From: an uncultured Chloroflexia bacterium | Lineage (GTDB): Bacteria; Chloroflexota; Limnocylindria; Limnocylindrales; CSP1-4 | DNA: 64,000 nucleotides | Direction of reading: 5' to 3' | Assembly (NCBI GenBank): GCA_963716375.1 | Contig: OY970306.1 | Span: 1,137,220 to 1,201,219, forward strand | In this document: positions 1 through 64,000 of the stretch, piece after piece | Numbering within the stretch: position 1 is the first letter of the stretch | How the letters are laid out: each line of letters begins with the position of its first letter | Made by a program: the position numbers and the translations under genes | The notes under the pieces: model-generated | What the model saw: only the letters and a program-made list of their open reading frames with translations | Databases searched by the model: none | Told to the model about the DNA's origin: nothing

Positions 1-1
1 G

Positions 2-178
2 GCCCACGTACTCCGCGCGGCCCAATCCGAGTACGCCAAGCTCGATCGGTCCATCTCGGCCGTCGAGCTCGCCGGCTGGCCGCCGGACGCTGTCGACGAG
101 CGAACCCGCAGGGCCACGACCCGACGCGTCGAGCGGGAGGGCCGGTCCGTGGTCACCGTGGCGCGAGCCCAGCCATGA
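2..178 (+). CDS. 3' end of eCIS AAA+ ATPase (Afp15/Pvc15-like), partial
   Basis: Frame from base 2 reads AHVLRAAQSEYAKLDRSISAVELAGW..., resembling the C-terminus of eCIS ATPases. TGA 176-178 overlaps the next ATG (ATGA). Confidence 0.7.
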   Translation, partial: AHVLRAAQSEYAKLDRSISAVELAGWPPDAVDERTRRATTRRVEREGRSVVTVARAQP

Positions 179-441
179 CGGACCTCGCCGTGTTCGTCGA
201 TCAGTGGCTCCAGCCGGCCGGCCGGGTCGACCACCAGGCGATCGCCTCGTCGATGGAGGCCGAGCTCGGCCGGCTCGTGGACGAGGGCTCGATCCGATTG
301 CCGGCCGAGCGTGCCATCGAGATCGCCAGCCTGCGGATCGATGGCGCACTGCTGCCGGTCGATCGGCTCGGCGACAGCGCGGCGATCGGTGTCGCCCTCG
401 CGCGGGCGATCGCGAGCGGCCTGCGAGGCCCGGGCCGATGA
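175..441 (+). CDS. Small hypothetical protein of the eCIS locus (88 aa)
   Basis: ATGA-coupled on both sides. The EAELGRL...IGVALARAIASGL pattern resembles small proteins found between the ATPase and DUF4157 genes of eCIS loci. Confidence 0.65.
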   Translation: MTDLAVFVDQWLQPAGRVDHQAIASSMEAELGRLVDEGSIRLPAERAIEIASLRIDGALLPVDRLGDSAAIGVALARAIASGLRGPGR

Positions 442-3400
442 CCGCGCTGATCCGCGAGCGGACGCATGCCCCGGCCGAACCGGCCGCTGCGGTTCCGGCG
501 CGGACACCCCGGAACGTCCTGGCCGCCCGGGAGGACACCGCGCGGCCGCGGGGCATCGCCCCCGCCACCCGGTCCCTGCAGACCGCGGTCGCGGACGCAC
601 CCAGGCCGATCGATGCGGGCGCGCGAGCGTTGCTCGAGCATCGCTTCGGCCAGCCGCTCGGCGGCGTCCGGATCCACACGGGTCCGTCGGCCGCAGACGT
701 CGCCCGGGAAGCCGGCGCGGAGGCCGTCACCGTCGGCAACGACGTCCTGTTCGGAGCCGGCCGCTACGACCCTGCCAGCCCGGCAGGTCTCGAGCTGCTC
801 GCGCACGAGGTCGCCCACACCGTCCAGCAGCGCAACGCGATCGGCCCGGGCGGGCCGGTGACGCAATTCGCCGGGGTGAGCGAACGCTCCAGCGCGCTCG
901 AGCGTGAGGCCGATGCCGCAGCGCGCCACGTCGTGGCCGGACCGGGCGTGGCCGGGGGAGCCGGCGCCCTCCTCGCCTCGCGGGCGACGGGCCCCGTCAT
1001 GTCCCGACGGGCCATCGCCTGGACGAACATCCCGGGCGGACCCCAGACCGCCGGCGGGATGGTCGTCGACCAGTGGGAGAAGGAAACGGACCAGATCGTC
1101 CGTTTCAAGGTGCCGACCTTGACCCTGCCCCGCGAGAAGGGACCGGTCAAGGAGGCCTACACCGCAGCGCTCAAGGCCGGCGGCGACGCGAGCGGTCTCG
1201 AGGCGACGATCGAGTTCGACGGCAAGACGGCGCGCGCCGGCCTGTGGGAATCGCGGGCGCCGACGCCCGACCTCAACCGCCGCTGGCTCGCCAAGGTCGG
1301 CTGGACGGCCGCGGACGCCAACGCCAAGTGGTTCGCGGCAGGAGGCAAGAAGGGCGCCGGATTCCCGACCGCCAATCCGGGCGTCGCCTGCAGTACCTGC
1401 GACATCGACCACATCGTGGAGCTCCAGCTGGGCGGCAGCAACTCGCCGTCCAACCTCACGCCCCTGAACTCCGCGGAGAACCAGAAGAGCGGCCGCGACA
1501 TCTGGCAGAACGTGTCCGGCATCGCCCGCGAGCTGCGCCCGATCGTGCCGGACCAGACCGGCAAGGTCAACATCATCCTCTCGTTCCAGGACGTCGACCA
1601 GGCCGGCGGCTGGGTGCCGCGTCCGGCGGGCACGCCCACGCCCGGCTGCGCCACGTGCAGCTGCAGCGACGTGGATGCGGCCGCCGTGGACGGCGCCAGG
1701 GCCGCGACGGCGGCCGCGGGCGGCACGGAGAGCTACCCGGTCGTCGCGGGCGGCCAGTCGGCGACGTTCGTCGTCCCGCCCGGCGAGGCGGACGTCGGGC
1801 TCCTCGACGACCAGGCCAACATCAACAACGCCGAAGTCATCCCGGGGATGATCCTCGAACTCCTCCAGCGGCCCAAGGCCAAGGGCCACACGGTCAAGGC
1901 GTTCATCGAATCGAAGCCCCACTTCAAGCGCGCCAAGGCGACCCGCCTGCCGCTGGCCATCCAGGGACCCCAGGAAGAGGTCGTCCTCGACGCCATCCCG
2001 GGCACGGACGGCACCCGGCGGCTGAAGATCAAGGGCAACGAGCATCCGCGCGTCAACTTCACGTACCCGTACCTCAGCGCCGGCTGGCTGAAGCTCGATC
2101 TCGGCGAGGCCGGCCTGACCGGCGACGGCCAGCTGACGCCGAGCGTGCCGTTCCTGCGCAACTCGCCGATCGACGTCCACTTCGGTGGCGGCGCCTTCAC
2201 GGGCATCCTGAAGGCCGATCCCAAGCGCCTCCAGCTGCCGATCCCGGGCTTCAAGGTCACGGCCGCGACGATCAAGGTCGACCTCGCGCCGGAGCTCGCG
2301 GTGACCGGCAATGCCGACTTCGCGCTGGGCAAGCTGATCACCGGTCACCTCGAAGCCCAGCCCTCGCTGTCGGGGATCTGGCTGAAGGGCGACCTCTTCG
2401 CCCACATCCCCCGGATCGACGAGGCCAAGGGCGAAGTCGAGTACAAGGACGGCCAGCTCAAAGGGAGCCTGACGCTCAAGGCCGAGCAGCTCGGCAACCT
2501 GCCCGGCAATCCCAGGGGCGAGCTCAAGCTCGGGATCGATTCGAAGGGCCTGACGGCCGACGGCAAGCTCTCGGTCAGCCTGCCCGGCGGCAAGCCACTG
2601 GATCTCGAGGCGAAGCGGTCGCCCGGGACCGGGATCTCCCTCAGCGGCCGGACCTCCTTCGAGATCCCGGGGCTCAGTCCGCTCGAGATCACGATCGGCT
2701 ATGACGGCGAGCATTTCAACGGCCAGGCCGCGACCGGCGTCACCTACAAGGGCCTGACCGGCAAGGTCACGATCAAGTATTACGACGGGAAGTTCTCGGG
2801 CGAGACGGACGCCACGTTCGACAAGGGCCGGCTGGCGGGCCGGGTCCACCTCGTCATCGAGTCCGATGGCAGCCTCTCGGGCGAAGGCGAGGCCACGGTC
2901 AGGATCACCAAGGATCTGAGCGGCAAGATCAGCGTCACCAAGCCCAAGGGTGGCGAGATCGGCGTCAAGGGCGAGCTCATCCTGCCCGACCCGATCACCC
3001 TCTTCCCCGAGAAGGCCGTCAAGGACACGCTCTTCTCGAAGGCCTTCAGCTTCAACATCTTCGGGCCTGTCATCCTCCAGATCCGTCCGTCGATCGGCTA
3101 CGCCGCGGGCGTCGGGCCGGGCACGATCAACAAGGCGAAGGTGGGGGCCGGCTTCAAGCCGTTCGCCGCCGAAACCGACTTCGAGCTGTGGGCGTCGGCG
3201 ACGCTCAAGGTGCCGGCCTATGCCGAGATCACGGCAGCCATCGGTCTTGGAGTCGGCCTGGGCCTCGGCGGTGCGGCGTCCGTGGCGGGCGGCATCGAGA
3301 TCGCCGGCACGCTGCGCTTCGGGACGGAGTTCTCGGCGGCCTTCGACATCCACTACAAGGACGGCGTATTCACGGCCAAGGCGCTGATCGAGGTCGGCGG

Positions 3401-3653
3401 CGGCCTGAAGATCCTGGTGGACATCAACGGCTACGTCCATGCCGAGGCGCTCGGGTTCGACCTGTACGACCACAAGTGGAACCTGAAGCACTTCGAGTTC
3501 GATACGGGCCTCTCGTTCCTCCTTGGCCTGCCGCTCGAGTACGCGTCCAACAAGCCCTTCGTCCTGCCCTCGCGCGACCAGATGACCCTCAAGGGTCCGG
3601 ACTTCTCGATCGACCAGATGACCGCGAACCTGCGGCGAACCCTCGGGATCTGA
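438..3653 (+). CDS. DUF4157 (eCIS core domain) protein with internal HNH-like nuclease motif and Gly-rich beta-strand C-terminal region; putative effector, 1071 aa
   Basis: Start ATG 438 is coupled to the upstream stop, so the ORF-track start at 204 is an over-extension. DUF4157 signature LEHRFGQPLGGVRIHT...LLAHEVAHTVQQ...LEREAD; HNH-type CSTCDIDHIVELQLGGSNSPSNLTPLNSAENQKSG. Confidence 0.85.
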   Translation: MTALIRERTHAPAEPAAAVPARTPRNVLAAREDTARPRGIAPATRSLQTAVADAPRPIDAGARALLEHRFGQPLGGVRIHTGPSAADVAREAGAEAVTVGNDVLFGAGRYDPASPAGLELLAHEVAHTVQQRNAIGPGGPVTQFAGVSERSSALEREADAAARHVVAGPGVAGGAGALLASRATGPVMSRRAIAWTNIPGGPQTAGGMVVDQWEKETDQIVRFKVPTLTLPREKGPVKEAYTAALKAGGDASGLEATIEFDGKTARAGLWESRAPTPDLNRRWLAKVGWTAADANAKWFAAGGKKGAGFPTANPGVACSTCDIDHIVELQLGGSNSPSNLTPLNSAENQKSGRDIWQNVSGIARELRPIVPDQTGKVNIILSFQDVDQAGGWVPRPAGTPTPGCATCSCSDVDAAAVDGARAATAAAGGTESYPVVAGGQSATFVVPPGEADVGLLDDQANINNAEVIPGMILELLQRPKAKGHTVKAFIESKPHFKRAKATRLPLAIQGPQEEVVLDAIPGTDGTRRLKIKGNEHPRVNFTYPYLSAGWLKLDLGEAGLTGDGQLTPSVPFLRNSPIDVHFGGGAFTGILKADPKRLQLPIPGFKVTAATIKVDLAPELAVTGNADFALGKLITGHLEAQPSLSGIWLKGDLFAHIPRIDEAKGEVEYKDGQLKGSLTLKAEQLGNLPGNPRGELKLGIDSKGLTADGKLSVSLPGGKPLDLEAKRSPGTGISLSGRTSFEIPGLSPLEITIGYDGEHFNGQAATGVTYKGLTGKVTIKYYDGKFSGETDATFDKGRLAGRVHLVIESDGSLSGEGEATVRITKDLSGKISVTKPKGGEIGVKGELILPDPITLFPEKAVKDTLFSKAFSFNIFGPVILQIRPSIGYAAGVGPGTINKAKVGAGFKPFAAETDFELWASATLKVPAYAEITAAIGLGVGLGLGGAASVAGGIEIAGTLRFGTEFSAAFDIHYKDGVFTAKALIEVGGGLKILVDINGYVHAEALGFDLYDHKWNLKHFEFDTGLSFLLGLPLEYASNKPFVLPSRDQMTLKGPDFSIDQMTANLRRTLGI

Positions 3654-3667
3654 AGGGAGGACCGGGC

Positions 3668-4309
3668 ATGCCGCTGATGAAAGGTGCGTTCATCGTCTTC
3701 GACGCCCCGGTGCCGGTGCCGACCGACATCATCATGTTCCAGTTCAACAGCGAGACCCTGGTCCGCAAGGTCGATCCGCCCAAGGAGAACACGCCGAACG
3801 CGGGCGCCGCGACCAGGGGCTCGAACGGCAATTCGCACCAGACGCGCCAGCCCACCGAGACCCTCACGGTCGGGATCGAGCTCGATGCCGCCGACCAGCT
3901 CCAGGCCGGCGACGCCCTCGCGACCAGCGTCGGCCTGCATCCGGGCCTCGCCCAGCTCGAGCTGCTGATGTACCCCTCGTCGACGCTGCTGCTCCTCAAC
4001 CAGGGGCTGGCGCTGGCCGGGATCGCCACGATCACGCCATCCAGGACCCCGCTCGTGCTCTTCGTCTGGGGCACGACGCGCGTACTCGCGGTCCACGTCA
4101 CATCGGTCCAGATCACGGAGCAGCAGTTCGACGACCGGCTGAACCCGATCGCCGCCCGGGCGGAGGTCGGCCTGACCGTCCTCAATCCCGAGGATCTGAC
4201 CGGCGCGTTCGCGACCATCGCCATGGTCACCCAGATCGCCAAGGAGGGGCTGGCCAGGGCCGGCACGGTCAGCAGCGCTCTCAACGTCAAGTCATTGCTG
4301 CCGTTCTAG
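3668..4309 (+). CDS. CIS tube-initiator-like protein (Afp7 N-terminal domain-like)
   Basis: GGAGG RBS before ATG 3668. Motifs FQFNSETL, ELDAADQL and PLVLFVWG...VTSVQITEQQFDDRLNPIAA are typical of this eCIS family. Confidence 0.75.
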   Translation: MPLMKGAFIVFDAPVPVPTDIIMFQFNSETLVRKVDPPKENTPNAGAATRGSNGNSHQTRQPTETLTVGIELDAADQLQAGDALATSVGLHPGLAQLELLMYPSSTLLLLNQGLALAGIATITPSRTPLVLFVWGTTRVLAVHVTSVQITEQQFDDRLNPIAARAEVGLTVLNPEDLTGAFATIAMVTQIAKEGLARAGTVSSALNVKSLLPF

Positions 4310-4333
4310 CCCGACGAGCGAGGAGTCGAGTCC

Positions 4334-4639
4334 ATGTTCGGTCCCGGAAGCCGGTACGCAGGCCAGCCGATCGCGGTGTACGTCGACGCCGACGGCCGGC
4401 CGCGGGCCTACGTGACCCTGCGCGAGGTGCCCGCCGCGCGCGTCGTCCGGCCCGAGGACCCGATCCACATCGTGGCCGCCAACGATCGGCTCGACCGCGT
4501 CACGTGGCAGCACCTCGGCGACCCCGAGCTGTTCTGGCGGGTCTGCGACGCGAACGGCGCGCTCCAGCCCGACGAGCTGACCTCGATCGTCGGGCGGCGG
4601 CTCGTCGTGCCGCTCGACCCGCGGGCCGGCAACGGATGA
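4334..4639 (+). CDS. LysM/tail protein X-like eCIS protein
   Basis: MF...SRY start and HIVAANDRLDRVTWQHLGDPELFWRVCDAN LysM-like motif; AGGAG RBS. Confidence 0.85.
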   Translation: MFGPGSRYAGQPIAVYVDADGRPRAYVTLREVPAARVVRPEDPIHIVAANDRLDRVTWQHLGDPELFWRVCDANGALQPDELTSIVGRRLVVPLDPRAGNG

Positions 4640-5763
4640 GCGGCGGCGTGACGATCCAGCTCTCCCTGCTGAAGGCGCCGGCGCCCGCGCCGGTGGTCAA
4701 CGCTGTCCAGGAAGTCGTCGTCGAGACCGCCCTGGACATGGCCGGCGCGTTCTCGATCCGCTTCGGGCTCGGGGCCGATGCGCTCGGCGACTACGGCCTG
4801 CTCGCCCTCGATCCGTTCAAGCCGGGCCTGCCCCTGGGGATCCGGGTGAGCACCGGCACCGTGCCCCTGCCGCTGGCCGTCATCAACGGATACGCCACGG
4901 GCCAGCGGGCGACGTGGGGCGAGGGCGGCAAGTCGGCACTGACGGTCCACGGCACGGACATCACGGGGATCATGAACCTCGAGGAGAAGGTCAAGGCCTG
5001 GTCGAGCGTGCCCGATTCGCTCATCGCCATGGCGATCTTCGCCACGTACTCGGTGATCCCGCAGGTGACGCCGACGGCGCCGCGCCTCATCGACCCGATC
5101 GGGACGGCCATCCAGCGGGGCACGGACATCCGGTTCCTGCGCCGGCTGGCGCGCCGCAACGGCTTCGATTGCTACGTCCTGCCCGAGCCGCTGACCGGCC
5201 TCGACACGGGGTACTTCTCGGCCCCGTCCACGACCGGCATGCCCCAGGCCGTCCTCAACGTGAACATGGGCTCGGCCACGAACGTGCGTGACGTCGACGC
5301 GCGCTACGACATGCTGAAGCCGACGACCGTGCTCACGGCGAACATCGACACGGCGACCAAGGCCCCCCAGCTCGGGGTCGCGCCGGCCTCGCTGCTGCCG
5401 CCGATGGGCCTCGAGCCGACGGGCCTGCGGGCCGTGGCCGGCGCGGGACTCTCGGGCGCGCTGCCGCTCGTCCGCCTCGCCGATCCCAGCAACGGCCTGA
5501 CTCCCGAGGGCCAGGCGGCCGCCCAGGGCATCGCCGACCGGTCGGGCTTCGCGGTCACGGTCGAAGGCACGACCGGTCCCGATGTGGGCGTGCTCCGGCC
5601 GGGCGGGCTCGTCGCCCTGCGCGGTGTCGGGCGGCTGTTCAACGGCCTCTACCAGGTGACGCGCGTCCGGATGACCCTCGCCGAAGGCCGCTTCGAGCAG
5701 CGCTTCTCCGCCCGCCGGAACGCCGTGACGATGACCGGCGCCGAACCCTTCGTGACGCTGTAG
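4636..5763 (+). CDS. Baseplate hub, phage late control D / gp27-like (VgrG N-terminal half)
   Basis: ATGA coupling at 4636. Motifs QRGTDIRFLRRLARRNGFDCY and VLRPGGLVALRGVGRLFNGLYQVTRVR. Confidence 0.85.
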   Translation: MSGGVTIQLSLLKAPAPAPVVNAVQEVVVETALDMAGAFSIRFGLGADALGDYGLLALDPFKPGLPLGIRVSTGTVPLPLAVINGYATGQRATWGEGGKSALTVHGTDITGIMNLEEKVKAWSSVPDSLIAMAIFATYSVIPQVTPTAPRLIDPIGTAIQRGTDIRFLRRLARRNGFDCYVLPEPLTGLDTGYFSAPSTTGMPQAVLNVNMGSATNVRDVDARYDMLKPTTVLTANIDTATKAPQLGVAPASLLPPMGLEPTGLRAVAGAGLSGALPLVRLADPSNGLTPEGQAAAQGIADRSGFAVTVEGTTGPDVGVLRPGGLVALRGVGRLFNGLYQVTRVRMTLAEGRFEQRFSARRNAVTMTGAEPFVTL

Positions 5764-5776
5764 GGAGGCGACGACC

Positions 5777-6484
5777 GTGACCGACCTGCTCCTCGCGCAG
5801 ATGGCCGAGCGCCAGACCGACCGGTTCCTCGGCAAGTACCGGGGCCTCGTCGTGGACAACAACGACCCGCTGCTGCGCGGCCGCCTCAAGGCCATGGTGC
5901 CTGCGGTCCTCGGCGAGATCCCGTCGGGCTACGCGGAGCCGTGCGTGCCCTATGCCGGCACGACGTCCGGACTCTTCGCGATCCCGCCGATCGGGGCGGG
6001 CGTCTGGATCGAATTCGAGGCCGGCGATCCGTCGCGGCCGGTCTGGACCGGCTGCTGGTGGGCGACCGGCGAGGCGCCGATCAGCGAGATGGGCGCACCG
6101 CCGTCGCCGTTCCGCAAGATCCTGCGCAGCGAGACCGGCCTGATCGTGTCGCTGGACGACACGACGGGCACGATCACCCTCTCCGACATCGCCGGCCTGA
6201 ACATCCTGACGATCAAGGTCCTGCAGGCCACGATCCAGGTCCAGGCGCTCGGCCGGGTCGTCCTGGAGGCGCCCCTCATCCAGCACGGCCAGGCCGCCGT
6301 CCATCCGGCGGTCTTCGGCGATCAGCTGCTCGTCTACCTCGCCCAGCTCGTGACGATGTTCAACGCCCACATCCACCCGGGCGAGCTTGCCGCGGGAATC
6401 ATCCCGGTGACGCCCGCGCCACCGGTCCCGCCGATGATGCCGCCGACCCCGGCCCTCATCTCGATCAAGAACCTGGTGGAGTAG
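5777..6484 (+). CDS. Baseplate assembly protein V / gp5-like spike
   Basis: GKYRGLVVDNNDP..RGRLKA.VP, PPIGAGVWIEFEAGDPSRPVWTGC OB-fold; C-terminal FNAHIHP. Confidence 0.9.
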   Translation: MTDLLLAQMAERQTDRFLGKYRGLVVDNNDPLLRGRLKAMVPAVLGEIPSGYAEPCVPYAGTTSGLFAIPPIGAGVWIEFEAGDPSRPVWTGCWWATGEAPISEMGAPPSPFRKILRSETGLIVSLDDTTGTITLSDIAGLNILTIKVLQATIQVQALGRVVLEAPLIQHGQAAVHPAVFGDQLLVYLAQLVTMFNAHIHPGELAAGIIPVTPAPPVPPMMPPTPALISIKNLVE

Positions 6485-6487
6485 GGG

Positions 6488-6784
6488 ATGGGCAAGCTGA
6501 AAGCCGGCTCGATGGGCTCGCCGAACTCGGCCGGGACGCCGCCGGAGTTCGCGAATTCGCTCGCCGCTGCCATCGAGGATGCCTACTGGTCGGCCCTCCA
6601 GGCCGATGGCAAGGACCGGTTTGACCGGTCGTTGAACCAGGACTCCGATCGCGATCGGCGGCGGATCTTCGTCGCCATCGCGCAGGGCGTGATCGGCTAT
6701 CTCGACGCCAATGCCGACGCGTTCAAGGTCGTCGGCCCGGCCGCCATCGTGACCGGCGTCTCGATCGACGTCCAGACGTCATGA
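6488..6784 (+). CDS. Hypothetical protein (98 aa) between spike and gp25
   Basis: Fills the gap exactly, has a purine-rich RBS, and is ATGA-coupled to the gp25 gene. No PAAR motif. Confidence 0.7.
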   Translation: MGKLKAGSMGSPNSAGTPPEFANSLAAAIEDAYWSALQADGKDRFDRSLNQDSDRDRRRIFVAIAQGVIGYLDANADAFKVVGPAAIVTGVSIDVQTS

Positions 6785-7233
6785 CGAACCCGATCCTCGA
6801 CCCCGTCCTCGTCTCGACCGCCCGACCGGGCCCCCGTGCGTCGCTGACCCGGCCGGGGCCCGCGCGCCACATGGACGCCCCGTTCACGCTTGACGATCGC
6901 GGCCGGACCACCCGGGCCGACGACGATGAGCACGTCCGGGACCTGATCCGCGCCGTGCTGTTCACCGAGCCCGGCGAGCGGCCCAATCGGCCGGACTTCG
7001 GCTGCGCCCTGAAGACGATGGTCTTCCTGCCGAATTCGGACGCCCTCGCCGCCGCGATCCGGGTGCTGGTCCACGGGGCCCTCCAGCAGTGGCTGCCACT
7101 CGAGATCATCGTCGAGGCAGTCGAGGTCCAGGCCGTCGACGCGGAGCTGCGGATCGGCATCGTCTACCAGCGCCGGACCGACGGCACGCGGCATCAGGAA
7201 GTCCTCGTCCACCAGACGGGCGGCCCCGCATGA
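6781..7233 (+). CDS. GPW/gp25 family sheath-initiator baseplate protein
   Basis: HVRDLIRAVLFTEPGERPNRPDFGC signature; alternative start ATG 6871. Confidence 0.92.
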   Translation: MTNPILDPVLVSTARPGPRASLTRPGPARHMDAPFTLDDRGRTTRADDDEHVRDLIRAVLFTEPGERPNRPDFGCALKTMVFLPNSDALAAAIRVLVHGALQQWLPLEIIVEAVEVQAVDAELRIGIVYQRRTDGTRHQEVLVHQTGGPA

Positions 7234-9920
7234 CGGCGCCGGCCATGACCTACCTCGCGGGAACCCTGCGCTGCGACGATCTCGCCCAGCGGCGGGCGGA
7301 CCTGCTGGCGCACCCGAACCCGGCCCTGAACGGCATCGACTTCGTCGAGATCGACCCGGCCGACCACCACAAGCTCCGAATCGTGTTCCTGCGACCGGTG
7401 CCGGCCGGCGGCTACGGCTTCGTCCTGCACCCCGAACGGATCTCGATCACCGGCGGCGTCCGGATCATCGGCGTCCAGGTCACGAGCGCGGTCGTCGCCC
7501 CGCCCAAGGCCATCGACATCGTCACCAGTGTCGGCGGCGATCACTCGCCGTACGTCCTGACGCTGAGCCATCCCGATCTCGATCCGCCGCTCTCGCAGCT
7601 GCCGATCTCGTTCACGGCCACCTGCCCGACGGACGTCGACTGCGGCCCGGACTGCACCTGCGTCCCGGAGCCGGTCGACGAGCCGCTGATCGACTACCTC
7701 GCCCGCGATTACTCGAGCTTCCGGCGGCTGCTGACGGACGTGGCGGCCACCCGGCACGGTGCCTACAGCGACGGCAATGCGGCCGATCTTGCCGAATTGC
7801 TGATCGAGCTGTTCTCGTACACCGGCGATCAGCTGGCGTACTTCCAGGACGCCATCGGCACCGAGGCGTTCCTCGACACGGCCCGCCAGCGGCGATCGAT
7901 CCGGCGCCACGCCCGTCTCGTCGACTATCGGGTCCACGAGGGCCGGAACGCCTGGACCTGGCTGTCGGTGTCGGTCAGCCTGGACGGGACGATCCCGCGC
8001 GGTACGCCCGTCCTGACCCGGATCGGGCGGCCACTCTCGCCCGGAGGCCCGGTCCCGGGCACCGTGATCCCGGATTCGTGGCTCGATCCGATCCAGCCGG
8101 AGCTGTTCGAGCGCAACCCGGCCCTCGACGACGTGATCGTCTTCGAGACCGCCCACGACCTTGCCTGCGCCAGCGTCAACGACGAGATCCAGATCCATAC
8201 CTGGGGCAACGAGAACTGCTTCCTGGCGCGCGGTGCGACGGAGGCCTACCTGTTTTCGGTTGCCGGCGGCACGGCGTCCCGGCCCGTGTTGCACGACGGC
8301 GACTTCCTGGCGTTCGAAGAGGTTCGTGGACCGACCGGCCGCGGCTATCCCGCGGACGCCGATCGAGGGCACCGGACGGTCGTCCGAATCGAGGGCGAGC
8401 CCGAGCCGACGACCGACCTGCTCTACAGCCGGACGCTCGTGTCCGCCGTCGATCCCGTCAGCGGCATCGCCCAGTGGGAGCTCCAGCGCTGGACGGCCGG
8501 CGCGGCCCTGCCACTCCTCAAGGTCCGCTGGGCAAGGGCCGACGCCCTGCCGCTGCCGTTCTGCCTGTCGGCCACGACGGAGGACGAGCGTCGCCTCCAA
8601 TCGATCTCCGTTGGTCGCGGCAACGTTGTGCTGGTCGATCACGGCCGAACGGTCTCGGAAACGGTCGAACCGGTCGTCGCCGGCCGGGTTCCGATCGAGC
8701 TGCGGCTGACCCGCGGGCCGCTGACCCAGCAGGCCCCGGCCACGGACGACCGCTGGTTCGCGACGCGTCCGTTGACGGCCGCTCGACGATCTCTCGTCGC
8801 CGAGGCTGGGGCGACCGTGCCGGCGCTCGTGGTCCGGACGTTCGACGTCTCGGGCGCCCGAACGTGGACGCCGGTGCCGGACCTGCTCGACTCGACCCCC
8901 TTCGACGAGCACCTCGTGGCGGAACCCGGTGGCTCGCTGGGCGGCTCGCTGGCGGTGCCCGCCGTGGCCGATTCCGACGCCGGCGCCGGCGGCGCAGGGT
9001 TGGAGCTCGGGGCCGGAGCGATCGTGCGCTTCGGCGACGGCACGTACGGCTCGGATCCCGAGTCCGGGCGCGCCCCGGGGACCGTGGTCTACGACGCTGT
9101 GTACCGGGTCGGCAACGGCCCGGCCGGCAACATCGGGGCGGAGACGCTCGTCCACCTCGCGAGTCCGGCCGTGGCCGGCCCGTGGCCGCTCGTAACTGCC
9201 GTCCGCAACCCGCTGCCCGCGCGGGACGGGACGGCCCCCGAGTCCGTGGACGAGGTCCGGATCGCGGCACCCGTCGCGTTCAGCGTGGACCAGGTCCGCG
9301 CCGTCACCGAGGCGGATTACGCGAAGGCCGTCAGGCGCCTGCCGAGCGTCCAGAACGCGGTGGCGACCTTCCGCTGGACGGGCTCGTGGCTGACGGTCTT
9401 CGTCGCCGTCGATCCGATCGATCCGGCCGACCTGATCGACTTCGCCGACGGCCGGTCCGGCCTGTCGGCAACGCTGGAACGCCAGGTCCGCGTGCAGCTC
9501 GAGCACGTCCGGCAGGCCGGCTACGACCTCGAGATCCGGCCACCGACGTTCGTGCCCCTCGACCTCGTCATCGCGATCTGCGTCAAGGAGGGCCACTTCC
9601 GCAGCGAGGTGGTGGCGGCCGTCCGGCGCGCGATGGGCAGCGGCTGCGAGGCGGACGGGACTCCAGGGTTCTTCAATCAGCTCCGCCTGACGTTCGGCCA
9701 GACCCTCTGGCTCTCGGCCATCTACGCCGCCGTCGAAGCCGTGCCGGGCGTGGACAGCGTCGAAGTCCGCCGATTCTGCCGGCTCGGCCAGGGCGACAAC
9801 GGCGAGATCGATCGGGGCCGGATGCTCCTGGCCGCCTGGGAGATCGCCCGCTGCGACAACGACCCGGACTTCGGCGAGCACGGCGTCCTGACGATCGTCG
9901 GCCAGGGAGGCAAGGGATGA
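7230..9920 (+). CDS. Baseplate J/gp47-like wedge protein 1 (Afp11-like)
   Basis: LNGIDFVEI, IDYLARDYSSFRRLL, QDAIGTEAFLDTARQRRSIRRHARLVDY, VRFGDG, YRVGNGPAGNIG, RAVTEADY; coupled start at 7230. Confidence 0.9.
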   Translation: MTAPAMTYLAGTLRCDDLAQRRADLLAHPNPALNGIDFVEIDPADHHKLRIVFLRPVPAGGYGFVLHPERISITGGVRIIGVQVTSAVVAPPKAIDIVTSVGGDHSPYVLTLSHPDLDPPLSQLPISFTATCPTDVDCGPDCTCVPEPVDEPLIDYLARDYSSFRRLLTDVAATRHGAYSDGNAADLAELLIELFSYTGDQLAYFQDAIGTEAFLDTARQRRSIRRHARLVDYRVHEGRNAWTWLSVSVSLDGTIPRGTPVLTRIGRPLSPGGPVPGTVIPDSWLDPIQPELFERNPALDDVIVFETAHDLACASVNDEIQIHTWGNENCFLARGATEAYLFSVAGGTASRPVLHDGDFLAFEEVRGPTGRGYPADADRGHRTVVRIEGEPEPTTDLLYSRTLVSAVDPVSGIAQWELQRWTAGAALPLLKVRWARADALPLPFCLSATTEDERRLQSISVGRGNVVLVDHGRTVSETVEPVVAGRVPIELRLTRGPLTQQAPATDDRWFATRPLTAARRSLVAEAGATVPALVVRTFDVSGARTWTPVPDLLDSTPFDEHLVAEPGGSLGGSLAVPAVADSDAGAGGAGLELGAGAIVRFGDGTYGSDPESGRAPGTVVYDAVYRVGNGPAGNIGAETLVHLASPAVAGPWPLVTAVRNPLPARDGTAPESVDEVRIAAPVAFSVDQVRAVTEADYAKAVRRLPSVQNAVATFRWTGSWLTVFVAVDPIDPADLIDFADGRSGLSATLERQVRVQLEHVRQAGYDLEIRPPTFVPLDLVIAICVKEGHFRSEVVAAVRRAMGSGCEADGTPGFFNQLRLTFGQTLWLSAIYAAVEAVPGVDSVEVRRFCRLGQGDNGEIDRGRMLLAAWEIARCDNDPDFGEHGVLTIVGQGGKG

Positions 9921-12577
9921 GCCAGGCGAGCGGTCCCGGCGGATGCGGCTGTGGCGGCGGTGGCTGCGGAGCCTGCAGCGTGCCCGGCGAGGCCATCGTG
10001 CGGATCGACAATCGCCCGTCCCTGCCCGAGGTCCGCTACCGCCGCGGCACGTTCGGGACGTTCCGGCGCACGCTCCTGGATCTCACGGCCCGTGAGTCGA
10101 CCCTCGCCCGGCTCTCCACGCGCGACTCGGACGATCACGCCGTGGCGACGATCGAGCTGTGGGCCGTCGTGGCCGACGTCCTCGAGTTCTACAGCGAGCG
10201 CTACCTCAACGAGTCGTATCTCGGGACCGCCACGGAATCGCGCTCCGTCGAGCGGCTGGCCCGGCTCGTGGGCTATCGGCCGCGGCCGGGGGTGGCCGCG
10301 CTGGCCTGGCTCGCCTTCGCACTTGAAACCGACGCGGCGGCCCTCATCCCTGCGGGAGCCGCCGTCCAGAGTGTGCCGGGCGCGACCGCCGATGGTCCGC
10401 CACCGCCCCCGGTCACCTTCGAGACGCTCGATTCGCTGGCGGCGTCGGCCGTCTGGAACGCGGTTCGCGCCTACACGACGGGCCTCCCGTCGGCGTCGCC
10501 GTTCACCGCCGGCCAGCGCCGGACCGTCCTCGAGCGTGGCACGGCGCCGGCACTCGCGGGCGGCCTGAAACCCAATGACAGGGTCGTCGCCTGGAGCACC
10601 GGCGGCGTCGAGGAGAAGGTCGTCAAGGCCATCGATGCCCGCCCGGATCGCGTCGTCGTGGAGTGGTCCGATCCGGTGGCCGGAACGGCCGGCTCGACGC
10701 CGCAGGTGCGCCGGTTCACCCGGATCCTCGGCGTCTTCGGCTCCGGCGCCCCGACCAACTGGATGCAGCCGACCTCCCAGGCGAGCGCTCCCGGAGGCAT
10801 CCGCTGGGATCTCGTGAACACGCCGTTCTCGATCGCGGCCGGCGCCACCTCGCTCGATTTCGCGGGCAAGGTGGACGATCTCGACGTCGGCGGTGCGCTG
10901 CTCGTCGTCCGTCCCAGCGGCACCCCCCGGCTCGTCACGATCACGGCGATTCGGACCGCGAGCGCGTCGGTCGGGCCGCTGACCGATTCCGTCACCCGCG
11001 TTTCGGTCACGCCCTCGCTGCCCGCGATGAACCGCCGATCGGTCCGGGTCTACGTCCTGGCCGGCCCGGCGATCGGGTTCTGGGGCGGCGACTACGCGGC
11101 CAGCGGGCTGCCCACGGCCGTCTACGTGCCGGTCTTCCGCGCGCCGCTCGTCGACGGGCGGCTGGGGGTGGAGATCGGGCGCCGCATCGAAGCCGGAGCC
11201 TGGGTCGCGGGGTCGGTGGTCGACCTGCAGGACCTCGAGCCCGGCCGCGTCGTCCTTGCCACGTGGGATGGGCCGACTGCGAGTGGCGCGAAGCCCGCGC
11301 CCGTCCCGGCGCGCCTCGATGCGCGACCGGCCCTGCCGGGGTTCGATGCCGATGGATTCGGCCACCTCCGCCTCGATCTCACGTTCACGGAGCCGCCGGG
11401 TGCGGACTGGATCGCGCTCTCGTCCCTGGTCGTGCTCGGCAATGTCGTCCGCGCCAGCCACGGCGAGACCGTGTCCGAGACGCTCGGCAACGGCGACGGC
11501 ACACGCCCGTTCCAGCGCTTCGTGCTCGGCCGCAAGCCCCTGACGTACGTCCCGGCTCGGACCCCGGGCGGCATCGCCTCGACCCTCGTCGTGGCGGACG
11601 ACGGCCTGATCCGGCCCGAGGTCCCGACGCTCTTCGAACAGCCGGCCACGAGCGCGATCGTCGCCACCGCGACGGCGCCCGACGGCGTGACGCGCGTTCA
11701 ATTCGGGGATGGCCGGGCCATGGCCGCGCGGGCCACCACCGGCGTCGGCAACGTCACGGCCCGCTACCGGATCGGATCGGGGCTCGCGGGCCGCGTGCCG
11801 GCCGAGCGACTGACGACCCTGCTGACGCGGCCGCCCGGCGTGAAGGGCGTCGTCAATCCGACCGCCGCGGAAGGCGGCGCGGATCCCGAGCCCCGTGACC
11901 AGTCTCGCCGCAACGCCCCGGCCAGCGTCCGGACCCTCGGCCGGATCGTGTCCCTCCGCGACGTCGAGTCGCTCGTGCTCGCCTCGGGTCTCGTGGCCAA
12001 GGCCCAGGCCATCTGGCTGTGGAGCGGCTACGACCGGGTCATCCACCTGACGGTGGCCGCACCGGAAGGCGACCCGCTCTCGGCGACGCTGCGCGATCTC
12101 ATCGGCGATGGGCTGAACGCGGCACGCGACACGAGCCACCGCCTCGCGATCGAGGATCGGGTCCTCGTGCCGGTGACCCTCACGGCGAACGTGGTGATCG
12201 ACCGGTTCGCCGACCGGCCGGACCTCGTCCTCGCCGGCGTGCTCGCGGCAGCCCGTGGGCTGCTCTCGTTCGACAGCGTCGCACTCGGGACGTCCCTCGC
12301 CGTGTCCGACGTCATTGCCGTCCTGGCGGCCGTGCCGGGGGTGATCGGGATCGACGTCGACACGTTCGGGTTCGCGGCCGCGGCGGGCTTCAGCGGCGCG
12401 GAACTGGACGAGCGAGGCGTCGAACGGGCGCCCGACGGCAGTGTCGCGCCGGTCCAGCCGCGGCTGCGACTGTGGCCGGCTCGCGCCGGCCTGACTCCGG
12501 GCACCGTCCGGCCGGCCGAGTTGCCGTGGGTTCGGGTGACGGGCGACATCCAGATCGTGGACGGAGGCCGGGCATGA
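9917..12577 (+). CDS. Baseplate J/gp47-like wedge protein 2
   Basis: ELWAVVADVLEFYSERYLNESYLGTA...LARLVGYRPRPGVAA, GNVVRASHGET, VQFGDG, GGADPEP, RIVSLRD; coupled start at 9917. Confidence 0.9.
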   Translation: MSQASGPGGCGCGGGGCGACSVPGEAIVRIDNRPSLPEVRYRRGTFGTFRRTLLDLTARESTLARLSTRDSDDHAVATIELWAVVADVLEFYSERYLNESYLGTATESRSVERLARLVGYRPRPGVAALAWLAFALETDAAALIPAGAAVQSVPGATADGPPPPPVTFETLDSLAASAVWNAVRAYTTGLPSASPFTAGQRRTVLERGTAPALAGGLKPNDRVVAWSTGGVEEKVVKAIDARPDRVVVEWSDPVAGTAGSTPQVRRFTRILGVFGSGAPTNWMQPTSQASAPGGIRWDLVNTPFSIAAGATSLDFAGKVDDLDVGGALLVVRPSGTPRLVTITAIRTASASVGPLTDSVTRVSVTPSLPAMNRRSVRVYVLAGPAIGFWGGDYAASGLPTAVYVPVFRAPLVDGRLGVEIGRRIEAGAWVAGSVVDLQDLEPGRVVLATWDGPTASGAKPAPVPARLDARPALPGFDADGFGHLRLDLTFTEPPGADWIALSSLVVLGNVVRASHGETVSETLGNGDGTRPFQRFVLGRKPLTYVPARTPGGIASTLVVADDGLIRPEVPTLFEQPATSAIVATATAPDGVTRVQFGDGRAMAARATTGVGNVTARYRIGSGLAGRVPAERLTTLLTRPPGVKGVVNPTAAEGGADPEPRDQSRRNAPASVRTLGRIVSLRDVESLVLASGLVAKAQAIWLWSGYDRVIHLTVAAPEGDPLSATLRDLIGDGLNAARDTSHRLAIEDRVLVPVTLTANVVIDRFADRPDLVLAGVLAAARGLLSFDSVALGTSLAVSDVIAVLAAVPGVIGIDVDTFGFAAAAGFSGAELDERGVERAPDGSVAPVQPRLRLWPARAGLTPGTVRPAELPWVRVTGDIQIVDGGRA

Positions 12578-15054
12578 GCAGCAGCCGGTTGTGGGACCTG
12601 GTTCCGATCGCCACACGCCAGGACGACCTCGAGGCGGGTGGCGCGCTGCAGGCCCTGCTGGGCATCCTGTCGGACGACGTCGACGCCGAGGAGCGCTCGC
12701 TGTGGGGCCTGTTCGACCAGCTGTTCATCGAGACCTGCGACGAGTGGGCCGTGCCCTACATCGGCGAGCTCGTGGCGAACGACCTGCTCTACGACGCCAG
12801 CCGGGCTGACGATGCCCGGACGGCGACAGAGCTCTTCACCGACCTCGCTCCGCACGACCTGCGTGCCCCGATCGCCGCCCGGGTCCGCGCCGACGTGGCC
12901 CGGACGATCTACTACCGCCGCCGCAAGGGCACGCCGGCGATGCTCGAGGAGCTGGCCCGCAACGTGACGGGCTGGCCGATGCACCTCGTCGAGTGCTTCA
13001 GCCTGCTCGACTGGCCGCAGGCACTCATCCACCTCCGGCCGCAGGCGGCGCTGCTCGACGTCCGCTCCCCGGAGCGCTGTGAGCGAGTGCTCGGTCCGTT
13101 CTCGGATGCGATGCGGACCGTGGACGTCCGATTGCCGCGTCTCGGGGCGACGAGCGGCGCGGTCGTCGGCGCCGGCGTGGTCGGGGTCGCCAGCGTCAGC
13201 GACGACCCGGTGCTCATCGACGCCGTCCCGGCCGACCCGATCGAACCGCCCTACCATCCCCGGACGGCCGCCTTCTTCGGCTGGCGCCTCCAGGCCTCGC
13301 CGCTGGTCTGGCTCGATCCGCGGCCGTCGCCGAGCTGCGCCTTCGGCTGGACGTTCAGCCCGCTCGGCAACCGGGCCCCGCTGTTCTCCCGATGGGAGCG
13401 CGAAGGCGACGAGTTCGGCCTGGCGACGGAAACCGGCGTCCCACAGCCGATCCGCCGATCGCTCTTCTCGCGCGACCTCGACGCGTATCGCGCCTCGGCG
13501 CCCGTCCGTCCGCCCTACACGAGGCTCTATGGCGAGTTCGCCGATCCCGCCGGCACCGCGCTCGAGCTTGCACCCGCGGCCAGTCTCGCGGTCTTCCGCA
13601 ACGGGGCCTTCGTGCCGCCCACCGTCGATCCAACGCAGCTGCCGCAGTTCTTCAGCCCGCAGATCGTCTGCATGCGACTCGATCCGTGGCCCGTCGCGCA
13701 ACCGGCTGGCGCGATCGTCGGCGTGGACGTCGTGGCCGGCCGATTCGTCCTTGGCGCCGGCCTGACAACCGTCGCCGATCCGACCGTCTCGCTCGCGGTC
13801 GCGTACCACCCGGGCCAGGCGGCGGGCATCGGCGGGGGCGGGTACGACCGCGCCGCGTGGCTGATCCCGTTCGGCGCCACGATCGGCGTCGGGTCGGCGC
13901 CGATCCAGCGCTTCACCGTCGGCTCGCGACCGCGCCCGGCCGGGACGCCGCCGCCGACCCACGTCACGGTCGCCGCCGCGCTCGGGGCCTGGGCGGCCGC
14001 CGGCAAGCCGCCGGCCGTGATCACGATCCAGGACTCGAGCACCTATGCCCTGCCCAACGTCACGCTCGAGGACGACTCGTGGCTCGTCCTCGAGGCCGCG
14101 AACAACGAGCGCCCGCACCTCCAGCCCGCTGCGGCCGGCTGGAAGGTCGACGTGAACGTGCCCGTCGGGGCCCGCGACCGCCGCGCGGTCCTGACCCTGT
14201 CGGGCCTGCTCGTGGAAGGCTGGATCGACTTGACGGGTGAGGTCTCGCGCCTGCGGCTGTGGCATACGACGCTCGTGCCCGGCCGTTCACTGGCCGAGGA
14301 CGGCACGCCGGCCTCACGACTGCCGTCCATCGTCGCGCCGGCCGCCAGCGGCCACCTCCAGCTGCGGATCGAACTCGCCTTCAGCATCTGCGGGCCGATC
14401 TGGGCGCCGCCCGGCGAGGAGCGAAGCACGATCCTCGACTCGATCGTGGACGGCCTCGACACGCTGGTCGACGGCAGCCCGGCGCCCTTCGCCGGACCGG
14501 CCATCACGGGCCCGAGCGGAGCGCTCGCCGACGTCGGTCCGGCGGTTCATCTCGAGCGCTCGACCGTGCTCGGCGCGATGAACGTCCGGGAGCTCTTCTG
14601 CTCCGAATCGATCGCGACCGGCCATGTCCAGGTCCAGCGAACGCAGGAAGGCTGCGTCCGGTTCTCCTTCGTGCCCGACGGGTCCGTCACGCCGCGCCGG
14701 TTCCGGACCCAGCCGGAAGCGACGATCCGGGCGGCCGAGACGGCGCGAGTCAAGGACGCGCTGGCGATCAATCCCGCCCTCACCCCGGCCCAGCAGGCGG
14801 CGATCGCCGCCGACGTCCACGCGGCCGTCGTGGCCGCGCTCCTGCCGGCCTTCACGGCCCGCTGGTACGGCGAGCCGGCGTACGGCCAGCTCCGGCGGTC
14901 GACGCCAGGCGAGATCACGCGCGGCGCCGAGGACGGCTCCGAGATGGGAGCGCTCTGCCATCTCAAGCAGTCCTCGCGCGAGGACAACCTCCGTCTCCGC
15001 CTGGCCGAGTACCTGCCGTTCGGCCTCGATCCCGCCCTCGTCTATGTCACCTAG
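12574..15054 (+). CDS. Phage tail protein I-like baseplate/fibre attachment protein
   Basis: FDQLFIETCDEWAVPYIGELV, RADVARTIYYRRRKGT, GCVRFSFVP, YGEPAYGQL, GAEDGSEMGA; coupled start at 12574. Confidence 0.85.
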   Translation: MSSSRLWDLVPIATRQDDLEAGGALQALLGILSDDVDAEERSLWGLFDQLFIETCDEWAVPYIGELVANDLLYDASRADDARTATELFTDLAPHDLRAPIAARVRADVARTIYYRRRKGTPAMLEELARNVTGWPMHLVECFSLLDWPQALIHLRPQAALLDVRSPERCERVLGPFSDAMRTVDVRLPRLGATSGAVVGAGVVGVASVSDDPVLIDAVPADPIEPPYHPRTAAFFGWRLQASPLVWLDPRPSPSCAFGWTFSPLGNRAPLFSRWEREGDEFGLATETGVPQPIRRSLFSRDLDAYRASAPVRPPYTRLYGEFADPAGTALELAPAASLAVFRNGAFVPPTVDPTQLPQFFSPQIVCMRLDPWPVAQPAGAIVGVDVVAGRFVLGAGLTTVADPTVSLAVAYHPGQAAGIGGGGYDRAAWLIPFGATIGVGSAPIQRFTVGSRPRPAGTPPPTHVTVAAALGAWAAAGKPPAVITIQDSSTYALPNVTLEDDSWLVLEAANNERPHLQPAAAGWKVDVNVPVGARDRRAVLTLSGLLVEGWIDLTGEVSRLRLWHTTLVPGRSLAEDGTPASRLPSIVAPAASGHLQLRIELAFSICGPIWAPPGEERSTILDSIVDGLDTLVDGSPAPFAGPAITGPSGALADVGPAVHLERSTVLGAMNVRELFCSESIATGHVQVQRTQEGCVRFSFVPDGSVTPRRFRTQPEATIRAAETARVKDALAINPALTPAQQAAIAADVHAAVVAALLPAFTARWYGEPAYGQLRRSTPGEITRGAEDGSEMGALCHLKQSSREDNLRLRLAEYLPFGLDPALVYVT

Positions 15055-15098
15055 GCGCGTCGCGCCACCCGCCATGCCCACCAGCCGAGGAGCCCGCC

Positions 15099-18000
15099 AT
15101 GCCAGGTGACTACTCCCGTCGGACCTACAACCCCAATCGCGACACCGTCGGGGTCTACGAGCAGCAGGGCCGCGTCCGGCTCGACGCCAACCTCAACGAG
15201 TTCGTCGACCTCATCGATCGCCGGCTGCGCGCGACCTCGCTCGACACGCTGGGGCCGGCCGTCGTGCCGGTGGAGACGCCCGATGGATTCGCGATCGCGT
15301 ACACGGCCGGCAAGCTGACGATCGGCTCCGGTCGGGCCTACGTCGACGGCATCGAGATCGACAATCACGGCCGATCCCTCGACGGGTTCGTCGATCCGGG
15401 CTTCGAGCCGAGGCTCGAGGAACTTCGTGGCCGCGGCCCGATTCCGTTCGATCGGCAGCCCTACGTCCCGGCGGCGCCCTCGCCGTTCGCCCCGGCCGCT
15501 CCCGGCGTGGGCACGTACCTCGCCTACCTCGACGTCTTCCATCGCGAACGCACCTGGGCCGAGGACGCGTCCCTCCTCGACCCCGCCCTCTACGGCATCG
15601 ATACGGCGACGCGCCGGCAGGCCGTCTGGCAGGTCCGGTTCCACGATCTGCTCGGCGGGGCGATCGACTGCTCCACGCCCGACAGCGCCATCCCGAATGG
15701 CTGGAGCGCCATCGTCCGTCCGTCGGCCGCCCGCCTCACGACCAATGCCGTCGGCGTGCCGGTCTCGACCGATCCCTGCGATATCCCGCCGGCCGGCGGC
15801 TTCCGGGGCATCGAGAACCGGCTCTACCGCGTCGAGATCCACGACCCGGGCGCGTTCGGCACGGCCACGTTCTGCTGGTCGCGCGACGACGCGTCGCTGG
15901 CCTCGCCCGTCACGAGCATCAACGGCGCGACGATCGGGATCGTCCGCCCCGGTCGCGACCAGGTCGTCCGCTTCGCGACGGGCGATTGGGTCGAGGTGAC
16001 CGACGACGATCGCGAGCTGTCCGGCCTGCCGGGCCACATCGCCAAGGTCGGGCCCGTCGACGACGTCAAGAGCGAGATGGACCTCGCCCCCGCGCTCCCC
16101 GCGGCCTTCGCCACGGCCGTCAACCCGCGGGTCCGGCGCTGGGACCAGCGGCCGGCGACGATCGGGACACTGCCGGTGACGGCCGCCCCGGTCGTCCTCG
16201 AGGACGGCGTCCAGGTGACGTTCACCCTCGACCCGGCCATTGCCGGCGGCACGTTCCGCACGGGCGAGTACTGGGTCTTCGCCGCCCGCGTCGCGGACGG
16301 CTCGGTCGAGCAGCTCGCGGCGGCTCCGCCCGTCGGGCCCCACCACCACATCGCCCGCCTCGCGGTGGTCGACGGTGGCACGCACACCGTCACGGACTGC
16401 CGGACGAAGTGGCCGTGCCCGTGCGGCGGCGACGGCGGCTGCGATTGCGACGCCTGCGTCACGGCCAATTCGCACAACAGCGGCGCGTTCACGATCCAGG
16501 ACGCCGTCACCCAGGTCGCGGCCAGGGGTGGCACGATCTGCCTCGGGCCCGGCATCTTCCGATTGCGCCGGCCCGTGGAGATCACGAATGCCAACGCCGT
16601 CCGGATCCGCGGCAAGGGCTGGACCACGATCGTCATCACGCCCGGCCGCAAGCCCGCATTCGTCGTCCAGGGCTGCCGCCAGATCACGATCCAGGACCTG
16701 ACGGTGCTGGGCTCGAAGCGACAGATCCTTGCCGAGGAGGCCGTCAAGGGCACCTTCTCGATGGCCGAGCTCGGGGGCACGATCGCCATCGGCGTGGCCA
16801 ACACGATCGGCATGACCGTCGAACGCTGCATCCTCTTCACGGCGCCGGTCCGGCCCGACCGGGCGCCGACCCTCGCGACGCTCGGGGTGGTCGTCGGCCT
16901 GACGGTCCGCGAATGCGTGATCGTCGGCGTCGTGGGCATCGGCAATCCGCTGCCGACGGTCTCGCCCGGCAAGCACATCGCGGGCATGAAGCTGACAGGG
17001 GCCCAGTCGTCGTTCGCGGGGTCGCCGTCGGCGGTCTACGGCGTCGGCGGCGAGCTCGGAGCGAGCGATCGCGAGCAGTACCTCTCGGGCCGCCTGCTGA
17101 TGGCCCACTGGAACGTGATCGACAACCTCGTGGCCGCCGGTCGGGCCGGGGTCGCGCTACTCGGTGCGGTCGTGGCCGCGGCCGACAACCGCTTTGCACG
17201 GAACGATCTCGTGGCCCTGATCGACGCGGGCATCGCGATCGCCACGATCTCGTTGCTCGGGACGATGGAGATCGACGACAACATCGTCGCCTCCGGCGGC
17301 TTCGGGATCCTCTGCGGCACGAACACGGCGCGGATCACCGACAACACGGTGATCGGCTTCCCGACCGGCCGGCTCGGCTCGCTCGGCCCGGTCATCACGA
17401 CGACGACCACGACGACGATCTTCCCCGGCCATGTCTGCGGCGAGGACATCGAGATCGTGGACACCTGGGTCACCGTGAACGGCCCGCTCAATCCGTCGGG
17501 GATTCGGACGCGGGCGGGCATCGTCGTCGTCGATCCGCTCGGTCTGGGGGCCCGGCTGCGGGACATCCGGATCGTCGGCAACGACGTCAACGACGTCGTC
17601 GGTCTCGGGATCGCGGCCCTCTCGCCCGTCCGGCGGCTGCTGATCGATGCCAATCACGTTGTCAACGTCGTGGCCGGCGGCATCGTCACGGTCAGCCTGC
17701 GCAGCGAATCCGTCGTCATCTCGGCCAATGTCGTCGAGCGGGTTCGCGGCGCCGACATCGACCGCGGCAAGGAGGTCGTCGGGTTGCTCGCCGGGTCGGC
17801 CTGGACGACCAGCTCTGCCAGCCTCGGCCTCGGCGCGATCTCGGTCCTGCGGGCCCTGCGGGCCGACGCCCACGACAACATCGTCAACCAGGTCGCCACG
17901 AGTGGCGGCCTCGCCCTCGGCATCACGTTCGTCGGCGTCCGGAGCGGCCGGATCGTCTCGAATCGGGTCCAGGCGGTCGGCGACGATCGGGGGGCGGCGA

Positions 18001-18620
18001 TCGGCGTGCTCTTCCGGGGTCCCTTCGGCAATGCGGAGGCCATCGACAACGAGGTCATCGGCCGGCCCGCCAGTGACGAGTCGACGTGGATCGCGATCCG
18101 GATCGATGACCCCGAAGACAAGCCGACCGCAGTCGAGATCGGGCAGCCGGCGCAGGCGTTCGTCCCGAAGGTCATGGTCCCGAAGCCATTCGGCGAGGTT
18201 GGCGGAGGAGCGAACGCCCCCGCGGCGGCAGGCCTGGCGGGCGTCAATGCCGGCTTCGTCGCGGAGCCCCATCGGGACGTGCCGCAACTGTTCGGGGTGC
18301 TCGCGGCGGTCCGCGGCAACACCGTCGAGGGCGGCGGTCGCCAGCCGGCGGTCCTCGTCAGGGTGCGGGGCAACGCGATGTTCAACGACAACCGGGTCCG
18401 CTATCAAAACGACGAGCGCAGGATCGCGGTCGAGATCGCCGCGGTGAGCGCACTCTTGAACGCGAACTACATCGAGCTCTCGACGCCGTTCGGGCTGGCC
18501 ATCAACGCGGACGTCAATCCGAATGCCGTCGCCACCTCGGGCAACGTCACGAATGGGGTGATCGTGGTCGCCGGCTCACTGCTCGGGTCGCCGTGGGACC
18601 TCCAGAATATCTCCGCGTAG
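15099..18620 (+). CDS. DUF6519 domain protein with C-terminal right-handed beta-helix (putative fibre/tailspike)
   Basis: GAGGAG RBS, MPGDYSR..QQGRVRLDA, GRAYVDGI, GGFRGIENRLYRVEIH, WSRDDAS, YWVFAAR; then GGTICLGPG and repeated IxxN beta-helix rungs. Confidence 0.85.
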   Translation: MPGDYSRRTYNPNRDTVGVYEQQGRVRLDANLNEFVDLIDRRLRATSLDTLGPAVVPVETPDGFAIAYTAGKLTIGSGRAYVDGIEIDNHGRSLDGFVDPGFEPRLEELRGRGPIPFDRQPYVPAAPSPFAPAAPGVGTYLAYLDVFHRERTWAEDASLLDPALYGIDTATRRQAVWQVRFHDLLGGAIDCSTPDSAIPNGWSAIVRPSAARLTTNAVGVPVSTDPCDIPPAGGFRGIENRLYRVEIHDPGAFGTATFCWSRDDASLASPVTSINGATIGIVRPGRDQVVRFATGDWVEVTDDDRELSGLPGHIAKVGPVDDVKSEMDLAPALPAAFATAVNPRVRRWDQRPATIGTLPVTAAPVVLEDGVQVTFTLDPAIAGGTFRTGEYWVFAARVADGSVEQLAAAPPVGPHHHIARLAVVDGGTHTVTDCRTKWPCPCGGDGGCDCDACVTANSHNSGAFTIQDAVTQVAARGGTICLGPGIFRLRRPVEITNANAVRIRGKGWTTIVITPGRKPAFVVQGCRQITIQDLTVLGSKRQILAEEAVKGTFSMAELGGTIAIGVANTIGMTVERCILFTAPVRPDRAPTLATLGVVVGLTVRECVIVGVVGIGNPLPTVSPGKHIAGMKLTGAQSSFAGSPSAVYGVGGELGASDREQYLSGRLLMAHWNVIDNLVAAGRAGVALLGAVVAAADNRFARNDLVALIDAGIAIATISLLGTMEIDDNIVASGGFGILCGTNTARITDNTVIGFPTGRLGSLGPVITTTTTTTIFPGHVCGEDIEIVDTWVTVNGPLNPSGIRTRAGIVVVDPLGLGARLRDIRIVGNDVNDVVGLGIAALSPVRRLLIDANHVVNVVAGGIVTVSLRSESVVISANVVERVRGADIDRGKEVVGLLAGSAWTTSSASLGLGAISVLRALRADAHDNIVNQVATSGGLALGITFVGVRSGRIVSNRVQAVGDDRGAAIGVLFRGPFGNAEAIDNEVIGRPASDESTWIAIRIDDPEDKPTAVEIGQPAQAFVPKVMVPKPFGEVGGGANAPAAAGLAGVNAGFVAEPHRDVPQLFGVLAAVRGNTVEGGGRQPAVLVRVRGNAMFNDNRVRYQNDERRIAVEIAAVSALLNANYIELSTPFGLAINADVNPNAVATSGNVTNGVIVVAGSLLGSPWDLQNISA

Positions 18621-18632
18621 GGAGGCCGAGTC

Positions 18633-19106
18633 ATGGAACCGAACGACAATCCGCGCGATGCGGGCTTCGACCTCGACATCGTCCTGCAGCAGATCCGCGA
18701 CGCGGTCGCGTCCGGTGACGGCCTCGTAGCGGGAATGACGGACGGTTCTGTCGCCCGGGCCGAGGAGCGCCGGCGGGCCGCATCCGCCGCGGCCGGCAAG
18801 GCGGGCGCCACCGCGGCGGATCGCGCCGCGGCCGCCACGGAGCGAACGGCGGCGGCCGACGAGATCAAGCAGGCGAAGTCGCTCGGCGAGGTCCATCGGC
18901 AGGTCCTGACGCTCCTCGGCGAGGACGCCCTGCGGCTCGTCCGCGGCCTGCCGACGGCAATGGCCTGGTCCGACGAGCCGACGATGGGGGAGGGGACCGC
19001 CAGGACGGCTCCTGGCGGCGCGTCTGCTGCCAAGGAGGGCGCGGCCAGTGCCCCGGCCGGGGGTGGCGTCAAGGCGGCGAAGCCCAGGGCGAACTCGAAC
19101 GGCTGA
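18633..19106 (+). CDS. Ala-rich hypothetical protein, last gene of the eCIS operon
   Basis: GGAGG RBS directly after the DUF6519 stop; predicted helical segment; no recognisable domain. Confidence 0.6.
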   Translation: MEPNDNPRDAGFDLDIVLQQIRDAVASGDGLVAGMTDGSVARAEERRRAASAAAGKAGATAADRAAAATERTAAADEIKQAKSLGEVHRQVLTLLGEDALRLVRGLPTAMAWSDEPTMGEGTARTAPGGASAAKEGAASAPAGGGVKAAKPRANSNG

Positions 19107-19204
19107 GCGGCTGTCGGTCCCCCGGAGCCGGCTCAACCCTGACGGAAGGACGCGTCCGATCGGCTACTCTCTCGGGGCGTCCGTCGGCCGAGGGAGCGAG
19201 TCCG

Positions 19205-22200
19205 GTGATCTGTTCGAACTGCGGAACCGAGAACAAGCCTGGTCGGAAGTTCTGCGTCCGCTGCGCCACGCCGCTCGCGGCGGCCTGCCCGTCCTGTGGC
19301 GCTCCGTACGACCCCGGTGACGCGTTCTGCGGCGAATGTGCCGCTCCGCTCGGCGCGGCCATCACCATGTCTGCCGCGGCAGTGCCGGTCAGGTCCAGTC
19401 CGACCGCCACTTCGGCCGCCGCTCCGGCCGTTCCCGCCAGCGCGGAGCGCCGCCTCGTCAGCGTCCTGTTCGCCGATCTCGTCGGCTTCACGCCATTCGC
19501 GGAAGAGCGCGACGCGGAGGACGTCCGCGACACGCTGACCCGCTACTTCGACATCGCCAGCGACGTGATCACCCGCTACGGCGGCATCGTCGAGAAGTTC
19601 ATCGGCGATGCGGTCATGGCCGTGTGGGGCACGCCCACGGCCCGAGAGGATGATGCCGAACGGAGCGTTCGGGCTGCCCTGGACCTCGTCGACGCGGTCC
19701 GTGCGATCGGCGCCACGATCCAGGCCCGGGCGGGCGTCCTGACCGGGGAGGCGGCCGTCACGATCGGCGCCACGAACCAGGGCATGGTCGCCGGCGACCT
19801 CGTCAATACGGCCGCCCGGCTGCAGTCGGTCGCGCTCCCGGGCACCGTCCTGGTGGGCGAAGCGACGATGCGGGCCGCCAGTGCCGCCATCGCGTTCGAG
19901 GAGATCGGCGAGCAGACGCTCAAGGGCAAGGCACTGCCCGTCGCCGCCTATCGGGCACTGCGGGTCGTCGCCCAGCGGGGCGGGGAGGGCCGTTCGGACC
20001 TGCCGGAGCCGCCGTTCGTCGGTCGCGACGAGGAGCTGCGCCTGCTGAAGGACCTCATCTCGACGTCTGGCCGCGATCGGCGCACGCGTCTCGTCTCGAT
20101 CACCGGTCCGGGCGGCATCGGCAAGAGCCGGCTCGCCTGGGAGCTCGAGAAGTACATCGACGGCATCAGCGAGACGATCTACTGGCACCGCGGCCGCTCG
20201 CCTGCCTACGGCGAGGGGATCACGTTCTGGGCCCTCGGCGAGATGATCCGCCGGCGGGCCCGGCTCACGGAGGTGGACGACGAGGCCGCCACGCGCGAAC
20301 GAATCCGCGCCACGGTCGCCGAGTACGTGCCCGCGGACGACGATCGGCGCTGGGTCGAGCCGGCGCTCTTGACGCTTCTCGGCCTGGAGCCCGCGCCGGC
20401 AGGCGGCCGCGACGTGCTCTTCGCGGCCTGGCGGATCTTCTTCGAGCGGATCGCCGAGCAGGGCACGACCGTGCTCCTGTTCGAGGATCTCCAGTGGGCC
20501 GACTCCGGCCTCCTCGACTTCATCGAGCAGCTCCTCGAGTGGTCGAAGAACGTGCCATTGACGGTGATCACCCTGGCCCGCCCGGAGCTGTTCGACCGGC
20601 GACCCGACTGGGGCGGGCAGACGCGCAACCTGACCCGCCTCGCCCTCGAGCCGTTGAGCGACGAGGCCATGCGCCAACTGCTCGACGGCTTCGTGCCGGG
20701 TCTGCCGGAGGCGGCGATCCGGGCGATTCTCGGCCGTGCCGATGGCATGCCGCTCTATGCCGTGGAAACGGTCCGTTCGCTCGTCGCGGACGGCCGGCTC
20801 GAGCGTCACGGCGACGCCTACCGGCCGATCGGCGAGCTCGGCGAGCTCGCCATTCCCGACACGCTCCGCTCGCTGATCGCGAGCCGGCTCGACGCCCTCG
20901 ATCCCGCCGATCGGAGCATCGTCGCGGACGCTGCGGTGCTGGGTCAAACGTTCAGCCCCGCGGCGCTGATGGCGGTGAGCGGCACTGAGCGCCGAGGCCC
21001 TGGAACCGCGTCTCAAGGCGCTCGTTCGCCGGGAACTGTTCGACGTGGAGATCGATCCGCGCAGCCCGGAACGTGGCCAGTACCGCTTCGTCCAGTCGCT
21101 GATCCGAGAGGTGGCCTACAGCACGCTCGCCAGGCGCGAGCGGCGCGCCCGGCACCTGGCCGCCGCCCGGCACTTCGAATCGCTCGGGGACGATGAGCTG
21201 GCGGGAGCTCTCGCATCTCACTACGTCGCCGCTCACGAGGCATCGGCCGAGGGCGCCGAGGCGGACGCTGTGGCGATCCAGGCACGGATCGCACTGTCGG
21301 GTGCCGCGGAACGAGCCGTCACGCTGGGCGCCCACGACCAGGCCGTCGCGTACTACCGCCAGGCGATCGAGATCACCGCGGATCCCGGCGAACGAGCGGC
21401 GTTGCATCTTCACGCCGCGGCCTCGGCGGATGCGGCCTCGATGTACGACCTGGCTGCCGAGCTGGTCCGAACGGGAGTCGAGCTCGCGCTTGCGGCAGGC
21501 GATACCGACGCACTCGGCGCCTGCGAGGCCCTCTACGGGGAGATCCTCATCGACTCTGGCCAGACGCTCGAGGCGGTCGAACTGCTCGAAGCGGCGGCGG
21601 CGCGACCGGCGGCGGCCATCGACGAAACCGTGATGGCCGAACTGCTCGGCAACCTCTCACGCGCCTATATGCGGGCGGGCCAACCGGCCAAGTCTGTCGA
21701 GACCGCGGACCGTGCGCTCGTGGTCGCCGAGCGGCACCACCTCGATCGGATCATCGCCGAGACGTTCAACAACAAGGGCTCCTCGCTGTCGTTCATGGGT
21801 CGCCAGCTGGAGGGAATCGCGCTGCTCCGGGCGGCCGTGGATCTTGCCCATGACCGCGGGTACGTCGCTGCGGAGATCCGGGCCCGCCAGAATCTCGCGG
21901 CCTCCATGGACGGCGATCCCAGGCTCGCCCGGGATCAGCTGGAGCTCGCGTTTGGCCTCGCCCGTCGGGTGGGGAACCGGACCCTGGCGAGCTGGACCGC
22001 CATCAGCCGGCTCTACTCGATCTATGGGGCGGCGGAGGGCTGGGATGCGGCGCTGGCCGACGTCGAGCAGGATCTTGTCGAGAGCGCCGCGATCGGCCTG
22101 AGCCCGCTGGACGAGCTGCGGAGCCTGCTCGGCCAGGCGATGATCCGCACCGCGCGCGGCGAGTCGACGGACGAAATGCTCGCGCGCATGACCGAGCTGG

Positions 22201-22772
22201 CGGACCAGACCTCGGATGCGTTCGGCGCAGCCGGAGTCGAGTTCGTGCGTGGTGATCGGGCGCTGCTCGCGGGCCGCTACGCCGAGTCCTGCAGCGAGAT
22301 GCTCGCGGGATCGACCGAACCCAACCTCGCCGAGCTGATGCTGGCGCGCGCCGGTCGGGCGGCCGTCTGGGGCCGCGATCATGCGGGCGCGGTGGATGTC
22401 GTCGAGCGGCTCGACGCGCACCCCGGCTCGGTGCGTTCAACGGTGGCCGCTCGGAGTGCCCTGCGAGCCGGGATCGCGGCTCTCGAGGGCCGGCGCGACG
22501 AGGCGATTGCGGCGTACCGCGACGCGGTCGGGCGATACCGCGCGGCCGGCGAGGACCTGGAGCTGGCCTGTGTCGGTCTCGACTTCGTGGCGCTCGTCGG
22601 TCCTGACGAGCCGACGGCCTATGCCGCGGCGATCGACTCGCGCGCGATCTTCGAGCGTGTCGGGGCCCGGCCCTATCTCGAGCGGCTCGACGCGGCGCTC
22701 GCGCGACCGTCCGCAGAAGGGTCGCGGCCGACAGCAACCGCGGCCGACCTCGTGTCGCCCACGGCAGGCTGA
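19205..22772 (+). pseudogene. Double zinc ribbon - class III adenylate/guanylate cyclase - AAA ATPase - TPR protein, split by one frameshift near 20984
   Basis: CSNCG..FCVRC..CPSCG..FCGEC; ERRLVSVLFADLVGFT, KFIGDAVMAVWG, GDLVNTAARLQ; GPGGIGKS Walker A. Removing one base in ggcactgagc (20981-90) joins the ORFs as ...SGLSAEALEPRLKALVRRELFDVEIDP. May be a sequence error. Confidence 0.85.
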
Positions 22773-22857
22773 CCGGTCCCTGCGGCCTGCATGCCTGGAA
22801 TCACAGAACCGGGCAGCCCGTCTCGCGGACTGCCCGGCCCGTGCGCCTGTGGCGAAA

Positions 22858-23355
22858 TCAGCCCGCCGCGAGCATCGCCGCGAACCGGTCCCACGTCTCG
22901 ACGCCACCCGCGATCATGCCCGTCGCCAGGGCGCCTTCGAGCTCCTCGGCCGATGGGAAGTGCGAGCGAGAGGTCAGTCTCGTCCGGGTTCCGAGATCCT
23001 CGAATGCGAAGGTCTCGATGCCGACGTGCTCGCGCATCCCGTCGAGATCGACGATGAACGTCCACCGGAAGCGGGCCGGCGGGTCCACCTCGAGGTATTC
23101 GCCCATGAACGGCACGTCGTCGCGGCCCGGCGCGCGGCTCACGTAGCGCCAGTGGCCGCCCGGACGGACGTCCATCTCGACGACGGTCGCCGTGGAGCCG
23201 TGCGGGCCCCACCACAGGGGAATCCGCTCCGGATCCATGAAGGCCCGCCAGACCAGCTCGCGGGGTGCGTCGAACGTGCGCTCCCAGACGAGGTCCGCGT
23301 CCTCCGACCAGACGGCCGTCGAGTCATTCCGAAATCGTTCCGTTGCCGTGACCAT
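22858..23355 (-). CDS. SRPBCC / AHSA1 family protein
   Basis: ERTFDAPRELVWRAFMDPERIPLWWGP, MDVRPGGHWRY, GEYLEVDPP. Confidence 0.92.
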   Translation of the reverse strand: MVTATERFRNDSTAVWSEDADLVWERTFDAPRELVWRAFMDPERIPLWWGPHGSTATVVEMDVRPGGHWRYVSRAPGRDDVPFMGEYLEVDPPARFRWTFIVDLDGMREHVGIETFAFEDLGTRTRLTSRSHFPSAEELEGALATGMIAGGVETWDRFAAMLAAG

Positions 23356-23716
23356 CGGGCTGCTCCTTCTCCTGCGCTGGTTGGCCGGCCTGGATGTCGT
23401 GCAGGTACGTCTCCAGGCGCTCGAAGCTCTCGTCCCAGTGACGGCGGTACTGGTTGACCCAGTCCGAGACGTCCCGCAGGGGACCGGCCCGGAGTCGCCG
23501 CGGCCGCCATTGCGCGTGGCGGCCCTGCTCGATCAGGCCGGCCCGCTCCAGCACCCGAAGGTGCTTGGAGATCGCAGGCTGGCTCATCGCGAAGGGTTCG
23601 GCGAGGTCCTTGACCGATGCCTCCCCGTTGGCGAGACGGGCGAGGATCGCCCGACGGGTCGGATCGGCCAGGGCAGCGAACGTCGTGCTGAGCGGATCGG
23701 TCTGTGGCATGTCCAT
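23324..23716 (-). CDS. ArsR/SmtB family transcriptional regulator
   Basis: FAALADPTRRAILARL..AEPFAMSQPAISKHLRVLERAGLI; classic ArsR-SRPBCC pair; start 23716 or 23710. Confidence 0.92.
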   Translation of the reverse strand: MDMPQTDPLSTTFAALADPTRRAILARLANGEASVKDLAEPFAMSQPAISKHLRVLERAGLIEQGRHAQWRPRRLRAGPLRDVSDWVNQYRRHWDESFERLETYLHDIQAGQPAQEKEQPDGHGNGTISE

Positions 23717-23724
23717 CACTGAAG

Positions 23725-23771
23725 GGTTATATAACCTGTCGGTACTATACACGGGCGCGACCGGCCGTCAA
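23725..23771 (-). promoter_or_regulatory. Sigma70-type promoter and palindromic operator of arsR-SRPBCC
   Basis: Minus strand TTGACG (23771-66), 16 bp, TATAGT (23749-44), followed by the perfect palindrome GGTTATATAACC (23725-36). Confidence 0.7.
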
Positions 23772-23804
23772 GCCCCCTCCTGAGCACCCGCTCGGCCGAG
23801 GTGC

Positions 23805-23910
23805 GCCTCTTGACAGATTTGACCCTGTCAATACCCCCAGGGGGTATACAGCCTCTTGACAACCGTGTACTATTAGCGTCGATCTGGGGCTGTCAAGACT
23901 TGACAGCCCC
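23805..23910. promoter_or_regulatory. Cluster of three palindromes upstream of dnaG-rpoD
   Basis: TTGACAG-N8-CTGTCAA (23810-31); ATACCCCC-A-GGGGGTAT (23831-47); GGGGCTGTCAAG-A-CTTGACAGCCCC (23886-910); direct repeat GCCTCTTGACA at 23805 and 23851. Confidence 0.7.
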
Positions 23911-24007
23911 CGTGCCATGTCCGGCGCGATCCAACGAGGTTCGATCCGGCATGAAACGGTGAAGGCGATCGGAACGTCTTCGCTGTCGAAGCTCCTGGAG
24001 GTCCGGT

Positions 24008-25969
24008 TTGGCCGTCGGCACTGCCGCGGAAATCAAGAACAAGCTCTCGGTCGTCGACGTGGTCGGCGAGACGGTCGCGCTCAAGAAGGCCGGCACGACC
24101 TACAAGGGCCTGTGCCCCTTCCACGGCGAGCACACGCCCTCGTTCGTCGTCACCCCCAATCGGCAGACGTGGCATTGCTTCGGCTGCGGCCTCGGCGGCG
24201 ACGTCTTCAGCTTCGTGATGCAGCGCGACAGCGTCTCGTTCCCGGAAGCGCTCAAGACGCTGGCGGCCAAGGCCGGCATCGAGCTCGATGAGCATTCCCG
24301 CCGTGACGACGCCCGGCGCGCCCGCCTGCGCGAGGTACTCGAATCGGCGATCGCCTTCTACCACCAGGTCCTGACGGCGCATCGGCTCGGCCAGCCCGCC
24401 CTGGACTACCTGAAGGGCCGTGGCTTCACGGACGAGACGATCACGCGATTCCAGCTCGGCTGGGCGCCGGCCGGCTGGGACACGATGAGCCGGACGCTCC
24501 AGACGCGGCGCAACATCGCCCCGGCGGAGCTTGCCGAGGTTGGCCTGACGACCGCCCGCGGCTCGGGCCGCGGCGCCTACGACCGGTTCCGCGAGCGGAT
24601 CATGTTCCCGATCCGCGACGCGAATGGCGGCCCGGTCGGCTTCGGCGGTCGCTACCTCGTCGCCGAAGGAGATGTCACCGATCACGGGCCCAAGTACCTC
24701 AACTCGCCGGCCACGTCCACCTTCGACAAGAGCCGGACGCTCTACCTCATCGACAAGGCCAAGGCCCAGATCCGCAAGTCGGGCCAGGTCGTCATCGTCG
24801 AGGGCTACACGGACGCGCTCATGGCGCACCAGGCCGGCTTCGATACCGTCGTCGCGTCGCTCGGCACGGCCCTGACACCAGGCCAGGTCGCGCTCGCCAC
24901 CCGATATGCCACCAAGATCGCCCTCGCCTACGACGTCGATCCGGCCGGCCAGAGCGCCGGCTCGTTCGGCGTGACGGAGCTCAACAGCCTCATCTCGGAG
25001 GTCCAGGCGTCCGACGAGGGCATCGGCCTGACCGGCGTCGGGGTCGTCCGCCTGCCCGAGGGCAAGGATCCCGACGAGGTGATCCGCGACCACCCCGAGA
25101 CCTGGCGCGAGGCCGTCCGATCGCCCGTGCCGATCCTCGACTACCTGATCGACTACCACGCCGCCAAGGTGGACGTGAAGACGGCCGAGGGACGCAAGCG
25201 CCTGGTGGATGCCGTGGTGCCCGTGCTGCGACGCGTCGCCGACCCGACGGTCCGGGCGGCCGGGATCCAGAAGCTCAGCCAGCGCAGCACGGTCGATGAG
25301 CGCGACCTCCACGAGGCCCTGCGTGCCCGGACCCCCGAACCGGGCACGGGCCGGGCCGGACGCGGCGGGCCGAACGACGGCGAGCACGGCGGCACCCGCC
25401 TGACCCTCGAGGCCGTCCGCGCCGCGCGCGAATCGGTCACTCCGGACGAGGTCCTGCGGGCCGTGACGCCGGTGGAAGCCGAGCTGCTGCGCCTGCTGCT
25501 GCTCGTGCCGGACCAGCAGCTGCGGGTCGTGGACGAGCTCGGGCCGGATCAGCTGCCGAGCACCGTCGCCCGCGAGCTGTACCGGGCCATCGTGCTGATG
25601 CGTGAGCCGGACGATCGGGGCGTGGCCGGCCATTTCGACGAGGCGCGCCTGCGGGCGGGCCTGGACGAGGAGACCCGGGCCCTCGCCATTGCGGTCAAGG
25701 CGCACGGCCGGTTCGATCCCGGCGCGCTGCCGGCGGCCCGGATCAACTACGAAGTGGAGAACCTGCTCCTCGATCTCGAGGCCGATCGGATCGAGGAACG
25801 CAACCAGTACAACCTCTCGGAGCAGGCCGAGGCCGAACGCCTCGGCGACCTCGCACTCATGGAGCGATTGCTCAACCAGAACCGACAGATCAACGAAGAA
25901 CGCCGCTCGCTCGATCGCCGACGCGAGCAGGCACGACTCTTCGCCCGGCCCGTGGCCGCGCGAACCTAG
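24008..25969 (+). CDS. dnaG: DNA primase
   Basis: [20 protein letters not shown]2 finger, [20 protein letters not shown] Toprim, GKDPDE; GGAGG RBS with TTG start. Confidence 0.97.
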
Positions 25970-25980
25970 GGAGGATTCCA

Positions 25981-27705
<1,725 letters not shown>

Positions 27706-27724
27706 GCCGGTCCATCCGATCCGA

Positions 27725-27756
27725 AACGACCCCGTGGTGCGTGCCGCGGGGTCGTT
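27725..27756 (+). terminator. Hairpin between convergent rpoD and SGNH genes
   Basis: AACGACCCCGTGG / CCGCGGGGTCGTT stem with one wobble and a 6-nt loop. Confidence 0.65.
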
Positions 27757-27783
27757 CTGATTCGAGGGCCGGTCAGCGGGGTG

Positions 27784-28629
27784 CTACGGCCCCCAGTACC
27801 CGGCGCCCCAGGTGACCGCCGCGAGCTTCGCCTGGCCGGCGAGTGACGGGTGGAAGTAGTCGCGGGTGTTGATGTCCGAGGTCGTGAAGGCCGTGTTGTA
27901 GACGGCGTTGCCGTCGAACCGGCAGTTGCTGAACGTCGCGCAGGTGGTCGCGAGCGCCGTGTTCAGGTCCACGACCCGCTGCAGCACCGTCGCCCGGCGG
28001 CTCGTGTCGGCTGACGAGGTCGAGGTCGGGTTGGCCAGCATCGACTGGCAGATGCCGCCGATGGCCCAGATGAACCGGGCCGAGCCGTTGTTGTGCTCGA
28101 GTGACCAGAGCTGGTAGATGTTCGGGATGCTCGCGACGTAGACGAGGGTCGCAGGCGACTGATTCTTGATGATGTTCAGTGCGCTGGTGAACTGGGTCGT
28201 GAAGTTCGCGACCGAGGTCATGCTCGCGACGGACTTGGTGCAGACGTCGTTCGCGCCCATCAGGACCGTGACGTAGTCGACGTGCTGGCCCGCGACCGTG
28301 GTCATCTGGCCGGCCAGGTCGTTCATCACGGCACCCGTCTTCGCGTCGTTGAAGGCGTGCCCGGAGATGGCCGAATTCCTGGCGACGAGGCGCAGGTAGT
28401 GGCTGTTCACGCTCGTTGTCGTGCCGGTGGACCAGGACGCCGCCGGGTTGTCGGCGAACGCCGAGCCCGTGTTGTAGGCGCGGGTGATCGAATCGCCGGT
28501 CGAAGCCATCGAGGACGGGAAGGCGGGCGCCGCGTCGAGCAGCCCGGTCCCGATCGTGGCGAGCAGGATGGCCACGGCGGGCGCGACGAGCGCGCCGCGG
28601 AGCCGGAGAGTCCGGGATCGATTCGTCAT
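27784..28629 (-). CDS. Secreted SGNH/GDSL hydrolase
   Basis: Signal peptide, GDSIT block I, MGAND block III, DYFHPS block V. Confidence 0.9.
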   Translation of the reverse strand: MTNRSRTLRLRGALVAPAVAILLATIGTGLLDAAPAFPSSMASTGDSITRAYNTGSAFADNPAASWSTGTTTSVNSHYLRLVARNSAISGHAFNDAKTGAVMNDLAGQMTTVAGQHVDYVTVLMGANDVCTKSVASMTSVANFTTQFTSALNIIKNQSPATLVYVASIPNIYQLWSLEHNNGSARFIWAIGGICQSMLANPTSTSSADTSRRATVLQRVVDLNTALATTCATFSNCRFDGNAVYNTAFTTSDINTRDYFHPSLAGQAKLAAVTWGAGYWGP

Positions 28630-28710
28630 CGCTGAGCCTCCAGAGTGCCGCCGGGACGTGCCGTTCGTGGCTCGACTGTAGCAGCCCCGGTTCGGAGCGG
28701 CGCGATGCGC

Positions 28711-29598
28711 TTACCGCGCCGGCGGATCGCCCGGTTCGGGGCCGGTCGCGATCGGATACTCGGCCTTCGACCAGTCGCTGTACGAGCCGGGGTAGAGGAT
28801 CGGGTCGGGCAGCCCGGCCAGGCGCATCGCCAGCGAATCGTGATTGGCCGAGACGCCGGAGCCGCAGGAGGCGACGACATCGGCTCCGCCGGCGGCGCCC
28901 AGGGTTCGGTATCGCTCCGCCAGCTGTTCGGGTGGCAGGAAGCGGCCGTCGGCCCCGAGATTGCCGTCCGTCGGGGCGCTGATCGCGGTCGGGATGTGCC
29001 CGGGAACCCGATCGACCGGCTCGACTTCGCCGCGGTAGCGCGGCCCGGCCCGGGCGTCGAGCAGGACCACCGAACCGAGACGGGCCAATAGTTCGTCGCG
29101 ATCGATCACCTTCACCCAGCGCGGGGCAAGCTCGAGCGAGGCCGGCGGCAGGCCCGGCTCGTCGGTCGTGAGCGCCTGGCCGGCCTCCTGCCATGCGCGG
29201 ATGCCACCGTCGAGGACTGCCACTGCCTGATGGCCGAGGTCGTCGAGCATCCACCACAGTCGAGCCGCGACCCAGCCGCCGACATCGTCGTAGGCGACGA
29301 CCAGGTCGTCCGTGCCGATTCCCAGCTCGCCCAGGCGCCGCGCGAACGTCTGCGGATCGGGCAGGGGATGCCGGCCGGGGCCCGTCGGTGCGACGAGATC
29401 AGCATCGAGATCGACGAAGATGGCGCCCGGCAGGTGGCCGGCCTCGTAGGCTCGCCGGCCGTCGCCGGGCCGTCCGAGATACCAGCGGACGTCGACGATT
29501 CGGAGGTGCGGATCGCCCGATCGGGCGGCAAGGTCAGCCGCGGAGATCAGGGGCGACGGGGTCCCGGTTGCTCGGGTGGATGGGGTCGAATCGCTCAT
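28711..29598 (-). CDS. Sulfurtransferase (SseA/rhodanese family)
   Basis: GHLPGA, GRHPLP, AARLWWML, GHIPTA, active loop CGSGVSA, YPGSYSDW. Confidence 0.93.
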   Translation of the reverse strand: MSDSTPSTRATGTPSPLISAADLAARSGDPHLRIVDVRWYLGRPGDGRRAYEAGHLPGAIFVDLDADLVAPTGPGRHPLPDPQTFARRLGELGIGTDDLVVAYDDVGGWVAARLWWMLDDLGHQAVAVLDGGIRAWQEAGQALTTDEPGLPPASLELAPRWVKVIDRDELLARLGSVVLLDARAGPRYRGEVEPVDRVPGHIPTAISAPTDGNLGADGRFLPPEQLAERYRTLGAAGGADVVASCGSGVSANHDSLAMRLAGLPDPILYPGSYSDWSKAEYPIATGPEPGDPPAR

Positions 29599-29683
29599 GC
29601 CGCCAGCGTACGACGGCGGTGCCTCTGCTATCCTGTCGCCCGGCGCGGCCCCGGGCCGCCCCCGACCGCCTCGCGGTCCTCGC

Positions 29684-29758
29684 TCCGGCGTAGCTCAGTG
29701 GTAGAGCGGGCGGCTGTTAACCGCTTGGTCGTAGGTTCGAGTCCTACCGCCGGAGCCA
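29684..29758 (+). tRNA. tRNA-Asn (anticodon GTT)
   Basis: Cloverleaf: TCCGGCG/CGCCGGA acceptor, GCTC/GAGC D arm, GGCGG-CTGTTAA-CCGCT anticodon arm, GTAGG-TTCGAGT-CCTAC T arm, encoded CCA. Confidence 0.98.
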
Positions 29759-30004
29759 CTTTCCCGAACGGGGGACGAACGGCTTGCCTTCGAACGGGCC
29801 TTCGGCGAGGCGGAGGAAGCCGAAGAACGCGATGGCGTCCGGCGGCGTGGGCGCAAGGTCCGCGCGTTTGGCATCGAGGCGCACACCGCGTTCAGCGCCG
29901 TGCCGAAGATCGTCGAGGTGACGCTGGCACGCGAGGCGGACGTACCGGTTGACGACGGTCTCGCCTGCTAGGACGGAGCGCGCGTAGGCGGCGACTGGGT
30001 CGGG
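29759..30004 (-). pseudogene. N-terminal fragment of phage terminase large subunit
   Basis: Not in the ORF track. Minus frame from 30001 reads DPVAAYARSVLAGETVVNRYVRLACQRHLDDL...AIAFFGFLRLAEGPFEGKPFVP, like HK97-type TerL N-termini, then runs into the tRNA. Confidence 0.75.
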
Positions 30005-30109
30005 CGGGGAGCCGTCGCGACCGGCTCCGCCGCTCTGACTCGGGCGAGTACCGACCCTGCCCGTCCGCTCACTCGCACTCGCGGACGGAGGGTGAGCAGG
30101 CCCACGACG

Positions 30110-30596
30110 TCAGCCCGTGCCGTCCAGGAAGTCGGCAAACGCATCGCGCTGCTCGCGCGGCTGTCCCGTCATCCCGGCGCGCGTCGATGGCGTGAGCCCG
30201 AGCTCGCGGGCGAACGCGCGCAGCAGATCTGCGTTGTCGCGGACGATCTGGTGAAGCGGGTTCTTGACGAGCTCGCCCTTCTGGCCGCGGACGAGCGGGC
30301 CCGACTGGTCGAGCATCCGCGCGGCGAACTTGTACCGCGCCGCTGCCTCGCAGTACGCCCGCTGCCTCGCAGTACGCCCGCAGGACCTCCGTGTCGGCGG
30401 CGGTGATGACGCCCGTCGCGCCGATGTCGCGCATCACCCTCCGCCACACCTGCGCCGCGGCCGTCGTGAGGTCGGCCGGCATCTTCGGGCGGTTGCTCGT
30501 AGGTCGCGGCTCGGCGCGGTTGAGGCGCGAGGGCCGTGTGTCGCCGCGCAGGACCTTGAGTCTCGTCGGGGTTCGCACGGGGCCGCGCGCGCCCAT
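30110..30596 (-). pseudogene. Phage terminase small subunit, P27 family, frameshifted by a 19-bp duplication
   Basis: MGARGPVRTPTRLKVLRG..LRAYCEA + KNPLHQIVRDNADLLRAFARELGLTPSTR; tandem CGCTGCCTCGCAGTACGCC at 30341-59 and 30360-78. Confidence 0.88.
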
Positions 30597-30749
30597 CAGC
30601 GTTGTCCTCGGCCGCGTCCTGCCCGCGGGCGGCAAGGTGCGCAGGTCACGGGCCATCCCACGGCACCGGCCGACGAGGCGGTCGCGCGTCGCACCCACAA
30701 GACTGATCGGGAACGTGCCATCCTGCACAGGCGAGAGGAGGGGTAGCGG

Positions 30750-31190
30750 ATGGCAGCCCCCACGAACGAGGAGCTCCTGCGTCGCTGGGCCGACGCGATC
30801 GCTGCTCAGGACGACGACGCGCTCGGTGCGCTGCGCCATCGCGACTGGACGATGGACTATCCCCAGTCCGGCGAACGCCTGCGCGGGCACGCGAACGATC
30901 GAGCGATGCTCGACAACTGGCCGGGCGGCCGACCGAGCGCTCAGCCACAGCGCGTCGTCGGCGCGGAAGACCGATGGGTTGTGACGCCGATGTTCACGGT
31001 CACCCGGGTCGTTGGCTCGGGCGACTTCTGGTGGGCCGACGGGACCCTGGCGTATCCGGATGGCTCGCGCTGGCTCTTCGCGGCGATGTTCGAGCTCCGC
31101 GACGGGAAGGTCCTGCGGGAAACGTGGTACTTCGCAGCGCCGTTCGAGGCGCCGGCATGGCGAGCGCAGTGGGTCGAGGCCATCAGCTGA
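30750..31190 (+). CDS. SnoaL-like / NTF2 family protein
   Basis: DYPQSGERLRG..N..AM, FELRDGKVLRETWYFAAPFEAPAWRAQWVE; GGAGG RBS. Confidence 0.9.
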   Translation: MAAPTNEELLRRWADAIAAQDDDALGALRHRDWTMDYPQSGERLRGHANDRAMLDNWPGGRPSAQPQRVVGAEDRWVVTPMFTVTRVVGSGDFWWADGTLAYPDGSRWLFAAMFELRDGKVLRETWYFAAPFEAPAWRAQWVEAIS

Positions 31191-31910
31191 CGCCCGTTGG
31201 CCGATTCGTTCGACCGCCGGCGCGCTCCGCCGTCTTGCCGCTGAAGCGCTGCCAGCGCTCGATGATCAGCGCGCAGTACTTGGGATCGATTTCGAGGCCG
31301 TAGCAGCGCCGGCCGAGGCGTCTCGGCGGCGATCGAGCGTCGTGCCCGAGCCCGAGGAACGGGTCGTAGACCGCCTCGCCCGCCTCCGGGTGGTTGCGGA
31401 TCGGGATCTCGGAGAGGAGCGACCGGCTTCTGGGCCGGGTGGTCGAACTTCTCCTCGTCGGAGCCGCCCATGATCATCTTCGGGCTCGGTGCCCGCCAGA
31501 CCGTCGATTGGTCGCGATCGCCGTGGAACAGGTTGGGGACGCCCGGCTTGCGGACCACCCAGCAGGGCTCGTGGCCCCAGTGATACCAGCCGCGGCTCAT
31601 CGCGAAGAGGCCCTTGTCCCAGATCACCTGGGAGGCGATCTCGAAGCCGATCCGCAGGAGGCCCGCGGCCACCTCGGCGGCGTGGACGCCGGCGTGCCAG
31701 ACGTAGCCGACCTCGAGCGAGGGGACGAGGGCGAAGGCGTCGGACCAGTCGACCCGGGTGTCGCCCGAGAGCGTCGTGTTCTGGTGGCCCTCGGTCCGGA
31801 CGTGCTCGACCATGTACGGCTTCTCGGCTGGTCCCAGGCCGTTGTACAGGTGGTCGCGCCACGTCGGATCGAGACTCACGCCGTACGGCGGATCCGTCGC
31901 CAGGAGCCGA
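31183..31910 (-). pseudogene. Phage-type N6/N4 DNA methyltransferase, 5'-truncated, with several frameshifts
   Basis: LLATDPPYGV (motif IV), IWDK, HEPCW, HPAQKPV, then YDPFLG/SGTTL/IAAE and YGLEIDPKYC recovered by removing single bases between 31320 and 31420. Confidence 0.88.
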
Positions 31911-32348
31911 ATGCGTTCTGGCGATGCCCAGGCGCTCGGCGGCCACTACGCCATGGAGCTGCTCCTGCCAACCGATTTTGGATGGACCGATGTCCCAGAC
32001 CTCCGCAAGCATCGAGCCATCCGTGACTACCGCACCATCGTGCGCGAGATCGAGGCAGAGGCCGTCCGATCTGGCCGGTCCCCAGTCGATGTTGATGACC
32101 GGATTCGCCGCGAGTACGACCAGCGACTAGCAAAGGCCGCGGCCAAGGGCTTGCCATTTGCCGGGCGAATTGCGCTGCAGGGCATCGGATTCGTCGTTGG
32201 TGCCGCGGCGGACACGACTGCGCCGATTGTCGGGGGAGCGGTCGCGGCCGCGGGGACGTTCGCCGCGGGCGAGGCTATATCACGCGCGATGCGACCGCGG
32301 TGGCTAGCCGTGGATCGACGGCTGCGAGGCGCAAGAAACGGGCTGTAG
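31911..32348 (+). pseudogene. Probable C-terminal fragment of a hypothetical protein
   Basis: Protein-like frame (WTDVPDLRKHRAIRDYR..., hydrophobic Gly/Ala tail) that abuts the truncated methyltransferase, with no clear RBS. Confidence 0.4.
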
Positions 32349-32780
32349 TGGCGGCGACGACTGGCGGTTACCGACTGGTGTCGCGGGCCGATATTTTCCG
32401 CGAAACTCGGCCGCGCACGAGCGCGGCTGCCATGCGGTCCTTGCCGTTGCGTCGCCCGCCAGGGATCCGATCCCCCTACCGGCCTCGTCTCCGACGCGGG
32501 TGACGCTGGTGACGCTCGCTTGCACTACTTGCGCGTCTGTCTGCCCGACGCCGCGCGCTGAGTTGCGGTGGCCGCCGCTCGCTCGAAGGTTGGACGGGTC
32601 AGCAGTGCCGACTCTCCTCCGTGGCACGACGTGATCAGCGGTCGTGGCAGACACCTTGCAGCCATTTAGGCGAAGCTGGCAGCGCCCGCCATCGCGCTCG
32701 ATCACGAAGCGCTTGGCTCGCTCGGATTCGGCGTCGAGGCCCCGCGCAGTACGGTGCATCCTGCCGGCGTGCGCAAGCAA
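32304..32780 (-). pseudogene. Degenerate phage HNH endonuclease (gp74-like) 1
   Basis: VIERDGGRCQLRLNGCKVSATTADHVVPR..DPSNLRAS; the expected CxxCN appears as SGGHRN. Confidence 0.75.
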
Positions 32781-32981
32781 GCCACCGGCAACGACGATCC
32801 GGGGCCCAAGGCATCGTTCAGTTCGCGTGGAGCTGGTTCACAGGTTGAATCGTCGGGGCGATCGGCGATTCAGTCTATTGGCCTTCGGTGCGACACCTGC
32901 GGGCCAAGGGACCGACCAAGATCCGTACAAGAGCCTGGACGGATCAACTCCATCGGAAAGGACCGGGATGGCTAAAAACCC

Positions 32982-33962
32982 ATGAAAGCAATCGTGTGTA
33001 CGGATTACGGTTCACCGGATGTTCTTCAACTCAGGAACGTGCCGAAGCCCGTTCCGAAGGACAACGAAGTGCTGGTTCGAATCCGCGCCACGACCGTCAG
33101 CGCGGCCGACTGCGAGCTTCGGCGGTTCGATTTCGCCCCGTGGATCTGGGTGCCGATGCGCCTGGCGTTCGGCATCCACCGGCCACGACGAGGCGTGCTC
33201 GGGCAGGACCTTGCCGGTGACGTCGAGTCGGTGGGCAGCGATGTCCGGTCGTTCCGGAAGGGCGACCGGGTGTTCGCGACGACGGGCATCGGGCTGGGTG
33301 CCTATGCGGAGTACATCTGCCTCCGCGAGAAGGCCCCGACCGGTGCGATCGCGACGATGCCGGCGAACCTCGGCTACGAAGACGCTGCTGCCGTGCCCTA
33401 CGGGGGAGGCGAGGCGCTGGGCTTCCTGCGGAAGGCGAACATCCGCAGCGGACAGAGGGTCCTGATCAACGGAGCCGGAGGCAGCTTCGGCACCTTCGCC
33501 GTCCAGCTCGCCAAGATCCTGGGCGCTCACGTGACTGCGGTGGACAGCGCGCCGAAGCTGGAGATGCTGCGCGAGATCGGTGCAGACCGCGTCATCGACT
33601 ACGCCACGGAGGACTTCACCCAGAGCACTGAGACCTACGACGTCATCTTCGACGTCGTCCGCAACACACCGTCCGGTCGCATGGTGAGGTTGCTGACCGA
33701 CAACGGATGCCTCCTGATGGCTAATCCGGGCTTCCTGCAGATCGTTCGCGCCAGATGGGCGGCGAGAGGGAGCAAGAAGCGGGTGTCCTTCGCGGCGTCG
33801 GGTCCAACGAGCGAGGACTTGGCCTACCTCCGGGGCCTGGTCGAAGCGGGACGGCTGCACCCGGTCATCGGCCGGCGCTTCCCGCTCGAACAGATGGTCG
33901 AGGCTCACCGGTACGCGGAAACCGGCCAGAAGCTGGGGAATGTGGTTGTCGTCGTCGCTTGA
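32982..33962 (+). CDS. NAD(P)-dependent MDR-family oxidoreductase
   Basis: MKAIV..YGSPDVL, GAYAEY, VLINGAGGSFGTFAVQLAK, GADRVIDY, EAHRYAETG. Confidence 0.92.
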   Translation: MKAIVCTDYGSPDVLQLRNVPKPVPKDNEVLVRIRATTVSAADCELRRFDFAPWIWVPMRLAFGIHRPRRGVLGQDLAGDVESVGSDVRSFRKGDRVFATTGIGLGAYAEYICLREKAPTGAIATMPANLGYEDAAAVPYGGGEALGFLRKANIRSGQRVLINGAGGSFGTFAVQLAKILGAHVTAVDSAPKLEMLREIGADRVIDYATEDFTQSTETYDVIFDVVRNTPSGRMVRLLTDNGCLLMANPGFLQIVRARWAARGSKKRVSFAASGPTSEDLAYLRGLVEAGRLHPVIGRRFPLEQMVEAHRYAETGQKLGNVVVVVA

Positions 33963-33999
33963 GTTGCATCTGGCCCGAAGGCGTGCTCGATCTTCGAAT

Positions 34000-34395
34000 T
34001 CAATGGTCCCGGCGACCGCCTACGGATAACGACGTCCACGCATACCACGCCGCGGCGGCGTTCCACCCCAGCCCGACGACGATCAGGAACTTGTCGTACA
34101 GCCCGGCGTACGTCGGCAAGCCGACGGCGTTGAAGGCGAATAGACCGACCGCGGCGATGACGCTGATCCGGCGAAGCGTCTGTCCGGTCAGCGTCACGGA
34201 TGCGACGACCATGACAATCGGAATCAGCATCAGGACGGCGACTCCCAACAACGCCGCCGGGAGCATCTCCTGGGACAACCCTCCGAACTCGCCCGGGGAG
34301 ACGTCGCCGCTCCAGAACCGCAGGACGTCTCCCAGCAAGTAAGTGAGCATCAGGGCCACCCATATGGCGGACAACCTGACCTGTACCTTCGGCAC
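34000..34395 (-). CDS. Small membrane protein (DUF6326-like)
   Basis: RLSAIWVALMLTYLLGDVLRF followed by further hydrophobic helices. Confidence 0.7.
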   Translation of the reverse strand: MPKVQVRLSAIWVALMLTYLLGDVLRFWSGDVSPGEFGGLSQEMLPAALLGVAVLMLIPIVMVVASVTLTGQTLRRISVIAAVGLFAFNAVGLPTYAGLYDKFLIVVGLGWNAAAAWYAWTSLSVGGRRDH

Positions 34396-34475
34396 GCCCC
34401 ACCTCTTCGACGCTGGATCGATCTCCGCGCCGTTCGACTCTTAAAGCGAACTCGTCCCCTACGTGGCGACCCTCT

Positions 34476-35457
34476 TCAGGAAGTCGCCGGGTCGACCGCA
34501 ATGACGACGGTTCCTCGCGCGTGCCCTGCCGCGACATGTCCAATCGCCCTGGGCGTCTCGCGCAGCGGGTAGGTGCCGTCGATCACCGGCGTGACCTTCC
34601 CGGCTTCGATGAGCTCCTTGAGGACCAGCAGGTCGGCCCGGTTTTCGGACTTGGGGGCGGGCTTGCCCTGCTGGCGCACGAACATCGACACGATCGCGAG
34701 CCGGATCACGCGGCCGAGCGCGCCGCCGGCGTGTCCTCCCCCGTTGGAGAGCAGCAACCCCTTGGGTGCCAACGCTCGCCGCGTCGCCCCCATGGAGTGG
34801 TCGCCCACGTTGTCGAGGATGAGGTCGTAGCGCGGTCCACCCTTCCGGAAATCCTCCTTGGTGTAGTCAATCACGTGATCGGCGCCGATCGAGCGGACCA
34901 GGTCCAGGTTCTTCGTACTGGTCACGCCGGTCACCTCGGCACCGAACGCCTTGGCGATCTGCACCGCGAACGTGCCGACGCCCCCGGACGCTCCGTTGAT
35001 CAGGACCTTCTGACCGGGCTGGAGATGCCCGTTATCGCGCAGGAGCTGGAGGGCGGTGGTCGCAGACACTCCGACGGCTGCAGCCTGCTCGAAGGTGAGG
35101 TTGGCCGGCTTCTGCACGAAGTGGTCCTCGCTCGGCTGACACGTACTCGGCGAAAGCGCCGGTGCACCAGCCAAACACGTCCTCGCCGGGGCGTAGCTCC
35201 TTCACGTCCTTGCCGACCGCCTCCACCGTCCCCGCGATGTCCGTCCCCGGAACGCGGTTCTTCGGCTTGCGCAGCCCAGTCGCCATCCGCATCAGGAATG
35301 GCGACCCCGTCATGACGATCACATCACCGACGTGGGCCGACGCTGCGTGGACGCGGACCAGGACATCACTCTCACCGATCTGGGGCTTCTCGATGTCCGC
35401 GGCCTCGAGGACCTCGGCCGGGCCATACTGATCTTGGACGATTGCCTTCATCGCCAC
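34476..35457 (-). pseudogene. Second MDR-family oxidoreductase, one frameshift near 35130
   Basis: ORF 35032-35457 (MKAIVQDQYGP..GAFAEYV) continues as EDHFVQKPANLTFEQAAA..INGASGGVGTFAVQIAK in the next frame. Confidence 0.88.
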
Positions 35458-35573
35458 GCCTCTCGATCCAGCCGCGTCGCGCGAGCGACGCGGCTACTCT
35501 CATTCGATTAAATCTTTGAGGGCGTGCTCCGAAGGAGCAAGTGCTGGACAGCCTGAAATCGTCATACCGAAGA

Positions 35574-35889
35574 TCACGCAGGGTCTGGCTGCCCGGTTAT
35601 GAGGGAGTGGATTGACGCGCGATACGCAACGATGTCCGTAATCCGGGGGTCCAGGGTCGGCACGACGAGCCACCCCGCCGCGCAACCGGCGTAGATCAAC
35701 TGCTCCGTCGTCAGGCCCGACCTGGCCCGCAGATCGGCGAGGTGTCGTTTGACAGTTCCGGGGCGAAGGTCGACAAGCGCGGCCGCTTCGGCGACCGATC
35801 CGCCCGCCCTTGACGTAGGCTGTCAGCGCGTCAACCTGACGCCGCGTCGCTCCGCGCCTGATGGCGCCGCGCAACTTCTGGTCGCTCAT
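35574..35889 (-). pseudogene. Small LuxR-like HTH protein, frameshift near 35808
   Basis: ATRRQVDALTAYVK joined to AGGSVAEAAALVDLRPGTVKRHLADLRARSGLTTEQLIY after removing one G. Confidence 0.65.
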
Positions 35890-35919
35890 GCCGATCGCGT
35901 GAACGCCGCAGCGAGCCAC

Positions 35920-36312
35920 TCATCGCGGCCTTCGATCGGGATTCGGTAGGTTGTAATCCCGCGTCTGACTCCTGTCGGGCGCGCCATCAAGAGGCCGCGT
36001 TGCCGGGCTGGCCGCGCGCGCCCCGCGCGAGTAGTTGCAGCGGGCGCAGGCCGGCACGAGGTCGGCGAGCGTGCCGCCCTGGCTGAACGGCACGGCGTAG
36101 TCCGCCGTCGTCGCGGGGGCACCACACCAGCGGCAGGGCAGTCCCAACAGCGTGGCGCGGACCCTGTCGTACTCGGCACGGTGACCGCGGCCTTGCCGAG
36201 GAATGCCGCGGTGGTTGCGCGGCGAGACTCGGTAGTGGTTGGCGCAGCGCGGCCCGGGTTGGCGCTCTCGGCAACCGGGCTCGAGGCAGACGCGGAGCGG
36301 CGCGATCGGCAC
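35920..36312 (-). CDS. Phage HNH endonuclease-like protein 2
   Basis: CLEPGC..RCANH, CRWCGAPATTADY, LVPACARCNYSRG; the catalytic DH appears as DY. Confidence 0.8.
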   Translation of the reverse strand: MPIAPLRVCLEPGCRERQPGPRCANHYRVSPRNHRGIPRQGRGHRAEYDRVRATLLGLPCRWCGAPATTADYAVPFSQGGTLADLVPACARCNYSRGARAASPATRPLDGAPDRSQTRDYNLPNPDRRPR

Positions 36313-36518
36313 TACCGGCTGGCGCGAGTCTTCGCCGCTTCTCCCGCTGCGATCTGGATCGACGCCGTGTTCGCGATGAGCGCGACGATCGCCCTGGCGA
36401 GCACGTTGAGCCCGGCGATCTGGCCCGTGTCCAGATGGATGATCGCCAGGAGCTGCAGGGCGTTGATGAGCGCCGTCACGGCACCGAGGACCAGATTCGG
36501 ACTGCGGCCGAAGATCAC
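36312..36518 (-). CDS. Putative holin
   Basis: 68 aa, MIFGRSPNLVLG start, two hydrophobic segments, basic C-terminus, phage context. Confidence 0.65.
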   Translation of the reverse strand: MIFGRSPNLVLGAVTALINALQLLAIIHLDTGQIAGLNVLARAIVALIANTASIQIAAGEAAKTRASR

Positions 36519-37252
36519 AGTGCGTCTCCCTTCACGTCAGCGGTCGACCAGGCGTCGTGCAAGGCGGGAGTCAGGTAGCGCCACGGGAACCACGCGTTGC
36601 CGTTGATGCCCCAGGAGCGGGCCCAGCTGTTGCGGATCAGCGCGGATCCACCAGGGCCTACCGCGTCGTCGTAGCCGAAGACGTAGATCGCGTGGCCGCC
36701 CTCGACGATCCCCGATCGGAGCCGGCATGACGCCGTCCACCGGCCGGAACCAGGCGCGGTCGAATCGAATCGCGATCCAGACCGGGCCGAACTGGACGAG
36801 GGCACGCTTGATGGCGTCCTCGGTGAACGGCACGGCCCAGTACGAGGCGATCCGGAAGCGGGACTCACTGCCGTGCTGACCGGAGAGCGGCTGGCCTTCC
36901 TTCGCCAGCACCTGGAGGGCCGCCCGGATCGTCGTGCCGCGCTGCGGGCCAGGCGGCGTCGGGATGCCGTCGATCGCCTCGGCGTGCTCGTAGAGCCACT
37001 CCGGATCAAGGGGCGGCCAGCCCTCGGCCAGTCGCCGTCGGAGCGTTCCTGCTGCTGGCGCACGCCGGTGCCAGTGAACGCTACGCAACGGCCGGTGTTG
37101 CCCTGGTTGATGGGCGGTGCGAGCAGCTTGAGGCGGAACGCTGGCGGCAGGCAAGCGGCGGTGTCGAGATGGTCGGCCAGCATGAGGTCGCGCGGGTCTG
37201 GCGGACTCGGATGGGCGCCGAGCAGGTGCGGCCCAAGGACCAGACGAGCCAT
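36515..37252 (-). pseudogene. Papain-like C1 cysteine peptidase with two compensating frameshifts (~37022, ~36715)
   Basis: PDPRD, NQGNTGRCVAF (Gln/Cys), GTTIRAAL, FGPV, GGHAIYVFGYDD (His), IRNSWARSWGING (Asn). Confidence 0.85.
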
Positions 37253-37464
37253 CAGTGATGGCCAGCCCAGAACGCAACGATCGCGAGGACCGAGACGGCT
37301 GCCGAGAGGATCGACGCACCCATGGCGAGCTTGGTCAGGGCCATCGCGCCTCGGAGTTCGCTGCGCCATTCCAGGAGCGAGTCGAGCTTCTTGTCGTGGT
37401 CACGCAGCATCTCGGCCACGGTCAGGGCCGTGCCGCCTCCGCTGCCGACGTCAACGGGCGTCAC
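37252..37464 (-). CDS. Small coiled-coil plus C-terminal transmembrane phage protein
   Basis: LRDHDKKLDSLLEWRSEL followed by one hydrophobic helix; stop overlaps the peptidase start. Confidence 0.6.
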   Translation of the reverse strand: MTPVDVGSGGGTALTVAEMLRDHDKKLDSLLEWRSELRGAMALTKLAMGASILSAAVSVLAIVAFWAGHH

Positions 37465-37807
37465 GCTGGGAGGCCCGGCGGGCAGCCGGACACTGCGTGA
37501 GCCGTGCCTGGCTGCCGATCACCTACGCGCGAGCGAAGCCACATCGGCTCCGACGGTAGCTGCGAGGTTACCGCTCGCCTACTACCGCAAATCGTGGGCA
37601 CGGCTATCGCGTGCCCTTGCCCGGCATCCCCAACTCCCGCAGTCAAGCCATCAAGTCGCTTGAAGGTCGAGTGCGACTTCGCGGACCCGACAAGACGCCG
37701 AATGGCCCTCCGAAGTCGTGACCCCCGGCCGTGGGACGCCTCAGCCGGCGCTGAGATGCTCACCCTGCCCTGAATTGATCGGGCAGGAGCTTATCGGGAG
37801 TCGAGCC

Positions 37808-38011
37808 ATGTTGTGCCATGAGTGCGCCCGTGACGGTCTATCGCAGCCGGCCGTTGCGCACTGTCGCTTCTGCTTGGTGGGCCTGTGCAAGACGCACCTC
37901 GTCGCGGCCTTCCAGTCGGCGACGGTGCCGCAGTACGCCTGCGACCATCATCCGGAGTGGCCGTTCCCCGAGACCGTCCGGACGCCGAAACCCGTCCGGG
38001 TTGCCGCCTGA
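37808..38011 (+). CDS. Small Cys-rich zinc-finger protein (DUF2180-like)
   Basis: MLCHEC...AVAHCRFCLVGLCKTH; GGGAG RBS; coupled to arsR. Confidence 0.7.
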   Translation: MLCHECARDGLSQPAVAHCRFCLVGLCKTHLVAAFQSATVPQYACDHHPEWPFPETVRTPKPVRVAA

Positions 38012-38373
38012 TGGCCAGCGCGGCACCGCTGACCGGCACAGCGGTGCGGTCAGCCCTCCCAGTCGTCTGCGAACCCCGTCTCGATCTGGTGGCGCCCGAC
38101 GTCGCCGAGGCGGTTGCCGTCGCGGCGCTCTTGGCGGACCGGACACGTTCATCGATCCTGGCGATGCTGGCTGATGGTCCGACGTGTGTGTGCGAGCTGG
38201 CGCAGGCATTGGGCGAGCGCGAGAACAACGTCAGTAACCACCTCGCCCGGCTGCGCGAGGCAGGCCTCGTGCGGGCCAGTCGCCACGAGGCGAACGCACG
38301 CTTCCTCTACTACGAGCGCGAAGAGGCGGCGGTCGCTGCCGCGCTGGCCGCGCTGGCCGACGTCCTGCGATGA
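38011..38373 (+). CDS. arsR: ArsR family metalloregulator
   Basis: LADRTRSSILAML..TCVCELA..NVSNHLARLREAGLV; the CVC As(III)-type motif is present. Confidence 0.88.
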   Translation: MASAAPLTGTAVRSALPVVCEPRLDLVAPDVAEAVAVAALLADRTRSSILAMLADGPTCVCELAQALGERENNVSNHLARLREAGLVRASRHEANARFLYYEREEAAVAAALAALADVLR

Positions 38374-38864
38374 CGAACGGCGTCGCGTCGGCCTCGGCTG
38401 GCGCACGTGTCGGCCGTCGGAAGCGTGCGGCACAGCCGGTCTACCTGCTCGACGTCTCGGCCGGCCCGGGTCGCCGAACGACGGCCAGCGGTGCCCTCTG
38501 GACCGGCGTCCTCAACGCAACGCCCGACGACGACATCGACGGCCCTTCGCCGATCGAAGCCCTTCTCGCTGCGGTCGCCGCCTGCTTCGTCCGCAACCTT
38601 TGGTCAGTCGCCGAGAGCGCGCACATCGTCTTCGAGGGGGTCGAGCTGCGCCTTGCCGCCGATCGCTCTGACGACCCGCCTGCCGTCACGGCGATCCGGC
38701 TCGAGGCCGACCTTGCGACGGAGGCCCCGGTCGCGACGGCCACTCGCGTCGTGGGGCTCGCCCTGCGGTACGGCACGATCACCCGGACGGTGGCGCGCGG
38801 CGTGGCCTTCGACGCCCGGGTCCGCGTGAATGGAACTCCCATCGACTTGTCCGATGTCCGTTGA
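38370..38864 (+). CDS. OsmC-like protein
   Basis: [15 protein letters not shown] motif; RYGTITRT where the second Cys is usually found. Confidence 0.8.
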
Positions 38865-38889
38865 TCGGCGGACGAGAGAGGAAGCCCGA

Positions 38890-39993
38890 ATGGCCTCCGA
38901 GATCACCTACCCGCCCGAAGCCCCGGCACGGAGCGGCGCCCGACGCCTGTCGTTCCTCGATCGCTACTTAACCCTGTGGATCGTCGGGGCCATGGTCCTC
39001 GGCGTCGCGATCGGCTACTTCATCCCTGCGAGTGAGTCCGTCATCAACGGGTTCTCGGTCGGGACAACGAACGTCCTGATCGCCGTCGGCCTGATCCTGA
39101 TGATGTATCCGCCGCTCGCCAAGGTCCGCTACGAGGAGCTGGGCGACGTCTTCCGGAACACCCGCGTGCTGGGCCTCTCCCTCGGCCTGAACTGGGTGAT
39201 CGGGCCGATCCTGATGTTCGTCCTCGCGATCGTCTTCCTGCACGACTATCCGGAGTACATGGTCGGCCTGATCCTGATCGGTCTCGCGCGCTGCATCGCG
39301 ATGGTCATCGTCTGGAACGAGCTGGCCAAGGGCGACACGGATTACTGCGCCGGGCTCGTCGCGTTCAACAGCCTCTTCCAGGTCCTGTTCTACAGCGTCT
39401 ACGCCTGGTTCTTCATCACGATCCTGCCGCCGCTCTTCGGCCTCAGGGGCATCGTCGTCAACGTCAGCATCACGGACATCGCGAGCAGCGTGTTCATCTA
39501 CCTCGGCATCCCCTTCATCGCTGGGCTGCTGACGCGGTACGTGCTGATTCGGCGGCGCGGCCGGGAGTGGTACGAGCGGGTATTCATCCCTCGGATCAGC
39601 CCCATCACCCTCGTCGCGCTGCTGTTCACGATCGTCGTGATGTTCAGCCTCAAGGGCAACCTCATCGTGTCGATCCCCCTCGACGTCGTCCGGATCGCGA
39701 TCCCGCTGCTGATCTACTTCGTGGTGATGTTCCTGCTCAGCTTCTGGCTCAGCCACCGGATCCGGACGGACTACCCCAAGAGCGCCTCACTCTCGTTCAC
39801 GGCCGCCAGCAACAACTTCGAGCTGGCCATCGCGGTCTCGGTCGCCGTATTCGGGATCGGTTCAGGCGTGGCGTTCGCCGCGGTGATCGGACCGCTCGTC
39901 GAGGTCCCCGTACTGATCTCGCTCGTCAACGTCGCGCTGTACTTCCAGCGCCGCTACTACGCAGGTTCGCCGGTCGTCGGGGCGACGGCCTGA
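38890..39993 (+). CDS. acr3: Acr3 family arsenite efflux transporter
   Basis: [55 protein letters not shown]. Confidence 0.96.
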
Positions 39994-40028
39994 TCCTCGG
40001 CAACGGCGGTCGCCAGCCGGTTGCCCTG

Positions 40029-40268
40029 TCACGACGCGAGTTGGTCAAGCTCCTCGTGGCGGCGATAGCCCGCCTGCGCCTCATCGACGCAGCCGCAGCG
40101 CTCGAACAGACGGGCGAGGTGCCACCGCACTGTCTCGTGGCTGGTCCCAAGGACCGCGGCGGCCTCCTTGCGCGATCCGGTCTCGCAGCGAGCGCGCAGT
40201 ACCTCGAGCTGGCGTGGAGTAGGGGAGCGGGTAGCGCGTCCGGGCGGTTGCGTGCTGGTCGGCATCAC
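40029..40268 (-). CDS. Small LuxR-like HTH protein next to attR
   Basis: PTPRQLEVLRA..SRKEAAAVLGTSHETVRWHLARL. Confidence 0.7.
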   Translation of the reverse strand: MMPTSTQPPGRATRSPTPRQLEVLRARCETGSRKEAAAVLGTSHETVRWHLARLFERCGCVDEAQAGYRRHEELDQLAS

Positions 40269-40326
40269 CCGGCCCGTGACGCATTCCGTGACTGATTGGG
40301 CGCCAGTTTCCCGTACGGGCCGGCAT

Positions 40327-40373
40327 GGCTGTTAACCGCTTGGTCGTAGGTTCGAGTCCTACCGCCGGAGCCA
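40327..40373 (+). repeat. attR: 47-bp exact copy of the tRNA-Asn 3' part (29712-29758)
   Basis: GGCTGTTAACCGCTTGGTCGTAGGTTCGAGTCCTACCGCCGGAGCCA at both sites; the 5' tRNA half is absent here. Confidence 0.96.
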
Positions 40374-40601
40374 TTTCATGAGGAAGCCCACACCGGGTCC
40401 GCGTGGCTGACGTCGACCTGGATGGGCGTTTCAACTCGTGCCGGACCGGCGGAATCCGTCAACTCGTCCCGGACCGATCGCGCTCATCCCTGGGGCCGCT
40501 ATCAACCGAACTAGGTGATGTCGCGGCGCGCGCGTTGCCTGTATCGTCCGCGTTCGATCCCGGACGGACCGCCGCCCAGCGTGAAGATGAGGGAGGAACT
40601 C

Positions 40602-42341
40602 ATGACGGCTCCGGCAGCCACGCGCGCCGCGAAGACGAAGAAGCGGTTCCCGATCCTCGAGGGCGTTCTGCCGATCGACATGCCGCGCCTCCCGACTGAG
40701 GTCATCGCCGGTCTGACCCTGGCAGCCCTGGCGATGCCGGAAGTGATGGGCTACGCGAAGATCGCCGAGATGCCGGTGGTCCTGGGTCTGTACACCCTGG
40801 TCCTGCCGATGGCGGCGTTCGCCTTCTTCGGCTCATCGCGGCACCTGGTGGTCGGCGCCGACTCCGCGACGGCAGCCGTGCTGGCGACCGGTCTGGCGGG
40901 GATCGCCGCGGCCGGAGCGCCGGGTTCGGCCAGCTGGGTGGCTCTGGGCAGTCTGGCGGCGCTGATGTGCGCGGTGTTCATGATCGTCGGGCGGGTCATC
41001 AAGCTCGGCTTCATCGCCAACTTCCTGTCGCACAGCGTCCTGATCGGCTTCCTCACCGGCGTCGGGATCCAGGTCGCGATGGGCCAGGTTGCCGGGATGT
41101 TCGGGGTCAGCGACGGGAGCGGCACGACCCTCGAGAAGTTCGCCAACACACTCCGGGCCATCGCCGCCGGCGACACCAGCGTCCCGACACTGCTCGTGTC
41201 CATCGCGGTCCTTGCGACGATCGTCGGTCTTGAGCGAGTCAACAAGAAGATCCCCGGTGCACTGATCGCAGTGGTCGGTGCGATCGTGCTGAGCTACCTC
41301 TTCGATTTCGCCTCCCGCGGGATCACCACGATCGGCACGGTCCCGGGTGGGCTGCCACCGCTCGGCCTGCCGGCCATCCCGGCCGGGGACTGGGCGAACG
41401 ACATCATGGCCCTCCTGCCGATCGTCGCCTCGATGTTCGTTCTCATCCTCGCTCAGAGCGCCGCGACGTCGCGCGCCTACGCCATGAAATACGACGATAG
41501 TTTCAACGAGAACGTGGACCTCATCGGCCTCGGCCTGGCCAACGCCGCCGCGGGCCTGAGCGGCACATTCGTGGTCAACGGATCGCCGACGAAGACCGAG
41601 ATGGTCGACAACGCCGGGGGTCGAAGCCAGATCGCGATGCTGGCCACAGGGGTCGTGGTGGTGGTGGTCCTGCTCTTCCTCACCGTCGCGCTGTCCTACA
41701 TGCCCAACGCCGTCCTGTCGGCGGTCGTCTTCCTGATCGGCCTCAAGCTCGTCGACTACCTTGGGATGCGCGGCATCTACGGGCTGCGCAGGGATGAGTT
41801 CGTCGTCGCTGCCATCACTGCGGCAGTGGTCGTCGTGGTCGGCGTCGAGCAGGGCATCATCCTTGCGATCATCCTGTCGCTCGTCCTCGTGCTGATGCAC
41901 GTCTACAAGCCACACGATCGCGTGCTGGCCTTCGGCGCCGACGGTGGCGAGCCGACCATGTCGTCGGTCGAGCAGCCGGTCCAGGCCGCCCCCGGCCTCG
42001 TGATCTACGACTTCGGCGCGGAGCTGTTCTACGCCAACTCGACTCGATTCACCGAGGAGATCATGGACATTGTCGAGAGCGCCGATCCGCCGCTGAAGTG
42101 GCTGGCGATCAACGCTGTCGCCATCGGCGACGTGGACTTCTCGGGTGCCGACTCGCTGCGCCAGATCCAGAACGAGCTGGTTCGCCAGAACGCGACCCTG
42201 GTCCTGTGCGCGGTCGATCCAGCCGTGCGCAAGCTGCTGGACGCGTACGGCTTGGCCGACAAGATCGGCGCCGAGCACTTCTTCGACCGGCCGATCGACG
42301 TCGTGACGGCCTATTCGAAGCTGGCGCCAGCCGCGAGCTGA
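40602..42341 (+). CDS. SulP family anion transporter with STAS domain
   Basis: PEVMGYAKIA, GSSRHLVVGADSATAA, VNGSPTKT, C-terminal LFYAN..DVDFSG STAS; GGAGG RBS. Confidence 0.94.
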   Translation: MTAPAATRAAKTKKRFPILEGVLPIDMPRLPTEVIAGLTLAALAMPEVMGYAKIAEMPVVLGLYTLVLPMAAFAFFGSSRHLVVGADSATAAVLATGLAGIAAAGAPGSASWVALGSLAALMCAVFMIVGRVIKLGFIANFLSHSVLIGFLTGVGIQVAMGQVAGMFGVSDGSGTTLEKFANTLRAIAAGDTSVPTLLVSIAVLATIVGLERVNKKIPGALIAVVGAIVLSYLFDFASRGITTIGTVPGGLPPLGLPAIPAGDWANDIMALLPIVASMFVLILAQSAATSRAYAMKYDDSFNENVDLIGLGLANAAAGLSGTFVVNGSPTKTEMVDNAGGRSQIAMLATGVVVVVVLLFLTVALSYMPNAVLSAVVFLIGLKLVDYLGMRGIYGLRRDEFVVAAITAAVVVVVGVEQGIILAIILSLVLVLMHVYKPHDRVLAFGADGGEPTMSSVEQPVQAAPGLVIYDFGAELFYANSTRFTEEIMDIVESADPPLKWLAINAVAIGDVDFSGADSLRQIQNELVRQNATLVLCAVDPAVRKLLDAYGLADKIGAEHFFDRPIDVVTAYSKLAPAAS

Positions 42342-42539
42342 CTGCGGTGACCTGAAGACAGCGGGACATGGCCGTCAGCGAGGCACCACGTCGGGGCGCT
42401 GGCTGGCGGCACGGACCGTCCAGAGATCCGGTGGCGATCGCCGGCTGCCTCGGTGACGGCAACGGCGTCGACCACGCCCTGGCCGACGCCGCCGCGTTGC
42501 CCGTGACTCGGTGGTCATGGATTCCCGTCGCGGAGTACC

Positions 42540-43967
42540 GTGACCCAAATGAATCCAGCCGACTCGTCTGTCCCGGTCCAGATGCTGACCGGCGGCCCGC
42601 CTGCGTTCCACATGCTGGCCAAGCCGACCGGCGCGACCTGCAACCTCGATTGTGCGTACTGCTTCTTCCTGTCCAAGGAGATGCTCTACCCGGGCAGCCG
42701 TTTCCGGATGGCGGACGAGCTCCTCGAGACCTACATCCGCCAGCTGATCGAGGCACACCGGACTCCGCACGTGAGCGTCGCCTGGCAGGGCGGCGAGCCG
42801 ACGCTCATGGGCGCCGACTTCTTCCGTCGGGCGCACGCCTATGTCGAGAAGTACCGCCGGCCGGGAATGGAGATCGAGTACACGATCCAGACGAACGGCA
42901 CGCTGATCGACGATGAGCTGGCGGCGCTGTTCAAGGAATACGACTACCTCGTGGGGATCAGCATCGATGGGCCGCCCGAGATGCATGACGCATATCGCGT
43001 TGACCGCGGCGGTGCGCCGACGTCCGGCCGGGTCCTGCGCGGACTGGAGATGCTCAAGAAGCACGGCGTCGAATTCAACACGCTGACGACCCTCCATCGG
43101 GCGAACGCCGATCACCCGCTCGAGGTCTATCGCTACCTGCGCGATGAACTCGGCTCACGCTACCTCCAGTTCATCCCGATCATCGAGCGGCTGCCGTCGC
43201 CGCGGATCGACGTCACGCTCGACCAGATCGAACTGTCACCCGGGCTCGCGCGCGATGCGCCATGGCGCTCGTGGCGCGATCGGCCGCTCTACCGCCAGGA
43301 GGGGAGCCTCGTCACGGATCGGTCCGTGACGGCGGACCAGTACGGCCGCTTCCTGGTCGACGTCTTCGAGGAGTGGGTCCGGCGCGATATCGGCACCGTC
43401 TACGTCCAGATGTTCGATGTCGCCCTGGCCAGCTGGCACGGTGAGCCCGGCGGCCTGTGCGTCTTCCAGCCGACCTGCGGCGGCGCCCTCACGATGGAGC
43501 ACAACGGCGACGTCTACTCGTGCGACCACTTCGTCGAGGAGGGCTACAGGCTCGGCAACATCACCGAGACGCCGATGGCCGAGCTCGTGGCCTCACCGGC
43601 CCAGCGCAAGTTCGGTCAGGACAAGCTCGACACGCTGCCGCAGTACTGCCTCGACTGCGACGTCCGGTTCGCCTGTCACGGCGCCTGCCCCAAGGACCGG
43701 TTCATCCGGACCCCCGACGGCGAGCCCGGGCTCAACTACCTGTGCGCCGGCTATCAGGCGTTCTTCCACCACGTCGACGAACCGATGAAGGCGATGTCCG
43801 GGCTGCTGCGCCAGGGCCGAGCGCCATCTGAACTGATGGCCGTGTACCAGGCTCGCGACGCTGCGGTCCGGGCGGCCGTGGCGAAGGCCGGGCGCAACGA
43901 CCCGTGCCCCTGCGGCAGTGGCCGCAAGGTCAAGCACTGCCACGGGGCGACGAGCGGGGTGCAGTAG
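42540..43967 (+). CDS. Anaerobic sulfatase maturase (radical SAM/SPASM) with C-terminal SEC-C motif
   Basis: KPTGATCNLDCAYCF, WQGGEPTL, QTNG, YSCDHFV, CLDCDVRFACHGACPKDR, GRNDPCPCGSGRKVKHCHG. Confidence 0.95.
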   Translation: MTQMNPADSSVPVQMLTGGPPAFHMLAKPTGATCNLDCAYCFFLSKEMLYPGSRFRMADELLETYIRQLIEAHRTPHVSVAWQGGEPTLMGADFFRRAHAYVEKYRRPGMEIEYTIQTNGTLIDDELAALFKEYDYLVGISIDGPPEMHDAYRVDRGGAPTSGRVLRGLEMLKKHGVEFNTLTTLHRANADHPLEVYRYLRDELGSRYLQFIPIIERLPSPRIDVTLDQIELSPGLARDAPWRSWRDRPLYRQEGSLVTDRSVTADQYGRFLVDVFEEWVRRDIGTVYVQMFDVALASWHGEPGGLCVFQPTCGGALTMEHNGDVYSCDHFVEEGYRLGNITETPMAELVASPAQRKFGQDKLDTLPQYCLDCDVRFACHGACPKDRFIRTPDGEPGLNYLCAGYQAFFHHVDEPMKAMSGLLRQGRAPSELMAVYQARDAAVRAAVAKAGRNDPCPCGSGRKVKHCHGATSGVQ

Positions 43968-44014
43968 CCGCCGCGACCGCAACCCTCGAACCCTGGCTAC
44001 GTCGCAGAGCACCG

Positions 44015-44890
44015 TCAGGACGGCATGGATACCCGTCCGGACTCGATCGCCGCAAGGTACGCCTTGTGGTCATGCGCAATGACATCTGCGTAGGTCTCGG
44101 CGAAGTCGGCAACCGCCCCGTCGAACTTGTCGCTGGTTCCGAGGTACGCGGCGATCGCGACCGCGTCGCCCGAACGGGCATGTGAGCGCGCGAGCGCCCA
44201 GCCACAGATGCCTGCGTAGAAGCCGAGGCCGGGCGCCTGGATCTTCGCGATGTCCACCGAGCCCTTCATGTCCCACAGCTGGCGGATGTAGAAGTCGCGG
44301 CCACCTGGCCCGCGCGTCCAGCCGAGGAAGATGTCCGGGGTGGCCTGCATGATCTGCTGGCCGACGACGACGCGCTGACCATGGTTGGCAAAGGAACTCG
44401 GGTCGAGGAACGGCTCCATCACCGACGCCGTCGCCTCCTTCGCCTGGAGGATCAGCGGATCGTTCTCGTCTCGCCCTTCGAGCACGAGGATGAAGCAGCG
44501 CGTCCCGACGCTGCCGACGCCGACGACCTTGAGGGCGAAATCGACGAACCGGTAGCGCTCGAGGTAGTCACGCCGATTCTCGGGCATCGTCGCCCGGTAA
44601 TCCGTGAAGACTCGCTCCAGGACGCCGGAGCCGCCGACCCTTGTCGTGTCGACGTGGCTGACGACGGGCGGGTCGTCGAGCAGGACCCGTCGGCCGTCCA
44701 CGACCCCGGTGAGGGACTCGAACGCCCGCATCCCATCGCGCTGACGGGCCTTCGAGAAGATGGCCTCGAGTCGCTGCCGTCGCATGGCCGCGGATCGCCC
44801 CGAGAGAAGGCCGCTCGCCTCAGCGGCCGCCCGGAGATCGGCTTCGGTGATCTGCGCGTAGAGGACGTCGATGAGCCGCATCGCCGCGTA
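44015..44890 (-). pseudogene. DUF2252 family protein, 5'-truncated
   Basis: KVVGVGSVGTRC, LQAKEA, GQRVVVGQ, RDFYIRQLWDMKGS, LARSHARSGD; the N-terminal part is missing. Confidence 0.8.
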
Positions 44891-44984
44891 GCGCGTCGGT
44901 CGTCAGGGCGCCGCCCATCGCTGATCCGAACCGCCGCACGCCTGGACGGACGAATGGCGCCGACGAAGATCCAACGCCTTCGGC

Positions 44985-45286
44985 GGCCTGTCCCTAAGGA
45001 GCAGAGCCTGCTCGGCTACACGGGCGACGGTTTCGCGGGGCCCGCCCGGCAGCTCACCCCGGAGCCCGGCCACACCTTCCAGATCCTGGAAGATTGGCTC
45101 GACATCAGCACCGACCCGAACGGCGTCCTGGCGGACCTGCCCGGCGGGACGATGACGTTCGGGACCAATCGCTTCGAGCTGGTCTCCGCCGATGGCGTCC
45201 CGGGCAAGTACGTCGTCGTAGTCATCGTCACGGACCTGAACGGCAACAGCACCACGACCTACGCGACGGTCACCGTCACGAGGTAG
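44985..45286 (+). pseudogene. C-terminal fragment of a secreted protein (clostripain-like C-terminal domain?)
   Basis: Protein-like frame TFQILEDWLD..GGTMTFG..PGKYVVVVIVTDLNGN with no start codon; family assignment is from memory and weak. Confidence 0.45.
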
Positions 45287-45307
45287 CTCCGGGGGTCGGG
45301 CGGCCCG

Positions 45308-46264
45308 CTAACCGCCCGAATTCCCGGGCCCGCCGCCACCTGACGTCGGTTTCGGGGTCTCCGACGGTTTCGGCGTCGCCGAGGGTTTCGGCGTCTGGCT
45401 CGGTTTCGGCGTCTGGCTCGGTTTCGACGTCTGGCTGGGCTTCGGGGTTTCCGTCCCCGTGGCCGAGGGCGTGGCGGTCTGGGTGGCCGTAGCCGATGGC
45501 GTCGACGTGGGCCTGGCCGTTGCGGTGGCCGATGGCCTGGCCGTTGCCGAGCCAGTCGGGCTGGCGGTCGGGGCCGGCGACGGGCTTGGGCGTGGCGTGG
45601 CCGACGGCTTGGCGGATGGGCCGGGCGCCTTGGTCGGCGAGGGCGTGGGACCCGGCCCGGTGGTCGGTGTCGAGCTCGGCGGATTCGGGAGCGGCGAGAT
45701 CGTCGCCGTTGCGGCGGCCGATGGCAATGCAGCGGTCGGGACGGCTGGTTGGCTCGGCGCGACCTGGGACCCGGTCGGCGAAGGGGTTTCGGCCGGTGCG
45801 GAGACGGTTGCCGGCAGCCCGGAGGCCACGGGCGACGGAGCGGAGACGGTCGGCACGGGCGTTGTCGGCGCCGGTTGCGGCAGGAGCTGGCTCGCGCCAA
45901 CGGCCAGCAGGGTGGAACCACCAAGTACGAGAAGGAGTGCGAGCGCCGCGAGGGGCGCGGTCTGCAGCCGGATCGTCATCGGGCGACCGCCGGACAGCGT
46001 CACTCGGACGGCATCCCGCAGGGCCGCGAACATGGCCACCGGCCGCAGGTCACGCGCGGCACGTCCAGCCGCAGCGATGGGTGCCGGCGACGGCTCGGAT
46101 TCAAGGGCGGCCATCACGCGGTCGGCAAAGTCAGGGCTCGGCTCGCCCGGGCCAACCCGCGAACTCGCCTCGAGGCGGCGCGCTGTGGCCAGTGCGGCGA
46201 CGAGCTCCTCGGGGCTCGTGTCGCCAAGCTCTCCGGCATCGACCAGCCGTTCGCGATACGTCAT
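45308..46264 (-). CDS. Putative membrane anti-sigma factor with Pro/Ser/Thr-rich extracytoplasmic tail
   Basis: ATGA-coupled to the ECF sigma gene; PSPDFADRVMAAL anti-sigma-like motif, one transmembrane helix, PST tail. Confidence 0.75.
   Translation of the reverse strand: MTYRERLVDAGELGDTSPEELVAALATARRLEASSRVGPGEPSPDFADRVMAALESEPSPAPIAAAGRAARDLRPVAMFAALRDAVRVTLSGGRPMTIRLQTAPLAALALLLVLGGSTLLAVGASQLLPQPAPTTPVPTVSAPSPVASGLPATVSAPAETPSPTGSQVAPSQPAVPTAALPSAAATATISPLPNPPSSTPTTGPGPTPSPTKAPGPSAKPSATPRPSPSPAPTASPTGSATARPSATATARPTSTPSATATQTATPSATGTETPKPSQTSKPSQTPKPSQTPKPSATPKPSETPKPTSGGGGPGNSGG
45348..45455 (-). repeat. Six 18-bp coding tandem repeats (ETPKPS/QTPKPS)
   Basis: GGTTTCGGCGTCTGGCTC-type units starting at 45348, 45366, 45384, 45402, 45420 and 45438. 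Confidence 0.85.
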
Positions 46265-46833
46265 GGCGCGAACTGCCGCAGCTGTTCGATCTCGCCCAGC
46301 CGAAGGAGGCCGCGTCGCAGGTGCGTCTTGATCGTGGGGACGGGCCGGCCAGTGACCGCAGCGATCTCCGCGAGCGACAAGGAGCCGAAGAATTGCAGTG
46401 CGACGACCTCCCGATAGGGTTCGGGCAGTGCGGTCACGGCCTGCCGCACGGTCCGTTCCCGCTCGCCGTCGAGGGCCACGCCGAGCGGATCGCCGACCTC
46501 GCGGAACGCACCGCCGAAGGCAACCGGCTCGACGCCCCCGAGGTCCGGATCGGTCCATTGCACGGTCTTGCGGCCGGTGGCGCGACGCAGCGCGAGGCGA
46601 ATGGCGATGCGGGCAATCCAGGCGCCGAAGGGTCCCTCGCCGCGCCAGGTCGCGAGAGATCGATACGCCGTCACGAATGCCTCTTGGGCGACATCTTCAG
46701 CCTCGTGGTGGTTGCCGAGGATGCGCAGGCACGTGCCGACGACCGCCGACGACTCCCGCTCCACGAGGAAGCGGAAGGCGTCGCGGTCACCGGCGAGCAC
46801 GGCGTCCACTGTCTGGCGGGCAGCGACGTCCAA
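46261..46833 (-). CDS. ECF sigma-70 factor
   Basis: GDRDAFRFLV, EAEDVAQEAFVTAY, FGAWIARIA, LPEPYREVV..LAEIA..PVPTIKTHLRRG; exact start uncertain. Confidence 0.92.
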   Translation of the reverse strand: MDVAARQTVDAVLAGDRDAFRFLVERESSAVVGTCLRILGNHHEAEDVAQEAFVTAYRSLATWRGEGPFGAWIARIAIRLALRRATGRKTVQWTDPDLGGVEPVAFGGAFREVGDPLGVALDGERERTVRQAVTALPEPYREVVALQFFGSLSLAEIAAVTGRPVPTIKTHLRRGLLRLGEIEQLRQFAP

Positions 46834-46940
46834 GTTCGACGAGTCTCGATCCCGAATGGTCCCTCCTCGGGCCCGATCACCGACCAGGCCGACGACTGCG
46901 GGTTCACCGCTGAGTCGACGCCGGGACGAAGCGTCGGAGC

Positions 46941-47648
46941 TCAGCGGTCGTGGCCATGGCCGTGTCCGGGACCGTCCTTGCCGGATGAGCCACCGTGGTC
47001 ATCGACCGTGGGGACCGCTGTGGGCTGCTGAGTCTGATGCGTCTCAGACGCCTCGGCGGTTTCCGCCGGCTCCGGCGTTTCGGTGGGTTCGACAGTCGCG
47101 ACCGGCTTCGGCGAGGCCGACGGAGACTCGTGACGGCTGTCCGAGGACGACGAGTGGTGCTGGCCGGCTGACCCGCTCGACGGATCGTCGGTGCCGCTTG
47201 GATGCTGCCCGTGGTCATCGGTCGCAGTGGCGCCACCGTGGTCGTCGCCGGTGGAGGCCGGGCTCGACGAGTCGTCGCTGCCGGAGTTCGCCTCGGCGGT
47301 TTCGGCCGGCTCCGCCGTTTCGGCCGGCTCTGCGGTCTCGTTCGGCTCTGCCGTCTCGTTCGGCTCGGCCTTCTCGGCTGGTTCGTTCGTGCCGGTAGCA
47401 CCGGCCGCCGAGTTGTCATCGCTCGCGTCGTGGGTCGCCGTCGCCGCCGAACCCGGTGTCTCAGCAGCGGTCCGGTCCTCGGCCCCGACCGCATTCGTCG
47501 CCAGCCCATCGTCGGCGCCCTGGGCGAGGGCCTTCGCCGGCGGCGCCGGAGTCTGCGCAGCGATCGCGGTCCCGATCGCAACGGTGGCCAGGAGAACGCT
47601 GGCTGCGGCAAGGCCGGCCAGCCGTCGGCGCATCTGGAGAGTGGACAT
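46941..47648 (-). CDS. Secreted acidic low-complexity protein with ETAEP repeats and DDHG/His motifs
   Basis: GGAGG RBS before ATG 47648; signal peptide RRRLAGLAAASVLL..AIA; EPNETA/EPAETA repeats; ends GPGHGHGHDR. Confidence 0.7.
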   Translation of the reverse strand: MSTLQMRRRLAGLAAASVLLATVAIGTAIAAQTPAPPAKALAQGADDGLATNAVGAEDRTAAETPGSAATATHDASDDNSAAGATGTNEPAEKAEPNETAEPNETAEPAETAEPAETAEANSGSDDSSSPASTGDDHGGATATDDHGQHPSGTDDPSSGSAGQHHSSSSDSRHESPSASPKPVATVEPTETPEPAETAEASETHQTQQPTAVPTVDDHGGSSGKDGPGHGHGHDR

Positions 47649-47686
47649 CGGGTGGGCTCCTCCGTGGTGATGGGTGTTCATCCATC

Positions 47687-47714
47687 TGAGACACGGAGTC
47701 GCCAGAAGGTTTCA
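47687..47714 (-). promoter_or_regulatory. Putative ECF-sigma promoter
   Basis: TGAAAC-N16-GTCTCA upstream of the repeat protein-ECF-anti-sigma run. Confidence 0.6.
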
Positions 47715-47825
47715 GACGGCCGCGGATTCCTGCCCTCAAGCCTCGATCGAAGGGTTCGGTCACTGCTAGAGTCGCGCTCACCCGGTCCGCAAGGATCGGT
47801 GGCTCACGTGCACGAGGCCCCGCAC

Positions 47826-48563
47826 ATGCTGAGCGCGAACAGGTCAATCTCCCGGGCCATCGGGTTGGCCGCGATTCTGCTGTTTTCCGGGGGCCTGGCT
47901 GGTGCGTCGGGCGCCCGCGCGATCGGCGGCACCTGCCAGGCGGGGAGCCCCGCCGGCACGACGACGCCGTTCATCCTGGACCTGCGGACCGGGACGACGA
48001 TTGGCAGCCTGCCGTCCCAGATCACGTTCATCCGGGGCTACGGGACCTCGAGCTGGAAGCGACCGGCCCTCCGAATCGACGTCAAGCCGCCCTGCACCCA
48101 GATCAACATCGTCGTCGAGTACGAGGGCACGCCAACCGGGTGGACGGTCGATATCGGCGACCTGCCGACCGACAACGGCGGTGGCGGCGGGACGATGCCC
48201 GACGATTCCGGGACGCCGACCTGCAACGACGCCGAGGTCCAGGTCTACCAGCTGAAGCTGAGTGTCTTCAGCAACGAGGTCCCGACCTGCACCGCGACGA
48301 GTCTCGTGACGCTCGCCACGGCCAACCTCTCACTGAAGAATTCGGCGCTCAAGTTCGTGGTGAGGAATGGCTTCGTCAGCTGGGGCAACCCCTACACGCA
48401 GACCGCTTCGCCCCGGCTGTTCAGCATCCCCGACCCGAACTTCCCCGAGCCCCTCAGCAGCCTCGGCAACTCGGTCTACGTCTCGTTCAACTCGGTCATC
48501 GGCCCGGCGAGCCCCGCCAGGGTCGGGACGGGCGCGCGTCGGGTGACGATCACGCTCCAGTAG
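47826..48563 (+). CDS. Secreted hypothetical protein
   Basis: Signal peptide ending ARA, four Cys, beta-rich sequence. Confidence 0.65.
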   Translation: MLSANRSISRAIGLAAILLFSGGLAGASGARAIGGTCQAGSPAGTTTPFILDLRTGTTIGSLPSQITFIRGYGTSSWKRPALRIDVKPPCTQINIVVEYEGTPTGWTVDIGDLPTDNGGGGGTMPDDSGTPTCNDAEVQVYQLKLSVFSNEVPTCTATSLVTLATANLSLKNSALKFVVRNGFVSWGNPYTQTASPRLFSIPDPNFPEPLSSLGNSVYVSFNSVIGPASPARVGTGARRVTITLQ

Positions 48564-48738
48564 CCGCTCGATTCCGCACGGCCGGCGGCCGCCCGGCGTC
48601 TGTTCGTGCCGCCCGGCTCCGCAACTGTGCACGGAACCGCCATGCCGCCCGCACGGAATCCACACAAGCGGCTGCGAGGATGACCGCATCAAGCAGCCGC
48701 CCGGGCCGTCCCCGGACCAGCATCGGAGAGACCATCAC

Positions 48739-49194
48739 ATGCGCGGATTCTTCGGGATCCTCTTCCTCGGGCTCGTCGCCCTCGTCAGCGGCCTCATCGG
48801 CTACCAGATCGGGCTGACGTCCCATGTCGTCGAGGCCGGTTCGACGGTCGTCGTCGCCGGCGGCTACGGCTGGTTCGGGGGCTTCGGGTTCCTGTTCTTC
48901 CTCCTGTTCATCGGCTTCCTCTTCTTCGCCTTCGCCGGCCGCCGGCGCGGAGCGTGGGGCCCGAGGCACGGCTACGGCTGGGGTGGCCAGCCAGGCCCTG
49001 GCGGCCCCGGCTCCTGGGGCTCGGGCGGCCCGGGTGACCCGACCGACCCACGGCGCCAGTGGATCGCGGATGTCCATCGCAGCCTCCACGCGGCCGACGC
49101 CGCCACCGGTGCGACCTCGACTCCGGCAGCCGGCGCGAGTCCGACCTCGAGCGCCGCGTCCCCGGCCGGGACCACCGACCGCTCGGCGAGCTGA
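48739..49194 (+). CDS. Small membrane protein upstream of the two-component system
   Basis: Two hydrophobic helices, Gly/Trp-rich linker; GGAGA RBS. Confidence 0.75.
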   Translation: MRGFFGILFLGLVALVSGLIGYQIGLTSHVVEAGSTVVVAGGYGWFGGFGFLFFLLFIGFLFFAFAGRRRGAWGPRHGYGWGGQPGPGGPGSWGSGGPGDPTDPRRQWIADVHRSLHAADAATGATSTPAAGASPTSSAASPAGTTDRSAS

Positions 49195-49299
49195 CCCCGC
49201 GCTTCGCCCATCGACATCGGCCGGACGACGGCCGCTTCCCTCACCATCGCGACGCCGGGCAGGTATCCTCGCCCGGCGTCGCCACGTCTCCGGAGTGCC

Positions 49300-49980
49300 A
49301 TGCGCACCATCCTCGTCGTCGAGGACGAGCCCAGGATCGCGGCCCTCGTCCGTGACTATCTCGAGCACGCGGGCTTCGCCGTCCTCACGGCCGGGGATGG
49401 CGGAGCCGGGCTGGCCCTTGCCCGCACGCAGCGCCCGGACGCGGTGGTCCTCGATCTCGGCCTGCCGAGCGTGGACGGCTTCGACGTCATCCGGGCGCTT
49501 CGGCGCGACTCGGCCGTCCCGATCGTGGTCCTGACGGCCCGCGGCGACGAATCCGACCGGGTGGCGGGCCTCGAGCTCGGCGCCGACGACTACGTCGTGA
49601 AGCCCTTCAGCCCGAAGGAACTGGTGGCGCGGGTCCGGGCGGTCCTGCGCCGGGTCGATGTCGCGGCGCGGCCGGCGGACCGGCTCGTCGTCGGCGATCT
49701 CGAGGTCGACCTCGTGCGGCGCCGCGTCACAGCCGGCGGCCGGCCGGCCCAGCTGACACCGACGGAATTCGAGCTCCTCGCGACGCTGGCGCGCGAACCT
49801 GGCCGAGTCTTCACCCGGGGCCAGCTGCTCGATGCGATCCGGGGTTTCAGCCTCGAAACGTACGAGCGGGCCATCGACGGCCACGTCAAGAACCTCCGGC
49901 GCAAGCTCGATCCTGACCCGACCCGCTACGTCCGCACGGTCCATGGCGTCGGCTATGCGCTCGCCGAGCCCGAGTCGTGA
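49300..49980 (+). CDS. OmpR family response regulator
   Basis: ILVVEDE, VLDLGLP, GADDYVVKPFS, LTPTEF, RAIDGHVKNLRRK, TVHGVGY. Confidence 0.96.
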   Translation: MRTILVVEDEPRIAALVRDYLEHAGFAVLTAGDGGAGLALARTQRPDAVVLDLGLPSVDGFDVIRALRRDSAVPIVVLTARGDESDRVAGLELGADDYVVKPFSPKELVARVRAVLRRVDVAARPADRLVVGDLEVDLVRRRVTAGGRPAQLTPTEFELLATLAREPGRVFTRGQLLDAIRGFSLETYERAIDGHVKNLRRKLDPDPTRYVRTVHGVGYALAEPES

Positions 49981-51236
49981 GCGGCGCCGGCGAGGATCCG
50001 ATCGGCGGGCCGAGCCCCAGTGGCTCGCACCCCGGCGAGCCCGGCCCCGGCGAGCCCGGCCCCGGCCCCGGCGCGGGCGCGGGCGGCGCCGGGACAGGCG
50101 GCCCTGGCGAGCCGGATCGGCACGGCCCGTGGCGGGCCCAGCGTCGCGCCCAATGGGGCGGCGAGTGGGGCCCGCCGAATCGTGGTTGGTGGGGTCCGCG
50201 TCGGGGTGGCTGGCAGGGTCCGCGCCACCTGACCGGGGCCATCGGCTGCCTGCTCCTCGTCCTCGTCCTGTTCATCGGGCTCGTGACCGCGCTCGCCACC
50301 TGGGTCGCCGGCACGCTGCTCGGCTTCGTGGCGCCCGGCAGCGGCGCGTCGGTGCCGGTCACGCTCGCCGTGCTGTTTCTGCTCATCGCGGCGATCGTGC
50401 TCGCGGGACGCGTCGTCGGCCGTGCCGTAGGTCCGCTGGCCTCGATCGCGGATGCCACGGACCGGCTGGCGGACGGCGCGCCGGATGTCCGCGTCGATGT
50501 CGCCGGTCCGCGACCCGTCCGTCGCCTCGGCCGGTCGTTCAACACGATGGCGGAACGGCTCGATCGGTCGCGCACGGACCGCCAGGCGCTCCTCGCCGAC
50601 GTCACCCACGAGCTGCGAACGCCGCTCCAGGTGATCGGCGGGAGCGTGGAGGCGATGCTCGACGGCGTCCATCCGCGCGACGACGCGCACCTGGCCTCGA
50701 TCCTTGCCGAGACGACCGTGATGAATCGGCTGCTCGATGACCTGCGAACGCTGTCGCTGGCCGAGGCCGGGGCCCTGCCGCTGCATCGGGAGGACATCGA
50801 GGTCCGCCGCCTGCTCGGCGAGGTCGCGGCGAGTCACGAGGCGGCGGCTCGGGACGGCGGGCTGACCCTGGCCGTGGCTCCCGGCGCCCCGATCGAGCTC
50901 GATGCGGATCCCGTCCGACTGCGCGAGGTCCTCGTGAACCTCGTCGTCAATGCGATCCGCCACACGCCGCCCGGTGGCTCGGTCTCGCTTGGCGCCGGGG
51001 TCGACGGCGACTGGGTCGAATTGACGGTCGTCGACACGGGGGAGGGGATTCCGCCGGCCGATCTCGTCCGGGTGTTCGATCGATTCCACGGCCGGGCCGA
51101 TACCGGCGGCAGCGGCCTCGGCCTGACGATCGCCCGGGACCTCGTCGCGGCCCACGGCGGCACGATCCGGGCCGAGAGCGATGGCATCGCCGGCCACGGG
51201 ACGACGTTCCGGATCCGGCTGCCGCGACGAGACTGA
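49977..51236 (+). CDS. HAMP sensor histidine kinase (BaeS-like)
   Basis: Two transmembrane helices, HAMP, HELRTPL, NLVVNAIRH, DTGEGI, GSGLGL. Confidence 0.95.
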   Translation: MSGAGEDPIGGPSPSGSHPGEPGPGEPGPGPGAGAGGAGTGGPGEPDRHGPWRAQRRAQWGGEWGPPNRGWWGPRRGGWQGPRHLTGAIGCLLLVLVLFIGLVTALATWVAGTLLGFVAPGSGASVPVTLAVLFLLIAAIVLAGRVVGRAVGPLASIADATDRLADGAPDVRVDVAGPRPVRRLGRSFNTMAERLDRSRTDRQALLADVTHELRTPLQVIGGSVEAMLDGVHPRDDAHLASILAETTVMNRLLDDLRTLSLAEAGALPLHREDIEVRRLLGEVAASHEAAARDGGLTLAVAPGAPIELDADPVRLREVLVNLVVNAIRHTPPGGSVSLGAGVDGDWVELTVVDTGEGIPPADLVRVFDRFHGRADTGGSGLGLTIARDLVAAHGGTIRAESDGIAGHGTTFRIRLPRRD

Positions 51237-51292
51237 CGGGGGCTCTGGGCCCGAGCTGGCCCGCGGCGACTGCCGCACGCACCCGCGCCCGG

Positions 51293-51607
51293 TCAATCGA
51301 GGTGGAAGATCTCCTCGAGGCGCTGGTGGAAGCCCGTCGCCGGATCGGTCAGGGGATCGATCAACGCCGTCATCTCGGCCTGCCAGCGCGCATCCACCGG
51401 GTTCGCCGCCATCGACGCCCGGAACGCCGCGAAGTCGTCGACCTCGAGGTAGGCGAAGAGTTCGGCGCCATTAATGAAGATCGAGTAGTCCCGGGCTCCG
51501 GCGGCCTTCAGCGCCGCGAGCATCTCGGGCCAGACGGCGGCGTGCCGCCGCCGGTATTCCGCCTCCTGGCCCGGCAGGATCCGCATCGTGAAGCCAACCC
51601 GTTCCAT
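51293..51607 (-). CDS. rhaM: L-rhamnose mutarotase
   Basis: EYRRRHAAVWPEM, DYSIF, EEIFHLD; rhamnose context. Confidence 0.92.
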   Translation of the reverse strand: MERVGFTMRILPGQEAEYRRRHAAVWPEMLAALKAAGARDYSIFINGAELFAYLEVDDFAAFRASMAANPVDARWQAEMTALIDPLTDPATGFHQRLEEIFHLD

Positions 51608-51708
51608 TCGAGCACCTCCGAATCGAAGAGCCCCGGAAGCGATGCCTCCGGGGCCCTGTGCCGTGTCGCGCGAACGCGCCGGTGGGCGGCGCGCCCGCGT
51701 CCCGGCGG

Positions 51709-52791
51709 CTAGAAGTTGAACTGGTCGACGTTCGTCGCGTCGAACCGGTAGGCGGGGCCGAGGACGACAACGCCGTCCTTGCCGATGGTGTACGGCTTGC
51801 CGCCGTTGAGGCTCGGCACGGTGAAGGTCTCGCCCTCGGTGCCCTTGATCTCGCCGCTGACGAGCTTGGCCGCGACCTGCTCGGCGAGGTAGCCAAGGTC
51901 AGGCACGCTCCAGAGGCCGAAGACCGGCGAGGTGCCGTCCTTGACGTACTGCTTCATGTCGTTCGGGAAGCCGAGGCCGGTCACCTTGACGGAGGCCGAC
52001 TTGCCGCCCTGGGAGACGACCTGCGCGGCCGCCAGGATGCCGACGGTGGTCGGCGCCACGATGACTTTGAGGTTCGGGTACTTGGTCAGCAGGCCCTGGG
52101 CCTGCGTTGTGCTCTTGGCCGCGTCGTCATCGCCGTAGACGGTGTCGACGAGGTTGAGGCCCTTGTACTTGGGGAGCTTCAGGGTGGTCTTCATCAGGTC
52201 GATCCAGGCGTTCTGGTTCGTCGCCGTGGCGGCCGCAGAGAGGATCGCGATGTCGCCGGTGCAGTTCGGGGCGAGCTCGCAGGCCCAGTCCGCGAGGTTC
52301 ACGCCGACGCCGGAGAAGTCGACCTGGTTGACGAACACGTTGTAGGCGCCAACGGCCGGGCTCGAGTCGAAGCCGACGACCTTGATGCCCGCGGCCATGG
52401 CGGACTTGAGGGCAGGCGCGACTTCATCCTTGCCATCGGCCGAGATGATGATCGCGCTGACCTTCTGGGTCGTCAGGTCCGTGATGAACGGGATCTGGAG
52501 ATCGGCCTTCGCCTCGTTCGGGCCGACCTGGATGACCTTGGCGCCGATCTCGGCGGCACCCTTGTCGACGCCCGTCTTGGCCGCCGCGAAGTACTGGTTG
52601 ACGATGTCCTTCGGCAGGTAGCCGATGGTCACCGTTCCGGCGGCCGATGGGGCGGCGGCCGAGGGTGCGGCGGTCGGCGCGGCGGTGGGGGCCGCAGTCG
52701 GCGCCGGCGTCGCAGCCGCCGAGCAGGCCCCGAACATGATGGCCCCGATGCTCGCAAGGGCGATCAATCGCCCGGTTGACCTGAGATTCAA
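51709..52791 (-). CDS. rhaS: Rhamnose ABC transporter substrate-binding lipoprotein
   Basis: Lipobox FGAC, LPK..NQYF, ATATNQNAWI, YGDDD, PTTVGI, GLGFPN. Confidence 0.9.
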   Translation of the reverse strand: MNLRSTGRLIALASIGAIMFGACSAAATPAPTAAPTAAPTAAPSAAAPSAAGTVTIGYLPKDIVNQYFAAAKTGVDKGAAEIGAKVIQVGPNEAKADLQIPFITDLTTQKVSAIIISADGKDEVAPALKSAMAAGIKVVGFDSSPAVGAYNVFVNQVDFSGVGVNLADWACELAPNCTGDIAILSAAATATNQNAWIDLMKTTLKLPKYKGLNLVDTVYGDDDAAKSTTQAQGLLTKYPNLKVIVAPTTVGILAAAQVVSQGGKSASVKVTGLGFPNDMKQYVKDGTSPVFGLWSVPDLGYLAEQVAAKLVSGEIKGTEGETFTVPSLNGGKPYTIGKDGVVVLGPAYRFDATNVDQFNF

Positions 52792-52808
52792 AGCGGTTCC
52801 TCCTCGAT

Positions 52809-53870
52809 CTATGAGAGTGCCGTCTCACCACGGTGGACCACGTCGGCAGGCGGATGCCTGCCTCCGCCGACGCGATCGATGGCCAACTTGGCCTGGTGAG
52901 CAAAGGTGGGGATGACGACCGAGAGAATCAGGAGCAGCCCGAGGGCGATGCTCTGGACCTCGACCGACACGCTGGCGAGGCGCAGCGCGTTCTGCATGAC
53001 CGCCACGACGAAGACGGCCAGAACGACGCCCGGGATCGTGCCCGACCCGCCGAAGATGTTCACGCCGCCGAGGAGCACGACGGTGATGACGGTCAGGGTC
53101 ATGCCCTGCCCGGCATCGGCGCGGGCGCTCGACAGGCGGGAAGTGAGGATGACTCCGGCCAGGGCCGCGATGAGGCCCGACAGCATGAAGATGCCGACGC
53201 GGAGCCGGGTGACGCGAACGCCGGAAAAGCGGGCCGCGCCCGTGTTCTTGCCGATCGCGTAGGTCTGGCGGCCGACCCACGTCCGGTGGAGCACGATGCC
53301 GAGGATGATAGCCAGACCCAGGAAAACGACGAATGGCCACGGAATCAGCGTGCCGGGCACGTGGCCGAAGCCGAATTCCGTGAAGGCCGGCGGGAAGTCG
53401 CTGACGCCGATCGGCCCGAGCACGATGAGGGCCAGGCCGCGGAACAGGGCGAGGGTGCCGAGGGTCACGACGAGGGACGGCAGGCCGCCGCGCGCGACGA
53501 GCAGGCCGTTCATCAGGCCGCCGAGGGCCCCGACGACGAGCACGACCGGAATGTCGATCCAGAGCGGGATGCCGGCGGCCCAGAGGAACCCGATGATCGC
53601 GCTGGCGAGGCCGGCCATCGATTCAACCGACAGGTCGATCTCGCCCATGATGATGATCAGGGTCATCGGCAGGGCCATGATCGCGACTTCCATCAGGGCC
53701 GCGATCAGGTTGGAGAAGTTGCCGGCGGCGAAGAAGAAGGGCGACAGGGCGTTGCCGAGAACGATCAGTCCGAGGAGCGCCACGAGCAGGAGCGTCTCCC
53801 AGCGCGCGAGGAGTCTCGTCCAGGTGCGCGCACCGTTGCCCGTCGCCCCGGTCGTCGTTCCGGCGCTCAT
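52809..53870 (-). CDS. rhaQ: Rhamnose ABC transporter permease
   Basis: GEIDLSV, PSLVVTLGT, ITVVLLGGVNIFGGSG. Confidence 0.88.
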   Translation of the reverse strand: MSAGTTTGATGNGARTWTRLLARWETLLLVALLGLIVLGNALSPFFFAAGNFSNLIAALMEVAIMALPMTLIIIMGEIDLSVESMAGLASAIIGFLWAAGIPLWIDIPVVLVVGALGGLMNGLLVARGGLPSLVVTLGTLALFRGLALIVLGPIGVSDFPPAFTEFGFGHVPGTLIPWPFVVFLGLAIILGIVLHRTWVGRQTYAIGKNTGAARFSGVRVTRLRVGIFMLSGLIAALAGVILTSRLSSARADAGQGMTLTVITVVLLGGVNIFGGSGTIPGVVLAVFVVAVMQNALRLASVSVEVQSIALGLLLILSVVIPTFAHQAKLAIDRVGGGRHPPADVVHRGETALS

Positions 53871-54895
53871 CGGATCTGCCGCTGGGAGGTCGCCCGCTGG
53901 ACGCGGCGCAGGATGATCGAATCAGCGCTGACGGCGAGCAGGATCACGACGCCATAGATGGCCTGGAGCCAGAACTGCGAGAGGCCGACGAGGATCAGGG
54001 CGTTGGCGATGAAGCCCAGGAACAGGGCCCCGAGCGCGGCGCCGGCGAGCGACCCCGAGCCGCCGAAGATGTTGACGCCGCCGACGACGACCGCCGCCAC
54101 GACCGCCAGGACGACCCCGGTGGCCGCCGTGCCGTTGATCGTGCCGAACTCCATGACCCACATCACGCCGGCGACGCCGGACAGCAGGCCGCAGGCCGAG
54201 AAGGCGACGAAAACCACGAGGCGGGAGGGAATGCCGAGGATGGCGGCCGCTTCGGGATTGCTGCCGACGGCGTAGATCTGGCGCCCGAACCGCGTCCAGC
54301 GCAGGATCACCGAGCCGATCAGCACGATGACGATTGCGACCACGACGAAGATCGGCAGGCCGAAGATCGAGTTGCGGGCCGGATCGGTGAAGCCCGGCGG
54401 CAGCCCGGCCAGCGGGACCTGGTGGGCGCCGGCGATCAGGTAGTCGATGCCGCGGAAGATGCTGAGCGTGCCCAGGGTCGCAACGATGGCCGGGACCTTG
54501 AAGATCGTGACGATCAGGCCGTTCGTCATGCCGAGCACCAGCCCGATGCCGATCCCCATCGCGATGGCCCCGGGGCCGTCGAGGGCGTGGAGCTCGAGGA
54601 CCCGCGCCACGCAGTAGGCGACGAGGCCGATCATCGCCTCGACCGAGAGGTCGACGTTGCGGGTGATGATCACCAGCGCCTCGCCGATCGCGGCCACGGC
54701 GATGACCGAGGCGAGGACCGCGACCTGGCTGAGGTTGGACGAGGTCAGGAACTGCGGCGCGCTCAGGGAGACCAGCCCACCGAGCACGAACATGATCGCG
54801 AGCAGGCTGAGCTCGCGCTGCCGGGCCACGAGCGAGAGCCACTGGCCGCGGGTGCGCCCAGGTAGGCTGCCGGCCGTCGCGCTGGAGTCAGCCAT
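53867..54895 (-). CDS. rhaP: Rhamnose ABC transporter permease
   Basis: TRNVDLSV, PAIVATLGT, YAVGSNPEAA, AAVVVGGVNIFGGSG. Confidence 0.88.
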   Translation of the reverse strand: MADSSATAGSLPGRTRGQWLSLVARQRELSLLAIMFVLGGLVSLSAPQFLTSSNLSQVAVLASVIAVAAIGEALVIITRNVDLSVEAMIGLVAYCVARVLELHALDGPGAIAMGIGIGLVLGMTNGLIVTIFKVPAIVATLGTLSIFRGIDYLIAGAHQVPLAGLPPGFTDPARNSIFGLPIFVVVAIVIVLIGSVILRWTRFGRQIYAVGSNPEAAAILGIPSRLVVFVAFSACGLLSGVAGVMWVMEFGTINGTAATGVVLAVVAAVVVGGVNIFGGSGSLAGAALGALFLGFIANALILVGLSQFWLQAIYGVVILLAVSADSIILRRVQRATSQRQIR

Positions 54896-56591
54896 GGGCA
54901 CTGCCGCCGGCCCCATCCGCCGGCGCGGCCGACGCGGCCGATGCCGCCGACACGACCGGTGCGGTCTCGTCATGGATCAGGTTGCCGGTCGCGGCGAACA
55001 TGACCCGCTCCTGGGTCGCCCGATCGTGCGGAATCTCGGCCGTCAGGCGGCCCTCGTGGAGCACCAGGATCCGGTCGGACATCGCGAGCACTTCCGGCAG
55101 GTCGCTCGAGATCATGATGATCCCGAGGCCCGACGCGGCGAGCTCGGAGATGATCCGGTGGACCTCTACCTTGGCCCCGATGTCGATGCCGCGCGTTGGC
55201 TCGTCGAGGATGAGGATCCGGGGCTTCGAGGCGAGCCACTTGGCCAGGACGACCTTCTGCTGGTTGCCGCCCGAGAGCGCGCCGACGAGCTGATCGACGC
55301 CGGTCATCCGGACGTTGAACTGTTCCGTGTACTCGTGGGCGACGGCCCGCTCCCGTGCCGGCCGGACGAGGAGTCGTGGGAAGAGCCGCGGCAGGATCGG
55401 CAGCGTCACGTTCTGGGCGACCGAGAAGTCGAGGACGAGGCCGTCCTGGTGGCGATCCTCGGGCAGGTAGGCGACCCCCGCGTGCATTGCCTCGGACGGA
55501 TTGGCGAAGCTGACCGGCGTACCGCCGAGCAGTACCTCGCCGTCGTCGCGCTGGTCGATCCCGAAGAGGACGCGAGCGACCTCGGTCCGACCCGCGCCGA
55601 CGAGGCCGGCGAAGCCGAGGATCTCGCCGGCGTGAACCGCGAACGAGATATCGCGGAAGCCGCCCGCCCGGGAGAGCCCCCGGACTTCGAGCAGGACGTC
55701 CCCGATCGGGTTCGACGTCTTCGGGAAGAGCGTGACCGTGCGCCCGACCATCGAGCGGACGAGGTCGGCGGTCGTGAGCTCGCTGGTGGGGGTCGTGGCC
55801 ACATGCCGGCCGTCGCGGAAGACGGTCGCCCGGTCGCACAGGACGAAGACCTCGTCAAGGCGATGGCTGACGAAGAGGATGGCCACGCCGCGGTCGCGCA
55901 GGCGGCCGACGATGGCGAAGAGGCGGTCGACCTCATGGGCCGAGAGCGAGGCCGTCGGTTCGTCGAGGATGAGGACCCGGGCTTCGACCGAGAGCGACTT
56001 CGCGATCTCGATCAGCTGCTGGTCGGCCATCGAGAGGCCGCGCACGGGCGCGCCGACGTCGAGCTGGACCTCGAGCTCGTCGAACAGGCCCTGGGCGGCT
56101 CGCCGCGTCCCGCCCCAGTCGATCGATCCGAAGCGCCCCGAGGGCGCGTGGCCGATGAAGACGTTCTCGGCGACCGTGAGGTCGGGGAAGAGACGCGGTT
56201 CCTGGTGGACGACCGCGATCCCGAGCGAGCGGGCGTGGGCGGGGCCGTGGATCTGCGTCACCCGGCCGTCCAGCCTGATCGTGCCGCTGTCGGGCTGGTG
56301 GACCCCGGCCAGGATCTTGACGAGCGTGCTCTTGCCGGCCCCGTTTTCGCCGACGAGGGCGTGCACCTCGCCCGCGGCGAGATCCAGTGAGACGTCGTCG
56401 AGGGCCTGGGTCGCGGCGAACCGCTTCGAGATGTTGCGCAGCTCGGCGCGAGGCGCCTCGGTGGCGCCGGCCGTTGACACGCCGCCGGCCGGATTCGGAC
56501 CCCCGGCCGCTGACGCGCCGCCGGCCGGATTCGGACCGCTCGGCTGGGACTCGGTCGCGCCGTTCATCGCGTCGCCCGGCTGGACCGTCAT
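54888..56591 (-). CDS. rhaT: Sugar ABC transporter ATP-binding protein
   Basis: GENGAGKS, LDEPTASL, LSGGNQQKV, DEPTRGID; coupled start at 56591. Confidence 0.92.
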   Translation of the reverse strand: MTVQPGDAMNGATESQPSGPNPAGGASAAGGPNPAGGVSTAGATEAPRAELRNISKRFAATQALDDVSLDLAAGEVHALVGENGAGKSTLVKILAGVHQPDSGTIRLDGRVTQIHGPAHARSLGIAVVHQEPRLFPDLTVAENVFIGHAPSGRFGSIDWGGTRRAAQGLFDELEVQLDVGAPVRGLSMADQQLIEIAKSLSVEARVLILDEPTASLSAHEVDRLFAIVGRLRDRGVAILFVSHRLDEVFVLCDRATVFRDGRHVATTPTSELTTADLVRSMVGRTVTLFPKTSNPIGDVLLEVRGLSRAGGFRDISFAVHAGEILGFAGLVGAGRTEVARVLFGIDQRDDGEVLLGGTPVSFANPSEAMHAGVAYLPEDRHQDGLVLDFSVAQNVTLPILPRLFPRLLVRPARERAVAHEYTEQFNVRMTGVDQLVGALSGGNQQKVVLAKWLASKPRILILDEPTRGIDIGAKVEVHRIISELAASGLGIIMISSDLPEVLAMSDRILVLHEGRLTAEIPHDRATQERVMFAATGNLIHDETAPVVSAASAASAAPADGAGGSAHG

Positions 56592-57469
56592 CGCGACGGG
56601 CTCGCGCTGCCGGGACTCCCGGCCGGATGGGCAGTGTCGGCGGCGGGTTCGACCGGCCCGTCCGACCCGATCAGCTGGACCTGGATGCCGCGAGCGGCCA
56701 GGCCCATGACCATCGCCTCGGGAGCGTCCGGGTCCGTCAGGACGATGCTGATCTTGCTCGTCGGGCAAAACGTGGCGAAGGCGGCCCGCTCCCATTTCGT
56801 GTGGTCGACGATCGCGATGACCTCGCGCGCCGCCGCGACCATCGACCGCTTGATCTGGGCCTCCTCGTCGGTCGCGTCCGAGAGCCCCGAATCGAGGGTG
56901 AAGCCGGCCGCCCCGAGGAACGCCTTCTGGACGTTGATCCGGGTGAACAGGCCGTCACCGAGCTGGCCGACGACCGAGAGCGCCTCCCAGCGGACCCGGC
57001 CACCGAGCATCAGGACCGTGATCCCGCGGTGGCCGGCGAGCTCGGAGGCCAGGCGCAGACCGTTCGTGATGACGGTCAGCTGGCTCCAGCTCGTCTGCGC
57101 CTTCAGGTGGCGGGCCACGGCGAGGGCCGTGGTGCTCGCGTCCATGACGATGCTCTCACCGTCGTGCACGAGCGCGGCGGCCGCGGCGCCGATGCGCACC
57201 TTTTCGTCCGTCTGGAGGCGCTCGCGGATCTCGAACGACAGTTCGGGCCGGCTGCTGTCGATGGCGATCGCGCCGCCGTGGGTCCGGACGAGCCGGCGTT
57301 CCCCCTCGAGGACGACCAGGTCCTTGCGGATCGTCACCGCCGAGACGTTGAACCGGAGGGCGAGGTCGCCGACCCTGGCCCGCCCGTGCTCCTCGACGAA
57401 GCGGGCGATGTGGTCCTGCCGTTCGCGAGCGAACACGTCTCCGGTCGAGGCGCTGGCTGGAACGGTCAC
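56588..57469 (-). CDS. rhaR: DeoR/GlpR family regulator of the rhamnose cluster
   Basis: VSAVTIRKDL..RTHGGA HTH, MDASTT, VITNG, DHTKW; AGGAGAGG RBS with GTG start. Confidence 0.88.
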   Translation of the reverse strand: MTVPASASTGDVFARERQDHIARFVEEHGRARVGDLALRFNVSAVTIRKDLVVLEGERRLVRTHGGAIAIDSSRPELSFEIRERLQTDEKVRIGAAAAALVHDGESIVMDASTTALAVARHLKAQTSWSQLTVITNGLRLASELAGHRGITVLMLGGRVRWEALSVVGQLGDGLFTRINVQKAFLGAAGFTLDSGLSDATDEEAQIKRSMVAAAREVIAIVDHTKWERAAFATFCPTSKISIVLTDPDAPEAMVMGLAARGIQVQLIGSDGPVEPAADTAHPAGSPGSASPSR

Positions 57470-57505
57470 GCCTCTCCTCTCGTCCGCGGCCGGCCCGAAT
57501 CGGGG

Positions 57506-57580
57506 TTTCGATTCGTTTCCGGCGCAAAGTAGACGCCCACCGGAACGCAAAGTCAAGAAGGTAATTGAAAGCAATCGAAA
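57506..57580. promoter_or_regulatory. Putative RhaR operators in the divergent promoter region
   Basis: TTTCGATTCGTTTC (57506-19) and GAAAGCAATCGAAA (57567-80) form a 12/14 inverted repeat in an AT-rich patch. Confidence 0.6.
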
Positions 57581-57813
57581 GGTGTGGCAGGCTACGCCCC
57601 ACGCTCAGGACGCGGGCTTCGGGACTTGCACGGACAGGTCGCGGAGTGGTTCTGGCGACACAGGCCCGACGGCGGATCCAGCGGGCGCCACCTCCTCAGG
57701 TGACCGCATGGCCCGCCGGCGGGTCGAATCCGGCGGCGACCGGCGCGTACGATCGGCATCGACGCGAATGACGTGAGAGTGGATCCGCCCCGCATCGGGC
57801 GGCGGAGGCAGAC

Positions 57814-58980
57814 ATGACCGGCAATTCAGCGGTCGTCGCGGCCCTGCGGGCCCAGCGGATCGAGCTGCCCAGCTGGGCGTTCGGGAACTCGGGCACGCGG
57901 TTCAAGGTGTTCGCCCAGAAGGGTGTCCCGCGGACGCCGTACGAGAAGATCGCCGACGCCGCCGAGGTTCATCGCTACACGGGCGTCGCCCCGACGGTCG
58001 CGCTGCACATCCCCTGGGACAAGGTCGACGACTACGCCGACCTCGCGCGCCATGCGCAGGCAGTGGGCGTCGGCCTCGGCACGATCAATTCGAACACCTT
58101 CCAGGACGACGACTACATGCTCGGGAGCATCTGCAACCCCGACGCGCGGATCCGCCGCAAGGCGCTCGACCACCTCCTGGCCTGCATCGACATCATGGAT
58201 GCGACCGGCTCGCAGGATCTCAAGCTCTGGTTCGCGGATGGGACGAACTACCCGGGCCAGGACGACATCACGGCCCGCCAGGATCGCCTCGCTGAAGCGC
58301 TGGCGGCGGTCCACGCGAGGCTCGGGCCGGACCAGCGGATGCTCCTCGAGTACAAGTTCTTCGAGCCGTCGTTCTACACGACCGACGTCCCGGACTGGGG
58401 GACCGCCTACCTGCAGTGCGTCGCCGCCGGCCCCAAGGCCGCGGTCTGCGTGGACACCGGCCACCATGCCCCGGGCACCAACATCGAGTTCATCGTGGCC
58501 GGACTCCTGCGTGCGGCTCGTCTCGGCGCCTTCGACTTCAACTCGCGCTTCTATGCCGACGACGACCTGATGGTCGGCTCGGCCGACCCGTTCCAGCTCT
58601 TCCGGATCATGTACGAGGTCGTTCGGGCGGGCGCCCTGCGGCCGGAGGCGGGCATCGCGTTCATGCTCGACCAGTGCCACAACATCGAGCCGAAGATCCG
58701 GGGCCAGATCCGATCCGTCATGAACGTCCAGGAGGCGACCGCGAAGGCGCTCCTCGTCGATGCGGAGGCGCTCGCCGAAGCCCAGCGCTGCGGTGACGTG
58801 CTGGGCGCCAACGGCGTGCTGATGGACGCCTACAACACGGACGTCCGGCCGCTGCTGGCCGAGGTCCGGGCAGGGATGGGGCTCGATCCGGATCCGATCG
58901 CGGCGTATGCCCGGTCCGGCTACGGCGAGCGAATCGTGGCCGAGCGAGTCGGCGGACAGGCCGCGGGCTGGGGCGCGTGA
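57814..58980 (+). CDS. rhaI: L-rhamnose isomerase
   Basis: IELPSWAFGNSGTRFKVF, ALHIPWD, EYKFFEP, DTGHH, MLDQCHNIE. Confidence 0.95.
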   Translation: MTGNSAVVAALRAQRIELPSWAFGNSGTRFKVFAQKGVPRTPYEKIADAAEVHRYTGVAPTVALHIPWDKVDDYADLARHAQAVGVGLGTINSNTFQDDDYMLGSICNPDARIRRKALDHLLACIDIMDATGSQDLKLWFADGTNYPGQDDITARQDRLAEALAAVHARLGPDQRMLLEYKFFEPSFYTTDVPDWGTAYLQCVAAGPKAAVCVDTGHHAPGTNIEFIVAGLLRAARLGAFDFNSRFYADDDLMVGSADPFQLFRIMYEVVRAGALRPEAGIAFMLDQCHNIEPKIRGQIRSVMNVQEATAKALLVDAEALAEAQRCGDVLGANGVLMDAYNTDVRPLLAEVRAGMGLDPDPIAAYARSGYGERIVAERVGGQAAGWGA

Positions 58981-61040
58981 GCGTTCACTCGATGGCGGCC
59001 GACACCAGCCGGTCGACGGTCGCCGCGCTGCTCGGTCGCTCCAATCGCCTGGGGGCCGAGCCGCGCAATACGAACTATGCGGGTGGCAACACGTCGGCCA
59101 AGGGAACGGGCATCGACCCGGCGACCGGCCGGCCCATCGAGCTCTTGTGGGTCAAGGGCTCGGGCGGCGACCTCGGCACCCTCACGGAAGGCGGGCTGGC
59201 CGTCCTGCGGCTCGACCGGCTCCGGGCGCTCGTGGACGTCTACCCGGGCGTCGAGCGCGAGGACGAGATGGTCGCCGCGTTCGACTACTGCCTTCATGGG
59301 CGGGGCGGCGCGGCGCCGTCGATCGACACGGCGATGCACGGGCTGGTGGAGGCGGACCACGTCGATCACCTCCACCCGGATTCGGGCATTACCCTGGCGA
59401 CCGCGGCCGACGGGGAGGCGCTGACCAGGCGCTGCTTCGGAGACCGGGTCGTCTGGCTGCCGTGGCGCCGGCCGGGCTTCCAGCTCGGGCTCGAGATCGC
59501 CGCGGCCGCGCGCGCCCATCCGGAGGCGATCGGGGCGATTCTCGGCGGCCACGGCATCACGGCCTGGGGCGCGACCTCCGAGGAGTGCGAGTCGCGCTCG
59601 CTCGAGATCATCGGGACCGCCGAACGATTCATCGCCCAGAACGGCCGGCCGGAGCCGTTCGGGCCACGCATCGCCGGCTACGAGCCGCTGCCGGCGGCCG
59701 AACGCCGGGTCCGGGCCGCGGCGCTGCTGCCGCTGGTCCGCGGCCTCGCCTCCGTGGATCGGCCGATGGTCGGCCACTACACGGACAGCGAGGTCGTCCT
59801 CGACTTCGTCGGCCGAGCGGAGCATCCGCGGCTGGCGGCTCTCGGGACCTCCTGCCCGGACCATTTCCTGCGGACCAAGGTCCGGCCGATGGTCCTGGAC
59901 CTGCCGCCGACCGCCCCGCTCGAAGCGGTCTTCGTCCGCCTGCGCGAGCTGCACGAGGCCTACCGGGCCGACTACCGCGCCTACTACGAGCGGCACGCCA
60001 CGCCCGACAGCCCGCCGATGCGCGGCGCCGATCCGGCGATCGTGCTCGTGCCGGGTGTCGGGATGTTCTCCTTCGGGGCGACCAAGCAGACGGCGCGGGT
60101 CGCCGGCGAGTTCTACGTCAACGCGATCAACGTCATGCGCGGCGCCGAGTCCCTCTCCACGTACGCCCCGATCAGCGAGGCCGAGAAGTTCCGGATCGAG
60201 TACTGGGCGCTCGAAGAGGCCAAGCTCGCCCGGCTGCCCAGAGCGAAGGCGCTCGCGGCCCGGATCGCATTCGTGACCGGCGCGGGTTCGGGCATCGGCA
60301 AGGCGATCGCACACCGGCTCGCGGCCGAAGGGGCCTGCGTCGTCGTGGCGGACATCGACGCCGCCAGCGCCGAGGCCGTCGCCCGGGAGCTCGGTGGCAC
60401 CGATGTCGCGATCAGCGTCGTCGCCGACGTGACGGATGAGGCCCAGGTGGCCGAGGCCTTCCGGCGCGCCGTGCTGGCATTCGGCGGCGTCGACCTGATC
60501 GTGAACAACGCCGGCCTCTCCATCTCGAAGCCGCTGCTCGAGACGACCGTCCACGACTGGGACCTGCAGCACGACGTCATGGCGCGTGGCTCGTTCCTCG
60601 TCTCACGGGAAGCGGCGCGGGTCCTGATCGACCAGGCGATTGGCGGCGACCTCATCTACATCGTCAGCAAGAACGCGCTATTCGCGGGGCCGAACAACCT
60701 CGCCTACGGTGCCTCGAAGGCGGACCAGGCCCACCAGGTTCGCCTGCTCGCGGCCGAGCTCGGCCAGTACGGGGTGCGGGTCAACGGCGTGAATCCCGAC
60801 GGCGTCGTCCGCGGCTCGGGGATCTTCGCCAAGGGCTGGGGCGCCGATCGGGCGCGGACCTACGGCATCCCGGAGGACAAGCTCGGAGAGTTCTACGCCC
60901 AGCGGACGCTCCTCAAGCGCGAGGTGCTGCCGGAGCACGTCGCGGCGGCGGTCTTCGCCCTGACCGGCGGCGACCTCAGCCAAACGACCGGGCTTCACAT
61001 CCCGGTCGACGCCGGCGTCGCGGCGGCGTTCCTGCGGTGA
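58977..61040 (+). CDS. rhaEW: Bifunctional rhamnulose-1-phosphate aldolase / short-chain dehydrogenase (RhaEW)
   Basis: NYAGGNTSAK, PSIDT, HVDHLHPD, CPDHFLRTK, IEYWALEEAKL, TGAGSGIG, YGASK. Confidence 0.93.
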   Translation: MSVHSMAADTSRSTVAALLGRSNRLGAEPRNTNYAGGNTSAKGTGIDPATGRPIELLWVKGSGGDLGTLTEGGLAVLRLDRLRALVDVYPGVEREDEMVAAFDYCLHGRGGAAPSIDTAMHGLVEADHVDHLHPDSGITLATAADGEALTRRCFGDRVVWLPWRRPGFQLGLEIAAAARAHPEAIGAILGGHGITAWGATSEECESRSLEIIGTAERFIAQNGRPEPFGPRIAGYEPLPAAERRVRAAALLPLVRGLASVDRPMVGHYTDSEVVLDFVGRAEHPRLAALGTSCPDHFLRTKVRPMVLDLPPTAPLEAVFVRLRELHEAYRADYRAYYERHATPDSPPMRGADPAIVLVPGVGMFSFGATKQTARVAGEFYVNAINVMRGAESLSTYAPISEAEKFRIEYWALEEAKLARLPRAKALAARIAFVTGAGSGIGKAIAHRLAAEGACVVVADIDAASAEAVARELGGTDVAISVVADVTDEAQVAEAFRRAVLAFGGVDLIVNNAGLSISKPLLETTVHDWDLQHDVMARGSFLVSREAARVLIDQAIGGDLIYIVSKNALFAGPNNLAYGASKADQAHQVRLLAAELGQYGVRVNGVNPDGVVRGSGIFAKGWGADRARTYGIPEDKLGEFYAQRTLLKREVLPEHVAAAVFALTGGDLSQTTGLHIPVDAGVAAAFLR

Positions 61041-61140
61041 GCGCGGGGTCGGCGGCGAGCGCGGCGGCCGTGGCGAGCGCGCAGTCGGCGTTGAATGTCG
61101 GGTCCGAGGCACCGGACCGGGTGACGGTGAGCCGCGGCCG

Positions 61141-62568
61141 ATGACCGGCCGGCTCGTCGCGGCGGTCGATCTCGGGGCGTCAAGCGGCCGGGTCATCGTG
61201 GGCCGGGTGGCGCCGGGTGAGCTCGAGCTGACCGAGGTCCATCGCTTCCCCAACGAGTCGGTGCGCCTGCCGGACGGTCTGCACTGGGACATCCTGCGTT
61301 TGTATCGGGACGTCCTGGCGGGATTGCGGGCGGCCTCGCAGGCGGCGGACGGGCTCGTCAGCGTCGGCATCGACTCGTGGGCCGTGGATTACGGGCTTCT
61401 CGATGAGTCGGGCTCCCTGCTCGGCGACCCCTTCCACTATCGCGACGACCGGACGGCCGCCTCGATCGCCGCCGTGCACGACGTGGTCCCGCCAGCCGAG
61501 CTGTACGAGCGGACGGGGCTCCAGTTCCTGCCGTTCAACACGATCTACCAGCTCGCCGCGGCCCGTGGATCGGCGGCCTTCCACGTCGCCCGGACGATGC
61601 TGCTGATCCCGGACCTGTTCGGCTTCTGGCTCTCGGGCGTCCGGACGGCCGAGGTCACGAACGCGTCGACGACCGGCCTCCTCGATGTCCATCGCCGCAC
61701 CTGGGACATCGAGCTGATCGCGCAGCTGGCCATGCCGCCGTCACTGTTCCCGGCGCTCGCCAACCCGGGCGGGGTCGTCGGGCCGCTCCGACCGGAGGTT
61801 CGGCAGGAAACCGGCATCCCGGACGAGACGCTGCTCACGCTGATCGGCTCCCATGACACGGCCTCGGCGGTGGTCGGTGTGCCGGCCGAAGGCGACTCCT
61901 TCGCCTACATCGCCTGCGGCACCTGGGGCCTGGTCGGCGTCGAGCTCGACGAGGCGATCCTGACCGAGGCGAGCCGGGCCGCGAATTTCACGAACGAAGG
62001 CGGCGTCGACGAGCGCATCCGCTACCTCCGCAATGTCATGGGCCTCTGGCTGCTCCAGGAATCGCTGCGGACCTGGGAGCTGGACGGCACGGCCGAACGC
62101 CTGCCGGCGCTGCTGATCGCCGCCGGCGAGCTGCCCGCGGGCGGGCCGGTCATCGATCCGGACGATCCCGCCTTCCTGCCGCCCGGCGACATGCCGGCGC
62201 GCATCGAGGCGGCCTGCCGGCAGCTCGACCTGCCGCCGCCGGCGACGCGGCCGGCGCTTGTCCGCTGCATCCTCGACAGCCTGGCCGCGGCGTTCGGCCG
62301 CACGGTTCGCGACGCGGCCCGGCTTTCGGGCCGCCGGGTGGACGCCGTCCACCTCGTCGGCGGTGGGGCCCGCAACGCGCTGCTCTGCCAGCTCACGGCC
62401 GACGCCTGCGAGCTGCCGCTCATCTCCGGTCCCGTCGAGGCGACGGCGATCGGCAATGTCCTCGTCCAGGCCCGTGCCCGCGGCCTCCTCGCCGGCGACC
62501 TCGAGACACTGCGAGCCCTGATCCGGCGAACCCAGGACATCCGCCGCTACGAGCCGCGACCGCGATGA
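61141..62568 (+). CDS. rhaB: Rhamnulokinase
   Basis: AVDLGASSGR, GIDSWAVDY, SHDTASA, FTNEGG, LVGGG, GPVEATAIGN. Confidence 0.95.
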   Translation: MTGRLVAAVDLGASSGRVIVGRVAPGELELTEVHRFPNESVRLPDGLHWDILRLYRDVLAGLRAASQAADGLVSVGIDSWAVDYGLLDESGSLLGDPFHYRDDRTAASIAAVHDVVPPAELYERTGLQFLPFNTIYQLAAARGSAAFHVARTMLLIPDLFGFWLSGVRTAEVTNASTTGLLDVHRRTWDIELIAQLAMPPSLFPALANPGGVVGPLRPEVRQETGIPDETLLTLIGSHDTASAVVGVPAEGDSFAYIACGTWGLVGVELDEAILTEASRAANFTNEGGVDERIRYLRNVMGLWLLQESLRTWELDGTAERLPALLIAAGELPAGGPVIDPDDPAFLPPGDMPARIEAACRQLDLPPPATRPALVRCILDSLAAAFGRTVRDAARLSGRRVDAVHLVGGGARNALLCQLTADACELPLISGPVEATAIGNVLVQARARGLLAGDLETLRALIRRTQDIRRYEPRPR

Positions 62569-62951
62569 GCACGTTTGCCGATATGCGGCTGCCGAAGGAC
62601 CGGACTGCCGTGGCGCCCGACGGCTCCGACGTGCGCGTCCTGCTGGGGCTGGCCGGGGGCGGCCTGGCCGAGTTCGAGCTCGGGCCGGGTCAGGTCTCGA
62701 AGGCGATCCGCCATCGCACGGTCGAGGAGATCTGGTTCATCGTCGGCGGCCGGGGCGAGATGTGGCGGCGCCAGGGTTCGGCCGAGCGGGTCATCGAGCT
62801 CGAACCTGGCGTTTGCCTGACGATTCCGCTGGGGACGAGCTTCCAGTTCCGCGCCGCGTTGGGCGCGCCGCTCCGGGCGATCGGTGTCACCATGCCACCC
62901 TGGCCCGGTGACGGCGAGGCCGAATTCGTGGAGGGATGTCCGGAGTGGTGA
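62565..62951 (+). CDS. Cupin domain protein
   Basis: APDGSDVR, HRTVEEIWF..GRGEMWR, IPLGTSFQFR, TMPPWPG. Confidence 0.85.
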   Translation: MSTFADMRLPKDRTAVAPDGSDVRVLLGLAGGGLAEFELGPGQVSKAIRHRTVEEIWFIVGGRGEMWRRQGSAERVIELEPGVCLTIPLGTSFQFRAALGAPLRAIGVTMPPWPGDGEAEFVEGCPEW

Positions 62952-63880
62952 CGGATCAGGCAGCACCGACGGCGCGGGTCGGGGCCGATGCCCGGGCGCG
63001 CTGGCGCAACCTCCTCGCAGAGCCGGGCCCGATCCTCGCCGACGGCGCGATGGGCACGATGCTGTTCGAGGCGGGGCTGCAATTCGGTGATCCGCCGGAG
63101 GTCTGGAACCTGACCCAGCCGGACCTCATCCGGAGGATCCACCGCGGCTATCTCGACGCCGGCTCGCGGATCCTCCTGACGAACACGTTCGGCGGCAACC
63201 GGCTGCGACTGTCGCTGACCGGCCATGAGGGCCGCGTCGCGGAGTTCAACCGGACGGCGGCGATCCTGCTGCGGGCCGAGGTCGATTCGGCCGGCGCGAC
63301 GGCGCTCGTGGCCGGCGACATCGGCCCGTCCGGCCAGATCATGGCGCCGCTCGGGACGCTCGAGTTCGCCGAGGCCGTCGAGACGTTCGCCGAGCAGGTG
63401 GCGGCGCTCATTGCCGGCGGCGTCGACCTGGTCTGGATCGAGACGATGTCGGACCTGGCCGAGGTCCACGCGGCGATCGAGGGCGTCCGGCAGGTCTCGC
63501 CCGACATCCCGATCATCGCCACGATGACCTTCGACACGCGCGGGCACACGATGATGGGTGTCACGCCGGAGGCCGCCGTCACGGCCCTCGCCGGCTGGGG
63601 CGCCGATGCGATCGGTGGGAATTGCGGCAACGGCCCCGAGGAACTGCTGCCGGTCCTCGAGAAGATGGCGGCCGCCGCGCCGGATGTGGTCCTCGTCGCG
63701 AAGTCGAACGTCGGGCTGCCCCAGTTGATCGACGGGCGGGCCGTCTACGTCACGGACGCTCCGACGATGGCCGCGTGCGGCGTGGCGATGCGCGCCGCGG
63801 GCGCCCGGATCATCGGCGGCTGCTGCGGCAGCACGCCGGAGCACGTGGCGGCCATGGCCGAGGCGCTCGGGACGGGGTAG
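62948..63880 (+). CDS. Homocysteine S-methyltransferase family protein
   Basis: ADGAMGT, TNTFG, GDIGP, IETM, GGNC, IIGGCCG zinc ligands. Confidence 0.9.
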   Translation: MTDQAAPTARVGADARARWRNLLAEPGPILADGAMGTMLFEAGLQFGDPPEVWNLTQPDLIRRIHRGYLDAGSRILLTNTFGGNRLRLSLTGHEGRVAEFNRTAAILLRAEVDSAGATALVAGDIGPSGQIMAPLGTLEFAEAVETFAEQVAALIAGGVDLVWIETMSDLAEVHAAIEGVRQVSPDIPIIATMTFDTRGHTMMGVTPEAAVTALAGWGADAIGGNCGNGPEELLPVLEKMAAAAPDVVLVAKSNVGLPQLIDGRAVYVTDAPTMAACGVAMRAAGARIIGGCCGSTPEHVAAMAEALGTG

Positions 63881-63906
63881 GGGAACGGCCAGGACCGGCC
63901 GGGCGG

Positions 63907-64000
63907 TTACCAGTTCGTCAGCGAGTTCCGGAAGATCGCGCCCAGGTCGTCCTCGGTCACGGGCCGCGGGCTGATGGCGAGGATCCGGGTCTGCCGCGCC
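63907..64000 (-). CDS. 3' end of an iron-containing ADH / hydroxyacid-oxoacid transhydrogenase, partial
   Basis: Reads ARQTRILAISPRPVTEDDLGAIFRNSLTNW-stop, like Fe-ADH family C-termini. Confidence 0.55.
   Translation of the reverse strand, partial: ARQTRILAISPRPVTEDDLGAIFRNSLTNW

Follow-up and report, generated by a model that had tools for sequence, protein, structure and literature searches.

Distal genes of a probable lineage II contractile injection system operon, with an unrelated gene in the position of the spike tip

What kind of machine is encoded by the row of 14 genes at one end of a 64-kb stretch of DNA (the window) from a high-GC soil bacterium? The genes lie in the chromosome, and their baseplate proteins could belong to a phage tail as well as to a contractile injection system (CIS). 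We consider it likely that positions 2 to 19106 hold the promoter-distal part, two thirds in all, of one chromosomal operon that encodes a CIS of lineage II and of the eBAP5/Tail_P2_I type. The 14 open reading frames, all on the plus strand, were established by frame-specific GC3, start-codon mapping and translation (Table 1).

Table 1. Genes of the locus, with positions in the 64-kb window
Gene	Position	Strand	Assignment	Matches (E values)
g0	2..178	+	58-codon 3' end of a gene that runs out of the window, probably for an Afp15-like AAA+ ATPase	
g1	175..441	+	88-aa conserved small protein between ATPase and cargo genes	No family match (Pfam, NCBIfam, PHROG)
g2	438..3653	+	1071-aa DUF4157 cargo-type protein	eCIS_core/DUF4157 (Pfam) 2.1e-27
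g3	3668..4309	+	Afp7-like tube-fold protein (tube initiator), by homologues and position	No Pfam match of the window protein
g4	4334..4639	+	Small gpX/LysM-like baseplate protein (second half of Afp7), by homologues and position	PHROG baseplate wedge/hub 2.7e-4 and 2e-3
g5	4636..5763	+	gp27/gpD-like baseplate hub, N-terminal half of a split VgrG/Afp8	VgrG_rel (NCBIfam) 4.4e-8, under cutoff; PDB VgrG chain 9rce_F 1.8e-4
g6	5777..6484	+	gp5/gpV-like spike, OB fold and beta-helix	Phage_base_V 1e-21
g7	6488..6784	+	98-aa orphan ORF in the slot of the PAAR-like (DUF4280) tip gene; GC3 0.88	No family match (Pfam, NCBIfam, PHROG)
g8	6781..7233	+	gp25/Afp9-like baseplate wedge (sheath initiator)	GPW_gp25 2.9e-15; phrog_43 4.4e-14
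g9	7230..9920	+	First baseplate-J/gp6/Afp11-like wedge	TIGR02243 8.4e-60
g10	9917..12577	+	Second baseplate-J/Afp11-like paralogue	TIGR02243 6e-55; Baseplate_J 1.4e-3
g11	12574..15054	+	P2 gpI/Mu gp48-like baseplate adaptor (Tail_P2_I-type fibre partner), by homologues and position	No Pfam match of the window protein
g12	15099..18620	+	Tail-fibre-type protein: DUF6519 (eBAP5) baseplate anchor and right-handed beta-helix C-terminus	DUF6519 4.2e-35; Beta_helix 5.8e-3 (C-terminal part)
g13	18633..19106	+	157-aa alanine-rich orphan ORF closing the operon; GC3 0.87	No family match (Pfam, NCBIfam, PHROG)

Gene order, integrity and relatives

Thirteen complete genes and the cut g0 fill 19 kb. Adjacent genes overlap by 4 nt (ATGA) at 7 of the 13 junctions, among them that between the stop of g0 and the start of g1, and the other six junctions are gaps of 3 to 44 nt with GGAGG-like sequences before them; the mostly ATGA coupled genes of the original prediction therefore amount to 7 of 13. 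Each gene is a single open frame without internal stops, with a GC3 of 0.87 to 0.95. The lengths agree with those of the corresponding genes in an annotated operon on a Streptomyces plasmid, so that no frameshift is visible, and the description of the locus as 14 co-oriented, unbroken genes over 19 kb was correct. The RSCU correlation with the rest of the genes in the window is 0.996 (control, 0.993). Such host-like codon usage, equal to that of the neighbouring housekeeping genes, would fit a long-resident, maintained locus, and to this extent it backs the earlier view of a maintained machine.

The gene order is found again in more than 20 loci from many phyla; g2 to g10 are colinear in about 20 loci, g11 follows g10 in 13, and g12 is found in 4. 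One relative is the complete, annotated 18-gene operon on plasmid NZ_CP108040.1 of Streptomyces sp. NBC_00299 (L079), where 9 of the 14 window genes have a match (27 to 41% identity) and where sheath, tube, DUF4255 cap and ATPase genes lie directly upstream, without capsid genes. This operon and three other loci (L001, L003, and L007) have the same order as the window: ATPase, small ORF, DUF4157 protein of about 1,100 aa, tube-fold protein, small protein, hub, gpV spike, gp25, two baseplate-J proteins, an 826-aa protein, and a DUF6519 protein. They differ from it in carrying a PAAR-like DUF4280 gene between the spike and gp25 genes, where the window has the unrelated g7, and the spike of the window is about 60 aa longer than that of its relatives. 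The fibre protein is longer as well, with 1,173 aa compared to 831 aa, and it is conserved in the plasmid loci across residues 1 to 435 only. The terminal g13 is an extra gene, without a counterpart among 81 loci; in L079, nothing follows the DUF6519 gene. In the literature, we found no experimental study of L079, L001, L003, L007 or the other syntenic loci.

Sheath (Afp2-4), tube (Afp1/5) and cap (Afp16) genes, which belong to the CIS core set, are not seen for the source genome because the window begins inside the operon. Sheath and tube genes are present upstream in all 15 syntenic loci whose sequence extends far enough, and 14 of these have the full set of sheath, tube, tube-like protein, Pvc16_N/DUF4255 and AAA ATPase; in L001, L003, and L007 the upstream arrangement of sheath, tube, Pvc16_N and ATPase was found with Pfam. 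From these relatives we infer that the source genome carries genes for a sheath, a tube, a second tube-like protein, a protein of about 270 aa and a DUF4255 cap within about 9.5 kb upstream. As in all relatives, the operon runs on upstream into the ATPase gene. Residues 1 to 26 of g0 align with a conserved C-terminal motif of frames of 642 to 838 aa that lie directly 5' of the DUF4157 gene in the relatives; 9 of the 11 matches end no more than 3 residues from the stop, and 8 of these 9 frames have a Walker A motif. Of the AAA ATPase of the original prediction, only a 58-residue tail is in the window, and the AAA domain itself would lie outside. The small g1 product matches its counterpart in L001 (phmmer, E 5.7e-6), and jackhmmer links it with ORFs at the equivalent position in 12 loci.

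Baseplate, spike and putative cargo

The DUF4157, spike, gp25 and baseplate-J domains that had been predicted are real (Table 1). For g3, g4, g5 and g11, whose own family matches are not significant, the roles are assigned from homologues and position. Homologues of g3 match CIS_tube (PF19266) in 20 of 22 loci, where 7 matches reach or exceed the gathering score, and the gene is colinear in 23 loci. The g4 gene is colinear in 22 loci, and its homologues gave weak matches to Phage_tail_X (3 of 17) and LysM (1 of 17). Phage_GPD was found in 2 of 20 homologues of the hub protein g5. The first wedge protein, g9, has 33 to 37% identity with its relatives over about 900 aa, and g10 is 29% identical to it across the J domain (E 2e-10). 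The g11 family is large (3,822 cluster representatives at E<=1e-3); among 37 members, weak matches to Phage_Mu_Gp48 were seen in 8 and to Tail_P2_I in 7, and the family profile had no match among PDB sequences. Homologues of the fibre protein g12 carry PF13229/PF05048 in precomputed annotations, and its family profile weakly matches NosD and beta-helix glycosidases.

The tip of the spike is where the locus departs from its relatives. A PAAR-like protein is encoded at the position of g7 in 12 of 18 relatives, and also in L079. Aligned with the DUF4280-like profile, g7 reached an hhalign probability of 0.04%, compared to 99.7% for its Streptomyces counterpart, and the PAAR-like (DUF4280-like) profile had zero matches in 738 six-frame segments of the 64-kb window. 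Since none of the six frames of the 64 kb holds a PAAR-like gene, the tip of the spike may lack a part or be of another construction. The original prediction called the operon apparently intact; this is true of its reading frames, but the PAAR-like gene of the relatives is missing. The spike itself is extended at its C-terminus by 58 aa, which contain the motif HIHPG and end in a proline-rich tail; this extension is missing in four aligned relatives.

The DUF4157 domain of g2 spans residues 57 to 134 and covers positions 1 to 78 of the 79 in the profile, and by a composition count 37 of the 56 residues in front of it are A, R, P, or T. There are about 40 full-length relatives. Both the HExxH motif inside DUF4157 and a DH..ELQ..N..N motif are kept in all 36 aligned members. 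An HNH-like motif is found at about residues 322 to 357, where Pfam HNH models match weakly, below every Pfam cutoff, and PHROG HNH gives 6e-4. The C-terminal domain is beta rich and repeat-like, with a weak internal repeat (E 0.004). In the syntenic loci, the protein at this position mostly keeps just the DUF4157 part, and the C-terminal part varies, as would be expected of swappable cargo. The invariant HExxH motif suggests a protease-like domain for handling, and the HNH-like motif a nuclease-like domain that would act as effector. In AlgoCIS of Algoriphagus machipongonensis, the tube lumen carries two DUF4157 proteins, Cgo1 and Cgo2, as cargo (PMC8894135), and loading of this cargo requires a disordered N-terminus and Alg15 (PMC8894135; bioRxiv 10.64898/2026.05.27.728243). 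The architecture of g2, with an N-terminus rich in A, R, P, and T, the DUF4157 domain and a variable C-terminus, fits this layout and makes the protein a putative cargo. It is also close in size to Cgo2 (1,228 aa), which is loaded by an AAA+ ATPase. AlgoCIS is different in lineage (Ib), baseplate and fibres, and the g2 family profile did not match any PDB sequence.

Classification and rival explanations

Following the gene-content key of Chen et al. 2019, the locus would be placed in lineage II, subtype IIa/IIc. Two afp11 copies and an afp8 that is split into gp27 and gp5 ORFs mark these subtypes in the key (PMC6899500). Both features are present: g9 and g10 are paralogous TIGR02243 proteins, and g5 and g6 are separate ORFs. 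This pattern fits IIc as well as IIa. The afp10 (PAAR) gene that belongs to the IIa key is missing from the window. Divergent afp12- and afp13-like genes are described for IIa and IIb and as mostly absent from IIc and IId (PMC6899500); the corresponding positions are occupied by g11, which is gpI-like through its family members, and by the DUF6519 fibre gene g12. Subtype IId, defined there by one afp11 and an unsplit afp8, was rejected, as there are two afp11-like genes here and afp8 is split. From the core set of the CIS superfamily (Chen et al. 2019), Afp8, Afp9, and Afp11 are represented by g5, g6, g8, g9, and g10, and Afp7-like/LysM by the homologues of g3 and g4, the window proteins themselves having matches at the PHROG level only; the eCIS core domain DUF4157 (Geller et al. 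2021) is found in g2.

In the 2026 catalogue of receptor-binding domains (PMC12923769), DUF6519 is eBAP5, and fibres with it are described as often ending in beta-helix pectin-lyase folds and pairing with Tail_P2_I adaptors. The window has the same arrangement, with the DUF6519 anchor at the N-terminus of a fibre gene that comes after the baseplate genes, a gpI-like adaptor gene (Tail_P2_I type by its family members) directly upstream of it and a beta-helix at the fibre C-terminus. This bioinformatic catalogue correlates the type with Actinobacteriota; the sigma factor of the window does not look actinobacterial. RpoD gave higher scores with short SigA chains than with HrdB/SigA of actinobacteria, the best relatives of the hub are two Chloroflexota metagenome-assembled genome (MAG) loci, and one of these two loci is the partner of the window in the g9 tree (SH-aLRT 73, long branches). 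These results lend weak backing to the assignment of the host to Chloroflexota. The accompanying statement that such systems have had little or no experimental study in this phylum is dated, as particles of CISs were imaged in a 2026 paper (PMC12998442) both in Roseiflexus and in further Chloroflexota; these are of subtype IId, unlike the locus.

Spike, gp25 and baseplate-J proteins are common to phage tails, and a small-terminase fragment is present at positions 30110 to 30433, so one might take the locus for the part of a myovirus prophage that encodes its tail. However, this fragment lies 11 kb downstream on the opposite strand, beside a tRNA-Asn gene and with dnaG and rpoD in between, and no head genes adjoin the locus within the window or its counterparts in the relatives. 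Capsid, portal, large-terminase and T6SS membrane-complex families had no match in the ORFs scanned across the 64 kb, and no capsid genes were found within 10 kb upstream in the relatives scanned. Within the window, this agrees with the earlier statement that capsid and T6SS membrane-complex genes are lacking, the small-terminase fragment being the one exception on the packaging side. AAA ATPase, DUF4157 and DUF6519 are described as CIS markers (PMC8213781; PMC12923769). There was no match to g2, g11 or g12 in 50,697 phage records, and the matches to g9 were limited to the J domain (25 to 35% coverage). We rejected membership of a myovirus prophage and give it almost no credence; together with synteny and the upstream sheath and tube genes of the relatives, these results uphold the prediction of the distal part of a CIS operon. 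It is very improbable that the operon is an orphan or decaying remnant, whose distal genes survive while the sheath and tube half is absent or broken. The upstream half lies beyond the window edge, the loss of the PAAR-like gene could be a first sign of decay, and two nearby non-CIS genes look frameshifted. Against this, the 13 complete genes have no stop or frameshift in 19 kb, with strong coding GC3, translational coupling and host-like codons, and the operon continues into the ATPase gene.

If the locus is a functional CIS, the hub, spike and wedges would nucleate the baseplate, on which tube and sheath would polymerise. The AAA+ ATPase may feed g2 into the tube lumen by way of the presumably disordered N-terminus of g2, in the manner demonstrated for the cargo of AlgoCIS. 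The fibres would bind a surface glycan, and upon contraction of the sheath the spike would pierce the target and g2 would be released. That the particle is itself released and acts on other microbes, we regard as an evenly balanced possibility, the remainder being divided between a membrane-anchored and a cytoplasmic mode. Among the lineage II systems that have been studied, those of haloarchaea act from the membrane and those of Streptomyces and Roseiflexus in the cytoplasm, and for this reason the word extracellular is an assumption. A cytoplasmic CIS seems unlikely; its particles would remain in the producing cell and, upon stress, fire there and bring about regulated cell death, which is the mode of Streptomyces and the one suggested for Roseiflexus. 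The CISs imaged so far in Chloroflexota, possibly the same phylum, are described as free cytoplasmic particles only (PMC12998442), lysis or release genes were not found in the window, and no immunity-like gene is evident beside g2. The IId systems of Streptomyces and Roseiflexus are also of lineage II and have ATPase, DUF4255, sheath and baseplate genes, but their one afp11 and contiguous afp8 (PMC6899500) set them apart from the locus, which moreover has a fibre-type DUF6519/beta-helix gene; in the catalogue (PMC12923769), such a gene is read as pointing to extracellular targeting. The only clade IIa system studied experimentally, that of Halogeometricum borinquense, works as a membrane-bound T6SS (PMC11566945), and the locus could encode a comparable contact-dependent, membrane-anchored system. 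It shares the baseplate gene logic of pHBOR03, where there are also LysM, split VgrG, gp25 and two baseplate assembly (Afp11-like) proteins followed by a "phage tail protein", and there are DUF4157 proteins, which are secreted there as cargo or toxins. Yet similarity to these proteins is remote (g8, 34% over 102 aa; g9, 27 to 29% over 200 to 270 aa). The archaeal system has a PAAR gene and falls into two subclusters, its ATPase and cap genes being located on the opposite strand, a layout that differs from that of L079. No anchor candidate was found, as the hydrophobic 19-mers of g10 to g12 sit within large, soluble-looking proteins, and we think a membrane-anchored mode quite unlikely.

The locus can be considered another case of a catalogued injector type, and its local oddity is the combination of g7 in the PAAR slot with the 58-aa spike extension. 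Possibly, the usual PAAR-like tip has been replaced. The HxH-type extension of the spike may form a metal-bound apex of its own, and g7, which looks helical, may serve as a new tip adaptor or as an effector mounted on the tip, with the cross-phylum DUF4157 family, which has the invariant HExxH and an HNH-like motif, as cargo of the lumen. This proposal is speculative, and the chances are against it. If it is true, the locus would encode a bacterial lineage II injector whose tip is of a new design and whose payload is a nuclease.

Layout and gene content of the operon

At 70% G+C, the window produces spurious frames that crowd raw ORF lists, and the genes of the contractile injection system (CIS) operon were therefore called from frame-specific GC3, start-codon mapping and translation of the first bases. 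These calls confirmed the original prediction of 14 genes in one orientation without a frameshift. The description of the operon as mostly ATGA-coupled was accurate for 7 of the 13 junctions; the remaining six are gaps of 3 to 44 nt with a GGAGG-like sequence ahead of the next gene. We found no terminator-like site on the + strand within the block, and promoter/terminator and repeat scans over 1-24 kb gave nothing exceeding chance.

Genes called in the CIS operon, with their assigned types
Gene	Position (nt)	Strand	Length	Type
g0	2-178	+	final 58 codons, gene cut at window edge	putative AAA ATPase, 3' end
g1	175-441	+	88 aa	small conserved ORF
g2	438-3653	+	1071 aa	DUF4157, candidate cargo
g3	3668-4309	+	213 aa	Afp7-like
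g4	4334-4639	+	101 aa	
g5	4636-5763	+	375 aa	hub
g6	5777-6484	+	235 aa	spike
g7	6488-6784	+	98 aa	orphan ORF
g8	6781-7233	+	150 aa	gp25
g9	7230-9920	+	896 aa	baseplate J
g10	9917-12577	+	886 aa	baseplate J
g11	12574-15054	+	826 aa	gpI-like adaptor
g12	15099-18620	+	1173 aa	DUF6519 fibre type
g13	18633-19106	+	157 aa	orphan ORF

Several genes are assigned by direct family matches. The spike protein g6 matches Phage_base_V (E 1e-21) and g8 matches GPW_gp25 (E 2.9e-15) in Pfam, and both g9 and g10 match TIGR02243, a putative baseplate assembly protein (E 8.4e-60 and 6e-55); the two are distant paralogues with J domains that are 29% identical. The hub protein g5 is similar to the N-terminal region of VgrG (NCBIfam E 4.4e-8, under the cutoff; PDB chain 9rce_F, E 1.8e-4), with further support from its homologues, as 2 of 20 homologous ORFs match Phage_GPD. 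The roles of g0, g1, g3, g4 and g11 are likewise based on homologues. CIS_tube is matched by g3-homologous ORFs in 20 of 22 loci, and the g4-homologous ORFs match Phage_tail_X (3 of 17) or LysM (1 of 17). In relatives, AAA frames located directly upstream of the DUF4157 gene have a conserved C-terminal motif, to which residues 1-26 of g0 align; 9 of 11 alignments finish no more than 3 residues from the end of a 642- to 838-aa frame, and Walker A is present in 8 of those 9 frames. The small g1 is related to an ORF at the equivalent position in 12 loci (phmmer to the syntenic locus L001, E 5.7e-6; the others by jackhmmer); it has no family match, and a search of species-representative genome contigs returned no relative. 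With 3822 cluster representatives at E<=1e-3, the closest of them 73% identical, g11 belongs to a large family, and among 37 members scanned, Mu Gp48 was found in 8 and Tail_P2_I, weakly, in 7, which indicates that g11 is a gpI-type wedge or adaptor. PDB searches with the single sequences of g1, g2, g9, g11 and g12 gave no match, and profiles of the g11 and g2 families had no significant match there. The orphans g7 and g13 have no family match. The idea that g11 to g13 are add-ons unique to the window was dropped for g11 and g12 because tblastn found matches in relatives outside the initial ORF calls; g13 still has no counterpart there.

Relatives, genomic setting and host

The g2 family comprises 114 matches, about 40 of them full-length (28-59% identity). 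We aligned 36 full-length relatives and used the alignment to retrieve 78 loci. In tblastn searches with the window genes, the order from g2 or g3 through g10 is colinear in about 20 loci (27-60% identity) from Acidobacteriota, Nitrospirota, Pseudomonadota, Verrucomicrobiota, Gemmatimonadota, Chloroflexota and Myxococcota; g11 is next in order in 13 loci and g12 in 4. Pfam scans of the 10-kb upstream flank of three loci revealed, ahead of the small ORF and the DUF4157 gene, a sheath, a gp19-type tube and a T4_baseplate-like protein, then a protein of about 267 aa without assignment, Pvc16_N/DUF4255 and an AAA ATPase (WHD and AAA domains), with regulators and a muramidase at the outer edge. Both g2 and g3 are common to 23 loci; sheath and tube are present in all 15 that extend far enough upstream and the full set in 14 of these, the other 8 being cut at a contig or locus end. 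The plasmid NZ_CP108040.1 of Streptomyces sp. NBC_00299 carries 18 annotated genes, from sheath to DUF6519, in exactly matching order, and 9 of the 14 window genes match this operon (27-41% identity). Synteny with the relatives and with this plasmid operon suggests that the window covers two thirds of such an operon, on the promoter-distal side. Synteny gives good support to the original reading of a maintained CIS operon, present here with its distal half; the sheath/tube half is known from relatives. The gp19-type tube upstream of the ATPase (L001-L076) is, in most loci, 77-94% identical across phyla to that of L003/L007, two other syntenic loci, and lower in two loci (54% and 67%); the baseplate proteins of the same loci are only 30-45% identical to those of the window.

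Could the cluster instead be the tail of a phage? A comparison of g9 with 50,697 phage records found only the J domain, in 13 records and over 25-35% of the query, and g2, g11 and g12 had no match in these records. Against plasmids, at least 80% of g9 was covered in 11 of 19 records. Head genes were not found in the 10-kb upstream flanks of the three Pfam-scanned loci. Judged by sequence, the window operon is not a phage tail. Between the 13 complete genes and 20 other window genes, codon usage correlates at r 0.996 (half-against-half control, 0.993), and GC3 is 0.917 in operon genes and 0.910 in the other window genes, which argues that the cluster is adapted to its host and did not arrive recently.

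After g13 come a cyclase-AAA_16-TPR gene, an ArsR-type regulator, dnaG and rpoD. Together with a rhamnose utilization cluster (51293-62568) that contains a mutarotase, an ABC transporter, a DeoR regulator, an isomerase-like TIM barrel, a fused aldolase/short-chain dehydrogenase and an FGGY kinase, dnaG-rpoD (24008-27705) confirms the chromosomal setting. In the cyclase-AAA_16-TPR gene, a zinc-ribbon/adenylate-cyclase/AAA_16 ORF (19205-21196, +) overlaps a TPR ORF, which is open from 20979, has its first start at 21045 and ends at 22772. The coding signal changes frame at about 20,950-21,000, and the TPR frame reads as coding ahead of its first start codon, so that 19205-22772 (+) looks like one STAND-type regulator gene of about 1190 aa, broken by a frameshift or a sequencing error. 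The only result of Rfam and tRNA scans was tRNA-Asn (29684-29758). Beside it, the - strand carries three genes: a small-terminase fragment (30110-30433; Terminase_4, 7e-9; phrog_83, 3e-14), an ORF resembling DNA methyltransferases (30941-31879) and an HNH endonuclease (32304-32780). The region 29684-32780 looks like a truncated prophage end, and dnaG and rpoD stand between this remnant and the injection-system operon. A zinc alcohol dehydrogenase (34476-35457, -) seems to be split, as its GroES-like N-domain (35032-35457) and cofactor domain (34476-35174) are on overlapping ORFs in different frames.

The RpoD protein has very many metagenomic relatives at 82-89% identity. Against PDB sequences, it scored 412-423 bits with SigA chains of 368-390 aa, which we take to be from Firmicutes, 362 bits with actinobacterial-type HrdB/SigA and 338-350 bits with longer RpoD and Thermus-type chains. 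Two MAG loci, one from Limnocylindrales and one from Anaerolineae, carry the closest relatives of the g5 hub. A g9 tree of 14 rows, built with the 13 of 25 loci with a match of >700 aa, pairs the window with the Limnocylindrales locus (SH-aLRT 73, long branches on both). These results are compatible with the probable Chloroflexota host originally proposed, though they do not settle the phylum, and they argue against an Actinomycetota host.

Candidate cargo and spike tip

Residues 57-134 of g2 match eCIS_core/DUF4157 (Pfam, E 2.1e-27). DUF4157 is described as an eCIS core or toxin marker of unknown role (Geller et al. 2021, PMC8213781; Danov et al. 2024, PMC11297309). The architecture of g2 fits that of the AlgoCIS cargo, which has a disordered N terminus, DUF4157 and a variable C-terminal domain; that cargo lies in the tube lumen, and its loading requires the N terminus and the AAA+ protein Alg15 (PMC8894135; bioRxiv 10.64898/2026.05.27.728243). 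A, R, P and T make up 37 of the 56 N-terminal residues of g2. Each of the 36 aligned family members retains HExxH and a DH-x2-ELQ...N...N motif; matches of the latter to three HNH Pfam models fall short of the threshold (E 0.002-0.036; 6 of 36 members). A CxC...CxxC motif is found in the N terminus of 13 of the 36 members and not in the window protein. The glycine- and beta-rich C-terminal 500 residues have a weak internal repeat and recur alone, without the matched DUF4157 part, in a 1269-aa hypothetical protein of Cereibacter plasmids. On plasmid pORIO4 of Cereibacter azotoformans (locus L081, 8401-12210), this protein is 26.7% identical to g2 over 520 aa and lies where another tail-like cluster ends, preceded by an ATP-binding protein and a 221-aa ORF. 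At the g2 position, most syntenic loci have only the DUF4157 part in common, which fits a swappable cargo better than a fixed structural protein and makes an invariant structural core role of g2 less likely.

The interval between spike and gp25 encodes a DUF4280/PAAR-like protein of about 107 aa in 12 of 18 relatives (16 with a candidate ORF). Against the DUF4280/PAAR-like profile, the Streptomyces plasmid counterpart had a probability of 99.7% and window g7 one of 0.04%; none of 738 six-frame segments covering the whole window matched it. The g6 spike has a C-terminal extension of 58 aa, with an HIHPG motif and a proline-rich tail, that is missing from four aligned relatives. In spikes of the P2 gpV type, iron is bound by HxH motifs at the apex; by analogy, g6 may sharpen itself with its own extension.

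Subtype, fiber and mode of action

In the gene-content key of Chen et al. 2019 (PMC6899500), lineage-II subtypes IIa and IIc are recognized by two copies of afp11; IIa, IIb and IIc have separate gp27 and gp5 ORFs in place of a single afp8; divergent copies of afp12/afp13 are listed for IIa and IIb; PAAR is missing from IIb only; and IId has a single afp11 and an unsplit afp8. By this key the window locus appears to fit IIa/IIc, and the positions of g11 and g12 would favor IIa. IId fails on both of its features. The characterized IIa system of H. borinquense pHBOR03 has its baseplate gene logic in common with the window locus, but sequence similarity is remote, and for this reason we do not place the locus firmly in IIa.

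The g12 protein matches DUF6519 (Pfam, E 4.2e-35). A 2026 fiber catalogue names this domain eBAP5, the baseplate anchor of tail fibers that often terminate in beta-helix pectin-lyase folds, and g11 and g12 match its description of the eBAP5/Tail_P2_I type (PMC12923769). The C-terminal part of g12 has a weak Beta_helix match (E 5.8e-3), its full-length homologues have precomputed PF13229/PF05048 matches, and the family profile touches NosD and beta-helix glycosidases. Conservation in plasmid loci is limited to residues 1-435, as expected if g12 is a fixed anchor with a variable, putatively receptor-binding part.

Imaging has shown CIS particles in Roseiflexus, and such particles were also purified from other Chloroflexota and from Deinococcota; they are of subtype IId and thought to be cytoplasmic (PMC12998442). 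The haloarchaeal clade IIa is described as membrane bound and contact dependent (PMC11566945). For the window locus, the fiber gene would favor an extracellular mode. A non-exhaustive literature search, without supplements, found no experimental work on a bacterial eBAP5/Tail_P2_I-type system.

The window locus is another representative of a known kind that was catalogued recently, and it has a small unexplained variation at the spike tip. Lineage-II systems are widespread in soil bacteria, and the studied forms are only haloarchaeal (IIa) and from Streptomyces/Roseiflexus (IId). Here, a complete-looking, host-adapted eBAP5/Tail_P2_I type is present in an abundant uncultured high-GC soil lineage, with a candidate nuclease cargo and a putative glycan-binding-type fiber. 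The locus may help to test whether bacterial systems of this type truly act outside the cell and what takes the place of PAAR.

Follow-up and report, generated by a model that had tools for sequence, protein, structure and literature searches.

The locus described here raises the question of what a large DUF4157 protein, encoded immediately ahead of the spike and baseplate genes of a contractile injection system (CIS), contributes to the particle: a toxic payload, a structural component, or a combination of these. Among 1130 DUF4157-containing predicted toxins, 983 carry no other annotated domain (PMC11297309). The protein, P1, is encoded near the beginning of a stretch of 64,000 nucleotides of contig OY970306.1 from an uncultured Chloroflexia bacterium (hereafter, the window), in a cluster that, as known here from its genes alone, encodes a phage-tail-like CIS. 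An earlier note on this DNA had proposed a DUF4157 cargo carrying an internal, Cys-flanked HNH nuclease. The reading preferred here, which we consider probable rather than assured, is that P1 is a resident DUF4157 effector of the CIS with an internal HNH-type nuclease that would be injected and cut DNA.

Genetic Organization of the P1 Locus

P1 (P0001) is a DUF4157 protein of 1071 amino acids encoded at 438..3653 of the forward strand, with a GC3 of 0.89 and a start at 438 that agrees with the N-termini of its relatives P0002-P0007; the gene end at 1700 given in the earlier note proved wrong, the frame being open up to the TGA codon at 3651-3653. Within the window, outside which the upstream part of the CIS cluster falls, two other ORFs equal or exceed P1 in approximate size, 12019-15054 with 1011 aa and 14259-18620 with up to 1453 aa (start uncertain).

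Two genes precede P1 on the same strand: (i) a Pvc15-like AAA+ ATPase gene, represented by its 3′ end (2..178), and (ii) an 88-aa ORF (175..441). Over its first ca. 26 residues, the 2..178 frame matches the very C-terminal ends of ORFs that lie ahead of P1 relatives, e.g., 7503-9581 of locus L001 (E 9e-7) and 7375-9312 of locus L017, the latter carrying, as does 7672-9564 of locus L041, Pfam AAA plus WHD. The TGA codon of the ATPase gene overlaps the ATG of the 88-aa ORF as ATGA (175-178), the 88-aa ORF overlaps the P1 start in the same manner (438-441), and neither promoter-like nor plus-strand terminator-like sites were found in positions 1-20000 of the window. The ATPase, the 88-aa protein, P1, and the spike/baseplate genes form one operon.

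Downstream of P1, the forward strand comprises (i) g2 (3668..4309), a conserved baseplate-complex protein located directly downstream of P1 in 23 of 26 loci, with an ATG at 3668 preceded by a GGGAGG ribosome-binding site and a profile (A6) that weakly matches the SalCIS baseplate chain 9rce_H (E 0.009) and, also weakly, All3321 of the Anabaena CIS (E 0.99); (ii) g3 (4334..4639), a 101-aa baseplate-type protein, syntenic in 22 of 26 loci, that matches PHROG 7145 (baseplate wedge subunit, E 2.7e-4) and PHROG 46 (baseplate hub, E 2.1e-3); (iii) g4 (4636..5763), a VgrG-related hub or spike base, as indicated by NCBIfam VgrG_rel (E 4.4e-8, below cutoff) and the VgrG chain 9rce_F of the PDB (E 1.8e-4); (iv) g5 (5777..6484), a spike OB-fold protein (PF04717 Phage_base_V, E 1e-21); and (v) a gp25-like baseplate wedge protein (6781..7233; PF04965 GPW_gp25, E 2.9e-15). 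A 98-aa ORF (6488-6784) shows no relatives in the compared loci by blastp at 1e-5. The next gene after P1 is g2, in keeping with the earlier statement that no immunity-like gene lies directly downstream.

The P1 family comprises 597 representative clusters and its gene order is kept across about eight phyla, with 21 of 26 loci preserving the succession of all six downstream genes and two more consistent up to the contig end, and sheath, gp19 tube, Pvc16_N, and AAA+ ATPase genes lying upstream of the relatives. Loci L008, L041, and L028 come from Aquipseudomonas, Pseudogulbenkiania, and Paucibacter strains. The PF13699 match and the baseplate/spike neighbors bear out the placement of P1 as a DUF4157 protein in a CIS locus. 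A variable cargo at the 3′ end of the cluster is not what is observed, P1 being conserved and syntenic within it. The NCBIfam search returned no family for P1, and PDB sequence searches with P0001, A2, P0095, P0116, P0117, and A7 gave no meaningful relative. An Atlas search with P0003 as a stand-in for P1 returned as top match a cluster of 1193 unnamed eCIS_core proteins. The same search gave a weak lead (score 0.76) to a cluster combining eCIS_core and Ntox15.

The Small Protein Encoded Upstream of P1

The 88-aa ORF had been regarded as an orphan and as a candidate immunity protein. It instead belongs to a conserved family, aligning end to end with small ORFs directly upstream of P1 relatives (A5, 13 sequences, 20-27% identity), and the A5 HMM finds matches directly upstream of P1 in 19 of 27 P1-type loci and, in another 12 loci, ahead of other DUF4157 ORFs. 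A function as cognate immunity protein is unlikely, the same small protein preceding DUF4157 proteins that lack HNH; the A5 family occurs upstream of 10 complete DUF4157 ORFs devoid of both the HNH signature and the P1 C-terminal domain. Because it also accompanies proteins without HNH, the 88-aa protein is considered a general partner of DUF4157 proteins. Pfam and PHROG scans gave no family match for it, and the upstream small protein does not track the type of nuclease cassette described below.

[quoted passage not shown]

The N-terminal region of P1 (residues 1-56; 438..605, +) is rich in Ala, Arg, Pro, and Thr, displays a net charge of +4, aligns poorly among relatives, and is probably disordered, as judged from its composition. 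By analogy with the N-terminal domains of Cgo1 and Cgo2, identified as loading signals in preprint 10.64898/2026.05.27.728243, we infer that it may act as a loading signal.

The DUF4157/eCIS_core domain follows (residues 57-134; 606..839, +), with the HEVAH..QQ signature and HEVAH itself at nt 804-818. PF13699 matches with an E of 2.1e-27 and 95.5 bits against a cutoff of 22, the sole P1 signature passing its curated cutoff, which agrees with the position of ca. 600-835 noted previously. A PF13699-type signature occurs once in the six-frame translation of the window, and PF13699 was matched by all 44 relatives scanned.

Across 80 sequences, no variation occurs at H80, H123, E124, H127, or Q130, and the last four of these raise the alternative that the HExxH of DUF4157 is the active part of P1, a metalloprotease in processing or toxicity, with the remainder serving as carrier. 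SalCIS cargo proteins with HEXXH motifs, which cause mild periplasmic toxicity (PMC13266070), point in the same direction. Nevertheless, the toxicity of Cgo1 is reported to be independent of its metalloprotease motifs (PMC8894135), and DUF4157 is described as dispensable for loading in preprint 10.64898/2026.05.27.728243; a protease would, moreover, leave the polymorphic nuclease slot of P1 unexplained. We give this alternative very little weight.

The HNH-Like Core

The HNH-like core comprises residues 318-352 (1389..1493, +), where the motif CSTCDIDHIVELQLGGSN..N..N is found as previously located; the CATCSC cluster of the earlier note lies at residues 404-409 (nt 1647-1664). The key positions of the core are D324 (codon 1407-1409), H325 (1410-1412), N339 (1452-1454), N348 (1479-1481), and C321 (1398-1400). 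All 132 domain copies in the alignment, contributed by 131 of 171 collected proteins, share D324, H325, N339, and N348, which are among only 17 invariant columns of an 80-sequence alignment. Translated in six frames, the window contains two instances of the pattern DH-x13-N-x8-N, versus a mean of 0.01 in 100 base shuffles. We take the SpCas9 counterparts of these four residues to be D839, H840, N854, and N863. They display the arrangement that defines an HNH site by residues, i.e., a catalytic His ending the first strand, a structural Asn, and a metal-binding Asn/His at the helix start in canonical spacing, in the register of Cas9, McrA, and PHROG 7785.

Five separate comparisons share these residues and this register, namely (i) Pfam HNH, which on an 82-aa piece reaches 20.7 bits (cutoff 21.4; E 4.7e-4) and with the whole protein as query 15.4 bits, HNH_4 and HNH_5 scoring below HNH on the same piece; (ii) Pfam HNH matches below threshold for 19 members out of 44, at E values no higher than 0.1 and 0.006 at best; (iii) PHROG 7785, an HNH endonuclease family, at the P1 motif (E 6.3e-4); (iv) an hhalign comparison with the McrA-family profile, in the correct register (P 0.0018); and (v) a domain-profile PDB search whose sole match is the Cas9 HNH domain of 8d2k_A (E 1.8), where the spacing is likewise H+14 and H+23. 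The hhalign probabilities did not exceed 1-15%, and the full-length P1 profile found no nuclease in the PDB. The proposal of an HNH nuclease is supported by the invariant catalytic positions, whereas the score of every HNH model falls below its curated cutoff.

The Cys-flanked, Zn-bound site proposed together with it is not supported. In the zinc-finger HNH subclass (CCCC/CCCH), the motif lies between two conserved pairs of Cys or Cys/His, whereas in the P1 family just C321, kept in 103 of 132 copies, and C409 (1662..1664, +) are conserved. C409 is the sole conserved Cys of the CATCSC cluster, kept in at least 90% of 80 sequences and in 33 of 39 in another alignment; at C318 most relatives have G, A, or K instead, and C404 and C407 are likewise variable. 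The HNH-type cassette is most likely a candidate ββα-metal nuclease, with a Cas9-like D-H...N...N site and without the classical four-Cys zinc site.

The Exchangeable Middle Cassette

The HNH-like core is set in an exchangeable middle cassette of ca. 290 residues (ca. residues 170-460; 945..1817, +), with approximate borders, whose N-terminal part is conserved on its own (K234, W283, W298). P0095 and P0050 are 76% identical over residues 1-166 and 52% identical over the C-terminal 631 aa, with a middle that cannot be aligned, and P0117 and P0061 show the same mosaic pattern. Both pairs support an internal rather than C-terminal position of the candidate toxin module, as the earlier note had suggested. 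The HNH motif is absent from 18 full-length members. P0117, which lacks it, carries PF13930 Endonuclea_NS_2 at the same place (29.8 against a cutoff of 27), with P0098 just below the cutoff (25.9), and hhalign places the HNH and NS2 modules in the right register with a P of only 0.012-0.027. Three other cassette types, altA, altB, and altE, are possibly PD-(D/E)xK-like, a reading taken from the alignments without profile support.

Mapped on the tree of the C-terminal domain, cassette type needs 19 changes among 133 representatives, the starred branches forcing at least 13. In AU tests, monophyly was rejected for the 18 non-HNH rows (p 7e-5), for the NS2 pair (p 1.8e-37), and for the seven altA rows (p 5.8e-5). 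These trees are FastTree and 'quick' trees, less reliable than a careful search, and the 48-row subset includes 30 HNH rows picked after the first tree was seen. The P1 cassette has been swapped repeatedly, at least 12 times, and one of the replacements is a Pfam-recognized ββα-Me nuclease. The P1 family accordingly shows the conserved carrier with modules exchanged among relatives that characterizes polymorphic toxins, but not the C-terminal location of their toxin or the cognate immunity gene behind it.

The exchange bears on a further alternative, namely that the D-H...N...N module is a metal- or protein-binding fold for the spike, the tube, or the ATPase and not a nuclease. Consistent with such a fold, every family assignment is below threshold, the four-Cys zinc site that many HNH enzymes display is absent, and no immunity gene was found at the P1 locus. 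The conserved positions and their spacing are, however, exactly the catalytic ones of HNH enzymes in the 8d2k_A alignment, and the alternative cassettes include the Pfam-recognized nuclease in addition to the three types with PD-(D/E)xK-like signatures, so that we regard a purely binding role as improbable.

The C-Terminal Domain and a Possible Structural Role

The conserved C-terminal domain (residues 481-1071, ca. 590 aa; 1878..3650, +) is shared more widely within the P1 family than any other part and contains internal Gly-rich repeats, detected by profile self-comparison at offsets of ca. 88, 145, and 210 residues (P 6e-20, 5e-11, and 7e-10). Searches of Pfam, PHROG, and the PDB gave no relative of it. 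A hydrophobic Gly/Ala-rich, glycine-zipper-like stretch (residues 925-955; 3210..3302, +) contains the top Kyte-Doolittle 19-residue window of P1 (1.69), the sole one near the membrane-helix value. The conservation and synteny of P1 also fit a structural role.

These features bring in the alternative that P1 serves mainly in the structure or assembly of the tube lumen or hub, its C-terminal repeats making it a stand-in for a tape measure or plug and the HNH-like module serving the particle or being a minor accessory. The slot of P1 just upstream of the baseplate genes resembles that of phage tape-measure genes and of tme (PMC11126660), the C-terminal domain is at once the most conserved, the most widespread, and repetitive, and no separate tape-measure candidate appeared among the neighbors scanned in L008, L017, and L041. 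Even so, no tape-measure role is assigned to one or two unannotated upstream ORFs of relatives, 5151-6029 of L017 and 5064-6344 of L041, which could still be a tape measure; no PHROG tape-measure family matched P1, and long hydrophobic or obviously helical stretches are absent bar the one borderline segment. A chiefly structural protein would also leave unexplained both the four invariant catalytic-type residues and the exchange of the cassette for one of another nuclease family, and we consider it unlikely.

A broader reading, possible but tentative, combines both roles: in one widespread CIS lineage, the tape-measure slot would be held by a non-helical Gly-rich-repeat protein with an internal nuclease cassette exchangeable by recombination, the particle being a dedicated DNA-attacking or DNA-releasing machine whose payload is a core structural part, harmless in the producer without an immunity gene and handled by the 88-aa partner and the AAA+ ATPase. 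The cassettes of such a lineage would be of the HNH type in most members and of the Endonuclea_NS_2 or possibly PD-(D/E)xK-like type in others.

Comparison with Known Systems and Proposed Mechanism

The closest parallel is Tme (BN159_7576), the tape-measure-related effector of the Streptomyces davawensis CIS, a DUF4157 protein whose gene immediately precedes baseplate genes; it co-purifies with the spike and tube initiator, and the phenotypes are driven by its nuclease domain (PMC11126660). Both proteins display an N-terminal DUF4157 domain, a gene upstream of tube-initiator/spike/baseplate genes, a nuclease of the His-Me-finger type (predicted for P1), and clusters spread over distant phyla (PMC11126660). 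Compared by description, Tme comprises 2247 aa, ca. 70% of them disordered, with predicted transmembrane helices and coiled coils, remote tape-measure homology, and a C-terminal EndA-like nuclease (PMC11126660), whereas P1 comprises 1071 aa with an internal HNH-type module and a Gly-rich-repeat C-terminus. P1 shares with Tme-like proteins the DUF4157 domain in the N-terminal region, but not the tape-measure homology with several transmembrane helices (no PHROG or Pfam hit; one borderline stretch). P1 is best viewed as a Tme-like variant of DUF4157 nuclease effectors, and such clusters may already figure in Supplementary Fig. 2 of PMC11126660; the large size, conserved gene order, and cassette exchange of the P1 family are new findings here.

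Cgo1 and Cgo2 of AlgoCIS, organized as an N-terminal domain, DUF4157, and a C-terminal domain, fill the tube lumen (PMC8894135), their loading signal being the N-terminal domain and the AAA+ protein Alg15 mediating loading (preprint 10.64898/2026.05.27.728243). They resemble P1 in the succession of an N-terminal region, DUF4157, and a larger ordered remainder, Cgo2 (ALPR1_12690) being of similar size (1228 aa; PMC8894135). Unlike P1, the cgo genes encode cargo additional to the structural genes, AlgoCIS having a separate tape measure, Alg14 (preprint 10.64898/2026.05.27.728243), and the C-terminal domain of Cgo1 is a predicted metalloprotease (PMC8894135). Sle2, another protein of the DUF4157 type, elutes together with the tube initiator (PMC13277306).

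With HNH endonucleases (PF01844, PF13395; Cas9 HNH, McrA), P1 shares the D/H-H...N...N positions, the H+14/H+23 spacing seen in 8d2k_A, and, with McrA, the GG turn as well as the second-strand N-L. It differs from them in lacking the CxxC...CxxC zinc site, in an E-L-Q that replaces the usual P-x-S after DH, and in a motif set in a ca. 290-residue module with its own conserved N-terminal part. As in DUF4157-headed polymorphic toxins (Tde with Ntox15/toxin_43, PMC4436062; EATs, Geller 2021, PMC8213781), a conserved head is combined with a variable toxic module, often a nuclease. In the known examples, the variable module is C-terminal and the immunity gene usually comes next, whereas in P1 it is internal, a conserved C-terminal domain follows, and no co-located immunity gene was seen.

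For P1 as a nuclease effector, the analogy with Tme, Cgo1/Cgo2, and Sle2 suggests that the AAA+ ATPase encoded next door, aided by the 88-aa protein, would load P1 into the tube lumen, that P1 would be tied to the tube-initiator/spike complex, and that sheath contraction would expel it. The HNH module might then cut DNA in the target cell, or in sibling cells as for Tme. By the same analogy, a cognate immunity gene would be unneeded because the enzyme would be sequestered or unfolded in the producer.

Implications for DUF4157 Payloads

DUF4157 proteins are the commonest predicted CIS payloads, and most have no assigned activity. The P1 family, with its 597 representative clusters, would give many of them a testable activity, that of an HNH-type nuclease. 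It further shows that the variable toxic module of such proteins can be internal, with natural domain-exchange borders at about residues 170 and 460 that are useful for payload engineering, and a conserved small partner protein of DUF4157 proteins is identified. The idea put forward for Tme, a nuclease effector in the tape-measure slot, is extended by the P1 family to a second, much larger architecture.

Gene and domain architecture of P1

P1 (P0001), the DUF4157 protein of the window, is encoded on the forward strand at 438..3653 by a frame that runs from the ATG at 438 to the TGA at 3651-3653 and comprises 1071 aa; the start agrees with the earlier note, but the end proposed there, at 1700, cuts the protein at residue 421. 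The DUF4157 domain claimed in that note corresponds to PF13699 (eCIS_core, the current Pfam name), which covers residues 57-134 (E 2.1e-27; 95.5 bits versus a cutoff of 22), and its motif positions are correct, with CSTCDIDHIVELQLGGSN..N..N at residues 318-352 (nt 1389-1493) and CATCSC at residues 404-409. The six-frame translation of the whole window discloses no second DUF4157 signature besides P1.

The eCIS_core domain is preceded by an Ala/Arg/Pro/Thr-rich segment (residues 1-56, net charge +4), and residues 481-1071 comprise internal repeats with offsets of ~88, ~145, and ~210 residues (P down to 6e-20), for which no relative was found in Pfam, PHROG or PDB. The sole hydrophobic stretch of P1, Gly/Ala-rich and spanning residues 925-955, lies inside the C-terminal domain, which may tether P1 to the tube-initiator/spike complex or else act at the target membrane. 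Most relatives display a LQRxCACG...C..C Cys motif N-terminal to DUF4157 (P0008-P0012; consensus of the family alignments A2 and A3), absent from P1 and its six closest relatives. The family member P0158, with 2254 aa, is twice the usual length and contains two DUF4157 stretches, the family C-terminal domain being located at 1717-2245.

Conserved position within a CIS cluster

P1 is flanked by genes of a contractile injection system (CIS). Upstream, the window opens in the 3′-terminal part of an AAA+ ATPase gene (+), whose stop overlaps the start of an 88-aa ORF (175-441, +) as ATGA, and the stop of this ORF overlaps the P1 start in the same manner. Downstream, a conserved gene of the baseplate complex starts at ATG 3668 behind a GGGAGG and is followed by genes for a 101-aa baseplate-type protein, a VgrG-related protein, and a Phage_base_V spike, then by a 98-aa ORF (6488-6784, +) and a gp25 gene; in keeping with the earlier note, no immunity gene is adjacent to P1 on this side, the baseplate-complex gene at 3668 coming next. 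Neither promoter-like sites nor plus-strand terminator-like sites were found in 1-20000. The cluster extends to ~18.6 kb, its structural part closed by a DUF6519 protein (14259-18620, +), followed by a 157-aa ORF (18633-19106, +). No match in Pfam, NCBIfam or PHROG was found for either the 98-aa or the 157-aa ORF, nor did blastp at 1e-5 recover relatives of them among the fetched loci. Past the cluster end lie a cyclase/AAA_16/TPR protein and then dnaG and rpoD.

A DUF6519 protein also closes the structural part of the rearranged Actinomycetota locus L006 (2733-6227), and because the copy there carries a right-handed beta-helix, the protein may serve as a fibre or in receptor binding. Immediately past the cluster, the region 19205-22772 (+) encodes one protein that combines a double zinc ribbon, an adenylate/guanylate cyclase domain, and AAA_16, with TPR repeats next or fused, and its product is a possible regulator of the CIS cluster. 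Farther along, 32001-44000 shows a G+C content of 0.66-0.67 versus ~0.70-0.73 elsewhere in the window and includes two zinc-dehydrogenase ORFs, an ArsR regulator, OsmC, an SBF transporter, a sulfate permease, and a radical SAM/SPASM protein.

A word-indexed search recovered 13 near-full-length P1 relatives (25-59% identity), and exhaustive phmmer with residues 190-1071 recovered 597 representative clusters (E ≤ 1e-3), 230 of them with E ≤ 1e-30. The genome scan, in which 370 of the 603 candidate stretches were relatives, kept at least 80 loci, and gene order was compared in at least 26 loci whose match extended beyond query residue 900. Among the matches listed, all six tested downstream genes occur in the same order in 21 of 26 loci; two more (L009 and L022) are truncated at a contig end with consistent order, one (L010) ends inside the gene, and two (L006 and L079) are without the downstream genes. 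The loci belong, among the matches listed, to Acidobacteriota, Pseudomonadota, Verrucomicrobiota, Nitrospirota, Myxococcota, Actinomycetota, Armatimonadota, and Gemmatimonadota. Upstream, L008, L017, and L041 display sheath, gp19 tube, T4_baseplate-like, an unannotated ORF, Pvc16_N, and an AAA+ ATPase with a winged-helix domain, and even in the rearranged L006 the P1 relative still follows the ATPase. This gene order marks P1 as a conserved part of a CIS lineage, positioned immediately ahead of the baseplate genes.

The internal HNH-like module

The HNH reading of the earlier note gains support from invariant catalytic-type positions; P1 passes none of the curated HNH cutoffs among all models compared. 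An 82-aa piece of P1 scores 20.7 bits with Pfam HNH (cutoff 21.4; E 4.7e-4), 19.4 bits with HNH_4, and 16.8 bits with HNH_5, and whole P1 scores 15.4 bits with HNH, the only recurrent family beyond eCIS_core, sub-threshold in 19 of 44 family members. Further comparisons comprise (i) a single PHROGs match of residues 322-357 to phrog_7785 HNH endonuclease (E 6.3e-4); (ii) hhalign alignments to the single E. coli McrA sequence (E 0.045) and to a McrA-family profile built from 120 sequences (P 0.0018-0.0049, probability 7-15%), pairing DH/HH, GG/GG, and N/N; and (iii) one PDB match of the domain-profile alignment A4, to the HNH domain of Cas9 8d2k_A (E 1.8), with identical spacing of His, Asn (H+14), and Asn (H+23), the Cas9 positions corresponding to SpCas9 D839/H840, N854, and N863. 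Although each is weak by itself, these comparisons all align identical residues in an identical register.

Conservation of D324, H325, N339, and N348 is the strongest argument for the HNH reading. These residues are identical in 132 of 132 domain copies, collected with an HMM of residues 296-362 that matches 131 of 171 collected proteins, and fall within the 17 invariant columns of an 80-sequence alignment with a mean column identity of 26%. The internal HNH-type module is very probably catalytic, judging from sequence. The Zn-bound, Cys-flanked site proposed earlier does not stand, C318, C404, and C407 not being conserved; only C321 (103/132) and C409 are.

The pattern DH-x13-N-x8-N matches twice in the six-frame window versus a mean of 0.01 in 100 base shuffles. 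The second match (DHVVPRRRVGTADPSNL...) lies near 32636 in a 158-aa ORF (32304-32780, -) without Pfam match; ~1.4 kb away, the ORF 30069-30890 (-) displays a weak match to Terminase_4, the phage small terminase (E 3.5e-4), and both ORFs may represent a decayed phage HNH/terminase remnant.

An exchangeable middle cassette

[quoted passage not shown] Their middles fall into six unrelated groups (sizes 7, 4, 3, 2, 1, and 1). P0117 matches PF13930 Endonuclea_NS_2 (NS2), another ββα-metal nuclease family, with 29.8 bits, above the cutoff of 27, and P0098 scores 25.9 bits, below it, both carrying an RGH...N...N motif in the corresponding position. By-eye alignment reading discloses PDI.D...EVYDVTT or YEIKT in altA (P0080, P0095, P0105, P0115, P0130, P0138, and P0171), G.PDL...VAEIKP in altB (P0090, P0093, P0116, and P0136), and RGF[IV]D...GE[LV]KS in altE (P0119, P0134, and P0152), motifs that read like PD-(D/E)xK nuclease signatures, with no Pfam or PDB support for these cassettes.

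Cassette groups were set from the middle regions prior to tree building. In a FastTree phylogeny of the C-terminal domain of 133 representatives (950-1500 aa; fragments and the 2254-aa P0158 left out), the cassette type changes 19 times, starred branches forcing at least 13. In a 48-row IQ-TREE 'quick' tree, whose 30 HNH rows were picked after the first tree, the AU test rejects a single clade for the 18 non-HNH rows (p 7e-5), the two NS2 rows (p 1.8e-37), and the 7 altA rows (p 5.8e-5). P0095 and P0050 share 76% identity over residues 1-166 and 52% over the last 631 residues, with an unalignable middle, and P0117 versus P0061 shows a similar mosaic pattern. The exchangeable unit spans roughly residues 170-460 of P1, and the candidate toxin module is internal rather than C-terminal, as the earlier note had it.

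The small protein upstream of P1

The 88-aa ORF, formerly regarded as an orphan, aligns end-to-end with the small ORFs that immediately precede the genes of P1 relatives, and small proteins of this kind also stand before other DUF4157 genes (L039 5042-5332, L075 6022-6327, L071 8320-8583, and others). An HMM of this family, which has no Pfam counterpart, matches directly upstream in 19 of 27 P1-type loci among the matches listed, three of the remaining eight having <300 bases of upstream DNA. The HMM also matches at least 12 further loci, always just before a DUF4157 ORF; 10 of these 12 ORFs (419-1597 aa) carry neither the HNH signature nor the P1 C-terminal domain. A protein of ~85-100 aa thus precedes DUF4157 genes of several architectures, in most cases following the AAA+ ATPase gene, and is apparently an undescribed partner shared by DUF4157 proteins in general. 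The suggestion that it is a cognate immunity protein conflicts with its presence before the 10 non-HNH DUF4157 ORFs; this general association counts against cognate HNH immunity and argues for a putative chaperone or adaptor.

Comparison with known DUF4157 systems

In the portions of the literature available, DUF4157 is described as the eCIS core domain, often N-terminal to toxins and sometimes with long linkers (Geller 2021, PMC8213781), and toxin_43 DNases can bear DUF4157 heads (PMC4436062). Streptomyces davawensis Tme comprises DUF4157 and a C-terminal EndA-like nuclease and occupies the tape-measure slot, tme-like genes being defined by size, N-terminal DUF4157, and synteny (PMC11126660). 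As far as the available text of that account goes, P1 shares the DUF4157 and the synteny, but shows neither tape-measure homology nor transmembrane/coiled-coil character nor a C-terminal nuclease. Elsewhere, the AlgoCIS tube lumen is filled by Cgo1 and Cgo2 (PMC8894135), loaded via a disordered N-terminus and the AAA+ protein Alg15 (preprint 10.64898/2026.05.27.728243), and Sle2, a DUF4157 protein, co-elutes with the tube initiator (PMC13277306). No published description of a family combining DUF4157, an internal HNH, and C-terminal repeats was found in the main text of the open-access articles searched.

Overall, the feature and the core idea of the earlier note hold: P1 is a DUF4157 protein of a CIS whose HNH-type module, very probably catalytic, lies in its interior, and no immunity gene stands beside it. 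The gene limits, zinc site, and orphan immunity of that note do not hold. DUF4157 nuclease effectors are an already known kind, represented by Tme, and P1 is a candidate member, its ββα-metal fold, DNase activity, and loading all being putative. As far as the searches reach, novelty lies in the architecture, the family size, the small conserved partner, and the nuclease slot, which is internal and exchangeable.

Follow-up and report, generated by a model that had tools for sequence, protein, structure and literature searches.

Four genes lie end to end on the minus strand of the window (the whole 64,000-nucleotide stretch of DNA analysed here). Read along this strand, the first, taken from the ORF list, encodes a 70-aa tail-anchored membrane protein (37252..37464). 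The second is a C1A peptidase pseudogene (36515..37252, with its ATG at 37252 and its stop at 36515), delimited from ORFs and homologue alignments, and the third encodes a 68-aa protein with two transmembrane (TM) segments and a predicted holin-like character (36312..36518; defined by its ORF and hydrophobic segments). The fourth, an HNH endonuclease gene (35920..36312), was recognised by a match to phrog_144. The 70-aa gene overlaps the peptidase gene by 1 nt (TGATG), the peptidase gene overlaps the 68-aa gene by 4 nt (GTGA) and the 68-aa gene overlaps the HNH gene by 1 nt (TAGTG). The original prediction had described three overlapping genes, one of them encoding a peptidase with Gln, Cys, His and Asn motifs, upstream of an HNH gene, and all four genes were recovered in this arrangement. 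The lysis-cassette-like layout that it had proposed was also apparent: in a phage-derived element, a leaderless enzyme gene adjoins and overlaps small membrane-protein genes, upstream of the HNH and small terminase genes, and the same pairing is present in a related prophage (L001, see below). A scan of positions 35400-38000 yielded no promoters or terminators. The HNH ORF matched the HNH family phrog_144 with an E-value of 1.8e-8, and the Pfam families HNH_5 and HNH weakly, under the cut-off. The 3' tail of this gene overlaps a serine-recombinase fragment derived from the C-terminus; positions 35908-35987 are 91% identical to positions 12552-12631 of a related Chloroflexota locus (L002), where they form the end of a recombinase-like ORF.

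Seven intact homologues of the peptidase were identified (239-254 aa, about 240 aa; E-values of 4e-68 to 6e-45). All seven passed the Pfam cut-off for PF00112 (35.1 bits against 20.7 for the homologue P0001), whereas the broken ORF of the window reached 15.5 bits, under that cut-off. The three pieces into which the window gene is divided nonetheless matched the family HMM with E-values of 1e-39, 3e-62 and 1.5e-30. Residues Q49, C55, H186 and N207 (numbered on the reading of the window gene) do not vary in alignment A1; in the 60 sequences of alignment A4, the catalytic Q, C and H are likewise constant, with the N at least 90% conserved. The best solved relative was PDB entry 3OIS (profile E-value of 3e-43 over positions 4-227, including the N-terminal motif region), which has been named xylellain (PMC5542433). 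Next among the PDB sequences searched were cathepsins K, L and S, with E-values of about 1e-23 to 1e-18. The homologue E-values, the seven PF00112 matches and the invariant catalytic residues place the earlier assignment to the papain family far beyond chance, and these sequence features identify the enzyme as a genuine C1A peptidase of that family, predicted to be a leaderless, prodomain-less short form of the xylellain type. PF00112 was the only domain detected in the cassette enzyme, with no recognised peptidoglycan-hydrolase domain. A tblastn search of the phage collection with the broken 284-aa ORF gave no match; family members were found with intact P0001 as the query.

The peptidase gene of the window has no uninterrupted reading frame. 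Residues 1-76 and 182 to the end share one reading frame and residues 78-181 occupy a different one, with catalytic Q49 and C55 in the first piece and H186 and N207 in the last. By hand count from the alignment, the three pieces are identical to intact P0001 at 62/76, 93/104 and 52/57 positions. On the minus strand, the first frameshift is the loss of one A from the Lys77 codon (37021..37027, near 37024), visible as a single-base gap in the DNA alignment to L002. The second frameshift adds one G within a G4 run (plus strand: C4; 36710..36713), at which the original frame is restored, as judged from the frame switch relative to P0001 between residues 181 and 182. The two 1-nt frameshifts compensate, but about 104 central codons are out of frame, and the window copy is therefore a pseudogene, inactive as sequenced. 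In the comparison with L002, dN/dS ranged from 0.15 to 0.24, also when the stretch that has fallen out of frame was considered, with a value of 0.24 for the 70-aa gene, suggesting purifying selection.

The 68-aa protein has hydrophobic segments at residues 9-27 and 34-52 and a basic C-terminus; 21 homologues were found, and the family was aligned (A3). Fourteen of the 19 members of this family compared with PHROGs matched phrog_9752, annotated “holin”, albeit weakly (E-values of 2.6e-4 to 0.05), and a search of the Atlas through the homologue P0008 led to viral clusters, with Phage_holin_9 and Phage_holin_10 at 0.87 and 0.86, as leads only. The protein had no Pfam or NCBIfam holin match, and hhalign comparison of its family with the annotated holins beside the proteases of Gordonia phages Morgana and GMA2 gave probabilities of less than 1%, indicating no relationship. 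Its segments and weak matches are consistent with a holin-like protein.

The 70-aa protein has a single, C-terminal hydrophobic segment (residues 46-64), preceded by a conserved N-terminal soluble helix region, and its 12 homologues, including the window's own protein, share an invariant core in alignment A5. None of the five members scanned had a Pfam match, only one of 13 matched a PHROGs family, of unknown function (E-value of 0.028), and the window protein had no PADLOC or NCBIfam match. The family aligned with CDS92 of Alicyclobacillus phage MMB025 over 26 columns (hhalign probability of 72%, E-value of 3.4e-5). The 70-aa protein is possibly a lysis regulator or a second holin-like component. 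Its identity as XhlA (PF10779) was considered and rejected, none of five members matching at E≤0.05. MMB025 CDS92 itself gave an E-value of 0.013 against XhlA, under the cut-off.

The cassette is located within a decayed prophage integrated at a tRNA-Asn gene. Repeat comparison identified, on the plus strand, an attL-like copy of a 50-nt repeat (29712..29761) at the 3' end of tRNA-Asn (29684-29758) and an attR-like copy (40327..40376) that is 98% identical, the two enclosing a 10.6-kb island. The phage origin of the island is supported by these att repeats at the tRNA gene, together with the small terminase and HNH genes, and by the prophage nature of the L001 relative. The small terminase subunit gene (Terminase_4/P27 type; 30069..30890, minus strand) is also a pseudogene, with profile positions 1-34 in one frame and 28-95 in another, and a 19-nt tandem duplication (30340-30377) lies where the two frames meet. 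The zinc-type dehydrogenase of the island is likewise broken and split across two frames. No terminase large subunit, portal, capsid, tail or integrase gene was found in the six-frame scan of the island (99 ORFs of at least 70 aa between 29760 and 40380, searched against Pfam at E≤1e-3), and none of these 99 ORFs matched the peptidoglycan-hydrolase families sought (amidase, lysozyme, muramidase, M23, CHAP and NlpC/P60). The previous statement that the island contains no amidase, muramidase or M23/CHAP gene is correct, yet it carries no weight, because the island is a 10.6-kb remnant without structural genes.

One scan of genome contigs for the close family yielded two loci from 34 pattern matches. 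The first, L001, which covers contig DATJWM010000191.1 except for 2.5 kb and 16.7 kb at its ends, is a Mycobacteriales prophage with an integrase and with large terminase, portal, MuF and capsid genes in a module downstream of the peptidase; a homologue of the 68-aa protein directly follows the peptidase (E-value of 6.5e-22). No peptidoglycan hydrolase domain was detected in the 26 ORFs scanned over its 20.7 kb, which end at the capsid. The second, L002, is a locus from a Chloroflexota metagenome-assembled genome (MAG), in which a homologue of the 70-aa protein is paired with the peptidase, and is the sole DNA-level relative found. Homologues of all three proteins share the longest-contig value of 6746, and homologues of two of the three share the values of 4502, 19811 and 3678338. 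The linkage between peptidase and small membrane proteins that had been postulated is thus conserved in L001 (peptidase and 68-aa protein), in L002 (70-aa protein and peptidase) and in the matching contig values, and the end-to-end overlap of the peptidase gene with small membrane-protein genes is conserved across phyla. An intact paralogous locus (P0001/P0031) is probably present elsewhere in the same genome.

More distant members of the family were found in cultured phages, and lysis cassettes accounted for six of the 11 contexts inspected, which were hand-picked from match lists and do not constitute a random sample. The members in these lysis contexts matched the A4 profile with E-values of 1e-39 to 5e-23. 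In Gordonia phages, Lilbeanie gp40 (E-value of 5e-24) is flanked on one side by the lysin A genes and on the other by the holin gene, and Morgana gp30 and GMA2 Orf38 are also encoded in lysis cassettes, as is Mufasa8 gp26 (E-value of 5e-23) in an Arthrobacter phage. In Thermoanaerobacterium phage THSA-485A, the C1A domain of Tsac_2838 (E-value of 1.3e-39) adjoins a GH25 lysozyme. In MMB025, the C1A domain (E-value of 1.9e-28) is part of a 753-aa endolysin, fused to Rv2525c_GlyHyd-like and PG_binding_1 domains, and CDS92, the protein resembling the 70-aa family, is encoded three genes upstream. This search of the phage collection bears out the expectation that C1 peptidases occur beside holins in phages. 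A conventional peptidoglycan hydrolase was also encoded in all six lysis cassettes with a family member, these being distant members, and was fused to it in one. Genes annotated “cysteine protease” were present in 56 records of the phage collection. In phage BetterKatz, a “cysteine protease-like” gp29, which may be of the C1 or of a C39-like type, has been named as one of two endolysin functions (PMC4982276). Domain fusions above the Pfam cut-off were detected in 11 of 76 long representatives of the family: Cu_amine_oxidN1 (6), SH3_3 (2), SLH (2) and SPOR (1).

The remaining five contexts (Circinus, Sycamore, Barnyard, RAS14 and FLC9) were not lysis cassettes. In Circinus and Sycamore, the protease gene occupies the terminase/HNH junction and has no membrane-protein neighbours; the order is terminase, protease and HNH in Circinus, and integrase, tRNAs, protease, HNH and a small-terminase-like gene in Sycamore. 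In Barnyard-type mycobacteriophages, the protease gene is among the right-arm genes. The RAS14 and FLC9 contexts were uninformative; jumbo phages of Gram-negative hosts have the protease gene in unannotated surroundings. The position of the window copy, upstream of the HNH and small terminase genes, is closer to that in Sycamore than to a tail-proximal lysis cassette.

Taken as a whole, these findings lead us to favour, with moderate confidence, a decayed copy of a lysis-associated envelope-protease module, accessory to a conventional hydrolase. The module would then be an understudied accessory and not a new way of lysing cells. In intact relatives, it would act late in infection, when the small membrane proteins would permeabilise the cytoplasmic membrane and so let the signal-less protease reach the cell envelope; the 68-aa protein would serve as a class-II-like holin, with the 70-aa protein as its partner or regulator. 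At the envelope, the protease might cleave wall peptides or proteins, either the stem or bridge peptides of peptidoglycan or wall-anchored or S-layer-type proteins, a protein target of the latter kind being possible. The protease would probably work with, and not instead of, a conventional peptidoglycan hydrolase whose gene lies elsewhere in the phage genome.

Several other explanations were weighed. One concerns the state of the gene: both frameshifts might be assembly or sequencing errors at short homopolymers, the gene being intact in the organism. The affected sites do lie in short runs (AA and G4), the shifts compensate each other exactly, dN/dS is still 0.15 in the stretch now out of frame, and the 70-aa and 68-aa genes are intact. 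We nevertheless consider such errors improbable, given that the small terminase of the same island is split at a tandem duplication, which is no homopolymer error, that the dehydrogenase is split across two frames, that the flanking dnaG, rpoD and eCIS genes, all of them long, have unbroken reading frames and that the island is plainly stripped of most of a phage genome. The suggestion that the trio and the HNH gene form an anti-phage defence or abortive-infection module of the prophage draws on the location of the module in a mobile island and on the occurrence of protease and membrane-protein combinations in some defence systems. PADLOC gave no matches for the 70-aa or the 68-aa protein, or for the peptidase in its broken or intact form, and only weak generic matches for the HNH protein; with no PADLOC-DB component model matched, this suggestion was rejected as scarcely credible. 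A non-lytic protease is doubtful. On this view, the enzyme could be an accessory, cytoplasmic or acting in some other way, encoded near packaging genes and serving the processing of phage or host proteins, host takeover or receptor destruction after lysis, with unrelated flanking membrane proteins acting, for example, in superinfection exclusion. The family members of Sycamore and Circinus without membrane-protein neighbours, the right-arm location in Barnyard-type phages, the unannotated surroundings in jumbo phages of Gram-negative hosts, the position of the window and L001 copies upstream of terminase genes and the lack of a signal peptide are all compatible with such a role. Against it stand the tight overlap, end to end and conserved across phyla, of the protease gene with two genes for small membrane proteins, the six lysis cassettes among the 11 contexts inspected, the physical fusion of the C1A domain to a glycoside hydrolase and a peptidoglycan-binding domain in MMB025, and the wall-binding fusions in other relatives of the protease.

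According to the original prediction, the protease would replace the endolysin: released by the holin, it would be the sole lytic enzyme of phages of peptidoglycan-free or protein-walled Chloroflexota and would digest an S-layer or protein envelope. Several observations can be read in this way, in that no peptidoglycan hydrolase domain was detected in the island or in the 26 scanned ORFs of L001, C1A peptidases can act on S-layer proteins, as illustrated by Cwp84 of Clostridioides difficile, SLH domains are present in two of the 76 long relatives and the only DNA-level relative found is from a Chloroflexota MAG. The absence of a hydrolase from a remnant without structural genes is, however, meaningless for this reading, and L001 ends before any tail-proximal lysis cassette. 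No mur or pbp domain was detected in the ORFs scanned within the 64-kb window, a result that carries no weight for a whole genome. The close peptidase family also occurs in a prophage of Mycobacteriales, which possess peptidoglycan, all six informative cultured-phage cassettes carry a conventional hydrolase besides the protease, and members of the protease family are fused to PG_binding_1, SH3_3 and SPOR domains. Since these data, together with the pseudogene state of the window copy, speak against replacement of the endolysin, we regard this part of the prediction as unlikely to be right, less firmly so for the close family. We also give a low probability to the broader proposal that, in intact relatives such as P0001/P0031, the C1A protease and its two membrane partners constitute a lysis system that is sufficient in itself, in phages infecting soil Chloroflexota and Actinomycetota, and that breaches a protein-rich wall layer, in which case C1A proteases would be an unrecognised lysis-cassette class degrading envelope proteins and not peptidoglycan or lipids. 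If true, this proposal would account for the “cysteine protease” genes in the 56 phage records.

The window copy is dead, and its worth is as a pointer to the protease family and to the intact paralogue. Known phage lysis enzymes act on peptidoglycan or, in the case of lysin B, on mycolyl-arabinogalactan esters. A recent report on lysZ describes an enzyme acting on membrane-anchored glycopolymers (PMC13123898). Many actinophages have a cathepsin-like C1A protease in their lysis cassettes, and in the window such a protease forms a compact module of three genes together with membrane proteins of its own. If such a protease degrades an envelope protein layer, it would represent a new substrate class for phage lysis and a novel enzyme type with which to open protein-rich walls or S-layers. 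No functional test of such an enzyme was found in the literature on phage C1A or lysis proteases.

Comparison with known systems places the window family between several precedents. Xylellain of Xylella fastidiosa resembles cathepsins and cleaves ordinary peptide substrates, which gives no pointer to peptidoglycan as the target. It resembles the window enzyme in its Gln/Cys/His/Asn set and in its short, single domain without a cathepsin-type propeptide, but it is a chromosomal bacterial protein without a lysis context, whereas the window family is phage-borne and encoded between two small membrane-protein genes. Acquisition of xylellain-type C1A peptidases by Caudoviricetes has been described (PMC10380794). 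The cassette proteases of the actinobacteriophages Lilbeanie, Morgana, GMA2 and Mufasa8 are, like the window family, leaderless; they have about 215-225 aa, and their genes directly precede that of a holin or follow that of a membrane protein. They are, however, only about 24-26% identical to P0001, they occur together with lysin A and lysin B genes and lie after the tail genes, whereas the window copy lies before the HNH and terminase genes, and the holins of these cassettes, as compared by hhalign for Morgana and GMA2, are unrelated to the 68-aa family. MMB025 and THSA-485A share with the window module a C1A domain of the same family in a lysis setting, but they differ in their Bacillota hosts, in the presence of a conventional glycosidase and in their multi-domain proteins, as opposed to a stand-alone 240-aa protein.

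Among enzymes that act on the envelope, Cwp84 of C. difficile processes SlpA, and its role is in S-layer maturation, not in lysis. It constitutes a C1A precedent for action on an envelope protein, but differs in that it is a host enzyme, is secreted and carries both a propeptide and wall-binding repeats. It is described as an S-layer-associated, cathepsin-L-like protease (PMC4089489). Papain-fold domains of clan CA are also known from endolysins, such as CHAP and the NlpC/P60-like N4 and C39-like N5 domains of mycobacteriophage Lysin A, which are released by holins and cut wall peptides (PMC3314691, PMC10318531). These known endolysin cysteine peptidase domains are of the C51, C40 and C39-like types, whereas the window family belongs to C1, and no C1 member cutting peptidoglycan was found in the literature searched. 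For the small membrane proteins, the nearest likeness, by TM count, is to the two-component holin-like system of LysF1a and LysF1b in mycobacteriophages, proteins with two and one TM segments, respectively, both reported to be needed for efficient lysis (PMC13056207). The window module similarly pairs a two-TM with a one-TM protein, although the TM segment is N-terminal in LysF1b and C-terminal in the 70-aa protein.

Four abutting ORFs lie on the minus strand of the window (G+C content of 70.2%), with consecutive overlaps of 1, 4 and 1 nt (TGATG, GTGA and TAGTG), and the three overlapping genes followed by an HNH gene were therefore present as originally predicted. The first ORF (37464-37252) encodes a 70-aa protein with one C-terminal hydrophobic segment (residues 46-64, by a simple hydropathy scan). 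The peptidase ORF begins with an ATG at 37252 and has its stop at 36515; it is followed by an ORF (36518-36312) encoding a 68-aa protein with hydrophobic segments at residues 9-27 and 34-52 and then a basic tail (hydropathy scan), and by a 130-aa HNH ORF (36312-35920; phrog_144, E = 1.8e-8, below the Pfam cut-offs). The 284-aa ORF spanning the peptidase gene matched the Pfam papain family C1 model PF00112 weakly (15.5 bits, cut-off 20.7). Seven intact homologues of this ORF, of 239-254 aa, were recovered (E = 4e-68 to 6e-45), all of which passed the PF00112 cut-off, and alignment with them showed Gln49, Cys55, His186 and Asn207 to be invariant, which confirms the predicted C1 peptidase with Gln/Cys/His/Asn motifs.

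The peptidase belongs to C1A, and the gene in the window is a pseudogene. Alignment and frame-by-frame comparison with P0001, one of the intact homologues, placed residues 1-76 and 182-238 in one frame and residues 78-181 in another (93 of these 104 residues identical to P0001, by hand count); both frames matched phrog_16701 (“peptidase”), on consecutive parts of the profile. Near 37024, a single A has been lost from the Lys77 codon, as judged from the DNA of a related locus from a Chloroflexota MAG (L002), and an extra G is present in a G4 run at 36710-36713 (sequence and comparison with P0001), both on the minus strand. These two frameshifts compensate for each other, and the long ORF therefore survives. 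Relative to L002, the 70-aa gene had a dN/dS of 0.24, and the peptidase gene had values of 0.17 over codons 1-76 and 0.15 over codons 78-157, which are now read out of frame. It follows that the damage is recent or, possibly, that the assembly is in error. The copy of the cassette in the window is dead.

The cassette is carried by a 10.6-kb island of prophage origin, bounded by a 50-nt direct repeat (29712-29761 and 40327-40376, 98% identical), the first copy of which is the 3' end of a tRNA-Asn gene (29684-29758). The small terminase gene (Terminase_4, 30069-30890) is split over two frames, and a perfect 19-nt tandem duplication (30340-30377) at the position at which the match changes frame is probably the lesion that broke it. 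A zinc-type alcohol dehydrogenase/quinone reductase gene (34476-35457, minus strand), with ADH_N and ADH_zinc_N in different frames, is apparently a further pseudogene, and an intact zinc-type dehydrogenase paralogue is present at 32982-33962 (plus strand). The long genes outside the island (dnaG, rpoD and the eCIS genes) have uninterrupted frames, which argues that the breaks arose by local decay and not from noise throughout the sequence. The island also contains a second HNH-like ORF (called by eye and from one weak NCBIfam IscB/HNH match), SnoaL-like, DUF6326 and DUF2180 genes, and genes for ArsR (37885-38373), an OsmC-like protein (38370-38864) and an ACR3-type (SBF) transporter (38830-39993), such that phage remnants are mixed with arsenic-type genes. 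All 99 stop-to-stop ORFs of at least 70 aa in the six frames of the island were scanned, and none matched a peptidoglycan hydrolase family. The statement that the island has no amidase thus holds, but it is empty as evidence, because large terminase, portal, capsid, tail and integrase families were equally unmatched among these ORFs. A small LuxR/sigma-70-region-4-type HTH protein is encoded by an intact copy (40029-40268) and a degraded copy (35500-35919). This small protein recurs in L002 (13310-14086) and in L001, a locus from a Mycobacteriales MAG (7301-7552), and may be the regulator of this phage group.

Separately from the island, very large genes are clustered at positions 1-18620 of the window and encode an eCIS_core domain (3-3653), a Phage_base_V/VgrG-like domain (5756-6484) and a DUF6519 domain (14241-18620); this cluster resembles an extracellular contractile injection system. 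Next to it, at 18719-22772, an ORF with a double zinc ribbon, an adenylate/guanylate cyclase domain and AAA_16 precedes a TPR ORF that overlaps it in a different frame. This looks like a large signalling ATPase, the gene for which is either split or just overlapped by a long high-GC ORF.

The linkage of the peptidase to the two small membrane proteins is conserved. A single genome scan reduced 34 pattern matches to two loci, L001 and L002. In L001, an intact 248-aa peptidase is directly followed by a homologue of the 68-aa protein (E = 6.5e-22); a tyrosine integrase, the small regulator and several membrane-protein ORFs lie upstream, and a large terminase, portal, MuF, protease/scaffold gene and capsid-sized ORF lie downstream. 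No homologue of the 70-aa protein was found in L001. No peptidoglycan hydrolase domain was detected in the 26 ORFs scanned (the GC3-selected ORFs of 689-20712 minus the peptidase, plus some smaller ORFs around it) of this locus, which stops at the capsid. L002 has 83% DNA identity to 37437-36787 of the window and encodes an 88-aa homologue of the 70-aa protein, followed by the peptidase, which a recombinase-like ORF (10671-12653; called by eye, with no match in NCBIfam) truncates after about residue 178. The last ~30 codons of the recombinase-like ORF are 91% identical at the DNA level to 35987-35908 of the window, where its remnant (35886-35990) overlaps the 3' tail of the HNH ORF. As this recombinase end is shared and the deletions differ, the two elements seem to derive from one prophage type through separate deletions. 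There were 21 homologues in the 68-aa family and 12 in the 70-aa family, including the window's own protein. A longest contig of 6746 was common to matches of the peptidase and both small proteins, one of 4502 to peptidase and 68-aa matches, and one of 19811 to the two small proteins. The window's 70-aa protein (P0029), a second 70-aa protein with 81% identity to it (P0031) and the intact peptidase P0001 had a longest contig of 3,678,338 bp in common, which suggests that an intact paralogous cassette is present elsewhere in the same genome.

In the 68-aa family, 14 of 19 members matched phrog_9752 (“holin”), but weakly (best E = 2.6e-4). An Atlas search with P0008, a homologue 94% identical to the 68-aa protein, provided leads to unnamed Chloroflexota and viral clusters (0.93-0.95) and to Phage_holin_9/10 clusters (0.86-0.87); there was no profile similarity between this family and the holins of Morgana and GMA2. 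The 70-aa family matched nothing in the profile libraries searched. Its juxtamembrane helix aligned with CDS92 of Alicyclobacillus phage MMB025 (72% probability, E = 3.4e-5, 26 columns), a C-terminally anchored coiled-coil protein encoded three genes upstream of a C1-containing endolysin; the similarity of CDS92 to XhlA (E = 0.013) was below the cut-off. Tsac_2842 of Thermoanaerobacterium phage THSA-485A has the same build in a hydropathy scan.

A profile of the seven homologues retrieved 45 cluster representatives at E≤1e-30, 2052 at E≤1e-10 and 15,851 matches, including ordinary cathepsins, at E≤1e-3. Most of the best 150 representatives are 225-265 aa long and their domain begins within about 10 residues of the N-terminus, leaving no leader and no propeptide. 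A hydrophobic segment was detected in 16 of 149 (hydropathy scan), several being C-terminal anchors. Among the 76 of these 150 with lengths of about 300 aa or more, 11 had a C-terminal module that passed the Pfam cut-off (SH3_3 in two, SPOR in one, SLH in two and Cu_amine_oxidN1, common in envelope proteins of Bacillota, in six); the other 65 had no recognised extra domain, one more SH3_3 falling below the cut-off. The best solved relative was 3OIS (E = 3e-43, full length), identified as xylellain in PMC5542433. The horizontal acquisition of short xylellain-type C1A peptidases by Myoviridae and Siphoviridae is reported in PMC10380794, and it is therefore already published that tailed phages carry this family.

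Searches with tblastn yielded 36 phage records at E≤1 for P0001, and 56 at E≤1e-5 for Lilbeanie gp40, mainly from phages of Mycobacterium (20), Gordonia (15) and Streptomyces (15) and in many cases bearing the annotation “cysteine protease” or “peptidase”. Homology was confirmed with a profile of 60 sequences of the wider family for THSA-485A Tsac_2838 (1.3e-39), the N-terminus of the MMB025 endolysin (1.9e-28), Lilbeanie gp40 (5.2e-24) and Mufasa8 gp26 (4.9e-23). Six of 11 contexts, a non-random set hand-picked from the two lists, were lysis cassettes. Lilbeanie has a lysin A C39 domain, a lysin A glycosidase, a hypothetical gene, the cysteine protease, a holin, membrane proteins and lysin B; Morgana has the same layout with an amidase, and GMA2 has lysins, protease and holin. 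C1 peptidases next to holins are thus present in these three phages, and the Gordonia cassettes resemble the window and L001 in having membrane-protein partners. Mufasa8 has a membrane protein, an M23 lysin A, a hypothetical gene, a 3-TM membrane protein and the protease; THSA-485A has a GH25 lysozyme and then the C1A peptidase; and MMB025 has a single 753-aa protein combining C1, an Ig-like domain, an Rv2525c_GlyHyd-like domain and PG_binding_1. Gene order is identical in the last two, both Bacillota phages (MMB025, 3798-7739; THSA-485A, 3898-7347): C-terminally anchored coiled-coil protein, HNH or HNH-like gene, wall hydrolase and C1A peptidase, N-terminal-TM protein. An HNH gene is unusual within a lysis cassette, and that of THSA-485A was called by eye.

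The wider family thus recurs both within lysis cassettes and fused to domains that bind or degrade the wall. The original prediction of a holin-released protease replacing the endolysin in a peptidoglycan-free Chloroflexota host is not supported, because every informative relative retains a conventional peptidoglycan hydrolase (all six lysis cassettes) and the close family is also present in a Mycobacteriales prophage (L001); for the close family, represented here by incomplete prophages, it keeps a low probability. A non-lysis role of the protease is a serious rival: in Circinus (terminase, small ORF, peptidase, small ORF, tRNAs, HNH) and Sycamore (serine integrase, tRNAs, cysteine protease, hypothetical gene, HNH and an ORF resembling, by eye, a small terminase subunit), the gene lies at the packaging junction without membrane-protein neighbours, and its position in Sycamore resembles that in the window and L001. 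The Barnyard context also points this way, although it was, with those of RAS14 and FLC9, uninformative as to lysis. A defence role of the module has no support, the three cassette proteins matching no PADLOC model. We infer that intact modules work at lysis and that their membrane proteins give the leaderless protease access to the envelope. Fusions to PG_binding_1, SH3_3, SPOR and a glycosidase would favour a wall target, possibly the peptides of peptidoglycan; the C1A fold, the cathepsin-like specificity of xylellain, the SLH fusions and the precedent of Cwp84 would favour a protein target.

Among open-access papers and preprints, none was found that tests what a C1A or xylellain-type protease does during phage lysis, and the word “cysteine” is absent from a survey of Gordonia lysis cassettes (PMC9671378). 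The papain-fold domains of Lysin A described in PMC3314691, N4 and N5, are different ones, and PMC4982276 assigns an endolysin function, without a test, to the “cysteine protease-like” gp29. A holin-like pair with two and one TM segments acts in F1-cluster mycobacteriophages, as shown genetically in PMC13056207, but its 1-TM protein is anchored N-terminally, unlike the C-terminally anchored 70-aa protein. What stands apart from these systems is a probable cysteine-peptidase lysis module in which the catalytic domain is of the C1A type and the enzyme has two membrane partners of its own.
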